64,000 bases of DNA from a virus. Below the pieces are notes generated by a model that saw nothing but the letters and a program-made list of their open reading frames with translations, searched no databases and was not told the origin of the DNA. A program made the translations under genes and the position numbers. The stretch spans positions 1 to 64,000 of IMG/VR virus record IMGVR_UViG_3300025617_000007; one strand, given 5' to 3'. Below are positions 1-64,000 of the stretch, in pieces (within the stretch, counting starts at the first letter, position 1; the number at the start of each line of letters is the position of its first letter).

Positions 1-127
1 ATCAAGTAAATAAGTTTGACCGACAGACGCAATTGAAAAATAATTAAATACTGGGTCCGTACTACTTAACCAAACAATTCGTGAAGGGTCATTACAACAA
101 GCAAGTATATGATACGTTTCACTTGGT
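1..127. repeat. Exact direct repeat, copy 1 (cut by the window edge); partner at 25815-25941
   Basis: Base-by-base comparison gives 127/127 identity; encodes PSETYHILACCNDPSRIVWLSSTDPVFNYFSIASVGQTYLLD in both genes. Confidence 0.97.
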
Positions 128-1152
128 GTCGGTGAAGGTGTCGGTGAAGGTTGTGGTTCTGAAGAACATGTTTCACAATCCTCATAAACTGTAACTCCCG
201 AGTAAGTATTTCCTGTCGGTAATAAAGATTTATCTTTGGTCACATAACAACAACTATCACCTGAAAGTTTAATAACACTACCAATTGGTGGGTGTGGTAA
301 ATTACCTGAAAGGTCAACCCATCGTTCATGCTCAGGACATTTTGTTGGGTCTTCAGATTCGCAAGCCAGTAGAAACATTGAATAATGGTCACTCGGAGAA
401 GTAATATAATAGTTAGACGGACCATCGGGGTCTCTAGGGTCAAAAACTGTAGGAGGTCGTGTTTGATTTCCCATACATTCATCACAACCATTAGTATAAA
501 CCACATCAACCTGTGAAGTAAATGTAATATTTGGCACGCAAACCTCGCTCCCACAACTACTAATTACATCCCAACACGTACCAATTATATCAATAAAAGA
601 ATCACCTACTTGTAGATTATTAAAATTATATATACAAGCAACTAAACCTTCTTCGCTACAAGCAGAAATACATATAGTACCGAGATTATTATGTACCACA
701 TAATCATTTAATAAAAAATAGTGTGGACCGTCAAGAGATATTGAATGGACTTCAGTATTGTGTTCAATAACTTCAAAACTAACGACTTCTTCATTAACGA
801 ACTCGTCATTTACAATTTTAACCATTTGTAAGTCCCCACCTACCGTTAAATCTTCAATATTAGTAAAACTATATACCTCATTTGATTTTGAATAGGTTAA
901 TACTTTTTTTGAAGTAGCATAAAGATTATTAACCTTTAAGGTGTTTGAAACATTTTTAAATGTCCTGTCGACTTTGACATCAACATAATTAACCTCACCT
1001 AATTCATCAGTTAACCACGTTTCTTTGTCAAAGTCAGAGTCAATTGTTGGAATATAAAATGTGCGTAAAGAGTCCCCTACAACAATATTTTCAATATTAC
1101 GTGTAGAACCGTCCGATAATATAACACTTTGCCCAACTTTATAACCTGCCAT
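1..1152 (-). CDS. N-terminal HINT (intein-like) domain fused to Cys-rich modules and a Pro/Thr/Ser linker; probable virion adhesin, 3' end outside the window (at least 384 aa)
   Basis: Not in the ORF track; translated by hand from ATG at 1152 with no stop down to base 1. MAGYKVGQSVILSDGSTRNIENIVVGD matches HINT block A; VHSISLDGPHYFLLNDYVVHN (aa 135-155, ending at nt 688) matches blocks F/G. Cys modules follow (GTCWDV..YTNGCDEC; DSCCYV..YEDCETC), then PQPSPTPSPTP and a segment identical to ORF 20688-26204. TATTTAT lies 20 nt upstream. Confidence 0.85.
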   Translation of the reverse strand, partial: MAGYKVGQSVILSDGSTRNIENIVVGDSLRTFYIPTIDSDFDKETWLTDELGEVNYVDVKVDRTFKNVSNTLKVNNLYATSKKVLTYSKSNEVYSFTNIEDLTVGGDLQMVKIVNDEFVNEEVVSFEVIEHNTEVHSISLDGPHYFLLNDYVVHNNLGTICISACSEEGLVACIYNFNNLQVGDSFIDIIGTCWDVISSCGSEVCVPNITFTSQVDVVYTNGCDECMGNQTRPPTVFDPRDPDGPSNYYITSPSDHYSMFLLACESEDPTKCPEHERWVDLSGNLPHPPIGSVIKLSGDSCCYVTKDKSLLPTGNTYSGVTVYEDCETCSSEPQPSPTPSPTPSETYHILACCNDPSRIVWLSSTDPVFNYFSIASVGQTYLLD

Positions 1153-1171
1153 TTAGAAATATACTTACTAT

Positions 1172-1178
1172 ATAAATA
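1172..1178 (-). promoter_or_regulatory. TATTTAT promoter-like motif, next to a 7-bp inverted repeat (aatcgca-ag-tgcgatt, 1178-1193)
   Basis: Sense heptamer 20 nt upstream of the ATG at 1152; the same heptamer recurs upstream of ten other genes. Confidence 0.65.
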
Positions 1179-1217
1179 ATCGCAAGTGCGATTTTATGTA
1201 GAGAAAATAAGTAAAAA

Positions 1218-3593
1218 TTAGTTTTCTCTTCTTTCTTCAGGTTTATAATATTTAATTCTTTCGTGCCAAATAGGAGATGCCAATAAAATTGCAGGATTTA
1301 ATTCTCCCTTCTTTGTCATCTGATACATATGTGACATCCAAGTCTGTTCGTATGGGTGTCCCCACTTAGTATCAATAAACATTTTTTTATTACCTTCTTT
1401 ACTAACAATCATAGGCCAATTAGCATAGTAAATTTCACCATCAACATATGTCAATCCATCCATATTTCGAATATTTTTAAATTCAGTTAATGGAACATTC
1501 GGGTCTAATCCGCTGACAGGTAACTTATCATAATGAGGCCAATCTTTAGTCCTAATGTCTTGTGGAACATTATACCACGAACACTGTTTATCGTTATCAA
1601 AATAAACTTCAGTAAAACTTAACTTTAAGAAATCGAAACCTTCTTTTAACATTATTCTATGAGCTAAATTATAAATGTTTGGAACGTATTTTCTAAATCC
1701 ATTCCTACAAACCTCACCTTTTAATTCTGGTGGGTTAACCGTCATATCATCTTCAAAGAAGAACATAAAATCAGCATCTGATTTGTGAAAATGTTCGGCA
1801 GCTGCTTGACGACCACCACAAATACCCGTATTACCACCTAAATCAATATATTCAAAGTTATACTCCTTCGCAATTTCTTTATTTTTAACTTTAGCATTTT
1901 GGTCGGTTGAATTATCCAATAAAAACAGGTTCGGTCTTTCCAACCACTCAGGAGTTTTTTTCATTGAATTAATCGTATGTAGTACTTGTTCAGGAAAATT
2001 AAAAGTTAACATATATAAATTAGTATTAACTCTATTAACATCTCTATCAGTATACTTACGATTATTATTGATTCTTTTTACGTCTGGTTCAGTAATTTTA
2101 ACATTATTTTCTTTAAGTGCTTGCGTGAACTTAACGATTAAACCATTACCGTCCAACTCAAACCTTTTATAAAGGTCAGGTTCCAAATAAGACATAATAG
2201 TAAACAAACTCTCCTCAGTACCCATAAGTCCTTGGGACAAGGTTTGGTCTAATAATGCATAATATGTTGAGTTAGCTTCGTTTAATTGTTGTTTGTGTCC
2301 ACCAAATAACCCACCTCTACATACATACTTAACTTTTTCACCTGAAATACGGTTCATGTCACCATATTTAAAACCATGAATCTCCGTATCAGCCTCATAA
2401 GGATAACTTAAAAATAAAAATGGATTACCGTGGTCAGTTAACTTGTCTAACACATTATCATCAACTAAATGTCCTTTAGGTACTGTATTCGTAATACCCG
2501 CATCTAACCAAAAGAAATATTCAGTATCAAATGGATTCCAAATAGACGCGTCATTTAACATAAACATTTTACCTTGAACTATCGGGTTATACCATTCTAA
2601 TGATGCTTGTGGTGAACTACCTAACCAACCTACTTGATTTAACCAATTAGAATTTGTTCTTATTTCTTGAGTTCTATCCCAAAATGGAGAATATAAGTTT
2701 TTAACACCATCTAACTCCATTACTTTTACATAGGTATTTTCTCTATTCCTATGTTCCCAAACTAAACTTTCCAATTCTTTAGGTACATAGATAAATAGAT
2801 TCTGAGGTATCTGTAATAAATTTTTAAAATGTTCAATATAGTGGTCAAATGAACGTCCATTTCGGTTAATATCCCATAAACCAGTAACTATTGTCATATT
2901 ATTATTTAAATTCGACATATCATTATAAATTTTTTCATATATTTCTTTTTTTATTGCAGTTATATCTTGACCCAACTCATAAAAATAACCATACTTATCT
3001 AACTTATCGGTTGTTAATTTTTTTTCTTCATCTGTAAGATTAATATATTCTAATCGAATGAAATGTGGTTTGATTTTTTCTAAATTCATTTGTTTAAAAA
3101 TCATCCAATCATACCCCTCAGCATCACAAATAAAAACATCAATTTTATCGAGACTATGTTTTTGAATTAACGTACTTAACGATATACCATTTACATCTAT
3201 AGTTTTAGCTAAATTATCTTTAACAAAGATATCCCTTTCGTAGTCAGTCCCAAACCCATTTTTTAAAGGGAAAAGAGCACTCATTCCTTGATAACCAGGG
3301 TGTAAATCATTTTCTTTTATAACACCTCTTTCTACCGTTAACATTCTCACCGGCCCATCACTATCTGTTATTGCACTATTTTCAAATACACAATTATTTC
3401 TGTGTTTTAAATTATTTTTAAGAATATCAAATATTTCAGGTATAGGCTCTACCAAAACTTCATCCCATTTAAAGTTTTCTAAATGACCTCTTGTATCGTC
3501 AAACGAAAAACCGTCCATAGCTCCGACCTGAACTACTTGAATGTCGGTAAAGTTTTTATTTATATAATTTAGCGAGTCGGTAATTAAATCCAT
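1218..3593 (-). CDS. Three-domain glycan-modifying fusion: FkbM-family methyltransferase + HtrL/YibB(WlaTC)-like glycosyltransferase + GT-A-like domain
   Basis: N-term VVQVGAMDG..VLVEP..IDVFICDAEGYD (FkbM); middle TIVTGLWDINR..YFFWLDAG..GGLFGG..GTEESLFT (HtrL-like); C-term NLFLLDNST..GNTGICGGRQ..FFFEDD (GT-A DxD-like). Confidence 0.75.
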   Translation of the reverse strand: MDLITDSLNYINKNFTDIQVVQVGAMDGFSFDDTRGHLENFKWDEVLVEPIPEIFDILKNNLKHRNNCVFENSAITDSDGPVRMLTVERGVIKENDLHPGYQGMSALFPLKNGFGTDYERDIFVKDNLAKTIDVNGISLSTLIQKHSLDKIDVFICDAEGYDWMIFKQMNLEKIKPHFIRLEYINLTDEEKKLTTDKLDKYGYFYELGQDITAIKKEIYEKIYNDMSNLNNNMTIVTGLWDINRNGRSFDHYIEHFKNLLQIPQNLFIYVPKELESLVWEHRNRENTYVKVMELDGVKNLYSPFWDRTQEIRTNSNWLNQVGWLGSSPQASLEWYNPIVQGKMFMLNDASIWNPFDTEYFFWLDAGITNTVPKGHLVDDNVLDKLTDHGNPFLFLSYPYEADTEIHGFKYGDMNRISGEKVKYVCRGGLFGGHKQQLNEANSTYYALLDQTLSQGLMGTEESLFTIMSYLEPDLYKRFELDGNGLIVKFTQALKENNVKITEPDVKRINNNRKYTDRDVNRVNTNLYMLTFNFPEQVLHTINSMKKTPEWLERPNLFLLDNSTDQNAKVKNKEIAKEYNFEYIDLGGNTGICGGRQAAAEHFHKSDADFMFFFEDDMTVNPPELKGEVCRNGFRKYVPNIYNLAHRIMLKEGFDFLKLSFTEVYFDNDKQCSWYNVPQDIRTKDWPHYDKLPVSGLDPNVPLTEFKNIRNMDGLTYVDGEIYYANWPMIVSKEGNKKMFIDTKWGHPYEQTWMSHMYQMTKKGELNPAILLASPIWHERIKYYKPEERREN

Positions 3594-3606
3594 TTTACTT
3601 TTTATT

Positions 3607-4230
3607 TTAAAATTTATAATTGAATATTTCTATTTCTTTTTTGGAGACGTTTTTAACTATTTCAAAAGTTTCATCATTATAAAACTCTTGGTATGGTTTA
3701 CTTACATCAATATCTATTACATAATTAAATTTGTTCTTATCATGTATTCTGAGGTCTCTATTTAATTCAATTTTAAATTTACTTTCCATGAAATTCAACA
3801 TACCATCAAAATCTGAATAATCGAACCATTTATCAAATGTAAGTCCCTTTTCTTCTAATTCAACACTAGTCAAACTTTGGTAATGTCTTTTTTGATACGA
3901 TGTCTTTATGTAATTTTCAAAAGTAACATCTTCAGGATTTATATTTTTATAAGTTTCTTTAGTTTCACATATATTACTAAAATCACGTATATTAAAACAT
4001 GTTTCATGTAGTAAATAACGATAATAAGAAACTGCGTGTTCCCACGGATTTCTTATCATAATAGTTTTATAAAAATCTTGAAATTGATACTGATTCCTAT
4101 CCACATCTTTAACTGTCATATGATGGGAATAACCTTCCCAACCATTCGCTAACATCATCTCTCTAAATGATGTTCCTCCATTTTTTGGTACGTGAATATG
4201 AAAATGTTTATTTTTTTGACTAACTATCAT
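3607..4230 (-). CDS. Sulfotransferase (Sulfotransfer_2 / carbohydrate sulfotransferase-like)
   Basis: 5'-PSB motif HIHVPKNGGTS and 3'-PB motif IRNPWEHAVSYY. Confidence 0.85.
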   Translation of the reverse strand: MIVSQKNKHFHIHVPKNGGTSFREMMLANGWEGYSHHMTVKDVDRNQYQFQDFYKTIMIRNPWEHAVSYYRYLLHETCFNIRDFSNICETKETYKNINPEDVTFENYIKTSYQKRHYQSLTSVELEEKGLTFDKWFDYSDFDGMLNFMESKFKIELNRDLRIHDKNKFNYVIDIDVSKPYQEFYNDETFEIVKNVSKKEIEIFNYKF

Positions 4231-4236
4231 ATAAAA

Positions 4237-5073
4237 TTAAATTTCCCAATTACTATTATTATACGAATTATCAATAAATTTATATAATTTTTTAGTTTTT
4301 TCATCGTCTTTATTATTCTGTCTCTCAACATTACATCCTTCTAAAGAACCGTGTTCAATATATTTTTTAATTGGAAACGTATGTCTTAAATTTTCTAACC
4401 ACTCATCATAGTTATTAAAGTCTTTATCCTCCTCAAAATACGTGACCACTCTCGGTCTTTTGTTTTTTGCAAAATACGCAGACACTGTGGTATCATCGCA
4501 CCATGTACCATATTCATCAATAAAATCAAAGAAATCATCACCAAAAAAATGTCTACGATATGAAATAGTTTTATAATGTTGTAAAATATCAACAAGTGAG
4601 TTTCTTTTTAGTGAAGAGTAATAATAATCTCTAGTATCACCGAAATGATTCGATAAAAGTCCATTCTCATCTCTAGACCTCATACCATCATATCCCACAA
4701 CATAATCAGGCCATTTTTCCCTATTTTTAATGTGTTCATTAACCATTTCTTCATGATAATACATATCATCATCAACCACTATAATTATGGTATCATCATT
4801 AACTATTCTCTTTACCGTTGGTAATAGTTTTGTAATAGAACCGTAATCATCGGTTCTAAAAATTTTCAACTTTTTATCGTCTATCATTTCTAACCATTCA
4901 GGTATAATATATTCATCACCATTCTTTGAATAAAAATTTGGTATATTCAGGTGAATTTCATAATTTTCATTATAATTTTGATTTAATAAAGATTCAATAC
5001 AGTATCTCATATCAAAATTATATTTACTATTTAACCTTTCAGGTATTGTTGTAAGTGTTATTATTACTTCCAT
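4237..5073 (-). CDS. GT-A fold glycosyltransferase-like protein
   Basis: IITLTTIPERL..DYGSITKLLPT..IIIVVDDDMYY pattern typical of viral GT2-like enzymes; DxD motif present. Confidence 0.7.
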   Translation of the reverse strand: MEVIITLTTIPERLNSKYNFDMRYCIESLLNQNYNENYEIHLNIPNFYSKNGDEYIIPEWLEMIDDKKLKIFRTDDYGSITKLLPTVKRIVNDDTIIIVVDDDMYYHEEMVNEHIKNREKWPDYVVGYDGMRSRDENGLLSNHFGDTRDYYYSSLKRNSLVDILQHYKTISYRRHFFGDDFFDFIDEYGTWCDDTTVSAYFAKNKRPRVVTYFEEDKDFNNYDEWLENLRHTFPIKKYIEHGSLEGCNVERQNNKDDEKTKKLYKFIDNSYNNSNWEI

Positions 5074-5076
5074 AAC

Positions 5077-5769
5077 TTATATTTTAACAAATACTGTTTG
5101 TCTACCCCATAAAACTTTAACATATCCGTTTTCAAGTAAATAAGGTGTTAATAATTTATCTTTACCGCCAGCGTCAGTATTAAAATCTGTATCATCAACC
5201 GATACTATGTGTATATCCGATAACTTATCCTGCGCAACTTTAAAAGCTTCTAAGTGTTTTTCAGCATATTGAGGTACCCCAACGTCCCATCCGTCTAAAT
5301 AAAGTAAATCAATCTTTTTATCGAAATTACGTAAAAATTCTATACCATCCATAGGTATATTAACATGAATATTGTCAGGAAAATCAGTCTTAAGATGATG
5401 TAAATATTGATTATGTAAGGTTTCTTTACACCTTTCATCGATATCCACAGTATATACCTCAAAACCTTCTTTAGAAAAAAAATGGGTTGAATGACCATCC
5501 TGACAACAAGGAGGAGCATCTTTAGTTTCAATATTATAACAATCGTCATAATAATTAATACAACCATCGGTCACTCCCGACCTGGTTGACCCAATTTCTA
5601 CCACAACGTTACCTCCAATAATTTTTAAAAGCTCAGAAGTTTTTTTTAACCACGGAGCAGGGTAGTTCCTAAAGTAATTTTCATAAGGTTTTAAAGGACT
5701 ATGGTCCCAATAAATTGTATTATACTTAAAATCATGTGCAGATTTTAATAGTTCTATAATTTTTTCCAT
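5077..5769 (-). CDS. Class I SAM-dependent methyltransferase (Methyltransf_24-like)
   Basis: VVVEIGS (motif I), VYTVDID (motif II), IDLLYLDG and VSVDDT. Confidence 0.75.
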   Translation of the reverse strand: MEKIIELLKSAHDFKYNTIYWDHSPLKPYENYFRNYPAPWLKKTSELLKIIGGNVVVEIGSTRSGVTDGCINYYDDCYNIETKDAPPCCQDGHSTHFFSKEGFEVYTVDIDERCKETLHNQYLHHLKTDFPDNIHVNIPMDGIEFLRNFDKKIDLLYLDGWDVGVPQYAEKHLEAFKVAQDKLSDIHIVSVDDTDFNTDAGGKDKLLTPYLLENGYVKVLWGRQTVFVKI

Positions 5770-5773
5770 TTTT

Positions 5774-7057
5774 TTATAATTTAAATTCTACTCGTTCCGC
5801 CCATCCTCGTTCTTTGGTTAATCCCCAGTAAACAACTTTGGAAGGATTTTTATCTGTTAAAAACATCTCTTCATAGTGTATAGGTTCACCATGTTTTAGG
5901 AACCTTTCTAATCTATGACCTTTTATATAATTATGGTTAACTCCAATTCCTTCATCATCATCAAATGCAATTAATATGGATTCGTAGTCATCTGCAGGTA
6001 ACATATCTCTCGTCACATTAACTAAATGGTAAAATGAGTACATAAACGATTTTTCCCATTCTTCTTCAGTTTCATAATTATATGGGTTCGGAGGAAATAA
6101 ATTATCTTTAGTGTATTTTTGAAAAGATTTATTTTTAAAATGAATTCCAGCATATTTTTCATAATCTCTAACAGTTCTAACGGTCCCTAATTCGTAACCC
6201 GTTAAATCATGACCATTATCTTCAACACCAAATAGTTGTCTAATTCTTGACCTTGCAATATCATTACCTTTCCACCATAAACTCTCACCTCGCTTACTTT
6301 GGTCATCCCAAACTAACTTTCCAGCTCTTTCTTCTCTCATCGTTGCATGCCATATCACAATCCTGTGAGGATGAAACAAATCATAACCATGGGTATATGA
6401 GCGCACCGTTAAATTAATCTCTTCACCCGCAAAGAAAATATTAGGGTCATGTCTCACTTCTTTCGCCCACTTATTAGGTCCAAATGCAAAGTGACCACTT
6501 AAGAATCTAGCAGGATATGGTTTATCTAAATGTTTCCAACCTCCTTTAACAGCTGTGGGTCTGATAAATATCGTCCCAAATGGGTAGAATGTCGCAGCTT
6601 CAGATTGCCAAGGTTCCTTAACTCGGTCATTAGGGTCGTTAAATGGGTTATAATATGGTAAGTATCCTCCAATTATTGGATTATAACCTTCTTTCTTTAA
6701 ATCATAATACCATTTAATTAATGTTTCGTCCCAATTTTCAGTAAACCTATGGTGTGAATCCAACTGACAAACAAAGTCTTCGTCAGTCAATAGTTGGTCA
6801 TTTATAATACCCCTTGCATATGCCAATCCCTTAGCTTCTTCATAAGGCATATCATATATTTTAAATCTAGGGTCATCACGATACTCATCCACATTATCAA
6901 ACCCATCTTCAGGATTAAATTGTCGACATATACCAAAATGTATTCTTTCAGGATGCTTAGCGTTTTCCAACGCACTTTTTATTGTAGGTATCAATTCAGG
7001 CTCACGATAAGCCGGTAAATGAACCAAAATTGTCATATTTTTTTTACTTTTTTTCAT
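5774..7057 (-). CDS. GT60-family polypeptide N-acetylglucosaminyltransferase, paralogue 2 (true start probably 7036, MTILVHL)
   Basis: ILVHLPAYREPEL, GLAYAR, QLDSHHRFTENWD (DSH), FLSGHFAF, DPNIFFAGEEINLTVRSYTHGYDLFHP. Confidence 0.85.
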   Translation of the reverse strand: MKKSKKNMTILVHLPAYREPELIPTIKSALENAKHPERIHFGICRQFNPEDGFDNVDEYRDDPRFKIYDMPYEEAKGLAYARGIINDQLLTDEDFVCQLDSHHRFTENWDETLIKWYYDLKKEGYNPIIGGYLPYYNPFNDPNDRVKEPWQSEAATFYPFGTIFIRPTAVKGGWKHLDKPYPARFLSGHFAFGPNKWAKEVRHDPNIFFAGEEINLTVRSYTHGYDLFHPHRIVIWHATMREERAGKLVWDDQSKRGESLWWKGNDIARSRIRQLFGVEDNGHDLTGYELGTVRTVRDYEKYAGIHFKNKSFQKYTKDNLFPPNPYNYETEEEWEKSFMYSFYHLVNVTRDMLPADDYESILIAFDDDEGIGVNHNYIKGHRLERFLKHGEPIHYEEMFLTDKNPSKVVYWGLTKERGWAERVEFKL

Positions 7058-8318
7058 ATAATGTTCCTTCCAATCTGTTTACCCACCCTTCTTTTATTGA
7101 GTGAGGCCAAACAATCCATTTATATGGTCGTTTCACGGTATTGAAACTTCTCCATACTCTACAGAACTTATCAGGGTCCTGTTTCATTCTTTTAATTTCA
7201 TTTTCATCAGCATCTTGTCTAAACAACTCATTTCCGTCCTCATCTTCAAATGCCACTGCCCATACGTTATAATCATCGTGAGGGACACTATCAAAATGGA
7301 TGTCAATACAATGTTTAAACGGAGTAGTAAACGCATTTTCATATTCTTCATCACTCTCAAATACAGGACATGGTGGGTCTAATTTGTCTGCAGTGTGTTG
7401 TAGAACCGCTCTTCTACTAAACTTAATACCTGAGTATCTCTCATACTCATCAATAGTTCTTTCATCACCTAAACCCCACGGACCAAACTCTTCAGGGTCG
7501 TAAATCTCACCATCAACACCCAATAACTTTCTATTTCTAACGTGTGAATTGTCGTTATTAGTTCCCCACGTATTATGGTCGTCCCAATGTTTTTTAAGTC
7601 CTTTACGTGTGTAATAATGCCATAAGAAAATTTTATGTGGATGTAATAAATCGTAACCGTGAGTGTATGCTCTCACTGCAATTGAAATTTCTTCACCGTG
7701 AAAATAATACTTAGGGTCGTGTTGGACTTTTTCAGCAAATTCCCCTAAAGTAAATGCAAAATGAGCTGAGTAAAATCTTGCAGGTATTGGTTCTGACCTT
7801 TCTTCAAAATCATCTATCGTTGAAGGTAAGAAATGTACATTCCCGTCAGGACTAAATCTATCAAAATCCATCCTCCACGGTTTCATAATTCTACTCTCAG
7901 GGTCATTATCAGGCTCAAATGAGGGCGCGTAACTGGTTAATAGGGGTTTTTTAATTCCGTTTTTAATTAACCTTTTTAGTTCTTTTTTTAACTCATAATC
8001 CCAATTCTCAATGAATCGTGTATGTGAATCTATTTGTAACGTATAAGTTTCACCATCATATAGTTGTTGTAATAAATTTCTAGCCCAACAAGCACCTTCA
8101 CTATCTTCATAAGGAATGTTAAGAATTCTAAACCTATCATCATCTTTATATTCATCTAAATTATCCCACTCATCTTCAGAACTATGTTGCCAAGCAATTC
8201 CAATTCTAAGATTGTCAGGATTTTTACATTTATCCAACATATCTTTAATTGTCGGTATCAATTGTGGGTCTCGGTAAGATGCTATTTGTACAAAAATAGT
8301 CTCAGGTTTACGTGCCAT
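7044..8318 (-). CDS. GT60-family polypeptide N-acetylglucosaminyltransferase, paralogue 1
   Basis: IFVQIASYRDPQL, GACWAR, LQIDSHTRFIENWD, FYSAHFAF, HDPKYYFHGEEISIAVRAYTHGYDL: motifs of the Skp1-Hyp/polypeptide alpha-GlcNAc transferase family (GT60). Confidence 0.88.
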   Translation of the reverse strand: MARKPETIFVQIASYRDPQLIPTIKDMLDKCKNPDNLRIGIAWQHSSEDEWDNLDEYKDDDRFRILNIPYEDSEGACWARNLLQQLYDGETYTLQIDSHTRFIENWDYELKKELKRLIKNGIKKPLLTSYAPSFEPDNDPESRIMKPWRMDFDRFSPDGNVHFLPSTIDDFEERSEPIPARFYSAHFAFTLGEFAEKVQHDPKYYFHGEEISIAVRAYTHGYDLLHPHKIFLWHYYTRKGLKKHWDDHNTWGTNNDNSHVRNRKLLGVDGEIYDPEEFGPWGLGDERTIDEYERYSGIKFSRRAVLQHTADKLDPPCPVFESDEEYENAFTTPFKHCIDIHFDSVPHDDYNVWAVAFEDEDGNELFRQDADENEIKRMKQDPDKFCRVWRSFNTVKRPYKWIVWPHSIKEGWVNRLEGTLYEKK

Positions 8319-8400
8319 AATATATTATTTTAAATTTTATTCTTACATTAAATAATCACGAAAAATTAATGATTGTAAAGGTCTAAACATAAAAATCGAA

Positions 8401-8407
8401 TATTTAT
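8401..8407 (+). promoter_or_regulatory. TATTTAT promoter-like motif for the single plus-strand gene
   Basis: The heptamer switches strand together with gene orientation, 7 nt before the ATG at 8415. Confidence 0.65.
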
Positions 8408-8414
8408 AAGTAAG

Positions 8415-8588
8415 ATGAAATTATTAAGAACCATACAGAAATTAGTAAACGAGGCTGAAGATAATTACTATAAGGCGTCCATAAGTTCTACAAGCACTAA
8501 AGAAGTGGAAGAACTGAAAGAGAAGTTAGATGCTAGTTTACAACTTTTAGAAATATATGAAAGGATTGAAATAAAAAAAGAGGACTAA
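8415..8588 (+). CDS. Small 57-aa helical protein; the only plus-strand gene
   Basis: Translated by hand: MKLLRTIQKLVNEAEDNYYKASISSTSTKEVEELKEKLDASLQLLEIYERIEIKKED*. Fills the gap between two minus-strand operons, has its own TATTTAT and ends in a bidirectional terminator. Confidence 0.7.
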   Translation: MKLLRTIQKLVNEAEDNYYKASISSTSTKEVEELKEKLDASLQLLEIYERIEIKKED

Positions 8589-8603
8589 TAGTCCTCTTTT
8601 TTT
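8573..8603. terminator. Bidirectional intrinsic terminator
   Basis: Perfect 14-bp arms aaaaaaagaggact-aat-agtcctcttttttt between convergent genes, with a U-tract on both strands. Confidence 0.9.
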
Positions 8604-8628
8604 ATATTTAATATTTTGTAAGTATATC

Positions 8629-10965
8629 TTATATACTTTGTGTACCTTTTGGATATTCCACAACCATCTTATCGATATCTTTTCTTTCGGCCTGTATAAA
8701 ATAGAAACATTTAATTTTTGAACTTAACAATGCCGAGTTATTAACTACAACCATATTTTCAAATATGTCTTTAACATATAGATTTTGATGTGACCCTATC
8801 GGAGTCAATTGTACCGTAATCGTACTTTCGTCTACCAAATCTATCCAATAATCAGGTAATTCAATAACATTATTACCATCTAATTTACCTCTCACATAAA
8901 CACCATGTTCTGGACCTTCTAAAGAACCATGTCTTAAATTAAATTCAGGTTTTGAGGGATGTTCTATTAAGAATGATTTAGAAGTCGCAAATAGGTTACC
9001 ATTACCGTCTACATTAAATATTTGAGAATTTCCACCGTCATAACCATCAATTAAAAATACACCAGGATTCGATGATTGTAACTCTAATACTGTAGTATAT
9101 GGGTCATCCGCTTCCATCCTAACTCTAGGACTCCTAACAGGTACATTATTATTGTTATAAACTTGGAAATATTCTTCCCCTACTGATTGAAATTCAAGAA
9201 TATAACCATTTTGATTTAAAAATCTATTACTTGTCAATAAACCGTCAGTACTATATATGTTAGTGTTTCCTGCAGATGTAATGTAACCCGCGTCATTATT
9301 AAATCCACTAATATTAATATTGGCTTTTGTTAACTTTCTTTGAACATTTGACGTATCAACCACAACAAAATAGTCTCCGTCACCATTTGTAGTTGACGTA
9401 GGTAATTCTGATAAATCAAGTGTAATATTAGGCGTTGTAGTTCCGTTGGTCACATCTAACCCTGTCCCAACAGTGACGTTAGTTACCGTACCTGAAGTAT
9501 TCGTAAATGGTAAATCAGAAACGAAACCTTTTTTAACGTTATTGTCTGTCGCATCGTGGTAAACTATCGTATCACCAAGTGCAATTCCTGTACCTTCAAG
9601 ATTCGTAGCCGAATCGATGAAGTTGTTAGTGCCTGTGTAGTCAAGAGCAACATCATTAGCGTTTACAACTATACCTGTTCCTGCACCTACATTGAGGGTT
9701 ACTGAACCACCTAAGGAAACTAAACCACCATTTGCTAAACCTGAACCAGCAGTTACCGTAAGTGAAGAGTTGGCTAGTGAACTATTAGGTACATTTGAAA
9801 GACCTAACGTAATCGTACCTGATGTTGTAATTGGCGAACCTGAGTCTACATCGATACCGTCAGTTCCTGAGATTGCCACCGAAGTAACAGTACCTGTATT
9901 TGTTGTGAATCCCGCGTCATTATTAAACCCACTTATATTAATATTACCTTTAGTTAGTTTTCTTTGAACATTTGAACTGTCAACCACAACAAAGAAGTCT
10001 CCATCTCCATTTGTTGTTGACGTGGCTAATTCTGATAAATCAAGTGTAATGTTAGGTGTTGTAGTTCCATTACTCACATCTAACCCTGTTCCAACAGTAA
10101 CTGAAGTTACCGTACCTGAGTTATTAGAGAATGGTAAATCTGAAATTAAACCTTTCTTAACATTATTGTCTGTAGCATCGTGGTAAATAATAGTATCAGA
10201 AGTAGCAATTGAAGTTCCTTCTAAGTTTGTTGCTGAGTCAATGAAGTTGTTAGTTCCCGAATAATCAAGAGCCACATCATTAGCGTTTACAACTATACCT
10301 GTTCCTACACCAACGTTAAGTGTTACAGAACCACCTAAAGAAACTGAACCTCCGTTCGCTAAACCTGAACCCGCAGTCACTGTAAGTGAAGAATTATCTA
10401 ATGAACTATTTGGTATACTATTGAGGTTAGCACCACTACCATTGAACGAACCAATCACTTGACCTTGGAATGTTGCATCTTTACTCGAAGAGTCAAAGGT
10501 CACTGCGGTTCCTGAATCACCATTGGTTGATAATATTAAATCATTATTAGAGAATATTCTGAAATTGTTAGACCCATCATTGTCAAATGCCCCAACATTG
10601 GTCATTCTAAGACCATCCCCATTCTGTGAAATTCTTAAAACGCTATTAGCATAAACAGTATCCGCAGTTATTGAAGTAAGACCCGCAATCGAAGATGCGG
10701 TGTCACCGAGTGAAATAGAAGTACTACCAAGTGTAAAAGAGGAATTATCTAAAGATGCGTTTGGTATAGTGTTAAAACTTACATTTCCCGAACCATTAGT
10801 GATTAAAACTTCATTAGCACCACCATCCGCAGTTGGAAATGAATAATCATTATTAAATGTTATTACACCACCTGTAGATACATTGATTCGGGTAACACCT
10901 CCTGATGTTAAATCAAGACCTGTCCCTCCTGTTCCTCCACTATAAAATACTCCGTTATTGGCCAT
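8629..10965 (-). CDS. Tail-fibre-like protein with an internal ~167-aa duplication and a C-terminal intramolecular-chaperone-like domain
   Basis: G/S/T/N-rich beta repeats; C-term ATSKSFLIEHPSKPEFNLRHGSLEGPEHGVYVRG..ELPDYW..TVQLTPIG..FYFIQAERKD is a known phage fibre terminal domain related to S74 chaperones. Confidence 0.75.
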   Translation of the reverse strand: MANNGVFYSGGTGGTGLDLTSGGVTRINVSTGGVITFNNDYSFPTADGGANEVLITNGSGNVSFNTIPNASLDNSSFTLGSTSISLGDTASSIAGLTSITADTVYANSVLRISQNGDGLRMTNVGAFDNDGSNNFRIFSNNDLILSTNGDSGTAVTFDSSSKDATFQGQVIGSFNGSGANLNSIPNSSLDNSSLTVTAGSGLANGGSVSLGGSVTLNVGVGTGIVVNANDVALDYSGTNNFIDSATNLEGTSIATSDTIIYHDATDNNVKKGLISDLPFSNNSGTVTSVTVGTGLDVSNGTTTPNITLDLSELATSTTNGDGDFFVVVDSSNVQRKLTKGNINISGFNNDAGFTTNTGTVTSVAISGTDGIDVDSGSPITTSGTITLGLSNVPNSSLANSSLTVTAGSGLANGGLVSLGGSVTLNVGAGTGIVVNANDVALDYTGTNNFIDSATNLEGTGIALGDTIVYHDATDNNVKKGFVSDLPFTNTSGTVTNVTVGTGLDVTNGTTTPNITLDLSELPTSTTNGDGDYFVVVDTSNVQRKLTKANINISGFNNDAGYITSAGNTNIYSTDGLLTSNRFLNQNGYILEFQSVGEEYFQVYNNNNVPVRSPRVRMEADDPYTTVLELQSSNPGVFLIDGYDGGNSQIFNVDGNGNLFATSKSFLIEHPSKPEFNLRHGSLEGPEHGVYVRGKLDGNNVIELPDYWIDLVDESTITVQLTPIGSHQNLYVKDIFENMVVVNNSALLSSKIKCFYFIQAERKDIDKMVVEYPKGTQSI
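9289..10414 (-). repeat. Intragenic duplication: two ~500-nt copies (about 9289-9790 and 9913-10414), period 624 nt
   Basis: NSSLxNSSLTVTAGSGLANGGxVSLGGSVTLNVG..QRKLTKxNINISGFNNDAG occurs twice with few substitutions. Confidence 0.9.
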
Positions 10966-10980
10966 TTTCTTTTTTTTTTC

Positions 10981-11042
10981 TTCTTTTTAGGCTTCGGGAG
11001 GGAAATGAATCCCTCCCATTAATTATAGTCTATTGATAAATA
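10981..11042 (-). promoter_or_regulatory. 5' leader element: TATTTAT, then a hairpin (gggaggga/tccctccc, 10996-11017), then AGCCTAAAAAGAA
   Basis: Inverted repeat with no U-tract in the sense direction; the 13-mer ttctttttaggct (10981-10993) is identical to 14596-14608. Confidence 0.7.
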
Positions 11043-11083
11043 CTTTCAATATAAAATATATTAGTTTTATTTATCTATTATTA

Positions 11084-13240
11084 TTAGATTACTTGAACCC
11101 AACCGAATGATTTGTAGATGTAAACACCTTCAGAGTTATTAAGTTGATAAACCATTAATCCCGTTGCCGGTGTTCCAATCGCTAATCTTTGAGCTTCTGT
11201 CATTCTTGGGAATAAGAAACCACTTGTTGTTGAAGCCACTTCTAACACCGCACTTGCGTCAGGTGAATTAGTACCTACACCAACTTGACCTCCAGCCACA
11301 TGTAAATCTGTAGTGTTAATGTCAAACCCAACATCAGTAAACGATAACGTATTACCGTTACCATCAAGTTGTCTGTTTGCAGATAACGTACCATCAGCAT
11401 TATAGATGTTAGTGTTAACTGAACTTGAAACAGATAAGTCAAGTTCGTCTGAACCTGAATTACCGGTAACGACAACAGAACCATCAGTTGAAGTGAATGT
11501 TAATGAACTTCCTAAAGAAACTACCGGGTCAGTACCTGTAGTACCAACATACGTCATAGACGAATTTGCCAATGAACTATTTGGTACGTTAGAAAGACCT
11601 AATGTTATTGTTCCTGAAGTTGTAATTGGTGAACCTGAATCTACGTCAATACCATCTGTTCCTGAAATTGCTACTGAAGTAACCGTACCTGAATTGTTTG
11701 AGAATGGTAAATCAGATACGCTATAATAATCAACATTATTAGACGCATTTGACACCATAATATTCCAATCAAGGTCAATTGGTCCTGTACCAGCACCACT
11801 AGCTAAGATTACGTTATCAGCACCTGCATAGTCCACATTTAAAGTTACTGAACTACCTAAGTCAACTGAACCACCATCTTGTAAACCTGAACCAGCAGTA
11901 ATTGTTACGCTATCGTTAACAAGTCTTGCATTTGCAATAGAACTGTCAATTAATGCCGCAGTTACTGACGCTCCTGCCGTTACCGTAAAGTTAATTTCAG
12001 ATGAATCTGTAAAGTTACCTGATGTAAATACATCAGCTAAAACCTCATTATTAAAGTCAGATACCTGAGAAGCTGTGATTGAGATTGATTGTTCACTTGC
12101 AGAAGTAATACGACCTTGTTGGTCAATTTGTAATGTTACCGTTTCAGACGCTGAACCGTAGTTACCAGTAGTTACCGCAGTATCATCAAGATTAAACGTA
12201 ATAGTACCCGTGTTGTTGTCCACAGTTGTAATACCTGTACCTCCATTGAAGTCAATAGTATCACCCATGTAGTATGTTGAAACACCTGAATCACCAGAAC
12301 TGTCAAAAGAGAATCCTGTAATATCTACATCCGATTGACTGTTATTTAGTCTTAATCTTAATGTACCATTTGAAGGTGAATTGATTGTACCACCTGTTAC
12401 GAATGAATCTACAGAACTCACATCAACCGTGAAGTCTAACGTATCCGTTCCTGAATTACCATTAATAACTACAGAACCATCAGATGAGGTAAGATTTAAT
12501 GTTCCACCTAAAGATACCACTGGGTCTGTACCACCCGCGTTGAATGTCATTGTGCTGTTTGCAAGTTTTGCGTTTGTTACATTATTATCTGCAATTTTAT
12601 CTGTTGTTACCGCTCCGTCAACTAATTCAGCCGTGTCTACTGTGTTTGCATCGATAGATGCTACAAGGTTAACATTTCCTGAACCATCGAATGATACCGC
12701 TGATGCAGTAATATCTCCACTGATTTCGAAGTTTCTAGCAGTCTCTAATGTGGTTGCGGTGTCAGCGTTACCCGTTAAGTCACCAGTAACATCACCTGTT
12801 AAATCACCAACAAAAGATGTTGAAGTGACAGAAGTTAATCCCGCCAATGTCGTTGCTGTATTACCTAAAGTGATAGATGTACTACCGATAGTTACATCAT
12901 CATTAGTTAGCTTCGCATTTGATACTGAGCCGTCCACTAATTGTGAACCGTTTATTGTTTTGTTTGTTAATGTTTGAGTTCCGTCCAAAGTGACAACATC
13001 ATCTCTCGTGGACAAAACACCATCAGCATCAGCTACTACATAATTAGAATCAGTACTACTAGATGCAAGACTTTCAAATCTAACACTACTTGTCGACCCT
13101 GTAGGGATTACGTGTAACATTGCCGCAGGTGCTAAGGTACCAAGACCCATTCTACCGACATCGTTAATAATCGCTCTTTCTACAGTACTCGTAGTAAACG
13201 TCAAACCTGAAGTTTGTAAATTTAAACCATTTGTTGCCAT
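11084..13240 (-). CDS. Tail-fibre-like mosaic protein
   Basis: Shares blocks with ORFs 8629 and 14670; C-term SAVLEVASTTSGFLFPRMTEAQRLAIGTPATGLMVY is typical of Bacteroidota and their phages. Confidence 0.7.
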   Translation of the reverse strand: MATNGLNLQTSGLTFTTSTVERAIINDVGRMGLGTLAPAAMLHVIPTGSTSSVRFESLASSSTDSNYVVADADGVLSTRDDVVTLDGTQTLTNKTINGSQLVDGSVSNAKLTNDDVTIGSTSITLGNTATTLAGLTSVTSTSFVGDLTGDVTGDLTGNADTATTLETARNFEISGDITASAVSFDGSGNVNLVASIDANTVDTAELVDGAVTTDKIADNNVTNAKLANSTMTFNAGGTDPVVSLGGTLNLTSSDGSVVINGNSGTDTLDFTVDVSSVDSFVTGGTINSPSNGTLRLRLNNSQSDVDITGFSFDSSGDSGVSTYYMGDTIDFNGGTGITTVDNNTGTITFNLDDTAVTTGNYGSASETVTLQIDQQGRITSASEQSISITASQVSDFNNEVLADVFTSGNFTDSSEINFTVTAGASVTAALIDSSIANARLVNDSVTITAGSGLQDGGSVDLGSSVTLNVDYAGADNVILASGAGTGPIDLDWNIMVSNASNNVDYYSVSDLPFSNNSGTVTSVAISGTDGIDVDSGSPITTSGTITLGLSNVPNSSLANSSMTYVGTTGTDPVVSLGSSLTFTSTDGSVVVTGNSGSDELDLSVSSSVNTNIYNADGTLSANRQLDGNGNTLSFTDVGFDINTTDLHVAGGQVGVGTNSPDASAVLEVASTTSGFLFPRMTEAQRLAIGTPATGLMVYQLNNSEGVYIYKSFGWVQVI

Positions 13241-13289
13241 GTGTTTTTAATTTTTATTTATTTATTATCCCTATTATAAGTTAAGGCTA

Positions 13290-14573
13290 TTACAATACAT
13301 TTACCCATCCTAATGATTTATACATAAACATACCTTCCTTAGCGGTTGGTGTGTTATCCGTACAATAAACTATTAATCCCGGTATTAATGTGTGTTGGTT
13401 CTCTAAGTCTAATCTTTCAGCCTGTGTCATTCTAGGAATGAGTAGACCTTGATTCGTACTAGCTAACTCTAATAAGGCACATGTTGGAGATGTCGTCCCT
13501 GTCCCTATTGACACTCCAGACTCACCACTAAATGTTAAGTGGTTAGTATCTTGGTCAACAATACGGTCACCATTTAAAGTACCGTCATTGTTGTAAATAT
13601 TATTGGGGTCTTGTGGCTCATATACTCCACTACCACCATTGAATGTAATGACCTGTCCGTCAGTCGCACCTGATACAATGTCTTCTAAATTTGGTGAAAA
13701 TCCAGGTCTTGCAAATAATGAACCGTTAGGTGATGACTTTAGAACAATTGCCATCGCATTTCTATTATTTGGAGATAAAGGTTTAAATTTTGTTAACCCT
13801 CCAGGTCTGTTTGGGTCTCCATAAAGTATATCACCATCATTCCATACCTCACCGTTTTGACCTCTAGTATCTAAACCTTTGACCTCACCAAAAGCTGTAA
13901 CCCATCCATTACCTCCATCGTCAATGGATGATGTAGTAAGACCCATTATGTAATAGTTGGGAAATGAACCGTCAGTTATACCTGAAATAATAGTTATACG
14001 ACCTGAATTACCATCAGTACCTGAAGCCATTACTAAAGTACCATCTGGAATATTACTACCTGATTGGTTTTTCACTCTATACCACATTTCTTGACCCACT
14101 TGTAATGAAGTTCCATTAACGGAATTAAAAACCGTTAGTGAATCTGATGAGCTATCATAATAAACTTGTCCTTGTGGGTTAGTTGGTGGTGGAGTGTCTG
14201 TGGGAACAAATTCCATAGTATTAATACCAACCGTACCACCTGTTAAATGGAGTTTATTACCATCTAAATTTGAAAATCTCTCAGAAGTAAATGACGCATC
14301 TGTAGTATAGATATTAAGAGTGTTTGCCGAGGTGAAGAACCCTGTAACATTAAACGTACCACCTGAGTTATTAGTAAAAGTCGCAACTCCTGTTGTATCA
14401 TTGTAAGTTCCACCCGTAACAAATGTATCAGGTAATGAACTAATATCTCTATATTGAACCTCATTTCCATTAATGACCATAATGGAGTTGGCGTTAACGT
14501 TTAAGTCAACCGTAGAGATATACGTTTTCCCACTAACCGATAATCCATGTCTTGCTACAAACTCTTTTGCCAT
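13290..14573 (-). CDS. Tail-fibre/virion structural protein
   Basis: N-term MAKEFVARHGL; DTFVTGGTY repeat; central LQVGQE..G.VTAFGEV.GLDT..DGDILY domain; C-term LELASTNQGLLIPRMT paralogous to ORF 11084. Confidence 0.7.
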   Translation of the reverse strand: MAKEFVARHGLSVSGKTYISTVDLNVNANSIMVINGNEVQYRDISSLPDTFVTGGTYNDTTGVATFTNNSGGTFNVTGFFTSANTLNIYTTDASFTSERFSNLDGNKLHLTGGTVGINTMEFVPTDTPPPTNPQGQVYYDSSSDSLTVFNSVNGTSLQVGQEMWYRVKNQSGSNIPDGTLVMASGTDGNSGRITIISGITDGSFPNYYIMGLTTSSIDDGGNGWVTAFGEVKGLDTRGQNGEVWNDGDILYGDPNRPGGLTKFKPLSPNNRNAMAIVLKSSPNGSLFARPGFSPNLEDIVSGATDGQVITFNGGSGVYEPQDPNNIYNNDGTLNGDRIVDQDTNHLTFSGESGVSIGTGTTSPTCALLELASTNQGLLIPRMTQAERLDLENQHTLIPGLIVYCTDNTPTAKEGMFMYKSLGWVNVL

Positions 14574-14595
14574 CTTATTATTTTTTTATTTCTTT

Positions 14596-14665
14596 TTCTT
14601 TTTAGGCTATTGAGGGAAGGGGGACTTCCCTCAAAATTTTAATTATTTTATATAATTACTAAATA
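14596..14665 (-). promoter_or_regulatory. Second copy of the 5' leader element: TATTTAG, hairpin (ttgagggaag/cttccctcaa, 14610-14634), AGCCTAAAAAGAA
   Basis: Same order and similar spacing as 10981-11042; 10-bp perfect stem. Confidence 0.7.
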
Positions 14666-14669
14666 GTAA

Positions 14670-16724
14670 TTAAACTATACTTACCGCTCTTGTGTTAGCA
14701 ATAACTGTTACAGTTGCACTATTTGAGTTAATTGTTACGTTACCTGCGTTATCCGCACTTAACTCAACACTATCACTAAACGTACCGATATCCATCGTTG
14801 ACCAGTCAGAATATTCTACAGTTCCTGCGTGGAATATTGCTGAAAAGAACCCTGAACGTGCTGCAGTTCCTTCGATAATTGTATATTCTACATGAACAGC
14901 TCTAAATTCGCTAACCGCAACATTAAATAATGCCGTATTAGCAGAACCTGTAGCTTCAACTCTAATCGTCTGTTCTGATGAAATTAAAACATCAGACGCC
15001 GATTGGTTTAACTCAAGAGTTGCCTCTCTGTAATCAACAGTAGCACCTGTAACAAAAGTATCAGTACCGTCAATACCCGTAATTGTTATATCACTTTCCG
15101 AAGTACCATTTAACTCTAAAGTAATTGTACCATCTGAGTAAGTACCTCCTGTAATAAAAGGTAATTCTACAGGTGAAGTAGCTAATGTCCCTGACCCGTC
15201 AAAAGCAACATCCCAACTACCGTAAGTAATACCTGTAATAGCATCTACAGTTAAGTTTGTTGTTTCTCCTGTATTACTTGTAAGTGTAATTACATTACTT
15301 GAAATACTACCACTTTCAATATGATTCCAAGACCCGTCAATTGTTATATCAACATTATTATTATCCGTTAATGTTAATACACCTGTGTTGTCAGTATAAG
15401 TTCCTCCCGTTATGAATGTATCAATATCTGCACTTACACTAAAATCTAATGTACCTGTTCCTGAGTTACCAACAATTACTACCGAACTATCAGATGAGGT
15501 AAGGTTTAAGGTACCACCTAAAGATATTACTGGGTCTGTACCACCTGCAGTAAATGTAATCTCACTGTTCTCAAGTTTTGCGTTAGTCACGTCACCATCC
15601 GCAATTTTTGCAGTTGTAACCGCTCCATCAACTAATTCAGCAGTGTCTACTGTGTCAGCGTCAATACTAGCTACAAGGTTAACGTTTCCTGAACCATCGA
15701 ATGAAACCGCACTTGCGGTAATATCTCCACTGATTTCGAAGTCTCTAGCAGTCTCTAATGTGGTTGCTGTGTCAGCGTTACCTGTTAAATCACCAATAAA
15801 AGATGTTGAAGTAACAGAAGTTAACCCATCTAAAGTAGTTGATGAACTACCTAATGTAATTACAGTTGTACCAACTGTGATTTCATCACTATCTAACTCT
15901 ACCGTTAATTGAGATAAACCGTTAGATGAAGTAGAAATACCAAGACCTCCGACAACGTCAAATTGAGAATCAAGATTAATTGTACCTGCAGAACCACTAT
16001 CAGCTCCAAAATACCATCTAAATGCGTCTAAGTTAAAGTCATTACCATCATTCAATGTAATAACTAAATCACCGTTATTTAATGTCATTCCAGTTGCAAA
16101 GGTATCAGAGTTTGTTGTTGAGAAACCTGTGATTGAGAAGTTGTTTTCTAAACCGTTATTTACTTCTAACTCTAAAGTACCTGTATTCAAGTCTAATGTT
16201 GCACCTGTAATGAAAGGTAATTCAACCGCTGGTGCCGACACACCTGTAGATGTTCCACTTAATGCCCAATCACCATCGTATCCTAAACCTGTAATCGCAT
16301 CGATAGTTAAATCTTGTGCAGTTCCACCGTTTTTAGTTACTGAGATTATGTTATTAGATTCCGTAATACCTGTTACGAAATCTGTACCTAATGATAAGTT
16401 AACTGTGTTACCATCATTTTTTGTTAAAGTTGCATCACCTGAATCTAAGTCAAATGAAGCACTTGTTACGTTTAAATTTACATCCGAAATCGTTACGGAT
16501 GAACCATCCGCCTGATTAAGAACTAAATCTTTGTTACCCGTTCCAGACAACGTACCGCCAGTTACAAAATCAGCCGAGAATGTGGCTAATGAGAGGTCTT
16601 TTACCTCATTATTTGACGAGTCAATCGCTAAAACAGACAATAGTGTTTGGTCAGTAGTTACGTTGCCTAAAAAGGTAGACCCCGACACTCTCAAACCATT
16701 TCTTGCTACTAATTCGTTTGCCAT
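14670..16724 (-). CDS. Tail-fibre/virion structural protein
   Basis: N-term MANELVARNGL; multiple D(T)FVTG(G/A)T repeats; C-terminal beta domain (FRAVHVEYTI..RSG..YSDWSTMDIG) paralogous to ORF 16740. Confidence 0.7.
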   Translation of the reverse strand: MANELVARNGLRVSGSTFLGNVTTDQTLLSVLAIDSSNNEVKDLSLATFSADFVTGGTLSGTGNKDLVLNQADGSSVTISDVNLNVTSASFDLDSGDATLTKNDGNTVNLSLGTDFVTGITESNNIISVTKNGGTAQDLTIDAITGLGYDGDWALSGTSTGVSAPAVELPFITGATLDLNTGTLELEVNNGLENNFSITGFSTTNSDTFATGMTLNNGDLVITLNDGNDFNLDAFRWYFGADSGSAGTINLDSQFDVVGGLGISTSSNGLSQLTVELDSDEITVGTTVITLGSSSTTLDGLTSVTSTSFIGDLTGNADTATTLETARDFEISGDITASAVSFDGSGNVNLVASIDADTVDTAELVDGAVTTAKIADGDVTNAKLENSEITFTAGGTDPVISLGGTLNLTSSDSSVVIVGNSGTGTLDFSVSADIDTFITGGTYTDNTGVLTLTDNNNVDITIDGSWNHIESGSISSNVITLTSNTGETTNLTVDAITGITYGSWDVAFDGSGTLATSPVELPFITGGTYSDGTITLELNGTSESDITITGIDGTDTFVTGATVDYREATLELNQSASDVLISSEQTIRVEATGSANTALFNVAVSEFRAVHVEYTIIEGTAARSGFFSAIFHAGTVEYSDWSTMDIGTFSDSVELSADNAGNVTINSNSATVTVIANTRAVSIV

Positions 16725-16739
16725 TTTTCTGTTTTTTAA

Positions 16740-18410
16740 TTATATTATATGTTTTATTATCCTAATATCCCAGGTCCCCCCTGAAATATTGGCTTTTAAC
16801 AATGCATTTTCATCTATCAACTCCATACCCCATACGAAGTTTGTTGTGTTCCCAATATCTACCGTTGAGAAATCATTGTATCTTATGGTTGTTCTATCCC
16901 ATACTGATTGAACTGTTCCTGCTCTGTAATTTGTTCCATCATCAATAACATAGTCAAAGAACGCCCCTTTATAAGTAGTAGCATCAACAGTGTCTATTGT
17001 TGTTCCACTTACTGAGACCGTACTTGTCGTTGAGGTCCCTATATGAGTAAGTATTTCTAACCCTGTTATAAGTGTAGAAGTTCCATCGTTATTTTCTAAA
17101 GTAATTTCACCGTTTGAGTAAGTACCACCTGTTATTGTTGGTGAAAATCCTGTCGCACTAAATTCAACACCGTCATTAAGTCCTAAGGTTAAAGTCTTAT
17201 CTAATTGATTATAACTTGTACCTGTAACGTAAGTATCTTCAGTAGTTCCTGTAGTAAATCCTGTAACTACTACCGTACCTTCATCATTTCTTGTTAATGT
17301 AAGACTACCTGTTGCATTATCATAATCACCACTTACCACATAAACATCTGTGGATTCAGGACCTGAAATCGTAATATCAGTTTCAAGACCACCAGCCATT
17401 TTAAGTATTATGTCAGGACCACTAAATGTTCCTCCCGTAATAAACGGTAAAAGAGTCGTACCTGAGGTACTATCAGTTAAGTCTTTAGTTACTCCCCATT
17501 CACTATTATAGGTAAGGGCAGATATTGCAACCTCACCCGATAAACTATCATTATACGAAATAACACCGTTCGTGTTAATAACTAAGGCTTTGTTTTCTGT
17601 AGAACTTGAAATACCTTTAATGGTTACTGTACCACCTCCCGATGAACCACTTAAAACTAAATCTGTCGATGTTAATGATAACCTTTCACCTGTCCCCCCA
17701 ATAATGTCTAAATCATTACCATCTAAATTAAGAACTCTACTACCATCTAAAGTTAAATCAGTATTCGCAATATTAGTGTCAACAATACCTGACGTAAATC
17801 CTGTTACATTAAAAGTCCCACCTGTTGTATTTGTAAATGTCGCAGTTCCCGTATTATTATCATACGTACCACCTGTTACAGTAATATCTGTTCCGTAGAA
17901 TATTCTCCATCTCGCATTTGAACGAGTAACACCACTTACACCCTCAATTGAAGAATCTAACCAAGCATCAATTAACGCTGCACCACCAGGTGTTGAAGTA
18001 GTTACTGTAGTACCATAATCAGATTCGGTAATAGACTCACCGGCACCGTCCCATAGTGATTCATAATTGGTAATGGTATACTGATATGTTAAGTTTGTTT
18101 CGTGAACATAAACTAACATACCTAACCTTCTACGACCAGTAGAAATGTTATCAGAGTTTAAGTTTACAGTGTCAGGTAAAAATGCTAGGGCTCTCTTTGA
18201 ATAGTTAATTGGTATGGTATTACCCGTAAATTCAATTAGACCCGTTTCTCCTTCAGGTATAGTAAAATCTAAATCGGCAAGTGTGTACACTTCCATGTAA
18301 CCACCAATCTGTAACACACTAAAATTACTACCAAAGACCTTATCTCTAGCAACCGAACTCGATGCGTCAAGTTGTGATGATGTTAATGGATTTTTATATA
18401 TAAACGACAT
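16740..18410 (-). CDS. Virion structural/fibre protein
   Basis: RRRLGMLVYV motif, TGGTY repeats, C-term YKGAFFDYVI..RAGTV..YNDFSTVDIG domain. Confidence 0.65.
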   Translation of the reverse strand: MSFIYKNPLTSSQLDASSSVARDKVFGSNFSVLQIGGYMEVYTLADLDFTIPEGETGLIEFTGNTIPINYSKRALAFLPDTVNLNSDNISTGRRRLGMLVYVHETNLTYQYTITNYESLWDGAGESITESDYGTTVTTSTPGGAALIDAWLDSSIEGVSGVTRSNARWRIFYGTDITVTGGTYDNNTGTATFTNTTGGTFNVTGFTSGIVDTNIANTDLTLDGSRVLNLDGNDLDIIGGTGERLSLTSTDLVLSGSSGGGTVTIKGISSSTENKALVINTNGVISYNDSLSGEVAISALTYNSEWGVTKDLTDSTSGTTLLPFITGGTFSGPDIILKMAGGLETDITISGPESTDVYVVSGDYDNATGSLTLTRNDEGTVVVTGFTTGTTEDTYVTGTSYNQLDKTLTLGLNDGVEFSATGFSPTITGGTYSNGEITLENNDGTSTLITGLEILTHIGTSTTSTVSVSGTTIDTVDATTYKGAFFDYVIDDGTNYRAGTVQSVWDRTTIRYNDFSTVDIGNTTNFVWGMELIDENALLKANISGGTWDIRIIKHII

Positions 18411-18475
18411 TTACTATTTTATTTTATAAATACTTTGATATCTCTAATCAAAAGTTTTTTTTTAGTTATTTTTTT

Positions 18476-20620
18476 TTAAGCCACCGTATTACCTTTAAAG
18501 TATATGGTGTTGTTACCATTATCAAAATACAAACCTGAACCAACAGTGTTTGTAGTATATAATCTGTATGTTCCATTAGCGAATGGTCCACCAGGATTTA
18601 CAATTGTACCTAAATTATAAACACTACTCATTACTGATGTTGTTAACGTAGTAGGTCCATTACCATTTGAATAATCTATAATAGTTTGTCTATTTCCTGA
18701 ACCAGTACCACCAATAGACTCATCAGGAATTAAGAACGAGTAATACACATTTCCACTCGCAGTCCCTGCAGGAATTTCAGTAGTAAAGAAGTTATATTGA
18801 TTAATTGAATTACCCTCACTATCTGTACCACCACCTGTTTGAGGTATTGTTTGCGATATAATTGATGGAACATTTCCTGTTCCTGCACTCGCAACGAAGA
18901 AGTTAACATAATCTGTAACATCTTGTAAATCAGCAATTGCTGTACCTGTACTAAATCCAAAGAAATTAGTTTGACCTTGATTACTCATATATGTACCAAT
19001 AATTGCAGCTAATGATGATGGTTCACTGATTATATACGCTGGCGCCAATCCTGCCTCACTAGGTGTTGGTGTAGGTGTTGGTGTTGATGATGGTGTAACA
19101 CTACTTGTTGGTGTTAATGATGGCGTTGGAGTAATACTAGTACTCGGTGTAATTGATGGTGTCGGCGTTACCGAAGATGTTGGTGTTACAGTAATACTAG
19201 GTGTTACCGATGGACTTGGTGTTACACTACTTGTCGGTGTTAATGATGGTGTAACTGTCGGAGTCACCGTAACCGTTGACGTAGGTGTTGGTGTTAAAGT
19301 CGGTGTTACTGAACTTGTAGGGGTAACACTATTTGTCGGTGTAATAGAAGGTGTTACTGAACTAGTCGGGGTCACTGACGGTGTTGATGTTACTGATGGT
19401 GTAGGCGTTACACTATTTGTCGGTGTAATTGACGGAGTAGGAGTAACACTACTTGTTGGCGTGATTGAGTTTGTTGGAGTAATAGACGGAGTTGGGCTAA
19501 CACTAATAGATGGTGTAACAGATGGCGTAGGACTCACACTAATAGATGGAGTAATTGATGGTGTAGGGGTAACACTATTTGTTGGAGTAACACTATTTGT
19601 TGGCGTAATTGATGGTGTAGGAGTTACTGAACTTGTAGGGGTAACACTATTTGTCGGAGTGATTGATTGTGTAGGAGTTACTGAACTTGTAGGGGTGATT
19701 GATGGAGTTGCAGTTACTGAAGGAGTAACTGTTTGTGACGGTGTTGGCGTCACACTACTAGTTGGTGTAATTGACGATGTTGGAGTAACACTTACACTAC
19801 TAGTCGGAGTAATTGACGATGTAGGAGTTACTGAACTTGTAGGAGTAATCGATGGTGTAGGGGTGATTGATGATGTTGGAGTAATCGATGGTGTAGGGGT
19901 GATTGATGATGTTGGAGTAACACTATTTGTTGGCGTAATTGATGGTGTTGGAGTAATACTCGGAGTTGGAGTAACACTATTGGTCGGAGTAATCGAACTT
20001 GTAGGAGTTATAGACGGAGTATTAGTTACTGACGGTGTCACACTACTTGTTGGCGTAATTGATTGGGTAGGAGTTATAGATGAAGTTGGAGTGATTGATG
20101 ATGTCGGCGTTATAGTTGTTGTTGGGGTAGGACTAACACTACTTGTTGGTGTTATAGTCGGCGTATTAGTAACTGATGGTGTAACAGTACTAGTTGGTGT
20201 AGGACTAACTTCACCACTTGACGGAGTAACCGATGGTGTAGGAGTATTTGTCGGTGTAACACTAACACTAATAGACATAGAAGGGGTAACTGAAGGAGTT
20301 ACTGTTGCAGTTGGACTAACACTTATAGACGGCGTATTTGTAGGGGTAATTGAAGGTGTAGGTGTAGGTGAAACATCATTGTCAAAAACAACTACGGGTT
20401 TTGAAATTGTTTCATCACCACAACCAGGTTGTTTATTTTGAACAAATATAGTATACTCAGTACCTGAAGGTGTACCTGGAAGGTCTAACTCAACACCTGC
20501 AATGATATGGTCACGTGTTTGTTGAGACTTTATAGGTGTTGTCAATGTGGAACCCGTGTATATATTAAACGGACCAATTGCGTTTGAACTTAATGTTAAT
20601 CTAATTATTACTTGTGACAT
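18476..20620 (-). CDS. Mucin-like virion protein: small N-terminal beta domain, ~440-aa Thr/Pro/Ser stalk, C-terminal globular domain
   Basis: Hexapeptide repeats (I/V)TP(T/S)xS across most of the protein; own TATTTAT 21 nt upstream. Confidence 0.85.
19055..20375 (-). repeat. Degenerate 18-nt coding tandem repeat (mucin-like hexapeptide, roughly 70 units)
   Basis: [18 protein letters not shown] units; the DNA is degenerate, with some identical ~20-30-nt blocks. Confidence 0.9.
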
Positions 20621-20687
20621 CTACTTTATTTGTTTCTTATATAAATACAATCGAATTATAAAATACTTTTTTTTCTCTTTACTTTTT

Positions 20688-23600
20688 TTATGCTTGGCAA
20701 CTTACACATGAATTCCATGGACCACCTGAAAGTGTCACATTTGGTGTGTTATCCACATAAGACTGAACCATATAACATACTAAATTAGTTCCCTTAACAA
20801 CCTCATTATTTTGAGGTGGAGTACCTAATGCTGAAATATCACCATAATATAGAGTAACGGGACCTGTACAGTTATCGAAATCGTTAATTTCAATCATAGA
20901 CACAACACCTGTATTACACAATTCACACGATACATTTTGTTGAGTAACTGTTAATGTTGGTGTATCAGTGGTCGTAGACTTAACAATATAACACTTATTA
21001 TCTTGTGATACCTTAACATATGAGTTAATGTTTAATGGACCAATACTTGAAGACGCTACGTAATCTAATTCAACCTCCGAACATGAGCTACCATATAATA
21101 CCTCCCTAAGAACATAATTCGTAACTACAGGACATGGGTGTTCTTCAGATGATGTACACTCATCACAGTCTAAATACGCCCGATTAGGGTCACCATTCCA
21201 CGGATTACCATTATTACCTATAAATTCACCAACCATAATACCTAAATCAGGCTCAGTACCAGTTCCTGGTGCGTAGAAACTAACACATTGGTCATCGATA
21301 CCCACCTGATTTTGTAAATATAATGTAGTTCTACCCGCAACAATTAACTGATTAATTTCACTCTCCAATGTTGGGGTCACCTTCATTTTATATTGTGCAA
21401 CATCACCTGTTTCACAACACCCTGAGAAGTATATATAAACATAGTTTTGTGATGGTGTAGGTGTTAGAGTAGGTGTGTTTGATATTGTAGGGGTCGAAGT
21501 ATTTGTCGGAGTAGGTGTGTTTGATATTGTAGGGGTCGAAGTATTTGTCGGAGTAGGTGTTGCGGTTTGACTAACACTTGGAGTGTTCGAAACAGACACT
21601 GATGGTGTGTTAGTTGGTGTCACAGTTGCAGTTAAAGTTGGTGTTTGACTCAAACTATGTGTTGGCGTTATAGTAGGCGTATTTGTCGGTGTAACCGTTA
21701 CAGAAGGTGTGGGTGTTGGTGAAGTTGTTGATGAATCACACTCAATCTCTAATTCAACTTTAGTACCTAAACTAAATTGAGCACCACGTAATGGGTCTTC
21801 GTCACCATCACAGTTAGAAATAATTGTTAATTGATTAGTATTCACATCTAAACTAAAACTTTCAATTTCAGTCACCGTAGACAAAATAGTATTAATAATA
21901 TTTATCCAATCAGAATCATCAGGATAGTCAGATAGTGTTGTTCCTGTGTAAAAACTTTGTGAGGTATTTAAAATTACACCTGTAGTTCCAGTTATACCTA
22001 TATTAACATAGAAAATAGACTCAACTAAATTACAGTTTGTGTGTCCTGACGTTAAATCAAAAAACGCTTCATTTAACATCTCTTCAAAACCTCTTTTATT
22101 ACCTACAGTAGTTACAAATTCTTGTTCACAAATTGCATTTAATTCATAACACTGAACCCTACTATTGTCACAATTAATAGTGATACTTTTAGTATCATCA
22201 CACCCATTACTATCAGTTACAGTAACACTATAAGTCCCACTTACTAAATTATTTACTACGGGTCCTGACTCTCCTGAGGGTAAGTTGGCCGACCAAACAT
22301 ATGTGAATGGAGGTTCACCATCAAATATTGTAACTGTCGCAGTACCATCATCACCTAAAACACAATCAGTTTTAGTGAGTGAAAAATTAACTCCATTAGT
22401 TTGAGAAATACTAAACCCTTTAGTTACCGTACAATTGTTATTGTCAGTTACCGTTAACACATAACTACCTGAACTTAAATTACCGACAGTAATATCAGTA
22501 TCACTTAAATCTATCTGTTGATATATTGTTTGACCTATATTTTGATTTACAATAGTATAATCAAAAGGAGGTTGTAAAGATTCTGAACCCTCCACAACTA
22601 TTACTCTAACGGCTCCGTTACTTCCTCCACAGGTAGCTCCCGTTGTAGAATCAATAACATTAAATTTAGAGTTACTTATAATTTCTTTCTCTACCGTATA
22701 CACACAATTTTCATTGAGTTGTATTTCAATAGTATATAAACCTTCACTTAACCCAATAAATGTAAAGTTTTGGTCTGTAGTAGTTACTGATTGTGAAGAA
22801 CCATTATCATCAGTAATAGTATATGTTATTATACCCTGAGGTGCCTCAAGACTGACATCTATACTTCCAGTTTGCCCACAAACGGCATTGTTCACATTAA
22901 CCGAAACCACCCTAAAACCTGCAGTTGATGTGATAACGGATAACGCTGTAGTTTCACAGAAACCTGCATCTGTTACGTTAACAGAATGGGCACCGGCACA
23001 AAGACCCGTCATTAAAAAAGTATCACTATTAGTTGTCAATAACTGACCTGTATCACCTAAATATGTATAGGGTGGTGTCCCACCACTAACCACAACTTGC
23101 ATTTGACCATTACAACTAAAACAATCTGCTTGTGTTGGAATTACGGAAACAATACCTATAGGTTCACTATATGCAACATCAAAAATAGTTTCTTTACTAC
23201 AACCTTCACTATCAGTAACGATAACACCCCAAGTCCCTTGGGTTAGTCCTGTTGCAGTTAAACCTGTTTGTCCGTCAGACCAAACATACGTATAAGGACC
23301 TACACCTGTAGTTCCAGTTACCGTCGCAACTCCTTTACCAGGATTACATTGTGACTCATCAATTATACTTAACCCATAATTTAATTGACTACTTTCATTG
23401 ATTATTACGGATTCTGTTTGAGCAGTTGCACCTCCAAAATCAGTAACAAGTGCGTAGTACACACCACTAGATAAACCCCCAAAATTATACGATTGTGTAG
23501 ACGATGATATTGTTTGAATTAATACAGTATTTCGGTATAAATCAATATTGTAAGGTAATGAATTAGAAGAACCATTAACCGTTAATTGACCTGTCGTGTC

Positions 23601-26204
23601 ATCACCACAAGTCGTACCAGATACGTTATCAATGTTCGCACAAAAACAACCATCAACAATAATGTTAATGAATAGGTCTTGATTTTCACCTCCCGAACTA
23701 TCATTTAACCTAAAAATATATGTACCCGCACTTAAGTTATACCAATAAAATGGACCATTACCTGTTTGAGTCGATAAAGTACCAGGCGAAGTATTTTGTA
23801 TTGTATACGGTTTTACACCTAACGATGGAGTAATTTCGATAATACCATTACCTAAATTTTCACATACCCCTGTAACCGCAAAAGTATATTCTAAAGGCCC
23901 TTGGTCACAATCCTGTATACATGGGTCCGCAGAAACTGCAATACCCTGATAAGGGTAATTGGTATCCACACAAACTTGTAAACCAACACCTTCACCTTGG
24001 ATTACTTCCCCACAACAATCAGTAAAAGTATAGTACCCATCAGTAGTTGCCGAATAACATCCTGATGTTCCACAATTATCACAATCAGTATATGGACCCG
24101 AAATGTCTATAGGTGAAATTATCGGCTCAGAAGTACTTACATTAATTTCTGTCACAGTGTAACAATCTCCAGATATTTGATATACCTGACCGACTTTTTT
24201 ATCTTGAGGTACCAAATATAGTGTACTAACAGGTTGTTCAATATCTAATAAGAAATCATTTAATGATTCACTAACAACTTCTTCAGTAAAATTACTAACT
24301 TTAGGGTCCACACTAAATCCAAAATTCTTTAACCCTGAACCATTTTGGTATTGCGGGTTTAAATTTTGGTAGGTTGTCGTACCGGTTAATCCCGAATAAA
24401 CATTTGTATGTGTTAAAGCAGTTAACACCAAATCTTCAGGACCCATACTAACCATAGTATTACTATTGTCACCGTATTTAGTGTTAAAATCTATTTCTGA
24501 GATAGTATCACCTTCAATTGACGCAACCGAATGTTGAACAAACGGCATTCTAGTAGTTGAATTATCAATAACAGGATAAATTAAACCGTTAATTGTACCA
24601 CCACTACTTTTAACATCTTCCCATACTTTTAGATAAGACTCATAATCATGTTTAAATCTATCAGTATATTCTGAACCACCATTATCGTTATCCCATCCAT
24701 CACCTAATAATTCAAAAGGATTGGTATATAGTTGTGATTTTGTTTGTCTACCATGGTAAAGTCCCACATACCCATCAGACTCATCAGCAACTATGATAAC
24801 TATGTAATTAGTTTCTTTACCTTCAAAAATACCAGGACCTGAATTACCTGAATTATTTAAATCCTGATTTTGGTCAAATGGAACCCCGTTACTTCGAGGG
24901 TCATCAGTTGTAAATGAACCCGTAAATTGTCTACCTCTATTAATTCTTCGATACGTATCACTACTATCATTAAATTCACTATTTTTAGGGTTACAATCAG
25001 AAACACTTGAACTCTTACACCAAGTACCTATTTCACTATTAGGAACTTCATTATCAAATTCATAAATTGTCGTACCACTCACGGTTCCACCCGTCAATGA
25101 ACCTAAATAAGGGTAAGATGCCCACCACAACCAGTTTTCACCATTATACCCTGGTAGTCCAATAACTCCTTCATATAAATTACCACTTAATAAATCACCA
25201 TCGTCTACTTTTGTTTGGTACCATGAACGAATTGACTCTGAGGCACCTGACGCACTTTCTTCACTTAAAGACGTACCATCATAAAATACAAAAACTTTTT
25301 GATTTAAACTATTAGTTTCACAACTCTCAAGTTTGTCGGCAACACTTGTAATTTCTGACGAACTTGGTGTTGGTGTAGGCGTTAAACTTTGTGTTACCGA
25401 TGAAGTAGGTGTTGGTGATACACCCGCAGATGTTGAAGGTGTGATTGTTGGTGTAGTTGTTACTGAGGTAGTAGGTGTATTGGTTGGAGTAACAGTATTC
25501 GAAGGTGTCGTTGTAGGTGTAACCGTAGGAGTTGATGTAACCCACCGAGCACTAGGAGTAATTGATGGTGTCGGAGTTGGCGTTATTGTATTACTTGGTG
25601 TAATTGATGTCGTTGGAGTTACTGTTGGTGTAGGGGTTTGTGAGGGTGAGTTAATTGGAATTAACGCTCCGCAATCGATACATGCAGAATCATCACAACT
25701 CTCTCTTTGAATAATACCTACAGGTGTCGGTACTATGGTATGTGTCGCAGGTGAAGGATACGTGGAAACATTAAAGGCCAATATATTAACACAGGTATGG
25801 TTAGACGCAACTCCATCAAGTAAATAAGTTTGACCGACAGACGCAATTGAAAAATAATTAAATACTGGGTCCGTACTACTTAACCAAACAATTCGTGAAG
25901 GGTCATTACAACAAGCAAGTATATGATACGTTTCACTTGGTTCTGAAGAACATATATCGTCACTACAACCACTTGTAGCTACAGTATAACTAGAATTTTC
26001 TTGATACCCTTCACTGAAATTTGTGGCAGTACCACCTGAAGGGTCTTCACTTCCAAGAAATGTATAACACCCGTCAGGTAACCCCAATATATTTTCAAGT
26101 AAATATGTTGAATTTAATGTAGGCGTTATCCCAAAAGCATTAAACCATGAACTTATGGCGGTTACGTAATATAAACCTGTGTCACAGGACTGGAAGTAAT
26201 ACAT
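20688..26204 (-). CDS. 1838-aa multidomain adhesin: Cys modules, TP linker, vWA-like domain, SprB repeats, TP linker, Cys modules
   Basis: KVFVFYDGTS..YIVIIVADES (vWA-like, about 24300-25300); repeats such as GVATVTGTTGVGPYTYVWSDGQTGLTATGLTQGTWGVIVTDSEGC and GTATVTIFDGEPPFTYVWS..VSGTYSVTVTDSNGC (SprB, about 22170-23890). Confidence 0.8.
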   Translation of the reverse strand: MYYFQSCDTGLYYVTAISSWFNAFGITPTLNSTYLLENILGLPDGCYTFLGSEDPSGGTATNFSEGYQENSSYTVATSGCSDDICSSEPSETYHILACCNDPSRIVWLSSTDPVFNYFSIASVGQTYLLDGVASNHTCVNILAFNVSTYPSPATHTIVPTPVGIIQRESCDDSACIDCGALIPINSPSQTPTPTVTPTTSITPSNTITPTPTPSITPSARWVTSTPTVTPTTTPSNTVTPTNTPTTSVTTTPTITPSTSAGVSPTPTSSVTQSLTPTPTPSSSEITSVADKLESCETNSLNQKVFVFYDGTSLSEESASGASESIRSWYQTKVDDGDLLSGNLYEGVIGLPGYNGENWLWWASYPYLGSLTGGTVSGTTIYEFDNEVPNSEIGTWCKSSSVSDCNPKNSEFNDSSDTYRRINRGRQFTGSFTTDDPRSNGVPFDQNQDLNNSGNSGPGIFEGKETNYIVIIVADESDGYVGLYHGRQTKSQLYTNPFELLGDGWDNDNGGSEYTDRFKHDYESYLKVWEDVKSSGGTINGLIYPVIDNSTTRMPFVQHSVASIEGDTISEIDFNTKYGDNSNTMVSMGPEDLVLTALTHTNVYSGLTGTTTYQNLNPQYQNGSGLKNFGFSVDPKVSNFTEEVVSESLNDFLLDIEQPVSTLYLVPQDKKVGQVYQISGDCYTVTEINVSTSEPIISPIDISGPYTDCDNCGTSGCYSATTDGYYTFTDCCGEVIQGEGVGLQVCVDTNYPYQGIAVSADPCIQDCDQGPLEYTFAVTGVCENLGNGIIEITPSLGVKPYTIQNTSPGTLSTQTGNGPFYWYNLSAGTYIFRLNDSSGGENQDLFINIIVDGCFCANIDNVSGTTCGDDTTGQLTVNGSSNSLPYNIDLYRNTVLIQTISSSTQSYNFGGLSSGVYYALVTDFGGATAQTESVIINESSQLNYGLSIIDESQCNPGKGVATVTGTTGVGPYTYVWSDGQTGLTATGLTQGTWGVIVTDSEGCSKETIFDVAYSEPIGIVSVIPTQADCFSCNGQMQVVVSGGTPPYTYLGDTGQLLTTNSDTFLMTGLCAGAHSVNVTDAGFCETTALSVITSTAGFRVVSVNVNNAVCGQTGSIDVSLEAPQGIITYTITDDNGSSQSVTTTDQNFTFIGLSEGLYTIEIQLNENCVYTVEKEIISNSKFNVIDSTTGATCGGSNGAVRVIVVEGSESLQPPFDYTIVNQNIGQTIYQQIDLSDTDITVGNLSSGSYVLTVTDNNNCTVTKGFSISQTNGVNFSLTKTDCVLGDDGTATVTIFDGEPPFTYVWSANLPSGESGPVVNNLVSGTYSVTVTDSNGCDDTKSITINCDNSRVQCYELNAICEQEFVTTVGNKRGFEEMLNEAFFDLTSGHTNCNLVESIFYVNIGITGTTGVILNTSQSFYTGTTLSDYPDDSDWINIINTILSTVTEIESFSLDVNTNQLTIISNCDGDEDPLRGAQFSLGTKVELEIECDSSTTSPTPTPSVTVTPTNTPTITPTHSLSQTPTLTATVTPTNTPSVSVSNTPSVSQTATPTPTNTSTPTISNTPTPTNTSTPTISNTPTLTPTPSQNYVYIYFSGCCETGDVAQYKMKVTPTLESEINQLIVAGRTTLYLQNQVGIDDQCVSFYAPGTGTEPDLGIMVGEFIGNNGNPWNGDPNRAYLDCDECTSSEEHPCPVVTNYVLREVLYGSSCSEVELDYVASSSIGPLNINSYVKVSQDNKCYIVKSTTTDTPTLTVTQQNVSCELCNTGVVSMIEINDFDNCTGPVTLYYGDISALGTPPQNNEVVKGTNLVCYMVQSYVDNTPNVTLSGGPWNSCVSCQA
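21467..21560. repeat. Perfect 42-bp tandem repeat, 2.2 copies, in the TP linker
   Basis: gagtaggtgtgtttgatattgtaggggtcgaagtatttgtcg at 21467-21508 and 21509-21550, plus 10 nt. Confidence 0.95.
25815..25941. repeat. Exact direct repeat, copy 2; partner at 1-127
   Basis: 127/127 identity with the start of the window. Confidence 0.97.
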
Positions 26205-26209
26205 ATTTT

Positions 26210-29170
26210 TTAACTACAGTTAATTTCTATATTTACACCAACATTAACTGTTAGAGTTTTATCAGTAAATTCATCATAACAAGTAGTATTGCTAACTGTT
26301 AAGACATTATTTTCATCTATATAATAATTCAAACCTTCTTGATATAAATACTCAAGTTTCTGATTCAATGCGGAAATCCATTGAAGATTAGTCGGGTAAT
26401 CATTATTACCATAACCTGTATAGAATTTTTCCTGTACCAATACATTAGAATCTAACCTAACATCGACATACCATTCACTCACCAAAGTACTTAAAACACA
26501 TTGTGTTGTAGTATATCCAGATTTACTAACACAACTATTAATACTATTAGTTAATATAGTAGGAAGTGAGTCGACACCCACATTACAAGTTATTGTTTGG
26601 TCAATACAGTCATAAGAATAAAGTTGACCATTGTATTCACAAGGAATACAAGGAACTTCAATGAATTCACAACCTCTCTGTCTTCTCCATACATGTTTTT
26701 GTCTTTGTAAGACATTATTATCCATTTTTTGACCACCAATCCATATTGTCGATGCAGGAACCATTTGTTCCACAAGTTTTGTCCAATAGTCACCAATACC
26801 TAATGTAAAATCAATCATTTTTTGGTAAGTAAACTTATTAGACGGAATGTTAACAGTCTCTTGGGATTGGATATATTTCCAATAAATCGATTGTAGTGTT
26901 GGATATCCATTATTGGCACCATCACTAATAGTTTGACGATTCCTCACATTTATTAATGTGTTGTAAAATGTCTGAGCAAATTCAAAAAATGTCTTCTCTT
27001 TAGGCCTTGGATTAATTACCGTCCAATCTTTACCGTACGGTGATGGATATGGTGCAGTTAACCCTGAAGATGGGAAAGGATAATCATACTTTCTAGACAT
27101 TTTCCAAATATCATAGATAATACCCTGACCCATATTAAGATATAATTCAACATTTTTAGCATTTAACACTAATTTTTCATCGAACACCTCGTAATACGCA
27201 TTATACGCCCCATCTCTATTTCTTCTAATACCCGTTTCAGTATCGTCCCACGATTTATTATTATCTATCGTTTTTGTTAGAGTAAACCCAAGATTCATAT
27301 AAGGGAAATCTCTAAATCTGTTAAAATATTTTTGCCCGTAACTGTACGTCTCTAACACTGTTTGTACATCAGAGTTTGCACCTGTAAAGGTTGAGTTATT
27401 CACATCTAATTGTTCAATCGCCCTATGGTCAGGTGTCTGTATATACCAACCCGAACCTTTTTCAAAGAAGAAATCGTTATTTGTTATCGGTCTTTTAGGA
27501 TAACCATTATCATCCATAGGATAATCACCTCTCGTGGTATCCACAGTAATTAACGAACTACTATTTGTGAATCCCGTATACACGTTACCTTGTAAACTAT
27601 ATGTTACTGAAGGGTCTAATGATGGTACCTCATCAATTTTTGTACCTCCCGATATTTTTAAAAATTCACCATTAAATCTTTCAACATTTATTGGACCATC
27701 AGCAACATAAACCACCTCATTAAACTCAATTAATGCTTTCGGAGCACCAACCATTCTTAGTAAAAACTCGATAGATTTTCTCGTACCTTTACTTTTAAAA
27801 AGATATGCTGAATTCAATATTAAATTTCTATAAAACTGAAAGTTTAATTGATTAGGTGTTGGGTCATTTTGATATCCAGGGTATATTGATTTATTTTTAG
27901 TACCAAATATTGAATTTAAAAAGTCATCATTTGTTATTGGTGAGATATTTGTATCCCATCCTAATGTTTGTGCTAAATTTTTAAGTAATGCCGAAGGAAT
28001 ATCATTTTGTGGCGTATAGTGAACTGAATTCATAAATGATAATGCATCTATAAACTTTTTAGTTTCATCAAAACTACGACCATAAATTTGTAACACTTTT
28101 TCTACTTTTTGGTCACCAGTATCAAAGTCCTTAAACGCACCTGTCGTTAAAAAACGAACAATTAAATCCGTTTTATTTTGGTCCATTACCTCAGCAATAG
28201 AATTTAATTGTGTAAGGTATTTTTCAAAATCATTTGTTACAATATCTAAATTCCATAAACCTTGTTTTGGCCATGTAATAGATTTTTTTCTTTTTATAAA
28301 TTTACCATTATTTTGTTCCTCAACAATATCAAAAACTGCAGTATAGGGAGGATTGATAAACCTATTTAATAAAAAATCTTCAACCTCATCAAAAGGTTCT
28401 TTAAATGCCACCTCAGTATGATATTTACTCGGTCTTAATATTAAAGTCTGAATACTACTACTATTCCCCGAAAAAGGATTACCTTCAACAGTCACACTAA
28501 TAGTACCGGCAGATAATGTAGAGGATGGAATAAAGTCAGTTACAATATATTCAACTTCCATATCCTCAACATATAAAGCATATTTTGAGTAATTTTTAGT
28601 TAAATCTCTCAATGGAGTAACCTCCATTGACCTAACTGATATATTACGAGTAGAATTTACAGAATAATCAATATCGAACGGATTAATAAATCTAGACACG
28701 TCCATATCAAATGTAGTCTCATTTTCAGTTTGGTCATAACTAATATTTGATGCCGTATCTACTTTGGTATAGTCTAATGTAGATAAATAATCTACTTGAA
28801 TTGATGCTGGAAAAAAATTAATTATCTTGGTAACTGAAGTTGATAATCTTTTTTGTAATGAACCATATATCGCATAGTTCGTTACTTGACTAATATCATA
28901 ATTAGGATAAACCTTAAAGTTTTTGGCTACAAGAGCCTTTGACTCCTCAATGGATTGTATATCAATATCTTTTAAAGAAATTGGATTCGAAAACACACCA
29001 GTATTAAAGGTTCTATTAACCTTTTCAACTATTGATGTTGAAAATTCAAAATTACCCTGGGTTAAACCTCCACCATCTATTAATTGTAAACCAACCAAAT
29101 CTTTTGAAAATGATTCAGCTCCACTTGGTGGTGCAGGTGGGTAAAAATATTTCTTTTTATTGTTAGCCAT
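26210..29170 (-). CDS. Baseplate wedge-like structural protein (P2 gpI / T4 gp7-like motif)
   Basis: ALLKNLAQTLGW..LILNSAYLFKSKGTRKSIEFLLRMVG resembles the tail-I KGT motif; lies in the gp25-gp6 operon. Confidence 0.5.
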   Translation of the reverse strand: MANNKKKYFYPPAPPSGAESFSKDLVGLQLIDGGGLTQGNFEFSTSIVEKVNRTFNTGVFSNPISLKDIDIQSIEESKALVAKNFKVYPNYDISQVTNYAIYGSLQKRLSTSVTKIINFFPASIQVDYLSTLDYTKVDTASNISYDQTENETTFDMDVSRFINPFDIDYSVNSTRNISVRSMEVTPLRDLTKNYSKYALYVEDMEVEYIVTDFIPSSTLSAGTISVTVEGNPFSGNSSSIQTLILRPSKYHTEVAFKEPFDEVEDFLLNRFINPPYTAVFDIVEEQNNGKFIKRKKSITWPKQGLWNLDIVTNDFEKYLTQLNSIAEVMDQNKTDLIVRFLTTGAFKDFDTGDQKVEKVLQIYGRSFDETKKFIDALSFMNSVHYTPQNDIPSALLKNLAQTLGWDTNISPITNDDFLNSIFGTKNKSIYPGYQNDPTPNQLNFQFYRNLILNSAYLFKSKGTRKSIEFLLRMVGAPKALIEFNEVVYVADGPINVERFNGEFLKISGGTKIDEVPSLDPSVTYSLQGNVYTGFTNSSSLITVDTTRGDYPMDDNGYPKRPITNNDFFFEKGSGWYIQTPDHRAIEQLDVNNSTFTGANSDVQTVLETYSYGQKYFNRFRDFPYMNLGFTLTKTIDNNKSWDDTETGIRRNRDGAYNAYYEVFDEKLVLNAKNVELYLNMGQGIIYDIWKMSRKYDYPFPSSGLTAPYPSPYGKDWTVINPRPKEKTFFEFAQTFYNTLINVRNRQTISDGANNGYPTLQSIYWKYIQSQETVNIPSNKFTYQKMIDFTLGIGDYWTKLVEQMVPASTIWIGGQKMDNNVLQRQKHVWRRQRGCEFIEVPCIPCEYNGQLYSYDCIDQTITCNVGVDSLPTILTNSINSCVSKSGYTTTQCVLSTLVSEWYVDVRLDSNVLVQEKFYTGYGNNDYPTNLQWISALNQKLEYLYQEGLNYYIDENNVLTVSNTTCYDEFTDKTLTVNVGVNIEINCS

Positions 29171-29172
29171 TC

Positions 29173-30081
29173 TTAACTAATTATGTTATTGAAGTTCTTA
29201 CTGAAATCAACATTATCGTCACGGTCCTGACGAACTTCATATAATAGATTATTAAACTCATCACGAATTTCAAATAAGTTATATTGTTTGTAAATGTTAA
29301 GGTCCCTGTCATAAAGTGTGTAAATACCATCTTCCATACTCTTAGTCTGATTACCATATAATGCAATTGCAAGAGTGTCGATATCATGTTCGGCCAATTC
29401 AACGTCAATGGTTATTGGGTTAAAATATGTGTTAGTCATCACAATATTTTGGTTGGGTTGTCCAATAAATGGAGTTGCATTCGCTTTATTCGATGGTGCA
29501 CTAGATGGAGATACCGTACAGAAAATCAAATCACTACCACCGTCAACATATCTATATCTGATAGCTTTTTGAGAACTGTTAGTTAAATTAGTGACTACAG
29601 GTTCACAATTAAAAGCAGAAGTAATAATTCTGTAAAAATTAGGTATCTTAGTTCCATCATTGTTTAGGTACTCGATTCTATACCCCACAAGTCCTTGATT
29701 AGTAAACCTATTTCTATATTGTTCAGGGACACCATTTAAATCAATAATAATTCCTTTAACGTTTGGTAATGCAGATAAAACACCACAATCTGTTATTGTT
29801 GTTCTTATCTCCACAGGTCTAATATACAAAGTATATATACCTATCTTATTAAACTCTTCGGCTGGTAGTTTTAAATTATACAACCCACCTAAAATTTCCA
29901 CATCCGCATTACCTCCTGTATTCGCATTATGAAAATATGGTGTTAATACATCTGCGGCGTTTAGTTTTTTTAAGACAAAATTAGTTGTCACGTCTCTCGA
30001 TGCCGTATAATTTAAAATTATCTCAACATCTTCGGGAGACATGTCAGCAGGTCTTACTGTTCCGTATGTTCCTAATGCCAT
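29173..30081 (-). CDS. Hypothetical virion structural protein
   Basis: 302-aa ORF tightly packed in the structural operon. Confidence 0.55.
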   Translation of the reverse strand: MALGTYGTVRPADMSPEDVEIILNYTASRDVTTNFVLKKLNAADVLTPYFHNANTGGNADVEILGGLYNLKLPAEEFNKIGIYTLYIRPVEIRTTITDCGVLSALPNVKGIIIDLNGVPEQYRNRFTNQGLVGYRIEYLNNDGTKIPNFYRIITSAFNCEPVVTNLTNSSQKAIRYRYVDGGSDLIFCTVSPSSAPSNKANATPFIGQPNQNIVMTNTYFNPITIDVELAEHDIDTLAIALYGNQTKSMEDGIYTLYDRDLNIYKQYNLFEIRDEFNNLLYEVRQDRDDNVDFSKNFNNIIS

Positions 30082-30085
30082 TTTT

Positions 30086-31168
30086 TTATTCTTTCTGTTT
30101 GTTTATTTTAAAGTAACCATAACCATATGATACTAAGTCACCCATGTTGTCAACTTCACCTAATCTCTGTAAAGATTCGAACCCTGATAACTTACCTCTC
30201 TCAATAAATATTTCCGATTGTATTTCTGGTGAGTCAACTACGTTAATTAATACTTCTTGTTTGGTAATTGCTGACGCAACCATATCATTATTAGTTAAAC
30301 CTGAAGAATTAATCACGTAAAAAGTGGTCCCATCAGGGTAATCATAGTAGTTTACATCATTAATTGTATAAGATGTAAAATTATTTGTTATTTGATTAAC
30401 TTTACCGTATGGCTGACCCCCTTTTTGTACTGTTACCGTTACATCGTAAGGTATCGACCCATAAAGCTTTAAATCCTGTAATCTTGAGCTAGTGAAACCA
30501 CTAACCGTAAAAGGCGTTGTCGTAAAATTATTAGACGTTTGACTCTGAACCGTATTTGAACTATCACCCGTAAACAAATATTCATAACTAATAGGTATTC
30601 CTGACCAATTACCACCTTGGGGAGTAAATGTAATATTACCATTAGGGTTACCGATAGTAACTCCTGACATTGGGAGATATACTTGCTTTTCAATTATTGT
30701 CTGACCCCACGGATTATTTTGAGTAAGTGTTATAGTATAATTAGAGTTAACACTAGGGTAGACATGTGATAGATATTGTGGAGATGTTGAAGTTAGAGGG
30801 TCAGTATTACCGTCACCCCAATTTACAGAATAATCTGAAAGCTTTAAAAACCCTTTCATTTCATCAGAAGTATTAAACAACCTAACAGTGTATTGATTAT
30901 TAGGGTCCCCACTAACAACAAAATTAGTAACCACATCTTTTTGTAAAATAAAACCGTCAAAAGGAGTGTAAAACCCCAAATTATCGTATGTTTGTCTGAA
31001 AACAATAGGTACCGTCAAACCTGTAAGTAGACTACTTCCGTTGGTTCCTCCACTAAGTATGTTTGTCATACCAGTATATACACCAAAAGTGTCACCACTG
31101 AAGTATTCAGTAATAACATCTCCTTTAATCGTTTCGGGTGATATTTTTATGTAGTTTTTTTCTTCCAT
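30086..31168 (-). CDS. Structural protein with a PKD/Ig-like domain
   Basis: YSVNWGDGNT..LSHVYPSVNSNYTITLT fits the PKD consensus. Confidence 0.6.
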   Translation of the reverse strand: MEEKNYIKISPETIKGDVITEYFSGDTFGVYTGMTNILSGGTNGSSLLTGLTVPIVFRQTYDNLGFYTPFDGFILQKDVVTNFVVSGDPNNQYTVRLFNTSDEMKGFLKLSDYSVNWGDGNTDPLTSTSPQYLSHVYPSVNSNYTITLTQNNPWGQTIIEKQVYLPMSGVTIGNPNGNITFTPQGGNWSGIPISYEYLFTGDSSNTVQSQTSNNFTTTPFTVSGFTSSRLQDLKLYGSIPYDVTVTVQKGGQPYGKVNQITNNFTSYTINDVNYYDYPDGTTFYVINSSGLTNNDMVASAITKQEVLINVVDSPEIQSEIFIERGKLSGFESLQRLGEVDNMGDLVSYGYGYFKINKQKE

Positions 31169-32028
31169 TATTGTGGGTTTACATATTCATACCAAACTAT
31201 GTTTTCAGTATCGGTACCAACTCTTCCTTGATTACCCCATGTTTTATAAATCTCATATAGATAATTAGTATCGTCTAACACAACTTTATAATAAAAGTAT
31301 TCTTTTTTATCAAAATTAAATTTATCACTTAAACCCGATTGTGGCCTATTCATCATTCTAACAAATTGACCTTCTTTAGCGTTAAAGAATTTGGCCGACA
31401 TATAAAACTCATTATAGGGAATATATTCTCGACTTTTTAACCAATAAATAAAATAACCCTCTTTATCTCCTGTAAAATTTAAATCAAAGATAGGTCTCCT
31501 AACTTTAACAGGTTTAGGTACTGACTGAGTACCGATATCCACATTTTCGTATAAACCTTGCTGTGTAGGTATAATTATGGTAAAATAAATTTGTTGATTT
31601 TCTATATCATTAGTATCGTAGAAATCTAACTTAAAGAAGCTTCTCTTAAAAGAATTAACATAGTAATAAAGTTCTTTATCTGTAAACGTAATACCACTAA
31701 AGTTTAACGCAACGGAATCATCAACATAATTGTAATCTGCAACCCATAAATTACTATCAGTGTTTAATGTTGTATTAACATCTTTAATACGATTAAAAAA
31801 ATTAAAACTATAAAAGGTATTTGTGTTTTCAATACCATTATTATCTAACCAAAACTTGTGAGAATATCTCGTAGTTTCAAAATCCTCAACAGGATTTATA
31901 ATTTCCTCTAAGACATCATCTTCATATTGTTGTAATAAATCTTCTCTACCCACATTTTCAAACTTTACTTGAAATGGTAAGTTAATCTGAGTATCAGTAT
32001 CTTTTACAGTAAATCTAAATTTATTCAC
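31168..32028 (-). CDS. Hypothetical structural protein (GTG start)
   Basis: Overlaps both neighbours (TAATG junction at 31166-31170). Confidence 0.55.
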   Translation of the reverse strand: MNKFRFTVKDTDTQINLPFQVKFENVGREDLLQQYEDDVLEEIINPVEDFETTRYSHKFWLDNNGIENTNTFYSFNFFNRIKDVNTTLNTDSNLWVADYNYVDDSVALNFSGITFTDKELYYYVNSFKRSFFKLDFYDTNDIENQQIYFTIIIPTQQGLYENVDIGTQSVPKPVKVRRPIFDLNFTGDKEGYFIYWLKSREYIPYNEFYMSAKFFNAKEGQFVRMMNRPQSGLSDKFNFDKKEYFYYKVVLDDTNYLYEIYKTWGNQGRVGTDTENIVWYEYVNPQ

Positions 32029-33745
32029 AGTTATCAGTTATAGGTAAGTATATTATGTCATTTAAGACGTTATTGTTTTTCTGCATTGGAGTTAACATAA
32101 AATCTATTTTTTTGAACGGGTAATGAGCGTTATTTAGGAACGGTACGTTAACTCCATTACCACTAGTATCTACATACCCATACTCGTAAATATCCCTCCA
32201 TCTCCATCTTCCTTCGTATGTTGAGTAAAAAGAATAGTCGGGTATGTCAGTAACTTTATCCGCATCTCCTGTTTCAATATAATCAGAATACGCTCTAATA
32301 GGTACACTGTAATGGGGATTATATGCATAACCTGAAGGCTTAACAGGTGTGTTACTAGTTAAGAAAACATTACTATTGAATGATATTTTATGTGACATTT
32401 TCGAAACAACCGTTTCTTTCTGTTGAAATTTATTCCATTCACATATATCACCTTTTAATTCATGTCCTTTAATTAAATCTTCATTATAATAAAAGGTCTT
32501 ACCACCTTTTGTGTAACTATTAAATGGTACATCACCATTATTGTCATTGTTGGTTTTATCCCACCAACTATCTATAGTATTTTCCTTAAAGTTAAAGTCC
32601 CAACCTAATTCTAACCCTGATGGGTTCGTAGATACTACAGGATTGTTGAACCAACCCATATAACCTTTATTTATTATAGTCACAAATAATTCGGTTATCG
32701 GTCTGTCAAGATTATCCATTAAACCAATTATATCAACATCTCTATCTATACTAAAACCAACCGTTTGTCTATTATCTTTAACAGATATTCTTTGTACATT
32801 ATTTGGAGTTAATGCTGAATATTCAATTTTCTTTTTAACAGGAAAATTATTTCTTTCAAAACCCATTTTATGTAAATCGACATTTTGGACTTCAGTTAAT
32901 GTTTTATGTTTTCTAATATAATACTCCGAAATAGTTTCACCTGAATTATTTGGGTCAATCACTCTTTTTAAATTACCAAAATATCCGTCATTAAATGTGG
33001 TTCCCGTAAACCCGTAGTCGTACACATTTAAAACTTTATCTTCATTACCAAATGATTGGTCACCAATACTATATACTTCAAATAAATTCCTACCATTTAC
33101 AGGTACCGGAAGATAAATGTAGTCACCAACATTTACATTGTGTTTATAACCACAATAAAAACTAACCATTCTTTTACCATTAACAACTCTGTTTTTTATA
33201 ACATATGGAACCCCATCTGACACCACAAAGTCATTAGTATTTTCATAAATTTCATCAGTATATGACATTGGTTGATTATAATAGTTACTTGAAGGATAAC
33301 TAACATATACTGACCAATTATAAGTACCTGCACTTTTGCTTTGAAATTGGACATGGTTAGGTATTGAACTCGTTCTATAAAATGTAAATTCATCATATTG
33401 AGGGTATCCCCTCCATGCAGTAGGTCCTGGACTCGTAACTTGTGCCGCGGTTAACTCATTAGTATAATACAAGTAATTTGCGAATGGTTGGTAAGATGTT
33501 AAACCCGTAACACTATTATTAACCAAATTTGTTATCTTACCCGATATTCTAAATTTTGTTGATATTTGTCTTTCATGGTTAAACCTTTCCTCTAAATTTA
33601 ATAAGACATTTCTATCCCCTTCTATCTTTTGTTTATTTGCACCATGTAACGGTACTTGAATAAACAAATCAGTGTCAGGAGAACCAACATACCTATCTGA
33701 ACCTCTTACAATTCTAATATTATCGTTATTTTTTTGATTAGACAT
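32021..33745 (-). CDS. Hypothetical structural protein
   Basis: 574-aa ORF translationally coupled to its neighbours. Confidence 0.55.
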   Translation of the reverse strand: MSNQKNNDNIRIVRGSDRYVGSPDTDLFIQVPLHGANKQKIEGDRNVLLNLEERFNHERQISTKFRISGKITNLVNNSVTGLTSYQPFANYLYYTNELTAAQVTSPGPTAWRGYPQYDEFTFYRTSSIPNHVQFQSKSAGTYNWSVYVSYPSSNYYNQPMSYTDEIYENTNDFVVSDGVPYVIKNRVVNGKRMVSFYCGYKHNVNVGDYIYLPVPVNGRNLFEVYSIGDQSFGNEDKVLNVYDYGFTGTTFNDGYFGNLKRVIDPNNSGETISEYYIRKHKTLTEVQNVDLHKMGFERNNFPVKKKIEYSALTPNNVQRISVKDNRQTVGFSIDRDVDIIGLMDNLDRPITELFVTIINKGYMGWFNNPVVSTNPSGLELGWDFNFKENTIDSWWDKTNNDNNGDVPFNSYTKGGKTFYYNEDLIKGHELKGDICEWNKFQQKETVVSKMSHKISFNSNVFLTSNTPVKPSGYAYNPHYSVPIRAYSDYIETGDADKVTDIPDYSFYSTYEGRWRWRDIYEYGYVDTSGNGVNVPFLNNAHYPFKKIDFMLTPMQKNNNVLNDIIYLPITDNCE

Positions 33746-36700
33746 TATCCTACTATTGTTAAATATTTAGTAATAAATTTATTCATAGCACTTTTACCTC
33801 TTTTTAAACCGAAGTAAAAATAGAATGGTGACCCTACACGATATTTAGGGTTATTTGTCGGAATTATACTCACATCATCGTTATCACTATAAAGATACCC
33901 TGTACCTTCAAAAGATGGTGATTTAGGGTAATCCCCTCCCGTACCTAACGTATCGTTTTGGTAATTAACCTCAATAATTCCATTACCTGTAGTATCCCAA
34001 CCATTTTCTTGATTACCAAATAAGTTTGAAGTATTGTTTACATTCCACCGATAAGATGGGACCATTTGCGAATTAGGGTATCCAAATTTATTAGATAATG
34101 TAGGTGAAAATTGTGTGACACCAGGACCTATAATTTTTCTATTTTCAGTATTTGCGGTAAACCATATACCCATCAGAGCATCACCACCAACTGAACCCAC
34201 AAAAATATCATCCGCATAGTTATTATCAATATAAGGAATAACACCTAACTCAGAATTTATAGACACCATTTGAACATAGTCAGCATCCATTCTAGCATCG
34301 GTAAATCTATTACCAAAACCACTTTGTCTTGAGAACGATGCAGAAACTGTATCATCACCTAAGTTAAATAATTTCTCTAAAAAACCTCTATTAACTAATC
34401 TACTAATGATAAATAAGTTTAGTATCCCTGACATATCTTGATATGATGTACTTTTTAACTCACTCATAACATAAGACTCAAACTCAGGACTTAACATAAT
34501 TTCTTTTAAAAAGTCTGTCTTAGGTCCTAAATCCATAATTGTCGTAGGGAAAAATAATTGTCTATCATTTTTACCCGGATATAAAGTATTTAAATCCAAC
34601 CCCGTAAATTGTCCGTTATAATAAGGTGTTGAACGATAATAAAAGGAATTACTATCAGTATTAAAATAAATAGGACCTTTAAATTCTCGATTTTGAAAAA
34701 ACATTCCGAATTTACTTTGTCCTGGGTCTCCACAAAATTTATATCTTCTAACCTGATTATTACCATCAAAAAATGTTCTTTTTTGAAATGATGGCATATA
34801 TAAATTACCATTAACCCAATTATTTTGAAAAACTTGTCCGAAAACTCCTCTACACGCAGCAAAAACATACCTAAATCTCGCTTTCCATTCGGTAAAGTTT
34901 TTAATATCTTTAGGTATCGTTTTAATATACTTAGGTTTTATTAAGAAATAACAACCTCCAGTCATATCTTCATCATTACAGTCAGGATTACTAGTGTTAA
35001 TTCCAAAGGTAGTACCCTCACCATCATAACAATTTAATGGGACCATACCATTACAAGTAAAACTATCCAAAACACCTGAGAGTTGAGGATTTATACCTCC
35101 ATCCGCCATATCCTGACCCGCCGATGAACCGTCAGTAGCAATTGATGTCTGTCCCGGAGGTTGAGACTGAGCACCATCATCACTAATTTCAAAAATCTTG
35201 AAATCTTCACTTAAGTGAAAGACAAAGTTTTGAATACCGGTATAATTAGGCGCATAACCTTTATCAACTCCACTAGAGCGAGGTAATCTATCACTTCTAA
35301 AAACTATCGGTTGATTAGTAGAACTATTAACATTAATTAAAGTAGTTGTCGGGTTTGGAGATAAATCACCATAGGTTGTTGACACCGTAAAAACGTCAAC
35401 ACTATTATCAATTATGCTATGATAAGTCTTTTTAACGTATTGGTATGTCGAACCCTCAATCCTATCTTGGATAGTGGATGCATCTATTACAAATTTATTA
35501 TCATTGTTGGTTACAACACCATTGGATTTAGGTAATAAATTTGTAATTGACTTATCAATAGATGAATACCTTTTTATTGCACTAGTGGTGAATGCGGTAA
35601 ATTTAGTTTCATCGACTTTATACAAAAAAGAATTATGAAATAATGGTGACATATTTGAAGAATTATTAGTATTACTAATCCAATCACCCCCACTACGACA
35701 AAAGTGTGGTGATGGGGTCATAACATCTTCTCTCCAAATATTTGAACCTGAACATATAGAATTACCTCCATTATGTTGAATAGGTACGTTTAAGTAGTAT
35801 TCACCTGACACTGTAGAGGTGCCGTAGTTTTGACCAAATAATTTTGATAAGTCATATCGTATTTCTTGTTTTGGTGAATGTGGGTCCACACCTCTATTCA
35901 TTATGACCATAACCAAATTACGATAATTACTATATTGTTTCAAAGTATTAAGGTTATTAATACCTGTAAATAGGTCATGTCCACAATTAAATAGTGTTAT
36001 TTTACCTATCAAATATTTCCACAAAATTGATTTAGTTGTGTATGGCGCAGTAGACCCCGTAATGGTATCAATAATATTACCCATAGTTGTGGCACTTATG
36101 ACTTGGAAATACTCAACACCTGATTCAAATCTATAATCTTGTTCAAGTATCACCTCATTATAAAGCTGTAGATTTACAGATTGTGGGTTACCTCCGTTTG
36201 GTGGTTGATAACTAATCGTTGATGGGATATATGAGGTACTATTGTGTGAAACCGTACCTGTTATAGATTGAGTACCATACTGATTAAGTGTTGCACCTGT
36301 AACGTTAGGGTCATTAATTCCGTTTAAATCTTCAAACGTCAACAACTGACCAGGATTATACTGATTACCCGATTCAAGTACCATTATTAATGGTAAATCT
36401 TCAAATTGATTAACACCTGACGATGGGGTATTGTAGGTTGCGGACGGAAGTTGAGAGTTCACTATTTGAGTCCTAATAATATTAGGAGTGTTAGTATCAA
36501 AATACCGACTTCTTTGGTTTATTAAGTTTAATGATTGAGCCAAAGATATAGTATTTGTTGCCCTAAAATGGTTCTTATTAAGAGTATTACCATTAGTATT
36601 AAAATATAAAGGTGTTTTATACCATTTAAGACTTAATCTAGTATTAAGACTGTCATTAATCGCTTTAGGTTTCCAACCTCCAAGTGCATAACCATAAGAT

Positions 36701-38622
36701 AAATCATAAAACTCAGGATTTTCAGTTTTACAAGTCTCACCAGCATCCCATGGGATTAACTCAGTAAATGACGCTAGTGTTGAATTTTTAGTGTCTTGAG
36801 CAAATGTTTGTGAATCAGTATAGTCATTACCATCATCAGGATTTTCAGTGTTGGTACAAGGACATGCCTCACAATCAGGATATGACATCATAGGTAGTGG
36901 TAAATTACTAGCAGGGAAAGGACCTAATTCGTCTATTTTTTTATCATCGCAATCAGATTTATCTAATTTTTTAGATAAAAATGCAACCACTTGACATATC
37001 TTACCGTAAATAAAATTAACTATAGGTATTATTATCTTGTTTATAAGCCACCTAACAATTTCATAAATAAACGCCGCAATATGTGCAACAATTATCAATA
37101 TATAAATAATAGGACTTAATATGGTTAAAAGTAACTGTACTATAAAGTTTATAAAATCAAAATTCCTAATCGCTTCATTGATTGGGAATCTATTGTTTTC
37201 AGATTGACAAGCCTTATCGGTTATCTCTTTAATCCCTAAATGTGATGCTCTATTAAAACCCCATTTAAATCTATCTATATGTGATGCAACGGTATAAACT
37301 TTATTATAATTAAATTGATAAAAAGTATCTTCACATTTAATAGCCTCAGACTTATCAAAATAATCGTTCCAGTCTAAAGAGAATGAATACGATTTATTAA
37401 ATGAGTCTTCAGGTAAACTAGAGTACGCTCCACTGGTAGGTGAAGTATTCCAATGTTCTTTTACGTTCGGTATAAGATAGTTCGCTCTCATTATTGAATC
37501 GTCCAAACCACCTTCGTTCATCCATTTTATTTTAAACCTATACTTAGATTTAGTTGGAATACCTATCGTTGGGTCAGGAGAATTAACCCTTTCACCAAAT
37601 TCATTAGTAATAACATAATCTAAATTCATCGGCATTTCAGTCAACCAAGCACCATTATCATCAATGATATTACCACCATCTTCTAATTTATATTCTTCGA
37701 GAACGGGGTCACCATTAACGTCTTCTAAAATTGTTTGTCTAATAGCCAATACCTGTCCAGGACCTGCAGTTAAATCACATAAATTACCAACATCTTTTTT
37801 AGGTCTACAACTAGCCTTCAAATAATCGTCTTCGCTTGAGGACATGATAGAACCCATAAACACACAGTGTGGTGTAATCTCAATACCTTGTTCCCTTAAA
37901 TCAAAGTCAGCTCTAGTAATACCAACATCACAGGTCTCGCTAGCACCCCAAAAGGATGACACGTCAATGTCTTTAACTTCATGAACTATTTGAGGTAAAG
38001 AGTCAATATTTTCAGAATCCTTAAATAATTGACCATTAAATTGTGATGGTACTCCCATTCCCATTCTGATTAAGTCAGATGGTCTTAATGAAAATTCACC
38101 CATATTTGATAGGTCTAAATCCATTACTAATTTTTGAGCACCTAAAGGTACACCGACAATCATAAAATCACCCGAATCATTTGTCCTTACTGAATATTTG
38201 TAATATTTGTCGTAAACATGAAGTACTTCTTTTCTTGTCAATACATCCTCAATATCGGGAAAAGTACCCGTGGCATTATGACCATAATACTCATCTCTAT
38301 ACGGTAATAAGTTATAACGATACCCATCCTCATTTTTACCTTCAGGTGTTTTATACGGATATAATGTCGATATTACAGGGTCATTTTCATCAATTTGGTC
38401 AATAGGTACAAAGATAGAGATATGTGCATTTGGTACTCCAAAACCACCATTAGCGATTACACGACCAACAACCACACCGTAATCTGCACAGAATTGTGTA
38501 TATAAATCTTCTTGTCTTAACTTTAAAGATAATATTTCTAAAGAATCAAAGTCTTGGTCGATTCTTATGTTGATATCTTTATCGACACCGGGTTCAGTTC
38601 TTATTCTGATAGATTTTGGCAT
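33745..38622 (-). CDS. 1625-aa structural protein with an N-terminal carboxypeptidase-regulatory-like beta domain and an internal hydrophobic segment
   Basis: YGVVVGRVIANGGFGVPNAHISIF..RTNDSGDFMIVGVPLG; hydrophobic run FINFIVQLLLTILSPIIYILIIVAHIAAFIYEIVRWLINKIIIPIVNFIY; TATTTAT upstream (38637-38643). Confidence 0.6.
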   Translation of the reverse strand: MPKSIRIRTEPGVDKDINIRIDQDFDSLEILSLKLRQEDLYTQFCADYGVVVGRVIANGGFGVPNAHISIFVPIDQIDENDPVISTLYPYKTPEGKNEDGYRYNLLPYRDEYYGHNATGTFPDIEDVLTRKEVLHVYDKYYKYSVRTNDSGDFMIVGVPLGAQKLVMDLDLSNMGEFSLRPSDLIRMGMGVPSQFNGQLFKDSENIDSLPQIVHEVKDIDVSSFWGASETCDVGITRADFDLREQGIEITPHCVFMGSIMSSSEDDYLKASCRPKKDVGNLCDLTAGPGQVLAIRQTILEDVNGDPVLEEYKLEDGGNIIDDNGAWLTEMPMNLDYVITNEFGERVNSPDPTIGIPTKSKYRFKIKWMNEGGLDDSIMRANYLIPNVKEHWNTSPTSGAYSSLPEDSFNKSYSFSLDWNDYFDKSEAIKCEDTFYQFNYNKVYTVASHIDRFKWGFNRASHLGIKEITDKACQSENNRFPINEAIRNFDFINFIVQLLLTILSPIIYILIIVAHIAAFIYEIVRWLINKIIIPIVNFIYGKICQVVAFLSKKLDKSDCDDKKIDELGPFPASNLPLPMMSYPDCEACPCTNTENPDDGNDYTDSQTFAQDTKNSTLASFTELIPWDAGETCKTENPEFYDLSYGYALGGWKPKAINDSLNTRLSLKWYKTPLYFNTNGNTLNKNHFRATNTISLAQSLNLINQRSRYFDTNTPNIIRTQIVNSQLPSATYNTPSSGVNQFEDLPLIMVLESGNQYNPGQLLTFEDLNGINDPNVTGATLNQYGTQSITGTVSHNSTSYIPSTISYQPPNGGNPQSVNLQLYNEVILEQDYRFESGVEYFQVISATTMGNIIDTITGSTAPYTTKSILWKYLIGKITLFNCGHDLFTGINNLNTLKQYSNYRNLVMVIMNRGVDPHSPKQEIRYDLSKLFGQNYGTSTVSGEYYLNVPIQHNGGNSICSGSNIWREDVMTPSPHFCRSGGDWISNTNNSSNMSPLFHNSFLYKVDETKFTAFTTSAIKRYSSIDKSITNLLPKSNGVVTNNDNKFVIDASTIQDRIEGSTYQYVKKTYHSIIDNSVDVFTVSTTYGDLSPNPTTTLINVNSSTNQPIVFRSDRLPRSSGVDKGYAPNYTGIQNFVFHLSEDFKIFEISDDGAQSQPPGQTSIATDGSSAGQDMADGGINPQLSGVLDSFTCNGMVPLNCYDGEGTTFGINTSNPDCNDEDMTGGCYFLIKPKYIKTIPKDIKNFTEWKARFRYVFAACRGVFGQVFQNNWVNGNLYMPSFQKRTFFDGNNQVRRYKFCGDPGQSKFGMFFQNREFKGPIYFNTDSNSFYYRSTPYYNGQFTGLDLNTLYPGKNDRQLFFPTTIMDLGPKTDFLKEIMLSPEFESYVMSELKSTSYQDMSGILNLFIISRLVNRGFLEKLFNLGDDTVSASFSRQSGFGNRFTDARMDADYVQMVSINSELGVIPYIDNNYADDIFVGSVGGDALMGIWFTANTENRKIIGPGVTQFSPTLSNKFGYPNSQMVPSYRWNVNNTSNLFGNQENGWDTTGNGIIEVNYQNDTLGTGGDYPKSPSFEGTGYLYSDNDDVSIIPTNNPKYRVGSPFYFYFGLKRGKSAMNKFITKYLTIVG

Positions 38623-38694
38623 AATTAGTTTTTAAGATAAATAGTTATTCATCTTAATTTTAATTTGTTTTTGAAAAAAGTATATGGATGTGAT

Positions 38695-40533
38695 TTATGT
38701 GAAATCTACATTTTTAAGTGACTTAGCTCGAACCTTAATGTCTAACTCAGGAAAACGTATCTGATAAACCTGATTTGGTTGGGCAAAAATTGTATCATCA
38801 ATCAATTGAATTTCTTTGGTTTCTGAGTCAGAATATCTTTGTGAGGTTTGAGAACTTGAGTATCTACCTCCAACCTTATTAATTACTTTTAACTCTGATA
38901 AACTTATAACCCCCGGAATATCCTGAACAATTCTTCTAATATCAGAAATATTTACATTATTACCCAATTGTTGTGTTTGTGGTGAAAAATAACTATCAAC
39001 TGAATTGACAATATTTGTAATTACTTGACCTTGGTTTTCAGTAGAATCCATCACTACCGAAAATTCAAACTCTAAATCAATCACCTTAGCATTCGTAACT
39101 GAAATATAATCATTTATCATCCTATAATGTGATAAATAATTTGCAATATTTTGTTTTAAAGTATTTGACACTGACTCAGTTAACTTACCTTGAGTGTCGT
39201 AAGATAACATCTCAATTTTAATCTTATTGTCTTCTTCAGTTATAGATGCCTTTGCCGGTGCTCCAAATCTACTTGGCATAGTCCTAACTAAAGAATTGTA
39301 ATCGTTCACCGTTACAGCCCTCTTTTGAGCTGCAAAGTTAAATGATACCATATTTCTAACTTCCTCAACCGTAGGTAAATCACCTCCACCAATAGCAGCA
39401 GTAACATTAGTGGTTCTTAAACTCTCCCTCACATTTTGATTTATAGTGTTAGAAGGACCATTTATTTCAAAATTAGTAGTACCAAATTGAGTTATACTAT
39501 TAACCCCTACATTCGAGGCTTTACCCCCACCTATTCGATATTGTACGAATAACGTAGTATTAGGTTTAACTGTTAAACCTAAGGCAATATTGTTTTGATA
39601 GTCTTGTATTCTTAAAGGAACACCTGTTCTCGCAAACTGCTCTAACTGTTCCTCAGCTGAAGTAGTAGCACTACCAAAAGTTAATTTACAATAACCTTCA
39701 GGTGTATACTCAGATACAAATCTATTTTCTGTTTCAATATATTTACCAACTTTAATTCCTGGTTGGTCAGACGGCTTAGTCGGGTCTTCAATAAAAATTT
39801 TAGACTCAGCCAATGCATCTACCTCATACCATTTATTAGTTGAGTCGGTAAACTCTCCATATGTTGGAGGTGATTGATAATTCACACCGTCTTTCTGAAT
39901 AACAGATGTAATACTAATAACATTTTTTTCAGGTAAGAAAAATTCATAAAAAGGTCTTACATCTCCGTTATTAATCACCTTTTTAAATGTTTTAGTTAAC
40001 CCATTAACTACTACTTCTCTTTTAGTTATAGTATAATTAATAAGGTTATTGTTAGAGTCAAAATTAGGTATTTTAGTTCTATTAGGAAACCCTTCACTAT
40101 TGTATTGGGTACTGAAATCAATATCATTTGGATTTTCAAATGCTTGTCCACCACCTATAAATTGAGACCCCGCTCTCATCACTCCCAAATATCTTTCATC
40201 TTCTTGGTCCCCTAATGCAGGTACTGTAATTGACACATCAACCAATGCAATTGACGGTCTATTACCCGGTATTTTAAGACCGTAAGTTCTGGCTATATTA
40301 TATATTGAAGATTTTTGTTGAGCGTATTGTAGAACCGTTTCTTGAATACTACGGTCCATGTGGTAATGTAAATTATCACCAATCGCAGCATTTAAATCCA
40401 TGAACACCGAATAAATCGACGCATCATTAAAGTTACCTACTAAGTCAGGATAATACTGTTGAGTGTAATTTATTAATTCCTGTCTTAAAGATTGAAAATC
40501 TCTATCTGTGTATGATATTTTACGATTAGCCAT
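38695..40533 (-). CDS. Baseplate wedge subunit (T4 gp6 / baseplate J-like)
   Basis: ISYTDRDFQSLRQEL..YYPD..DFND, LQYAQQKSSIYNIARTYG, YRIGGG..N, GGGD..TVEEVR..FAAQKRAVTVNDY. Confidence 0.85.
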   Translation of the reverse strand: MANRKISYTDRDFQSLRQELINYTQQYYPDLVGNFNDASIYSVFMDLNAAIGDNLHYHMDRSIQETVLQYAQQKSSIYNIARTYGLKIPGNRPSIALVDVSITVPALGDQEDERYLGVMRAGSQFIGGGQAFENPNDIDFSTQYNSEGFPNRTKIPNFDSNNNLINYTITKREVVVNGLTKTFKKVINNGDVRPFYEFFLPEKNVISITSVIQKDGVNYQSPPTYGEFTDSTNKWYEVDALAESKIFIEDPTKPSDQPGIKVGKYIETENRFVSEYTPEGYCKLTFGSATTSAEEQLEQFARTGVPLRIQDYQNNIALGLTVKPNTTLFVQYRIGGGKASNVGVNSITQFGTTNFEINGPSNTINQNVRESLRTTNVTAAIGGGDLPTVEEVRNMVSFNFAAQKRAVTVNDYNSLVRTMPSRFGAPAKASITEEDNKIKIEMLSYDTQGKLTESVSNTLKQNIANYLSHYRMINDYISVTNAKVIDLEFEFSVVMDSTENQGQVITNIVNSVDSYFSPQTQQLGNNVNISDIRRIVQDIPGVISLSELKVINKVGGRYSSSQTSQRYSDSETKEIQLIDDTIFAQPNQVYQIRFPELDIKVRAKSLKNVDFT

Positions 40534-40539
40534 ATACTA

Positions 40540-41001
40540 TTAAATATTAATTATTACAAAATCTTTTGATTCAAATGTACCCGACTGTATCGTGTAATCG
40601 ATTCTAAGTTTTGCGGTGTATTCTTCAGTCCCTCTACCTGCAATTTTAAATACCTGACCACCTAATTCTTCATAATTTATTTCACCAGGTAAAGGTTCAG
40701 ATTCCAAATATGGTTCTATTGTTATGTCATTTATTTGTAAGTTAGGGATATATTTATCCACAGCTTGTCTAACATCGGCTTTAATCGAGTCGAACGTTGG
40801 ACCATCCATAGGTTCAAATATGAACTCATATATTCTTGTTCCAAAATCAGGTAAATAGTACCTACTACCCTTACGTGTAAGGATTAAATGTAATAAGTCT
40901 GCCCTAATTTCTTCATCAGTTGTTTGTGTCAATCTAAGGTAGTCTCCTCTCGGACTATCCCTAAATGGGAAAAATACACCGTATGTTTTACCGTCTGCCA
41001 T
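40540..41001 (-). CDS. Baseplate wedge protein (T4 gp25 / GPW-like)
   Basis: IRADLLHLILTRKGSRYYLPDFGTRIYEFIFEPMD..IKADVRQAVDKYIP. Confidence 0.9.
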   Translation of the reverse strand: MADGKTYGVFFPFRDSPRGDYLRLTQTTDEEIRADLLHLILTRKGSRYYLPDFGTRIYEFIFEPMDGPTFDSIKADVRQAVDKYIPNLQINDITIEPYLESEPLPGEINYEELGGQVFKIAGRGTEEYTAKLRIDYTIQSGTFESKDFVIINI

Positions 41002-41046
41002 ATTTCATAAATATAATGACACATAATTTTATCTAAACTATATAAT

Positions 41047-41075
41047 AAAAAAGGTCAGACAACGTCTGACCTTTT
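41047..41075 (-). terminator. Intrinsic terminator after nrdA
   Basis: aaaaggtcagac-aac-gtctgacctttt; on the minus strand the stem is followed by TTTTTT. Confidence 0.88.
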
Positions 41076-41128
41076 CCTTCCTTAACCTAATAAGATATTA
41101 CGAGTTTTCGTTTCTTATAATCTTGTTG

Positions 41129-42835
41129 TTACCCTTCACACGCAACACATTGTAAATCATTTAACCCTAATTTCTTTCTTGCGAAAGCCTGAGCCGAGTT
41201 CATTGAGTGTTGGTAATAAAGTGTTTTAACCCCTAATTGCCATGCATCTATAAGTAGTTTATTAACATCCTTTGTCGGCATATCAGGTGAAATCATTAAA
41301 TTCAATGATTGTGATTGGTCAATAAAGTCTTGCCTAATAGCCGCTTGATTAATGATAGTTGCTTGGTTTATTTCCGCAAATGTCCTAAAGATTTCTCTTT
41401 GTTCATCTGTTAAAAAGTCTAAATGTTGAACTGAACCATCATTTTGTTTAATACTGTTCCAAACCTCTTTGGTGTCTTGTCCTAACTCTTTAAGTAGTTT
41501 TTCTAAGATTGGGTTCTTAATAGTAACTTTCATCTTAGCAACATCTTTTACATAACAATTTGACCATATTGGTTCGATTGATTGTGAAACTTGTCCCAAA
41601 ATAAATGCTGATGAAGTTGTAGGTGCGATAGCGTTCAATGTTACATTTCTTCTACCATATCCCTTTAGGTATTCAGGTTCACCGAACATCTTAGCCAACT
41701 CTTCTGAAGCCTCGTAAGATTTAGTTTTGATTAGTTTGAATACTTCAACATTCATCTTTGCAGCTTCTCTACTATCAAATGGTAACCCTTTTGATTGTAG
41801 GAAAGTATGCCACCCTAAAACACCTAAACCTAACGCTCTTTGTCTCTTAGCGAAGTTATATGCTTTCTCTAAATAAAAGAATGCTCTCTGACCCTCAATC
41901 GTACCGTTATCTCTAAATTCCTCAATTTTATGTAGAAATTCAGTAACCACCGCATCTAAAAACATAGTCATAGTTTCCACAGCATCAGTATCTTTCCACT
42001 CATCATAATGAAGAACGTTCATCGATGATAAAACACATACAAACGATTCTTCTTCTGAATTATGAAGTGCAATTTCAGAACATAGGTTTGAGTTATAAAT
42101 TTTAGCCCCTTTATCACGATAAACCTCAGGTGATTTATTATTCATAGTATCATGGAACATAATATATGGGTACCCTATTTCACCTCTTCTCTGAATCACT
42201 TTAGCCCAAATTGCTCTTTTTTCATCATCACCCGCAATCATTTCTTCCATGAATTTATCAGTCACGGTTACCGCATGTGTTAAATCTTGAATAGATGCAC
42301 CTTCAGTACCAATTTCTAAAAACTCCATAATGTCAGGATGTTCAACAGGTAAGTACGGTGAAAATCGACCTCTACGTGTCGAACCTTGTGAAATATTATC
42401 CACCACACTTTGAAAAAGATTCATGAAATGGACCGCCCCTGGTGCGTGTCCGTTGTCAGTAACTTCAGCACCTCTTCCTCGAATATTACCAAAATATCCT
42501 GAGGTACCTCCACCCATCTTACTCATCTCACCAACCTCTGCTTGTGTTAATAAAATTGATTCAATGTTATCACCAATATTTGAACCAAAACAACTCACGG
42601 GTAATCCTCTTTTTTTACCAAAGTTAGCCCAAACAGGTGAAGACAAAGAATACCAACCTTTACCCATATAATCATAAAACTTGTCAGCAAATCCTTCTAT
42701 CCCTAAAAGTTTTTCCGCGTGTTCTGCAATTGTTCTAACTCTCTCTAAAGGTTCTTCACCTTCACTCAAATACCCTCTACGAAGAAATGTTAATGACTCT
42801 TCGTTAATCCAATCAAAAGGTTTTCTATCTTTCAT
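41129..42835 (-). CDS. nrdA: Ribonucleotide reductase class I alpha subunit, minimal form with no ATP cone
   Basis: PVSCF, GGGTS, catalytic NSNLCSE loop, FVCVLSS, RALGLGVLG, AIAPTTSSA, SQSLN, KTLYY, C-terminal CVACEG. Confidence 0.95.
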   Translation of the reverse strand: MKDRKPFDWINEESLTFLRRGYLSEGEEPLERVRTIAEHAEKLLGIEGFADKFYDYMGKGWYSLSSPVWANFGKKRGLPVSCFGSNIGDNIESILLTQAEVGEMSKMGGGTSGYFGNIRGRGAEVTDNGHAPGAVHFMNLFQSVVDNISQGSTRRGRFSPYLPVEHPDIMEFLEIGTEGASIQDLTHAVTVTDKFMEEMIAGDDEKRAIWAKVIQRRGEIGYPYIMFHDTMNNKSPEVYRDKGAKIYNSNLCSEIALHNSEEESFVCVLSSMNVLHYDEWKDTDAVETMTMFLDAVVTEFLHKIEEFRDNGTIEGQRAFFYLEKAYNFAKRQRALGLGVLGWHTFLQSKGLPFDSREAAKMNVEVFKLIKTKSYEASEELAKMFGEPEYLKGYGRRNVTLNAIAPTTSSAFILGQVSQSIEPIWSNCYVKDVAKMKVTIKNPILEKLLKELGQDTKEVWNSIKQNDGSVQHLDFLTDEQREIFRTFAEINQATIINQAAIRQDFIDQSQSLNLMISPDMPTKDVNKLLIDAWQLGVKTLYYQHSMNSAQAFARKKLGLNDLQCVACEG

Positions 42836-42861
42836 ATTATTTTTATATTTTTTGTTTTGTT

Positions 42862-44142
42862 TTAAAATAAATCGTTTGACGTAATCGATTTTTGTTTTTT
42901 ACTGTAATTAATACTTCTCTTATTAAAGAAATCGGTATGCTTTGTGGTTAAGATTTCATCGTCAAACCACTCAGTCGTCTCTAATAAGGATTCATCAGTA
43001 TCAAAAATACCTTCGATACCAATAGATTTTAAAGACCTATTAAATCTGTCCTTAATAAACTCCATAACTTGTTCTTTAGTTAAGAAATCTAAGTCACCTT
43101 TTTCAAAAATCCATTCAACAATCTCGGTTTCCGCTCCATAAGCTTCCATAGTCGAATCAATTAAATCCTCAACTAACTGGTCTGTCCACCAATCAGGATT
43201 TTCACTCTTAATTAAATTTACCAAATCAAACCCGAATTCCGCATGAATGTTTTCTTCTTTTGATGTTGCTTCAACAGCGTTACTGATACCTTTTAATACA
43301 TTCTTATGTTTGTTGAATGACATAATAACTAAAAATTGTGAAAACAACGACACATTTTCAACGAACATTGAAAATAATACCACTGACTCGAAATATTCTT
43401 TATCTTCAACAGATTTAGAATTCACGATAGATTTTTCTAAGTACTTAATTCTTCTTCTAATTGCCGGTACCTCCAATAAGTTTTCAAACTCACCATTCAA
43501 ACCTAAAAGTTGTATTAAGTGTGAGTAAGCGTCCGCATGTCTAACTTCAGATTCTGCGAATGTAGCACCCACATTACCAATTTCAGGTTTCGGCATTCTT
43601 TTATATATGTCCCCCCAAAATGATTTAACCGCAACTTCAATTTGTGATATTGCCAACATAGCCCTTTCAACCGCAGTTTTTTCCTTCTCATTCATATGTA
43701 CTTTATAATCCTGAATATCTGAAGTAAAATTAAATTCAGTATGTACCCAATATGAATGTCTAATAGCATCCACATAATCATTTAAATTAGGATACTCATA
43801 GGGTTTTAAATTCACTCTTTTAGAAAAAATGTTTGGTTGGTTTTTAGAGCGATAAATAATGTACTCTTTAGCGACATCATTTAAACCGTTATCCATTAAT
43901 TTATTTTCTACCATATCATGTATCTCATCTACATGTGGGACATGGTCTTTATTATTTCTAAAAATAGCCTTAGTAGATATTCTTGCAATCTTTTCTGACA
44001 TTATTTCATCGACCATTCCAATACTTTTCATCGCCTTTATCACTGCGATTTCAATTTTTTCTGTCTGAAACAACACCTTATCACCACTTCTTTTGATGAC
44101 ATAACGAAGGTCTTTGCTCACCTGATTAGTTAAACTTTCCAT
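42862..44142 (-). CDS. nrdB: Ribonucleotide reductase beta subunit with N-terminal ATP cone; class Id-like
   Basis: VIKRSGDKVLFQTEKIEIAV..VDEIHDMVENKLM..VAKEYIIYR (ATP cone); ligands QIEVAVK, ESEVRHADAY, FVENVSLF, KEENIH; C-term TDFFNKRSINY. Confidence 0.93.
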   Translation of the reverse strand: MESLTNQVSKDLRYVIKRSGDKVLFQTEKIEIAVIKAMKSIGMVDEIMSEKIARISTKAIFRNNKDHVPHVDEIHDMVENKLMDNGLNDVAKEYIIYRSKNQPNIFSKRVNLKPYEYPNLNDYVDAIRHSYWVHTEFNFTSDIQDYKVHMNEKEKTAVERAMLAISQIEVAVKSFWGDIYKRMPKPEIGNVGATFAESEVRHADAYSHLIQLLGLNGEFENLLEVPAIRRRIKYLEKSIVNSKSVEDKEYFESVVLFSMFVENVSLFSQFLVIMSFNKHKNVLKGISNAVEATSKEENIHAEFGFDLVNLIKSENPDWWTDQLVEDLIDSTMEAYGAETEIVEWIFEKGDLDFLTKEQVMEFIKDRFNRSLKSIGIEGIFDTDESLLETTEWFDDEILTTKHTDFFNKRSINYSKKQKSITSNDLF

Positions 44143-44162
44143 ATTATATTCTTTAAACTTTA

Positions 44163-45545
44163 TTAATTATTCGGAGTTTCCCTCTGTTTCCTTTTCTCCA
44201 ATAAATCTTTAATACGTTGTCGGTTGTTCTCTTCTTTTTGTTCTTCTAAACCTAAGAAAGTAACGCTAGATTCCGTATCAATTTCCATCATTTCGTTATC
44301 GAACTTACAATTTTCAAATACGACACCATCTTTACCAATTCTTGATTTAGTAATTGCAATTGTTGCTAAGTTCATTTCTTTCTGTTGTAGGGATTTAGCA
44401 ACAGAAATAATAACGTGACCGACCTGAGCTTTTTTGATGGACCCTCCCATTTGGTCGGTCGTAACCACCTCTGACGATATAGAGGAACGGTTACCTTGTG
44501 TTGCAGTCCATCCTACAATGTCTAACTCGTGACACATCGATTCAAATCCTCTCATGACTGAACCTTCACTTTTCCACTCGTCACCTAAATTTCGGTCAGG
44601 GACGATACAATCAATATAATCAACAACAACCATATCTATCTTAGTTCCTTCAGCTATCATTTTACGAACCTGATTCTTAATCTGACTCATAGTTAATTGG
44701 TCTGACGGTAACTTCTTTAAGATTAACTTGTTCTCCGCGTTATCTTTAATTTGTTTTACTTTACTCATAACCTCTTCTTTGTGTAAAGACAGATTATCAG
44801 GTGCAATTTTAGTCCACATAGTAAAGTGCTTTCTCTGAATAATCTTAGGGTTATCTTCGAAGAAAATCTGTAATACATTATAACCTAAGTTAAATGCATT
44901 ATTAGAGATTTTACTCAAAACAGTTGTTTTACCAACACCTGTTGGTGCCAATATAACACCAATTTCACCTTTAGCTAATCCACCTTTTAGTAAATTATCT
45001 ATACCTGAAATACCAATAGGTATTGGATGACGGAAATCATCATCTAATACCTCGTCTAAATTAAAAAACACGTCCGCAGTGCCCGAATCAACCTCACCTA
45101 CCTGTAACGCTTCACGTACCATTTCTTCTAAATGGTCATAAGACTCGAACTCACCTTTGTCGATAATCTTTTGAGCCTTATTCATTACCTTTTGTAGTTC
45201 TTGTTGTTTACAGAACTTTAAAGACTTCTCTTGAACATATTGATGTCCATCATTTGACGCCTCTTTTATCTGTCCGAGCATATCCAGGACCATTTTCTGA
45301 GCCATAGGGGATGATACTTCGGACTTAGTGATTTGTTCTAAGGTCGAGAACGAAGGAGCGTGTTCATACTTGACGTAATACTCCTTTGTCATCTGCATTA
45401 TTAACTTGAAATATTGATTGTCAAAGTATTTTGGTTCAAGTACATCTACAATAGAATTTGCGAAGTCCTTATATAGGACAATATTATTGAGTAGTTGTAA
45501 TTGAAATGTGTTACCGAGGTATCCAAAATTTTTTTCTTTTGACAT
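44163..45545 (-). CDS. dnaB: Replicative DNA helicase (DnaB / T4 gp41-like)
   Basis: Walker A APTGVGKTT, VVVDYID, WTATQGNR, KSRIGKDG. Confidence 0.92.
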   Translation of the reverse strand: MSKEKNFGYLGNTFQLQLLNNIVLYKDFANSIVDVLEPKYFDNQYFKLIMQMTKEYYVKYEHAPSFSTLEQITKSEVSSPMAQKMVLDMLGQIKEASNDGHQYVQEKSLKFCKQQELQKVMNKAQKIIDKGEFESYDHLEEMVREALQVGEVDSGTADVFFNLDEVLDDDFRHPIPIGISGIDNLLKGGLAKGEIGVILAPTGVGKTTVLSKISNNAFNLGYNVLQIFFEDNPKIIQRKHFTMWTKIAPDNLSLHKEEVMSKVKQIKDNAENKLILKKLPSDQLTMSQIKNQVRKMIAEGTKIDMVVVDYIDCIVPDRNLGDEWKSEGSVMRGFESMCHELDIVGWTATQGNRSSISSEVVTTDQMGGSIKKAQVGHVIISVAKSLQQKEMNLATIAITKSRIGKDGVVFENCKFDNEMMEIDTESSVTFLGLEEQKEENNRQRIKDLLEKRKQRETPNN

Positions 45546-45588
45546 AAATTATTAAGTTTTAATCTTCTTGTGTAGAATATAAATATGG

Positions 45589-46041
45589 TTAAACTAGTTG
45601 ATATTCGAGATAATCGTAAGTTAAATTTTCAGATGAGAAAATGTCAGTTAACTCCCGAAGTAATTTTTTTAGGTGTGGACGTACGTCAACCGTATATCTT
45701 GTCTTTGGAGGGTATACTTTAGCATCCCATACTCTATGACAAATTGTCTCATCTCCAATACGAATAATCATATTAAAAGTTTCAGGTCCATCAGTATTTG
45801 ACGTATTAAGAATCTCAGGATTGACCATAATTCTGTCATTGTTTTCACTCAAATAATCTAAAGATTTACTCTTTAAATCTTCATGAATATCTTCAGAAGC
45901 GGATTTAACTAAATCATAAAGTTCCATACTTGACCTAGCATCAGGATTGTATCCTCTAACATTAAAGTATCTCTGTACCACAATGTTGTCATTAAGCGTT
46001 AACAAAAATTCTAGTTTTGTTACATCATTTTTTTCTTTCAT
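45589..46041 (-). CDS. Hypothetical protein in the replication block
   Basis: 150 aa; ATGA overlap with the exonuclease stop codon. Confidence 0.6.
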   Translation of the reverse strand: MKEKNDVTKLEFLLTLNDNIVVQRYFNVRGYNPDARSSMELYDLVKSASEDIHEDLKSKSLDYLSENNDRIMVNPEILNTSNTDGPETFNMIIRIGDETICHRVWDAKVYPPKTRYTVDVRPHLKKLLRELTDIFSSENLTYDYLEYQLV

Positions 46042-47054
46042 AATTGTCTTTTTTTGTTTTTGAATCTTCTTTTTTCTTTACGTGTAAGTTTCATAAAAGG
46101 TGTTAAAAATTCTACCCAAGCATTTCCATGTTTAGGTAAGTACTTAAAAATTCCATCACTCATCATCATCCTCATTAGATTTTTATAACCTCTACCATCC
46201 GGGTCTAATTCTTCTTTGTGGTAGAGTTCTATAATCTCTTTTGATTCTTCAGTGAGTAAAGGTAGTGATAAATCTACAAGTTTCTTATTAATTTCAAAAA
46301 ATTCTTCACCATAAATTCCACTCCTTGTTTTACCCGAGAGTAAATTTTGTAATGCCCTATTGTTTTTATCTGTTTTGTGTAATTCCTCAGCACGTTGTCT
46401 AATATCGTCAACAGTTACCACATTATCAACTATCTCAGGAAATAACTTAGCAAAAGTTTTCTCACCCATATATTGAATACCATTAATATTATCGGACTTA
46501 TCTCCTGAAATGATTTTAAAGGTTGATATGTTCTCATGCGGGATTGAAATTTCTTTCATTAGTACCTTATCTCCATTCTTAAGAGTTATTCTTTTCATAG
46601 GTTGGTACACCTCCACTTTGTCTGAGATAAGTTGTGTTAGGTCTTTATCTGAAGAAAAAATAGTCTTGTATTCATCTTGAGATATTTGACAATAATACGC
46701 TATTAAATCATCACTTTCAGTATTATCGACACATACTTGTCTTACAAACATTTCCTCTAAGTAAGTCTTTATTCTTTCAACTTGCCAATCAAAAGATTCT
46801 CTTTTCGATTCATTTAATGTTTGTTTACGATTTTGTTTATATTCAGGATAAATAAGTCGTCTTTGGGTAGAGTTATTTTCTCCATCCCAAAAGACGATTA
46901 CTTTATCGTAGTTATATTCCGATATAAATCTTTTGATTGTGTTGACAAAATGGTAAATTCCACCGATATGTCTTCCTTCGTGGTAAAATTCTTTTACCCC
47001 ATGAAAACCTATTTTGAATAAATTGTTTCCATCTACTAATAATGTTTTAACCAC
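46038..47054 (-). CDS. 5'-3' exonuclease / flap endonuclease (T4 RNase H / Pol I N-terminal-like)
   Basis: LLVDGNNL, VFWDG, YPEYKQNR, ESDDLIAY, SSDKDLTQL, GDKSDNINGI. Confidence 0.92.
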   Translation of the reverse strand: MVKTLLVDGNNLFKIGFHGVKEFYHEGRHIGGIYHFVNTIKRFISEYNYDKVIVFWDGENNSTQRRLIYPEYKQNRKQTLNESKRESFDWQVERIKTYLEEMFVRQVCVDNTESDDLIAYYCQISQDEYKTIFSSDKDLTQLISDKVEVYQPMKRITLKNGDKVLMKEISIPHENISTFKIISGDKSDNINGIQYMGEKTFAKLFPEIVDNVVTVDDIRQRAEELHKTDKNNRALQNLLSGKTRSGIYGEEFFEINKKLVDLSLPLLTEESKEIIELYHKEELDPDGRGYKNLMRMMMSDGIFKYLPKHGNAWVEFLTPFMKLTRKEKRRFKNKKRQL

Positions 47055-47071
47055 GTTTAATTTTTTAAGGG

Positions 47072-48073
47072 TTACACTTGTTTTTCTTCTTCTAACTTAA
47101 AGTCACCGTCAGTGCCGATAACCTCTTTCCAATATTCTGATTGCTCAGACTTGTAAGACTCAATAGATTTTTTCTCTTCGGTAGAGTCTTTACCTGCTAA
47201 AAATCCATGAGGGGTTACAATAATTTTTCCGTCTTCGTAACCCAAACCATTGATGTGGTTTTTCATTACAGACACTTTAGTACGTGTTGCAAATTTAACC
47301 TTTCTTTTGTCTTTTACAGCAGTTATTTTGTTAGTTCCCGCATTTTTTTGATTACCAAATAAGAATACCAAAGATGAATTCAACCAAATTGATTCACCAC
47401 CTTTAGCTTTAATCTTAGGTTGACCAAATGGGTTATCGGGTAACTCAACCCATGGTTGGTTTACAATCACTAAAGTATTTTCATATTTTGAATCTGACTT
47501 TCTCGACCCCGATATACGTTGGTTAATACCCATACCTATTTTATCTGCTAGTGTAGCGGCATTGTGTTGTTTTCCACCCTTACCGTCAAAAGTCATTTTA
47601 CACGGAACAGAACCTACTGAATCCCATAAGAATAATAAAGAGTAATCCAATTCACCTTTAGATTGAGCATCCAAAAGTTCATTAATATAGTCCGTGATTT
47701 GTTCAATATATTCAAAGTTATTATTGAAGATAAAGAAACCATCCCATTCTAACTCTCCCGTTTCTTCGTCCACAACTTCTTCACATTCAAAACCCATAAG
47801 TTTTGCATGTTCGAAGGACCACTTCTGTTCTGTAATGATGAAAACAGGTAAAATACCTTTTTTCTGAGCATCAACCGCAGTCTTTACTAATGCTGTTGTT
47901 TTACCTGTATCAGAATGTCCCAAGAACATATTCAAATGTCCAATTGCCGGTCCAGGTACTCCAACAGCATCCAAGAAGTCACCTCCTAAATCAAAAAACC
48001 TTTGTGGTTTGTATTTCGCAGAAGTTGAAAACTTCTTTTTAATGCTACTAAAATCTTTTTTCTTTATTGCCAT
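47072..48073 (-). CDS. uvsX: RecA/UvsX-like recombinase
   Basis: Walker A GHSDTGKTT, FIITEQK, Walker B FLWDSVG, LVIVNQ, GGESIW; sits next to the SSB gene as in T4-like phages. Confidence 0.88.
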   Translation of the reverse strand: MAIKKKDFSSIKKKFSTSAKYKPQRFFDLGGDFLDAVGVPGPAIGHLNMFLGHSDTGKTTALVKTAVDAQKKGILPVFIITEQKWSFEHAKLMGFECEEVVDEETGELEWDGFFIFNNNFEYIEQITDYINELLDAQSKGELDYSLLFLWDSVGSVPCKMTFDGKGGKQHNAATLADKIGMGINQRISGSRKSDSKYENTLVIVNQPWVELPDNPFGQPKIKAKGGESIWLNSSLVFLFGNQKNAGTNKITAVKDKRKVKFATRTKVSVMKNHINGLGYEDGKIIVTPHGFLAGKDSTEEKKSIESYKSEQSEYWKEVIGTDGDFKLEEEKQV

Positions 48074-48084
48074 ATTTTTTTATT

Positions 48085-48118
48085 AAAAGATGGTACAGAC
48101 ACGAATGTCTGTACCATC
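48085..48118 (-). terminator. 13-bp hairpin with UUCG loop between the SSB and recombinase genes
   Basis: gatggtacagaca-cgaa-tgtctgtaccatc (48089-48118); the minus strand reads stem-TTCG-stem-TTTT. Confidence 0.8.
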
Positions 48119-48131
48119 ATGTTAGTTTTTG

Positions 48132-48992
48132 TTAAAACGGTAGGTCGTCATCAACCTCAGATTCTGTTTGTGGGTCAACAGTTTTTTCTTGCTCTGTTGA
48201 CGTATTTGAAGAACCTCCAATTGTCATTTCTTCATCGTCACCGTAAACATATTTTTTAAGGTCACTATTCCATACAGGTGTTTCACCTCTCGCAATCGCT
48301 TCTAAATATTCTACGGGTTTTTGTGAGTAAACATCTTGCCAAGTCAATTCATCCTCAACCCATTCTTTTTGTTGTGATTCGTCATCCGAAATCTTACAAG
48401 GGTCGTCATACATAACTGTTTGTACTACTGTGTATTCAATACCTGAAGGTGTTTTAGACTTAGATAGTTCAACAATTAAGTCTCTACCTTCATTAGCATC
48501 TGTAATGTCTCCTTTAGCTCTCCAAATAGGGATAATCTTATCTAAGATACCTTCTTGTTTGTAGTTGTCTTTGAATCTCCAAAATTTAGGTCCGTGGTCT
48601 TCATTTTCACGGTCAATTAGTTTTACGATATAAAACTTACGTGGTCGGTACTGACTCGCTAATTTCTTGTCAGATTCTTTACCTGTTGAAATTAACTCTT
48701 CGTAAACCTCAGTAAGTGGTGAACGTTCACCGTCATTCTTTCCTGGGTCATAAAGTTTAGTCCATTTCCCGTCAATTTGGACTTCGTGGTACCATACTTC
48801 TTTGAAAGGTGATGAACCGTCAGGTGTTGGGAGAATACGAACTGTCTTTTGTCCTGATTTAGTACCTTTAGGTAGGTAAGTAGTGAAGTAACGTTTCAAT
48901 CTATCTTCTTGAGACATTGATTGACCTCCATTGTTGTTTTTTGATGTGTTTTTCTCATACTGAGATAACACTGCGTCAAGTGCATTTTTCAT
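48132..48992 (-). CDS. ssDNA-binding protein (T4 gp32-like) with a DDDLPF tail
   Basis: KTVRILP..SPFKEVWYH, KFYIVKLIDRE, ILDKI, GRDLIV; acidic C-terminus ending VDDDLPF. Confidence 0.8.
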   Translation of the reverse strand: MKNALDAVLSQYEKNTSKNNNGGQSMSQEDRLKRYFTTYLPKGTKSGQKTVRILPTPDGSSPFKEVWYHEVQIDGKWTKLYDPGKNDGERSPLTEVYEELISTGKESDKKLASQYRPRKFYIVKLIDRENEDHGPKFWRFKDNYKQEGILDKIIPIWRAKGDITDANEGRDLIVELSKSKTPSGIEYTVVQTVMYDDPCKISDDESQQKEWVEDELTWQDVYSQKPVEYLEAIARGETPVWNSDLKKYVYGDDEEMTIGGSSNTSTEQEKTVDPQTESEVDDDLPF

Positions 48993-49048
48993 AATTTTTT
49001 CTCTTTTCTCTTGTTAATTATTAAATTATTTTCTCGATTACTCTAAAG

Positions 49049-49079
49049 TAAATGTAACACATTAATTCGTTTTGTCAAA
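49049..49079 (-). promoter_or_regulatory. Host-type (Bacteroidota-like) promoter for the replication block
   Basis: Minus strand TTTG-N19-TACATTTA against the consensus TTTG-N19-21-TAnnTTTG; also reads as TTGACA-N16-TACATT. Confidence 0.5.
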
Positions 49080-49090
49080 TAGTTAAAATA

Positions 49091-49114
49091 AAAAAAGACC
49101 ACGAATCGTGGCCT
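49091..49114 (-). terminator. Intrinsic terminator upstream of the replication block
   Basis: Minus strand aaggccacg-att-cgtggtctt followed by a T-run. Confidence 0.8.
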
Positions 49115-49144
49115 TATTATAGTTAATCATATTTGGTTAGTCAA

Positions 49145-49792
49145 TTACATTTTATAATCATCTTCAAATGGTCTGTCAAAAGATTTTTTAATATCTCCCT
49201 CTGAATAATTCTCAACATCATCCGGAGTTAAAATATATTCATTCTTACCCGTTTTTTCCATTTCAACTTCTTTATCACTAAAGTAGTCCGTTAATTTTTG
49301 ATTATAAGGATAACTATCTAAACTTCTTAAAGATAGTTTTTCTTCAGGTGATTTTTGACGATACTTTTCAACTTTTTGTTCTAAACTATTAATCTTAGTT
49401 AATATTTGGTCCATATCATCTAATTTATTAGTTAAGTCATTCAACCTGTCCATCATAGTTTCCATATACTCTTCTTGTTTTGAAGACATATCTTTTTGAG
49501 TGGTTACTAAATCAGTAATATCTAATTCTTCAGTTCCTGTACCTTCATCATCTAAAGTTTCGGTACTTTCACTATCAGGTTCACCAACCACCTCAACATC
49601 AGGGTCGTTGTCAACATCAATAGGTGTAGTATCACCCATTTCGTTACCACCTAAATCCATATTAGTAGGTTCATCACTTTCACCACCAGTTAAATTCGCC
49701 GCTGGGTCAACAGGTTCTTCTTGTTCGGAAATATACCTATTAATACTATTGTATTTTTCTATTTCCTGTATAATTTTTTTATCTACTGACAT
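49145..49792 (-). CDS. Acidic protein with a coiled-coil C-terminal half
   Basis: 215 aa, D/E-rich linker, heptad pattern YMETMMDRLNDLTNKLDDMDQILTKINSLEQKV. Confidence 0.6.
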   Translation of the reverse strand: MSVDKKIIQEIEKYNSINRYISEQEEPVDPAANLTGGESDEPTNMDLGGNEMGDTTPIDVDNDPDVEVVGEPDSESTETLDDEGTGTEELDITDLVTTQKDMSSKQEEYMETMMDRLNDLTNKLDDMDQILTKINSLEQKVEKYRQKSPEEKLSLRSLDSYPYNQKLTDYFSDKEVEMEKTGKNEYILTPDDVENYSEGDIKKSFDRPFEDDYKM

Positions 49793-49804
49793 AATAAGTT
49801 TTTT

Positions 49805-50029
49805 TTAACCATTAAGAAGTGTTTTAACACCATGAGGTGTCTCAACTTTTAATGTTCTATTTAGTTTCATTGTATTATCCACTCTTTCAATAAGGCCGTC
49901 TTTCATTCTAACAGTATAACAATCGCCCGTGTCTAAATCACAAACCTCTTTATATCCGTTTCCTGTATCTTTTTCAGTAATTCTTGTGTCTTTTGACAAA
50001 AACTGGTCTAATAATGATTTTGTATTCAT
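49805..50029 (-). CDS. Small hypothetical protein
   Basis: 74 aa with its own TATTTAT (50044-50050). Confidence 0.6.
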   Translation of the reverse strand: MNTKSLLDQFLSKDTRITEKDTGNGYKEVCDLDTGDCYTVRMKDGLIERVDNTMKLNRTLKVETPHGVKTLLNG

Positions 50030-50076
50030 AATGTTTTTTATATATAAATATACGTTAATTGGTCTTTTTCTTATTT

Positions 50077-53000
50077 TTAAGAATTATCCCACTTTCTATT
50101 TTTAATTTTAAAAGTACTATAGGCATTATCAAACAATGACTTCCCATTTGAATTCGATTTTAAATCTCCGTCAACAGTGGCAATTATAACATCATCAACA
50201 TTACTAGCTGCGGTTAATTGTTTATCGTTAGTCGTTAATCTTAATGTATAATACCATAAATAAGAAAAACTAAGAGCCAAGTCTCCGTTAATGTTACTAT
50301 TAACTAAAAATGATTGGATTATTTGTTCATACTGTGAACATATTTGACCCATAAACTTAATAGATTCTGTTTCATCACCAAATGATATGTACGGAACTAT
50401 GTAGTCACCATCTCTAACACAAGTTTGATTATTAAATGGTACAGTCCATTTAGCGTTTTCCTTCATATTTTTAAGGTTAAAATAATTGTGATTTTTAGCC
50501 CTTAATTTTTGACTAACCCCCGTTTCAACGAATCCAACACCAAAAATATATTTTTTAACATTATCCGATAAAACTAACAAATCAATTTCATCCTTAAATT
50601 CAGTCTGAGTCAAATCAGTCGTAACGTTGTTAACGTAAGGTTTATCAATATTCTGTACGGCAACACACTTAGAATTATCCGCCTGTCTCTTACTATTGGT
50701 CTGACTATTACTATTTTTTATAGAACTTTGTCTAACTGACGTGTCACCAGTTGAACCGGCTAATGTAGGTACTCTTCTAATATCGGATTTGTAATTTTGA
50801 ATAATATCTCGATTAACACTTGAGATTAGACTATCTGGCATTTGTAAAGAATATTTAGTCGCCCTAACACCTTCAAATGTTGTAACAAAGTCTCTAGTTG
50901 TGATATCATGGTTAACACTCGTTATCAAGTAAGGACCATAAAACATGGGTACATGTCTTAAATTAAAATACATTGTCGGTTGAATCATAACATTACCCAT
51001 AGACACAACAGTACAATTATAACTAGAGTTTTTATAAAAGTTATATAGATTAGCGGTTTCCTGAGCAACTTTTTGACCGTCAGCCATTGAACCCATATTC
51101 GCCAATATTTGGAACGTAGGTGCGATGTTTTTTCTCTGCGACATGTCAATCGATATTGATTTAAACATATTTTGATTTCTAGTTCCGAAATCAACATTAA
51201 AGGCAACTACTTTATTTCTATTTGAAAAGTTAGTAACCCCATCCTCAGAAGTTCTTACCGAAGATAATGTAGGCTTAGAGATATCAAAAGCATCATCTTG
51301 AAATAAGTAATTAGTATTATTCGCAGAAGTATTAATTTTATCTGAAGTTTTACCAATATAAATAGCTAAGAATTTTGGTTCAGACCCATGAGTATCGACT
51401 TCTAAGAAAGTACCAAAAGAATTATTTGCAACATCACTATATGATGGGTCAGGCATACCCTCTTTTACTCTTTCATTTCTACCATAGAAATTGGAGTATG
51501 AAGGAACTGGCATATAAACAAAATTATTTTTTTCTAAAATATTTCCAATTAAACCTAAAACACTTTCAGTTGCTTTTGAGTTTTTTAAGAAAAATCTCAT
51601 ATCTTCAATATTAATAATAACCTTATCACCTATAGGTCTATTGGCTTTATCTAAAAATAAAAACTCCTCAAATAAAGTTTTACTTTTTAAATTTTGACCT
51701 GAAATCCACCTGTCATTAAAATTTTTAAAGGTTGACCATAATTCATTCTTATTAACATTACCATCCAACTTAGAAATTCTTTCTTGAGGTTGAACCTCTT
51801 TAACATTAGGTAATGTTTTATTAAGTGTTGTAAATATTTGGTCTAACATACTATATTGATATGTTAATCCATCAGACATAAAGTTTTCGAATTCATTTAA
51901 AAACTCACCTCTGTTTAATACACCATCATTATTATATTTTTTGGTTGCAAATATTTTAATAATTGGTGATAAGTCAATAACATTTAGTTCAGTAAACCTA
52001 ATATTCATTGTTGGGAAGAAATCGGTAACATATGAACCGTTATCAGTATATTTCATACCATCTTCCATATAATCACCCACATACTCATACATTGCCCTCC
52101 ACGCTTCAGGACTAATTGATTGACTGATAGATAAAGATAATGGATTACTACTCGTAGGTAACGTATTTGTTTGGTAAGTGTCAAAGTTTATCGGGTCGAC
52201 AGGTTTCAATAATTCATTAGAAGACAAAGAATCGAAAACTCTCCTATTAAACCCACCAGGATTACCTATCTTAAAAATTACATCTTTTTCAAATAACTCT
52301 TTAGTATTAAGACTAACAAGTTTACTCATTTGTGCCTTGGCAATTTCTTTAGCATCTTTTGATGCATTTACATTTGTTAAATTAGGTTTCCTAACGAATA
52401 ATAATGATTTCATTACCTTTTCAATATTAAACTCATACTCATTTTCGTAACTACCTAATTCTTGGTTATAATTCACTTTAGATGGATTATATACCATTTG
52501 TTTGTAATCTTTTTCTTTTTTACAGAAATTCAAAAAGTGAGATTCAAACTCGTCCAACATATCTTTAGAAAAAATTGCAAAAATTTCCTCGATTGATTTA
52601 TATGAGGTGTCCTTATTACCAATAATAAATGAATCTTGTTTGTCATCATCTCTATTAATGACTTTAATATATTCGGTAGTACTTGGTTTTTTTACCCAAC
52701 TATTATTAAAATATCCGTAGTTAGGTGCCGACCATAAGGTTCTTACTTGTCCGTTTTGAATCGCTTGATTATTTTCAATATTCTGAGTTAATTTTCCGTC
52801 ATTATTAAAAATTTCTCTTTGCGCTTGAGTAAATTTTAAATCTCCTGCTGATGGTATAACCAATAAATTACCTGTAGCATCTTCATCAAAAGATGAGTAC
52901 CCATCAATATCAAAGTATTGGAACCAACTTTCATAATTTAAAGCTCGATTCACATTATTAGGGTCATAACCCCCAATAAGTAAATTAGATTGTGATTGAC

Positions 53001-56000
53001 CCATTTTAAATCCTCCATTGGTAAACATTTCATCTAACTCAGTATTATCATAATTAATAAAGACATCTTCACCCGTAAAAAATTTGTAAGTACTATTAAT
53101 AACTTTAGGGTAAAATCCATTTTTTATCTCCAATAAATCACCTTGTATCTTCTCAGGTACATATGTCGAAGTTACAGGTGTTAGACTATTATACGATTTA
53201 ATCGTATAAGTTTTATTATAGTCGTCACCAATCGGGTCATAAGCGTTCACATAGTTAAAGTCATCCCATATCCCATCTAAAATATCACCATTACCATTCT
53301 TATCTTGTTTATAACGATGCCATATTGACCCGTATTTTAGTAACCATAAGTAAGGTATTTTATGAATCGCAGCAAATTTACTTAATCCCGCAAATATGTA
53401 ATCACCCCATTTTGTTTGTGACACACCGTCATCGGATAAAGACTTAGTTAGATATTTTTCACTGAGCGTTGGTAAAGGTAAAGAATTTAAATACAAATAA
53501 CCTAACCCCACATATGGATTAACGTTACCCGAACTTTCATCTTCAACACCTTTCATTAACGCATTAACAAAATAAGGAGTATTAAGTAACGATGTTGTTT
53601 GTAAAGAGCTTAAATTATTTGTTGAGGTATCATAACTATTTCCATAATTTAAAACACTCTCACTTAAATAAAAATCTTTACTCTCTCTATTCTCATAATA
53701 TCTCTTTACCTCATCATTTGTTTGGTACGAAGTCACTCCACCACTTGATGTGTTTTGAGAAGGTAAGTTAGGTAAGTTTTTTTCAAAGTTAAAATAAGTG
53801 AAATACTTATTTGTATATCTCTCATCTGAATCCCCCTCATCATTAAATGTCGCTAAAGTTTTTTTAAGAATATTAAAACTCATAATGTCAGTAGTCGAAT
53901 TTGCCCCTCTAAAATTAGTGACCGATTTACCATTGGCTAAATTTTGACGTATCCAACTATCACTGTTAAATGGAAATTTATCTAAGAATGTTTCACCGTT
54001 AGAAGATGTACCACTAATGTAATCCTCTAATGCTGAAACCGATTTTGTAGATGATTCAATTTCAGTGGAATCTGTAAGTATACTATCGATAGAATATATA
54101 CCGAAATCTTTATTGATATACCCTTCTAAATAATTTTGAGTATATATATCTCTAACTTTTTTAGAATAAAAACTTCCTTGACCATTATTGGATATCGAAG
54201 ATAATTCGTTTATATAACTTTGAGGAGTAAATTTAAAGTTCTTAAATAGTGTAGTTAATCCAGGACTATCTTTTAGACCTGACTTAATATTAATTGACTC
54301 AAAATCTGCGAAAACATTATATAATGTTTTTCTAAAATTATCATTTCTAATAATTTTATTATAGTGAGAACCCAAATATGTCCTTTCGTAAATTTCATAT
54401 AGAAAAGAAACTGCTTCCTCATTAATGTATGGTAGATTTTCAAATGGAAATTCAACCGCATTAATACCCATATATGGAGATATCTGTGTCTCATTACCAT
54501 AATTAATATTAATTGTAGGTTTATCTTTTTCCAATGAAGCTTTTAAATATTCTTCAACAAATTGTATTTCAGGCCATTTTTTATTATTCCACCCATTAAT
54601 TGAGTTTATAATTGTTGGCTGTCCAGGATACTTTATTTCATATTTAGTGTCTCCGTTTTCCTCAACCACTTCTTGAATAAACTGAGGCCACGGGTAAACG
54701 AGTTTAGTTTCTTTTAACTGACCATTCGTTCCATCAATAGTTGCAACATCAACCATCTTTTTATAATCTTCACCATAAGATTTTTCATCAGGAATTATCG
54801 CACGTATCCTATCGGCATCTGTCCTAACATTCCAAGCATTCTCATGAACCTCATCCATTAACCTATAAAAAGCCTCAGCATTTGCACAAATAACCGCCAA
54901 AACATTATTAACGGTCGGATTAAAACCTAAACCAACGTCAGATGAAATAATTTTTTTAGACAGTGCTTCGGATAATCTTTTTTCAATGTCTTTTCTATTT
55001 CTTTCAAAACTATCTTCAATTTTTTTAAGTTTAGCTAAGAAAGTTCCGTTTTGAAAATTATCAGCATTTAATGTTTCACCAAACTTTATCAATGTGGTAC
55101 CAACCTCATCTTCTACAATGTCACCGTTTTCATTAATGCTATATTCTTTAGATGTTAACTCAAAAGATGCCCTTATTTTATTTTCAAAAATACTCAACTC
55201 TTCGTCTGTCGGTTCATTTCCTTTTCGTCTAATATATGTTTTTTTGTAATCTATAACACTCGGGTCCAATATTTGCTCAACTAAGTTGTTTGGTTTTATA
55301 TTAATCGAAATTTGTGATTCATAATCTTTACCTTCAATAGTATATTTTCCCGGGTCATAAAAAGTAGGACTTTCCTTTAGTTTTTTATTACCTTTTAATA
55401 CCTCACCTTTTAATTCAGAGAGAGCCCCTTTACGAGCATCTTCATCAAATTCTTTTTTGAAACCATAAAGAACAGAAGATTTTGTGTCGTTGGTTACATA
55501 GATTTCAGAAGTATCAATATACTTATTAAACCAACTACCAGAAACATTAGTAAATATTGATTTCCTATAGTTCTTTATATCAGTTTGAAATGTTACAATA
55601 TCATTTAGTACTGACATATCTTCTTTACTATAAGCTTCCATGACATACCGATTAAAATATTCCAACCTCATTTTCATTTGGTTCAGAGTAATTTCAGGAA
55701 AGTCATCCGCAATTAAACCTTTAGATTTATAAAGAGAATAAACCTCTTTAATTTTTTCCATACCCTTAGTTGTGGTTTTTCTTTCAGTACCTATCGTACC
55801 GTCAGCAGTTCCATTGGTATCATTGTCAATTAGATAATCTTTAGGGAAGATATGCGGTGTCGCATATAAATAATCCATTAAAGTATCTTGTAAGAAGGCG
55901 TGTGAACGAGCAATAAAGTTTGTAGTTATTTTATAGCTACCATCTGAAGGGTCAAACCTGGCGTTAAAGTCTTTTAGTATTAATTCTAATTTAATTGCCT

Positions 56001-56613
56001 TACCATAGTAACCTTTTACCGTTAAGGTAAATACAGGGTAAGGTAGATGCATAAAAACAGCATACGGTGATTGGTCACCTCTTTCAAATAGAACTCTTCC
56101 TTGAATATCAGTCATTTCAATAGTAACTGTCGGTACAAAAGCAGGGTTCATTTTGATATTAATACGAGTGATACCTAACATTTGATTGTCAACACCTTTA
56201 CCCGAACTAAAGACATCGTTAGAGGTTTCATTACTTCCTTGCGTAGGTAACAAAGTGTCTGTCCATGAAGTATCAAAAGCTTTGTCGTTGTATTTTTGTT
56301 CGTTTTTTACGTTAAAGTTTTCCGTTGGTGTTTTTTGATTCTCTTGTTTTCTTCCTTGTAAAAAATTAACATCCATCTGACCAACACCGACATTACGTAT
56401 CGGGTCGTCATAATCGGAACCAATAGATAATTTAGTTCTAGGTATGACTCTAGCCTCCAAATTGGCATAGGTGATTAAATTCTCGTGATTTACAAGTCTC
56501 TCCTCAACCGTACCATCAGGGTTTACTACTTTGTTCGGGTCGATAACTACTACATTATCATACTCTGTTTGAACAAAAACTTTTTGATTTCCGTAAAATT
56601 TATTATCTGCCAT
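50077..56613 (-). CDS. 2178-aa baseplate hub-like protein (gp27/GPD-like C-terminal barrel) with a C-terminal glucosaminidase-like domain
   Basis: VVSMGNVMIQPTMYFNL..GPYLITSVNHDI..FVTTFEGVR (hub barrel); YIFGVGFVETG..NHNYFNLK..YISF..ETESI (GH73/lysozyme-like). Confidence 0.6.
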   Translation of the reverse strand: MADNKFYGNQKVFVQTEYDNVVVIDPNKVVNPDGTVEERLVNHENLITYANLEARVIPRTKLSIGSDYDDPIRNVGVGQMDVNFLQGRKQENQKTPTENFNVKNEQKYNDKAFDTSWTDTLLPTQGSNETSNDVFSSGKGVDNQMLGITRINIKMNPAFVPTVTIEMTDIQGRVLFERGDQSPYAVFMHLPYPVFTLTVKGYYGKAIKLELILKDFNARFDPSDGSYKITTNFIARSHAFLQDTLMDYLYATPHIFPKDYLIDNDTNGTADGTIGTERKTTTKGMEKIKEVYSLYKSKGLIADDFPEITLNQMKMRLEYFNRYVMEAYSKEDMSVLNDIVTFQTDIKNYRKSIFTNVSGSWFNKYIDTSEIYVTNDTKSSVLYGFKKEFDEDARKGALSELKGEVLKGNKKLKESPTFYDPGKYTIEGKDYESQISINIKPNNLVEQILDPSVIDYKKTYIRRKGNEPTDEELSIFENKIRASFELTSKEYSINENGDIVEDEVGTTLIKFGETLNADNFQNGTFLAKLKKIEDSFERNRKDIEKRLSEALSKKIISSDVGLGFNPTVNNVLAVICANAEAFYRLMDEVHENAWNVRTDADRIRAIIPDEKSYGEDYKKMVDVATIDGTNGQLKETKLVYPWPQFIQEVVEENGDTKYEIKYPGQPTIINSINGWNNKKWPEIQFVEEYLKASLEKDKPTININYGNETQISPYMGINAVEFPFENLPYINEEAVSFLYEIYERTYLGSHYNKIIRNDNFRKTLYNVFADFESINIKSGLKDSPGLTTLFKNFKFTPQSYINELSSISNNGQGSFYSKKVRDIYTQNYLEGYINKDFGIYSIDSILTDSTEIESSTKSVSALEDYISGTSSNGETFLDKFPFNSDSWIRQNLANGKSVTNFRGANSTTDIMSFNILKKTLATFNDEGDSDERYTNKYFTYFNFEKNLPNLPSQNTSSGGVTSYQTNDEVKRYYENRESKDFYLSESVLNYGNSYDTSTNNLSSLQTTSLLNTPYFVNALMKGVEDESSGNVNPYVGLGYLYLNSLPLPTLSEKYLTKSLSDDGVSQTKWGDYIFAGLSKFAAIHKIPYLWLLKYGSIWHRYKQDKNGNGDILDGIWDDFNYVNAYDPIGDDYNKTYTIKSYNSLTPVTSTYVPEKIQGDLLEIKNGFYPKVINSTYKFFTGEDVFINYDNTELDEMFTNGGFKMGQSQSNLLIGGYDPNNVNRALNYESWFQYFDIDGYSSFDEDATGNLLVIPSAGDLKFTQAQREIFNNDGKLTQNIENNQAIQNGQVRTLWSAPNYGYFNNSWVKKPSTTEYIKVINRDDDKQDSFIIGNKDTSYKSIEEIFAIFSKDMLDEFESHFLNFCKKEKDYKQMVYNPSKVNYNQELGSYENEYEFNIEKVMKSLLFVRKPNLTNVNASKDAKEIAKAQMSKLVSLNTKELFEKDVIFKIGNPGGFNRRVFDSLSSNELLKPVDPINFDTYQTNTLPTSSNPLSLSISQSISPEAWRAMYEYVGDYMEDGMKYTDNGSYVTDFFPTMNIRFTELNVIDLSPIIKIFATKKYNNDGVLNRGEFLNEFENFMSDGLTYQYSMLDQIFTTLNKTLPNVKEVQPQERISKLDGNVNKNELWSTFKNFNDRWISGQNLKSKTLFEEFLFLDKANRPIGDKVIINIEDMRFFLKNSKATESVLGLIGNILEKNNFVYMPVPSYSNFYGRNERVKEGMPDPSYSDVANNSFGTFLEVDTHGSEPKFLAIYIGKTSDKINTSANNTNYLFQDDAFDISKPTLSSVRTSEDGVTNFSNRNKVVAFNVDFGTRNQNMFKSISIDMSQRKNIAPTFQILANMGSMADGQKVAQETANLYNFYKNSSYNCTVVSMGNVMIQPTMYFNLRHVPMFYGPYLITSVNHDITTRDFVTTFEGVRATKYSLQMPDSLISSVNRDIIQNYKSDIRRVPTLAGSTGDTSVRQSSIKNSNSQTNSKRQADNSKCVAVQNIDKPYVNNVTTDLTQTEFKDEIDLLVLSDNVKKYIFGVGFVETGVSQKLRAKNHNYFNLKNMKENAKWTVPFNNQTCVRDGDYIVPYISFGDETESIKFMGQICSQYEQIIQSFLVNSNINGDLALSFSYLWYYTLRLTTNDKQLTAASNVDDVIIATVDGDLKSNSNGKSLFDNAYSTFKIKNRKWDNS

Positions 56614-56920
56614 AATAGAAGAAGTGGTTTTCTAATGCCGCTTTATAGTCCTGTAATGTATCAGTTAACGGATACGGTATGAACAATAAGCTATTATCAG
56701 GAATGTTAGTTTCTAACCCCTCATATTGTGGATTTGCCATTAGAATTAACCAACCAAAGTAAGGTGTTTCATAAAATTCATAACTAATTTTATCAAGTCT
56801 ACTCTTTCCTGTTCTGTAAATATACCTCTTATCTGTAGATTTTGAAGGGATTGTTACAAAAGGGACAACAGTTTGTTGACCATTTACCAAAAAATCATTA
56901 TATCTATTCCAGTATCTCAT
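56603..56920 (-). CDS. LysM-like baseplate protein (T4 gp53 / P2 gpX-like)
   Basis: YIYRTGKSRLDKISYEFYETPYFGWLILMANP..IPDNSLLFIPYP. Confidence 0.8.
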   Translation of the reverse strand: MRYWNRYNDFLVNGQQTVVPFVTIPSKSTDKRYIYRTGKSRLDKISYEFYETPYFGWLILMANPQYEGLETNIPDNSLLFIPYPLTDTLQDYKAALENHFFYYGR

Positions 56921-56922
56921 AA

Positions 56923-59900
56923 TTATTTAAATGATATTTTACCATTAAATGTTTTATTATCACCAACATTAACTCCTTTATATAAGTTAATAAAATATGA
57001 TTCTTTGTCACTATTATTTTGACCTTTAGGTAATTTAGTATAATCGAATATTCTTTCTTTATCTGATGTGAATGGTGCATAGTCATTAAATTTAGTAACA
57101 CTAGGTTTTTGTTTAAACTTAGTTAACTTATTTTTTGATTTTACACTAACGTTACGGTATATATCTACCAATCCCTTCACACCTGGTTGTTCAGGAAGAA
57201 TCACATTATTACCATATCCTTCAGAACCCATAATTAACGGTTCTACAATTGCCGGTGTTGATGGTATACCATAAATAATTTTATTAACGTACTTTACCCA
57301 TTCGTTTTTATCTTTTAATTCATCACCTAATATATCATTAATAAACCCTTCAGGATTGTTTCCTATCTCATCATAACAAACATGCATTAACCTAACAAAT
57401 GCCTTATCATTTTTATAAGGACTATCTAATATCGTGAAACTATAATTTGTATCATATTTAGGTATAAAATCTGTAAATATTTCATCGTAAAAACTTTTAA
57501 TGTCATTACTAACTGTAGTCACATCATTAACCATTTCATCATACGTGTTCGCAGGTGTTGGTTTAGAAGATATGTCAACTTTAGTAGTACCTGTTATGTT
57601 AGATAAAATATTAATACCTTTATCCGTTTGATAACCATCAGTGTTTGTAACTACAAAATTAATTTTATCAATTGTGTTTATTAACGTTAATTGATTATTA
57701 TTCATGTCATTAAATACTGAAAAATAATCATTACTAAATGACCCTTTTATCGTATTAATTTTTTGAGTCAGATTAAATTTAAATCTTTTCTTATCTTTAT
57801 TTTTAAAGTTTTGGTTATTTAAATTTTTAGTTAATGGTGATAAATCATTTTCAATGTCGTTGATAGTTTCAGAAAACAGATTATCTATTTTTTCTTGTAA
57901 CTTATCTTCTTTTGGTTTACCAAATAAATTACTTTTAACTACCGTACCTGTATAATATGTTGGTGAACCGTAATAACCTAAAAATTTACCTTCAGTATAC
58001 TCCCTATCAGATGTAAAATAACTTAATCCGTCAAAGGAGTACTTATCACTAAGACTTACTAAAGTATTCGTCACTGTGTCCGTATATTCTTTAGATTTTG
58101 TAGGTAATTCATCTATTAGATACACATACGAAGTTTCACCTGATACAGTATCTTCATTGTTATAAGTGGTATCGTTTTCAGATAATACGCTACCGATAGT
58201 TGTACCAATACTTGGTTGTTTTTCAGTAACTAAAGTTTTATCGTCCCCTAAAAATTTAATGTTATCTTCTATGTCATTCCATATCTGAGCGTTTAATTCA
58301 CTTCTTTCTTCAGTAACAACTGACCTATCATCGTACACTTCAGTGTTGGCATAGTAATTAAATGATAATGCATTTTGTAACCTACTAACAGGTTCTTTTA
58401 ACCCTTGACCCCCAATAAAATAAAAACTCATATTAATATCCGCCAACATTGGTTGCACCCCGATACCTTCCGGATTCATATCAAAAGTTAATGGTTCGTA
58501 AGTAATACTAATTTGGTTAATTGCAATTTTAGTATGGTAAAAATCACCAATTCTTAGAACACATATTGGGGGAGCCCCGAATGATGTATTAGTTGCATTA
58601 CTAGACTCAACAGGTCTACCATCATCACCAATCACTGGTATTGTATCACCAGGTCTAATACATTGTTGTAAAAACGTCAGTCTTGAGTTTAATCCTTCAG
58701 GTGTCATAGAGTGAAAGGCTGGTTGGAAATATTTAATTTTCTCTTTAATTCCATTATAAACCATAGGTGAGGACTCCTTCATTAAGTCAAAATAATCACA
58801 CTCAGTTAATAATTTTTTAACAATAATTTTAGCGACTTCCTCTTTTCTCCTTTCATTTTTTTCAGGTTCTTGCGTTTTTGGTATTGATTCGTTATTAACT
58901 TTTGTTTCATCTCCCGTAGCTATTGGAGTTTCATCTTCATCAGTTATAGTATCAATCTCCTTTTCCAAAGGCACTTCAATTATATCACTTATTCTTACAC
59001 GTCTACATTTCATAGCATCTACAGAATAAATCCTCGCATTTCCTTTTAATTCTTTACTACAATCCGTTCCATCAATAGTTATTTCTTCACCATTAGTATC
59101 TTCAGTTATAATTAATTTTCCGTCATCAACCCATTTTTGTAAGGTTTTATCTCCCTTAGTTTTTAGAGGTAAGAAGTAATCTTTAACACTATCAACCCTT
59201 CTTTTTGATAAATCACTATTATATGAAACACTATTAGGTGAGGACGCAGAACCTCTTAATTTAATAGTTACCGTAGAACCATCATCTAACGCCTCCCCTA
59301 ATTTTTTTACTAAATTAGTAGTTTTAGTCAATACACTATTTTCAGTATTTGCCGTTAGTATATTTTTTTCAAAAAATTCAATAACAGAACTACTATTATC
59401 TGATTTAGTTTTATAATCATTTTCTAATTTAATATACTCTTTTAATGTTTGATTATAAGGTATATCCGTTACCGTTAATCGAGTTTTTGGGTTTGGTTCA
59501 TCATTATGGAAGTAGTAAGCAAAATCTTTATAATCACTAGATGGTATTTTAGGTGGTACCTCTTCGGTCGCGGGCTCTTTTTCACCTGGTATGTCAGGAT
59601 TAACCTTATCAAACTCCGCTTTTACAGTGTCAATCTCAGGATAGGTTGTGATGATATCATATATGTCTTGATAAGTAAATTGAGGAAATCTCGTAGCTAA
59701 TTCGTATATGTCGTATTTTCGACATCCCGCAAAGAAACTATCTACAATACCATTAACTTTATTACTATCACTTTCCTTAGCTAGTTCCTTATCAACTATG
59801 GCATTTAAAATTGATGGGTGGTCAACCACTATTTTCCAAGATAGTGAACCCTGACGAGTTGTATTACTATAAGTATATATCGGTTCGGGTCTACCAACAA

Positions 59901-61743
59901 ACTCATTACTATTCCAATTGGCACTATTAGTTTCACTAACTTTCATATCGTACGGAGGAAACCACATAATACGACCCCCATTAGGTCCTCTTTCACAGTG
60001 TGGTAAGTCTTGATACGTGTATCCTTTTTTCTTAGATGTTCTCCACGATAAATTTTCTAAAGAAAACATATATTTTTTAACACCTTCAGTACTAAAATTA
60101 TTACCTGTTAAATTTGTGGTTTCTTTACCTCTTATAGGTGCAATGTTAAGATTGTAAGTATTGTCCAATACTGAGTAAGTAAATTTACGACCCGAATTAG
60201 TAATACCATCACCTTTCTGTAAATCACCCATCGAATAGTACGGAGTGTCTTTAGTGAATACTCGACAATATTCTTTACCTACAATTTGACCATCTTCATC
60301 TGTATATGAAATAACTCTAGAACCTTTAGTTAACTCTCTCGTACCATCATGAAATACTTTAGATACTTGGTCAATGGCGTTACCCACATGTTCTAATTTT
60401 TTCTGACCCTGTAATTCACTGGACGCATTAATTAGTTGTTGAGTATTATCCAATATAGAACCCGATTTAAAATCGTATTGACCACCACCGTCAACTGATT
60501 GACCGGCTTGAAAAGTATTTTGTATGCCCTGTTCTGTCCAATCACTATCTATGGTACCGTAATATGTACCCCCAACACCAACTTTTTGACCTGCAGCGTC
60601 TTTACTTTTTGGAGATACCCAAGTAAACCCTCCTTGAATTCCACCACTATCATATGTTGGATTTTGATTTAATCCAAACTTAAATATGTTTTTCTTCTCG
60701 TCTGATTTATTTTCAAAATCTTCAGCAATTTTACCATAACCATAAACAGGTGATAATGTTTTATTCCCATCCCTATCTAAAGGTAATGCGTTTTCTGGCG
60801 ATACATAACCACTTATTTCCCTATCAGAACTACCCACGTAATAGTTTTGTGGTGGTACCTCGGTAAATAAATCTGTTAATATATTTTTATTATAGTCAGG
60901 AACATATCGATTTAACGCCAATCCTTTAAATAATCTTGACCTTTGACCTCCACCAGTATTATCTAAGAATGTTTGCATTCCAGTTTTTTCGGTTGGAAGT
61001 TTTAAAATACCTCTTTTATCAAAAAGACCTGTAACATCATTAACCGCTTGATTAAGTAACAATTTTCTTGGTTCGTTACTAAAATAATCACCAGGTATCC
61101 AAGAATATGGCGAATAAACACCTGTTATTCTACTAATAAAATCTAAACCTTTACCTAATATATTTTTAGGAACAGATATTTTCCAATCTCTCTCAATAAT
61201 AGATTTATTACCCGTAACAATACCCAATAAATCATATGGGTCTGAAAGTGCATCAATAGCATTAATTCGACCTATAGTTTGTTGGTATGTCTCTTGAGAC
61301 ACTCTATACTGAAACTCAGATTTTAATGATTCCGCAGCTATACGTGCTAAATCAGAATCTTGAGACAATGAACCGTTATTACCCTGTGGATTATTATTTG
61401 TTAATATATTAAACGCATTATAGGTTGATGCAATAAAACCATTATAAGGTCCTTTACCTACACTACTAACTAAATTAAAATTAAATACATCATCAACATT
61501 TAGAGGTTCAGAAAAACCTCCTTCAGGACCATAACTATTTTTAGTATATGCAACTTTAGATTCCTTTTTTCCGATAACCTCAACTTCTGAGGAATCAATA
61601 ACTGCTTGGTCATCAGTATTAAACTCAACCTCACCAGGTTTACTGGTAGGTACAAAACCATCACTATTGTATGGTTGTAAATTTCTTACTAATAACTTTT
61701 TTCTAAAGTTCTCTGTAGAGTTAAATGATAATGGACTTGGCAT
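56923..61743 (-). CDS. 1606-aa tail-tube-initiator-like protein (gpU/Afp7-like) with an inserted OmpA-like domain
   Basis: FPPYDMKVSETNSANWNSNEFVGRPEPIYTYSNTTRQGSLSW and PPICVLRIGDFY..QISITYE..QPMLADINMSF (split tube fold); VTIKLRGSASSPNSVSYNSDLSKRRVDSVKDYF..CRRVRI (OmpA-C). Confidence 0.65.
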   Translation of the reverse strand: MPSPLSFNSTENFRKKLLVRNLQPYNSDGFVPTSKPGEVEFNTDDQAVIDSSEVEVIGKKESKVAYTKNSYGPEGGFSEPLNVDDVFNFNLVSSVGKGPYNGFIASTYNAFNILTNNNPQGNNGSLSQDSDLARIAAESLKSEFQYRVSQETYQQTIGRINAIDALSDPYDLLGIVTGNKSIIERDWKISVPKNILGKGLDFISRITGVYSPYSWIPGDYFSNEPRKLLLNQAVNDVTGLFDKRGILKLPTEKTGMQTFLDNTGGGQRSRLFKGLALNRYVPDYNKNILTDLFTEVPPQNYYVGSSDREISGYVSPENALPLDRDGNKTLSPVYGYGKIAEDFENKSDEKKNIFKFGLNQNPTYDSGGIQGGFTWVSPKSKDAAGQKVGVGGTYYGTIDSDWTEQGIQNTFQAGQSVDGGGQYDFKSGSILDNTQQLINASSELQGQKKLEHVGNAIDQVSKVFHDGTRELTKGSRVISYTDEDGQIVGKEYCRVFTKDTPYYSMGDLQKGDGITNSGRKFTYSVLDNTYNLNIAPIRGKETTNLTGNNFSTEGVKKYMFSLENLSWRTSKKKGYTYQDLPHCERGPNGGRIMWFPPYDMKVSETNSANWNSNEFVGRPEPIYTYSNTTRQGSLSWKIVVDHPSILNAIVDKELAKESDSNKVNGIVDSFFAGCRKYDIYELATRFPQFTYQDIYDIITTYPEIDTVKAEFDKVNPDIPGEKEPATEEVPPKIPSSDYKDFAYYFHNDEPNPKTRLTVTDIPYNQTLKEYIKLENDYKTKSDNSSSVIEFFEKNILTANTENSVLTKTTNLVKKLGEALDDGSTVTIKLRGSASSPNSVSYNSDLSKRRVDSVKDYFLPLKTKGDKTLQKWVDDGKLIITEDTNGEEITIDGTDCSKELKGNARIYSVDAMKCRRVRISDIIEVPLEKEIDTITDEDETPIATGDETKVNNESIPKTQEPEKNERRKEEVAKIIVKKLLTECDYFDLMKESSPMVYNGIKEKIKYFQPAFHSMTPEGLNSRLTFLQQCIRPGDTIPVIGDDGRPVESSNATNTSFGAPPICVLRIGDFYHTKIAINQISITYEPLTFDMNPEGIGVQPMLADINMSFYFIGGQGLKEPVSRLQNALSFNYYANTEVYDDRSVVTEERSELNAQIWNDIEDNIKFLGDDKTLVTEKQPSIGTTIGSVLSENDTTYNNEDTVSGETSYVYLIDELPTKSKEYTDTVTNTLVSLSDKYSFDGLSYFTSDREYTEGKFLGYYGSPTYYTGTVVKSNLFGKPKEDKLQEKIDNLFSETINDIENDLSPLTKNLNNQNFKNKDKKRFKFNLTQKINTIKGSFSNDYFSVFNDMNNNQLTLINTIDKINFVVTNTDGYQTDKGINILSNITGTTKVDISSKPTPANTYDEMVNDVTTVSNDIKSFYDEIFTDFIPKYDTNYSFTILDSPYKNDKAFVRLMHVCYDEIGNNPEGFINDILGDELKDKNEWVKYVNKIIYGIPSTPAIVEPLIMGSEGYGNNVILPEQPGVKGLVDIYRNVSVKSKNKLTKFKQKPSVTKFNDYAPFTSDKERIFDYTKLPKGQNNSDKESYFINLYKGVNVGDNKTFNGKISFK

Positions 61744-61821
61744 CTATATATTCTTTTTACATAAATAGATGATAATATAATTTTGTGATATAAACTATGT
61801 CGTTAATTTAACTAATATGTG

Positions 61822-63693
61822 TTACGCCCACTTACTTTCATCTAAAAGTTTTGATTTAATAATACTCATAGCTTCAGGATTTCTAATTAGTAAATTATTA
61901 AACTCTTCTTGTGTAAGTACCGAATTAGTTGGGATATCATTAAGTTTTAAATTAATGTCACCGGTTACTACCATGGATACTTGCCCACCATTATAATTAC
62001 TATTATTACCCATAACATTAGAATTTACAACACTATCAGGTATTTCTCTTTGTGCCGGTTGTAATGGATTAGGAGTAATTACTTCTCTTTGTGCCGGTGA
62101 CTCGACTGTTACGGAACCACTACCCATCGGTATTTCTCTTTGTGGAGTTTTAGGATTTAATATATTAATTATACCATCAGTATTAATCTCTATCTCACCT
62201 AAAGTACTAAGCGCGTCTTCCATTAATCCATTAAAATCAAAATTTTTGAGTTCGTCTTCAACACGTGTAAGGACTTTATTAAATCCGTTACCCATATTTA
62301 TAAAAAACTTATCAATCTGTTCGTCACTTAGTGGTGGTATTTCTATTTTTGAAACGGCATCAAAACCTCTAGTGGGGTCAATATCTTCCCTTAAGAATTC
62401 TTGAGCTCGTTCATTAATTTTACTAAAATTAGTGACCATATTATTAACCGCATCGACAAATTTACCACTTTCTAATGCCTCCGCAGTCGTAATACTTTTA
62501 GTTGAATTTTGAGCGTTAGCTATTTGTTGTAGATATCCATTCGCTTCAATAGCTAATGTTTTATCAGATTTTTGGTTTTCTTTTTGAAACTTTTCAAGTT
62601 CAGAAATTTGTTTGTTGGTTAGGTCTTGAACTCTAACCATATCATCCTGACCTGGAAGTTTAACTTTTAATTCACCTCCATCAAACTGAGATAAATTGGC
62701 CAATAACTCTTTATTTTCTTCGGGTATTTCATTCATACCACTTAACATGTCAAGTTTTTGTGTCTTTTTTGCCGAATTTAAAGCCAATTCAGAAAACTCT
62801 TGGTATGAATAACCCGCAAGTTTAGCCGCTTCTCTAAGACGATACATTTGTGTGACAGGAATATCAAACTCACCAGTTTCTTCATTAAACGACACCGCAC
62901 CTGACGCCATATCAACAAGACTGTCTTGTAATCCTGCCATGTCGGTTTGAGCCATATGTAATAATTTAAACGGGTCACCTAAATCACCTACGGCACCACC
63001 CAACATTTGGAACCCCGCAGCAGTTTCAATTGCCTTTTCAGGTGACATTAGTTCCTCCGCGAAACTAACAGTTTTACTCATATCGATTCTTAAAGACTGT
63101 GCCTGAGCAACCATTTTAGATAATCCATCAACACCACCTTTAAAGTTATATGACGCTAAAAGTTTAATGTTATCACCAACAGACCTCATAAATTGACCGA
63201 CATTTAATCCATAACTTCTAGCATCTTTTTGTAATTCACTTACTTTATTGATAGTATCTTGAATACCAAAACCTATAGTATCAAAACCAACAACAAATTT
63301 ACCCATTTCTTCAGAAGTTAAACCAGCAATATGTTTTAATCTCTGCATTGAGGTTACTTGGTCTTCAGTTAAAAATTTTGAATTTTGAAGTTGAATGTTA
63401 ATCGAAGAGAATAACTCAAGGTTGTCTTGAGCAGTTGCACCAAATTTAAGGGTTTCTACCTGAGCATTAGCAACTGTGGTTTGTATTTGATTAGTAATTT
63501 CACGACCCTGACCTAAAACATCACGAGTCATCTTAGCGGTCGCTTCATTAATCGCAGACGCATTATTCATAATAACTCTAGGGTCAATAGCTGACAAAAG
63601 GTCTTTACTAAATTGTTTGAGACCAACCTGCGCAAGCGTAATATTCTCTTTAATATTTTTGGTTGTCTCCTCTAAGTTACTATTAAAAAACAT
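61822..63693 (-). CDS. Tape-measure-like protein
   Basis: Helical, A/L/Q/S-rich; directly downstream of gp26/gp51-like chaperones and upstream of the tube-initiator and hub genes. Confidence 0.65.
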   Translation of the reverse strand: MFFNSNLEETTKNIKENITLAQVGLKQFSKDLLSAIDPRVIMNNASAINEATAKMTRDVLGQGREITNQIQTTVANAQVETLKFGATAQDNLELFSSINIQLQNSKFLTEDQVTSMQRLKHIAGLTSEEMGKFVVGFDTIGFGIQDTINKVSELQKDARSYGLNVGQFMRSVGDNIKLLASYNFKGGVDGLSKMVAQAQSLRIDMSKTVSFAEELMSPEKAIETAAGFQMLGGAVGDLGDPFKLLHMAQTDMAGLQDSLVDMASGAVSFNEETGEFDIPVTQMYRLREAAKLAGYSYQEFSELALNSAKKTQKLDMLSGMNEIPEENKELLANLSQFDGGELKVKLPGQDDMVRVQDLTNKQISELEKFQKENQKSDKTLAIEANGYLQQIANAQNSTKSITTAEALESGKFVDAVNNMVTNFSKINERAQEFLREDIDPTRGFDAVSKIEIPPLSDEQIDKFFINMGNGFNKVLTRVEDELKNFDFNGLMEDALSTLGEIEINTDGIINILNPKTPQREIPMGSGSVTVESPAQREVITPNPLQPAQREIPDSVVNSNVMGNNSNYNGGQVSMVVTGDINLKLNDIPTNSVLTQEEFNNLLIRNPEAMSIIKSKLLDESKWA

Positions 63694-63719
63694 GTATTAC
63701 TTTATCAATAAATATTTAA

Positions 63720-63926
63720 CTATCTACTTTTATTACGAGACTTCTCAATTTCCTCTTCCCTTTTAATAAATTCTTCAGATAGTTTATTGATAAAATATTT
63801 TCGTTCGAAGGTAGGCATACCAATCAAGTCGGAATACGACATATTAACATGTTTACTCAGATAATAGAACTCATCGAGCATAATTTGCTTGTAGTTAGAA
63901 GAAAGGACGAAAAAACTCAGCCCCAA
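63720..63926 (-). CDS. Tail/baseplate assembly chaperone, second frame (T4 gp51-like); either frameshift-fused to the upstream gene or started at ATG 63881
   Basis: EFYYLSKHVNMSYSDLIGMPTFERKYFINKL resembles gp51-like H..S..D...MP..ER; overlaps the upstream gene in its +1 frame. Confidence 0.65.
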   Translation of the reverse strand: MGLSFFVLSSNYKQIMLDEFYYLSKHVNMSYSDLIGMPTFERKYFINKLSEEFIKREEEIEKSRNKSR

Positions 63927-64000
63927 AAGTGATATTCACGTTCACTTTTTCTCCTGACGGGGCTATAACAACTCTACCTAAATCGAGTCTTGGTTCACAA
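63895..64000 (-). CDS. C-terminus of a T4 gp26-like baseplate/tail assembly chaperone (5' part outside the window)
   Basis: Translated by hand: ..CEPRLDLGRVVIAPSGEKVNVNITFGAEFFRPFF* (TAA at 63897-63895); the FF(R/W)P end is typical of this family. Confidence 0.65.
   Translation of the reverse strand, partial: CEPRLDLGRVVIAPSGEKVNVNITFGAEFFRPFF

Follow-up and report, generated by a model that had tools for sequence, protein, structure and literature searches.

A candidate phage-encoded O-glycosylation operon with two GT60 enzymes, and Thr/Pro-rich stalk proteins as its proposed acceptors

To which molecule would a phage attach sugars with a cassette that encodes two GT60 enzymes side by side? 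The question is raised by a 64,000-nt window (the whole stretch of DNA analysed here, positions 1 to 64,000 of the IMG/VR record IMGVR_UViG_3300025617_000007), whose source is a large uncultured T4-like phage. The six genes of the cassette (1218-8318; Table 1) are all on the minus strand and either overlap their neighbours or lie at most 14 nt from them, forming the single compact operon that an earlier note on this DNA had described, and the enzyme assignments made there are backed by Pfam, by motifs and by the protein atlas. All six products are predicted to be soluble, as none of them has a hydrophobic segment and the highest 19-residue Kyte-Doolittle mean is at most 0.89.

Table 1. Features of the cassette, its upstream boundary and the proteins with Thr/Pro tracts
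Feature	Position	Strand	Details
Truncated ORF with weak HINT-like N-terminus	1..1152	-	runs off contig end; Intein_splicing E 0.0057, below cut-off
FkbM (22-191) + HtrL_YibB (233-476) + GT2 (528-625) fusion	1218..3593	-	Pfam, NCBIfam
Probable Sulfotransfer_2-type sulfotransferase	3607..4230	-	207 aa; motifs and protein atlas
Small GT-A glycosyltransferase	4237..5073	-	278 aa; VVDDD motif; Glycos_transf_2 22.7 bits vs 23.3 cut-off
Probable class-I SAM methyltransferase (Methyltransf_24-like)	5077..5769	-	230 aa; Spermine_synth 0.004, Methyltransf_24 0.013, both below Pfam cut-off
GT60-B, tandem paralogue	5774..7057	-	427 aa; PF11397 E 1.1e-47, 163.7 bits; DSH and FAGEE kept
GT60-A, PF11397/GT60	7044..8318	-	424 aa; Pfam 'GlcNAc' E 2.2e-72, 244.9 bits
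Upstream boundary of operon	8319..8628		310 nt; GC-rich hairpin with T-runs at ~8573-8603, 3' of upstream gene
Small ORF in the 310-nt gap	8415-8588	+	57 aa; preceded by TATTTATA
Stalk protein	18476..20620	-	714 aa; N-terminal ~80 aa, Thr/Pro/Ser stalk ~440 aa, Gly/Asn-rich C-terminal ~190 aa
Cys-rich protein with SprB repeats	20688..26204	-	1838 aa; SprB E 2.9e-14; two Thr/Pro linkers

The motif TATTTATA was found before many genes, the gene of the 714-aa stalk protein among them, and the promoter of the cassette is only a near match to it. The T4-type late promoter TATAAATA was also considered and set aside: it shows no enrichment, and its copy at 8401, in the form TATTTATA, belongs to the small plus-strand ORF of the upstream gap.

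Both tandem paralogues score far above the 21-bit cut-off of PF11397, the profile against which the earlier note had asked for them to be checked, and a profile search of the whole record also recovers the GT60 match. The two proteins are 40% identical to each other, and tandem GT60 pairs are also present at four other loci (L007, L009, L011 and L025). In an alignment of 16 sequences the two motifs that the earlier note had pointed out in the pair, DSH (97-99) and F-x-GEE (206-210; FHGEE in GT60-A), are invariant. The family occurs in 598 or more viral contigs, in over 6,800 proteins from metagenomes and in several bacterial phyla, and is carried by the cultured phages XacN1, Xoo-sp13, RAS14 and CM1; no relevant paper on phage GT60 or PF11397 proteins came up in our literature search.

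Searching the PDB by sequence, with either the two GT60 proteins or the 16-sequence profile as query, gave nothing relevant, and only the comparison of folds was informative. For the AF2 model of GT60-A (pLDDT 81.8) all of the top 29 places in the PDB comparison are taken by mucin-type ppGalNAc-Ts (Z 19-21.7, 265-318 residues aligned), the GT27 enzymes represented by human GalNAc-T2 (PDB 2FFU and 4D0T; ~280 residues, with DxH in common), while the best GT-A matches outside this group are SpsA (Z 16.5) and TarP (Z 15.4); no solved Skp1 GlcNAc-transferase is among the PDB matches listed. The predicted structure of GT60-A resembles the mucin-type initiating transferases clearly better than it does other GT-A enzymes, and the kinship of GT60 with GT27 put forward in the earlier note is borne out both by the invariant metal motif, which is DxH rather than DxD, and by the GT27 catalytic domains at the top of the fold comparison. 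The GEE-type motif of the phage enzymes presumably corresponds in position to the Gal/GalNAc-T motif of GT27. The phage proteins are not, however, members of GT27: identity is only 11-15%, the Pfam family is another one, and GT60-A has no ricin-like C-terminal lectin domain, a lack that sets GT60 apart from GT27 (PMC8724618). The C-terminal ~100 aa of GT60 are themselves conserved, and a model of 105 residues (pLDDT 92.8) folds as an FN3/Ig-like beta-sandwich (best Z 7.5, to FN3 domains), for which Foldseek gave zero matches at E <=0.001. A lectin-like role for this domain was considered and dropped, the fold comparison having given only a generic FN3/Ig-like fold.

Those members of GT60 that have been characterised transfer alpha-GlcNAc to polypeptides, with Ser/Thr-rich mucin domains as acceptors (PMC8724618). 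With the protist members of Dictyostelium and Trypanosoma cruzi, and with the Skp1 hydroxyproline GlcNAc-transferase Gnt1, the phage enzymes have in common PF11397, a DxH-type GT-A domain and the lack of a ricin-type lectin domain; they differ from them in being of prokaryotic or viral origin and soluble, without a Golgi membrane anchor, in carrying the FN3/Ig-like C-terminal domain and in having no accompanying prolyl hydroxylase. Since the P4H-type oxygenase family PF13640 gave no match above cut-off in any of five genomes, a route through hydroxyproline was left aside as being without support. On these grounds we propose GT60-A as an initiating polypeptide O-glycosyltransferase.

The remaining genes of the cassette differ in how constantly they accompany GT60. 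HtrL together with a GT2-like C-terminal partner is found at 71 of the 81 viral GT60 loci, as a single protein in 68 and directly adjoining GT60 in 36, and in the relatives it is this part of the fusion protein that is conserved alongside GT60. Homologues of the small GT-A enzyme (cluster 16) occur at 12 related loci. The methyltransferase is placed by the protein atlas in Methyltransf_24 (score 0.96-0.97), given that among its 30 nearest clusters 21 have the same family set as a cluster in which Methyltransf_24 occurs in 37% of the members. For the sulfotransferase candidate there was no Pfam match even at E 10 and no NCBIfam match; its sequence can be read as containing a PAPS 5'-phosphosulfate motif (PKNGGTS) and a 3'-phosphate motif (RNPWEHAVS(YY)), and the atlas places 25 of its 30 hits in PF03567 (score 0.96, structural TM 0.75). 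These last two assignments are probable, on motifs and language-model similarity below or outside curated thresholds. A constant GT60 and two-domain partner amid hypervariable methyltransferase and glycosyltransferase genes is the pattern expected of a fixed core and a variable outer glycan.

Possible acceptors are encoded in the same window. The tract of ~440 aa and the two linkers that had been noticed in two large ORFs were confirmed in their translations (Table 1). In the 714-aa protein the tract extends over residues ~83-521 (DNA 19061-20368), and Thr, Pro and Ser make up 58% of the whole protein; its DNA is composed of degenerate 18/36/54-nt repeats with matches of only 63-95%, and the tract is therefore conserved at the protein level. 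We propose this protein as the main acceptor, and the 1838-aa protein, whose linkers are of ~100 aa each (at ~25356-25649 and 21405-21740), as a second acceptor and an adhesin-like appendage. Between these two genes and the cassette lie ~10 kb of DNA and five other ORFs. Their products would be part of the virion, judging from the SprB repeats and from their position in the same-strand block as baseplate wedge genes. A further tract protein, of 1515 aa, is encoded in the record at 80220-84767 and is adjoined by a second glycan cluster (89-101 kb), where Gmd and an epimerase/reductase are accompanied by a fusion of the type GT2-GT2-pyruvyltransferase and by the second Sulfotransfer_2 protein of the record (E 6.4e-10). 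Sugar-nucleotide genes, namely Gmd and the epimerase/reductase, are hence found outside the cassette and within the same 138.6-kb record.

The earlier note had suggested testing whether GT60 and tract-bearing structural genes co-occur across related phages, and at the level of genomes they do. Tracts are present in 18 of 23 GT60-positive records (12 of the 14 complete ones, with the isolates XacN1 and Xoo-sp13 included) vs none of 13 GT60-negative large phages, for a naive Fisher p of ~6e-6 to 7e-6 that ignores phylogeny and habitat, the 13 controls being mostly cultured enteric, cyanobacterial and soil phages. XacN1, Xoo-sp13 and RAS14 served as positive controls of the tract search, and the GT60-positive RAS14 has five tract ORFs; loci related through the major capsid protein, mostly short fragments, were left out of the presence/absence count. 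Proximity in phages, however, did not follow. It had been argued from the position of the cassette between tract genes that the two belong together, but of the 49 tract ORFs in 15 related GT60-bearing phage records only 4 are found at a distance of 10 kb or less from GT60, where 5.7 are expected, and only 23 of the 81 viral GT60 loci have a tract within that distance. Because the distance of tract genes from GT60 in the relatives is no shorter than chance predicts, the argument from position fails, and adjacency was dropped as evidence in phages after this count over whole records. It should also be noted that among complete GT60-bearing genomes one (G010) has no detectable tract and another (G012) only a borderline one, and therefore long tracts are not required. 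In bacteria, 23 of 80 GT60 loci are accompanied by a tract ORF at up to 10 kb, and there tracts occur in 4.9% of the ORFs at most 1.5 kb from GT60 vs 1.0% of those beyond 3 kb (p 0.005); the tract protein beside GT60 in Ralstonia and Paraburkholderia is a T6SS VgrG spike.

Taking these data together, we think it probable that the operon encodes a cytoplasmic O-glycosylation pathway by which the phage modifies the Thr/Pro stalks of its own proteins. In the first step soluble GT60-A, GT60-B or both would move a sugar, by family analogy alpha-GlcNAc, from a UDP-sugar to Thr/Ser in the stalks of the 714-aa, 1838-aa and 1515-aa proteins. The core would then be extended by HtrL and its GT2-like partner, which in this phage are joined to an FkbM methyltransferase in one protein, and a variable outer decoration would be added by the small GT-A enzyme, the Methyltransf_24 enzyme and the sulfotransferase. 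With methylation and sulfation following extension in this way, the glycan could form a stiff, anionic coat for host recognition; possible benefits would include stiffening of the stalks, resistance to proteases and altered adsorption.

Among the closest known cases is the Xanthomonas jumbo phage XacN1, whose ORF334 is a GT60 homologue with 46% identity over 97% of the protein. Its GT60 cassette, formed by ORFs 330-334, adjoins baseplate wedge genes and the gene of a protein of 3313 aa in which there is a Pro/Thr tract, contains a carbamoyltransferase in place of the sulfo- and methyl-transferases found here, and shares its genome with at least ten tract ORFs. Another comparison is with the chlorovirus PBCV-1, a virus of eukaryotes with an atypical, N-linked glycan made by enzyme families unrelated to those of the phage cassette. 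As cited in PMC5852040, its capsid protein Vp54 is glycosylated by soluble, virus-encoded machinery outside the ER/Golgi. In XacN1 virions at least two Schiff-stained glycoprotein bands were observed and ORF334 was named as a candidate enzyme, while the link of GT60 to mucin-type initiation and the tracts went unrecognised and the glycoproteins were not identified (Yoshikawa et al. 2018, PMC5852040).

Those bands could also be read in favour of a different acceptor. The enzymes might glycosylate other virion proteins, such as capsid subunits or the ends of the tail tube, or proteins of the host, the tracts being plain flexible linkers common in the same lineages. The lack of enriched proximity in phages and the complete GT60-bearing genome without a tract agree with this reading, and there is a precedent in the mycobacteriophages, where phage-encoded glycosyltransferases also modify the phage's own structural proteins and where, as far as the account in PMC12619734 of Freeman et al. 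(2023, Cell Host Microbe) goes, the glycans are at the C-termini of capsid and tail-tube subunits; what we propose here differs from that system in the GT60 initiator, the Thr/Pro stalks and the methyl and sulfate decoration. We nevertheless regard other acceptors as rather unlikely, given the absence of tracts from all 13 GT60-negative large phages, the enrichment of tract proteins immediately beside bacterial GT60 and the preference of characterised GT60 and GT27 enzymes for Thr/Ser/Pro-rich sequence (PMC8724618).

Quite unlikely, too, is that the cassette makes or alters a surface glycan of the host (LPS, O-antigen or capsule) during infection, for instance to block superinfection, a role that others have suggested for the glycosyltransferase clusters found in cyanophages and jumbo phages. 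HtrL/YibB takes its name from a gene in the LPS-core region of E. coli, FkbM, pyruvyl-, sulfo- and carbamoyl-transferases are typical decorators of polysaccharides, and jumbo-phage clusters have been interpreted as making diversified outer polysaccharides (PMC7824862). Such a task stands against the composition of the operon, six soluble products with no membrane protein, priming transferase, flippase, polymerase or exporter among them; nor were Pfam families of membrane-bound priming transferases, flippases/ABC exporters or polymerases found among the ORFs scanned at 1-30081 or among ten that were scanned in the 89-101 kb cluster. GT60 is moreover a protein-modifying family with its best resemblance to polypeptide transferases, and a host glycan would leave the link with Thr/Pro tracts unexplained. 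DNA glycans that are O-methylated or sulfated are not known to us. Glycosylation of hydroxymethylated pyrimidines as a shield of the phage DNA against host nucleases is very improbable, although phage GT-A/GT-B enzymes can make di- and tri-saccharides on DNA bases (bioRxiv 10.1101/2023.12.21.572611; PMC13326640) and the XacN1 GT60 gene is a few kb from DNA polymerase and RNase H genes, since the known DNA-modifying GT-A enzymes are JGT/TarP-like (TarP at Z 15.4 vs 21.7 for ppGalNAc-T) and stand beside ThyS-like or C5-MT/5mYOX genes whereas the neighbours here are large fibre-like genes, and since no hydroxymethyl-pyrimidine-forming enzyme was found in the window and neither the record nor the complete GT60-bearing genomes G001 and G005 contain the thymidylate-synthase family (PF00303), in a search that had TET/JBP-type oxygenases outside its scope.

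Returning to the glycosylation of Thr/Pro stalks, a more general reading may be offered tentatively, with somewhat more doubt than confidence: a widespread prokaryotic and viral pathway in which a GT60 initiator, an HtrL-GT2 extender and fast-changing methyl-, sulfo-, pyruvyl- and carbamoyl-transferases coat the Thr/Pro stalks of the appendages of contractile machines (phage fibres, baseplate proteins and T6SS VgrG spikes), and which may share ancestry with the eukaryotic GT60/GT27 initiators. Phage particles are commonly regarded as bare protein; if our proposal is true, large aquatic and soil phages carry variable methylated or sulfated O-glycans on such stalks, a layer that could set host range, adsorption, stickiness to particles or mucus and protease resistance, and that sequence-based predictions of receptor binding would miss. 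Mucin-type initiation would then reach from eukaryotes to bacterial viruses and bacterial injection machines, and the family would be a source of soluble cytoplasmic polypeptide glycosyltransferases possibly useful in glyco-engineering. A direct experiment is feasible, as the GT60-bearing isolates named above are in culture.

A third tract-like stretch, PSPTPSPTP, had been reported in the truncated ORF at the start of the contig. It is indeed present, but a trivial linker of ~9 residues is not long enough to be counted among the acceptor tracts. The contig's first 127 nt, which are the 3' end of this ORF, exactly duplicate positions 25815-25941, and this repeat looks like a k=127 assembly junction.

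The earlier note had described a six-gene glycan operon, and these genes are real: they lie on the minus strand with overlaps or gaps of at most 14 nt, and the upstream boundary of the operon is a 310-nt gap containing a hairpin and T-runs. Two of the genes encode paralogues of CAZy family GT60 (Pfam PF11397), with profile matches at E 2.2e-72 and 1.1e-47 and a mutual identity of 40%; the DSH and FxGEE motifs already noticed in them are invariant in an alignment of the family.

Features of the window, of the whole record (G000) and of other GT60-bearing records
Feature	Location	Observations
Six-gene operon	window 1218-8318	contains the five entries below
GT60-A and GT60-B	window 7044-8318, 5774-7057	lead enzyme and paralogue
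Methyltransf_24-like protein		230 aa; under Pfam cut-offs, supported by the protein atlas
GT-A enzyme		278 aa; 22.7 bits vs 23.3 cut-off; VVDDD motif
Putative Sulfotransfer_2-type protein		207 aa; PAPS-binding motifs; no match in profile libraries searched; atlas groups it with viral Sulfotransfer_2 clusters
FkbM-HtrL/YibB-GT2 fusion		791 aa
127-nt exact copy	window 1-127 and 25815-25941	second copy encodes SETYHILACCNDPSRIVWLSS... module of ORF 20688-26204
N-terminus of Cys-rich ORF 1-1152	window 688-1152	weak HINT/intein-like match (Intein_splicing E 0.0057, below cut-off)
57-aa ORF (+)	window 8415-8588	TATTTATA 6 nt 5' of ATG; hairpin with T-runs overlaps ORF end
Tract ORF	window 18476-20620	Thr/Pro/Ser stalk, ~440 aa
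Tract ORF	window 20688-26204	two stalks, ~100 aa each; SprB repeats
gp6- and gp25-like baseplate wedge genes	window 38695-41001	T4-like gene set
Ribonucleotide reductase, DnaB, UvsX-like, gp32-like genes		T4-like gene set
TATTTAT(A/G/C) examples	upstream of window 18476-20620, 16740-18410, 33745-38622, 40540-41001, 44163-45545
1515-aa protein	G000 80220-84767	46% Thr/Pro/Ser
Second glycan cluster (L088, L089)	G000 ~89.4-100.6 kb	GT-B-like enzyme; GT2-GT2-pyruvyltransferase fusion; second Sulfotransfer_2 (E 6.4e-10); GDP-mannose 4,6-dehydratase (E 6.9e-118); epimerase/reductase
Gp23-type major capsid gene	G000 ~112.6-114.1 kb
APS kinase	G002 257371-257688	E 9e-21
GT60 locus of a different jumbo-phage lineage	L021 14756-19102	IMGVR_UViG_3300044638_006750, 233 kb, no Gp23 match
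T6SS VgrG, long Pro/Thr tract	L233 12288-15152	Ralstonia sp. 25C; 1-4 kb from GT60 homologue
T6SS VgrG, long Pro/Thr tract	L252 15093-17582	Paraburkholderia ferrariae; 1-4 kb from GT60 homologue

PDB sequence searches with the GT60 proteins gave no relevant match. With the AlphaFold model of GT60-A (pLDDT 81.8), the top 29 PDB entries were all polypeptide GalNAc-transferases (Z 19-21.7, about 280 residues aligned), the initiators of animal mucin-type O-glycans, and the next enzymes, SpsA (Z 16.5) and TarP (Z 15.4), were about 5 Z units lower. Reviews describe GT60 as a family of polypeptide alpha-GlcNAc-transferases that is related to GT27 but devoid of the ricin-like domain (PMC8724618). In its place the phage enzymes have a C-terminal domain of some 100 aa, which is conserved and was modelled with confidence (pLDDT 92.8) as an FN3/Ig-like sandwich of generic type. 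Some phages have longer GT60 proteins (896 aa in locus L064, 500 aa in L071/L072), possibly fusions.

GT60 is a very abundant family: among 8,000 candidates scored, 6,869 proteins were homologues at E 1e-5 or better; viral contigs gave at least 598 pattern matches, and bacterial genomes 199 loci. Carriers are found both among Gp23-type phages and in at least one lineage that gave no Gp23 match; the only cultured phages with the gene are four, XacN1, Xoo-sp13, CM1 and RAS14. A two-domain HtrL + GT2-like protein is the constant companion of GT60, present in 71 of 81 viral loci (as a single protein in 68, directly adjacent in 36), while the genes flanking this pair vary by locus, with methyltransferases, GT-A enzymes and others, among them a carbamoyltransferase in the Xanthomonas jumbo phage XacN1. 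Such an arrangement, a constant pair amid changing genes, is what one expects where a variable outer glycan is built on a fixed core.

The tract DNA of the window is built from degenerate repeats of 18/36/54 nt, most of which match at 63-88%; the tracts are therefore old, and it is their protein sequence that has been conserved. The PSPTPSPTP of ORF 1-1152, previously counted as mucin-like, must be set aside as a trivial linker, and this ORF ends at the exact 127-nt copy; 127 nt is a k-mer length often used as the maximum by assemblers, and so the start of the contig is probably an assembly junction, at a repeat or at a variant.

The association of GT60 with tracts expected across related phages was found to be strong at the genome level, but was not found as gene adjacency. 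Whole-record searches revealed several tract ORFs per GT60-bearing genome, with tracts in 18 of 23 GT60-positive records (12 of the 14 complete ones) and in 0 of 13 large phages lacking GT60, three of them from a set of six records with a match to the window's baseplate wedge protein and the other ten taken along the capsid-similarity ranking (naive Fisher p about 6e-6 to 7e-6, ignoring shared ancestry and habitat). RAS14 is a further GT60-positive phage with tracts; in G010, a complete GT60-bearing genome, no tract was found. At 23 of 81 viral loci GT60 has a tract ORF no more than 10 kb away; in 15 records, 4 of 49 tract ORFs lie that close, versus 5.7 expected at random. In bacteria 23 of 80 loci have such a neighbour, and tracts occur in 9/184 ORFs less than 1.5 kb from GT60 versus 4/409 beyond 3 kb, a fivefold difference (p 0.005) based on crude ORF calls in GC-rich DNA. 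The tract protein near GT60 in Ralstonia and Paraburkholderia is a VgrG spike with Phage_GPD, gp5 C-terminal and OB domains, whose proximity suggests glycosylated T6SS spikes; in Sphingomonas a 1200-aa tract protein ends right at the GT60 start.

XacN1 virions show at least two Schiff-stained glycoprotein bands, for which its two glycosyltransferases, ORF328 and ORF334, were suggested as the cause (PMC5852040). ORF334 is a GT60 homologue, and its cassette adjoins the genes for the baseplate wedge and for a 3313-aa protein that contains a Pro/Thr tract. Because of fold, family, cross-genome co-occurrence and this staining, and not because of gene position, phage-encoded O-glycosylation of Thr/Pro stalks, as first proposed, is the best available reading and a reasonably probable one. 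Phage-encoded virion glycosylation is already known; the novelty here is the GT60 initiator together with Thr/Pro stalks and variable decoration, and literature searches turned up no paper about phage GT60.

That the operon glycosylates proteins at acceptors other than Thr/Pro stalks seems to us improbable. Synthesis or alteration of a host surface glycan is a slightly poorer candidate: no membrane, priming or export component was found among the ORFs scanned in the window and second cluster, and all six cassette proteins are predicted to be soluble. Glycosylation of phage DNA is unlikely, as the GT-A enzymes known to modify DNA resemble JGT and TarP and adjoin base-hydroxymethylating genes, none of which was found in the window, and two complete GT60-bearing genomes are without a thymidylate-synthase-family gene.

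As to sugar donors, the second glycan cluster lies outside the window, beside the 1515-aa protein, and is interspersed with PhoH, dUTPase and exonuclease genes; with its dehydratase and epimerase/reductase, the genome does encode synthesis of sugar nucleotides. APS kinase, a step of PAPS synthesis, was not found in 138 kb of the record. The related T4-like GT60-bearing phage G002 (324 kb, 97% complete) encodes one, which fits phage-driven sulfation. No P4H-type oxygenase scored above cut-off in five genomes.

The source record (IMG/VR, 138.6 kb viral) has an estimated completeness of 46%; the window, its first 64 kb, has a GC content of about 33% and all its large ORFs on the minus strand. By its predicted gene set the phage is T4-like. 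The 57-aa ORF is the sole plus-strand gene candidate in its part of the window. Throughout the record many start codons have a TATTTAT(A/G/C) motif about 10-40 nt 5' of them, oriented as the gene is. This motif probably serves the phage as its promoter and would be a variant of T4 late TATAAATA; upstream of the glycan operon there is only a near match, TATTTAAT.

Locus L021 belongs to a different jumbo-phage lineage, where genes for a subtilase, a trypsin-like protease, an HNH endonuclease, 'Volactin' and a RuvB-like ATPase form a conserved block after the GT60 cassette. 'Volactin' is an actin-like protein (E 1.9e-63), and this phage-encoded actin homologue may merit separate study.
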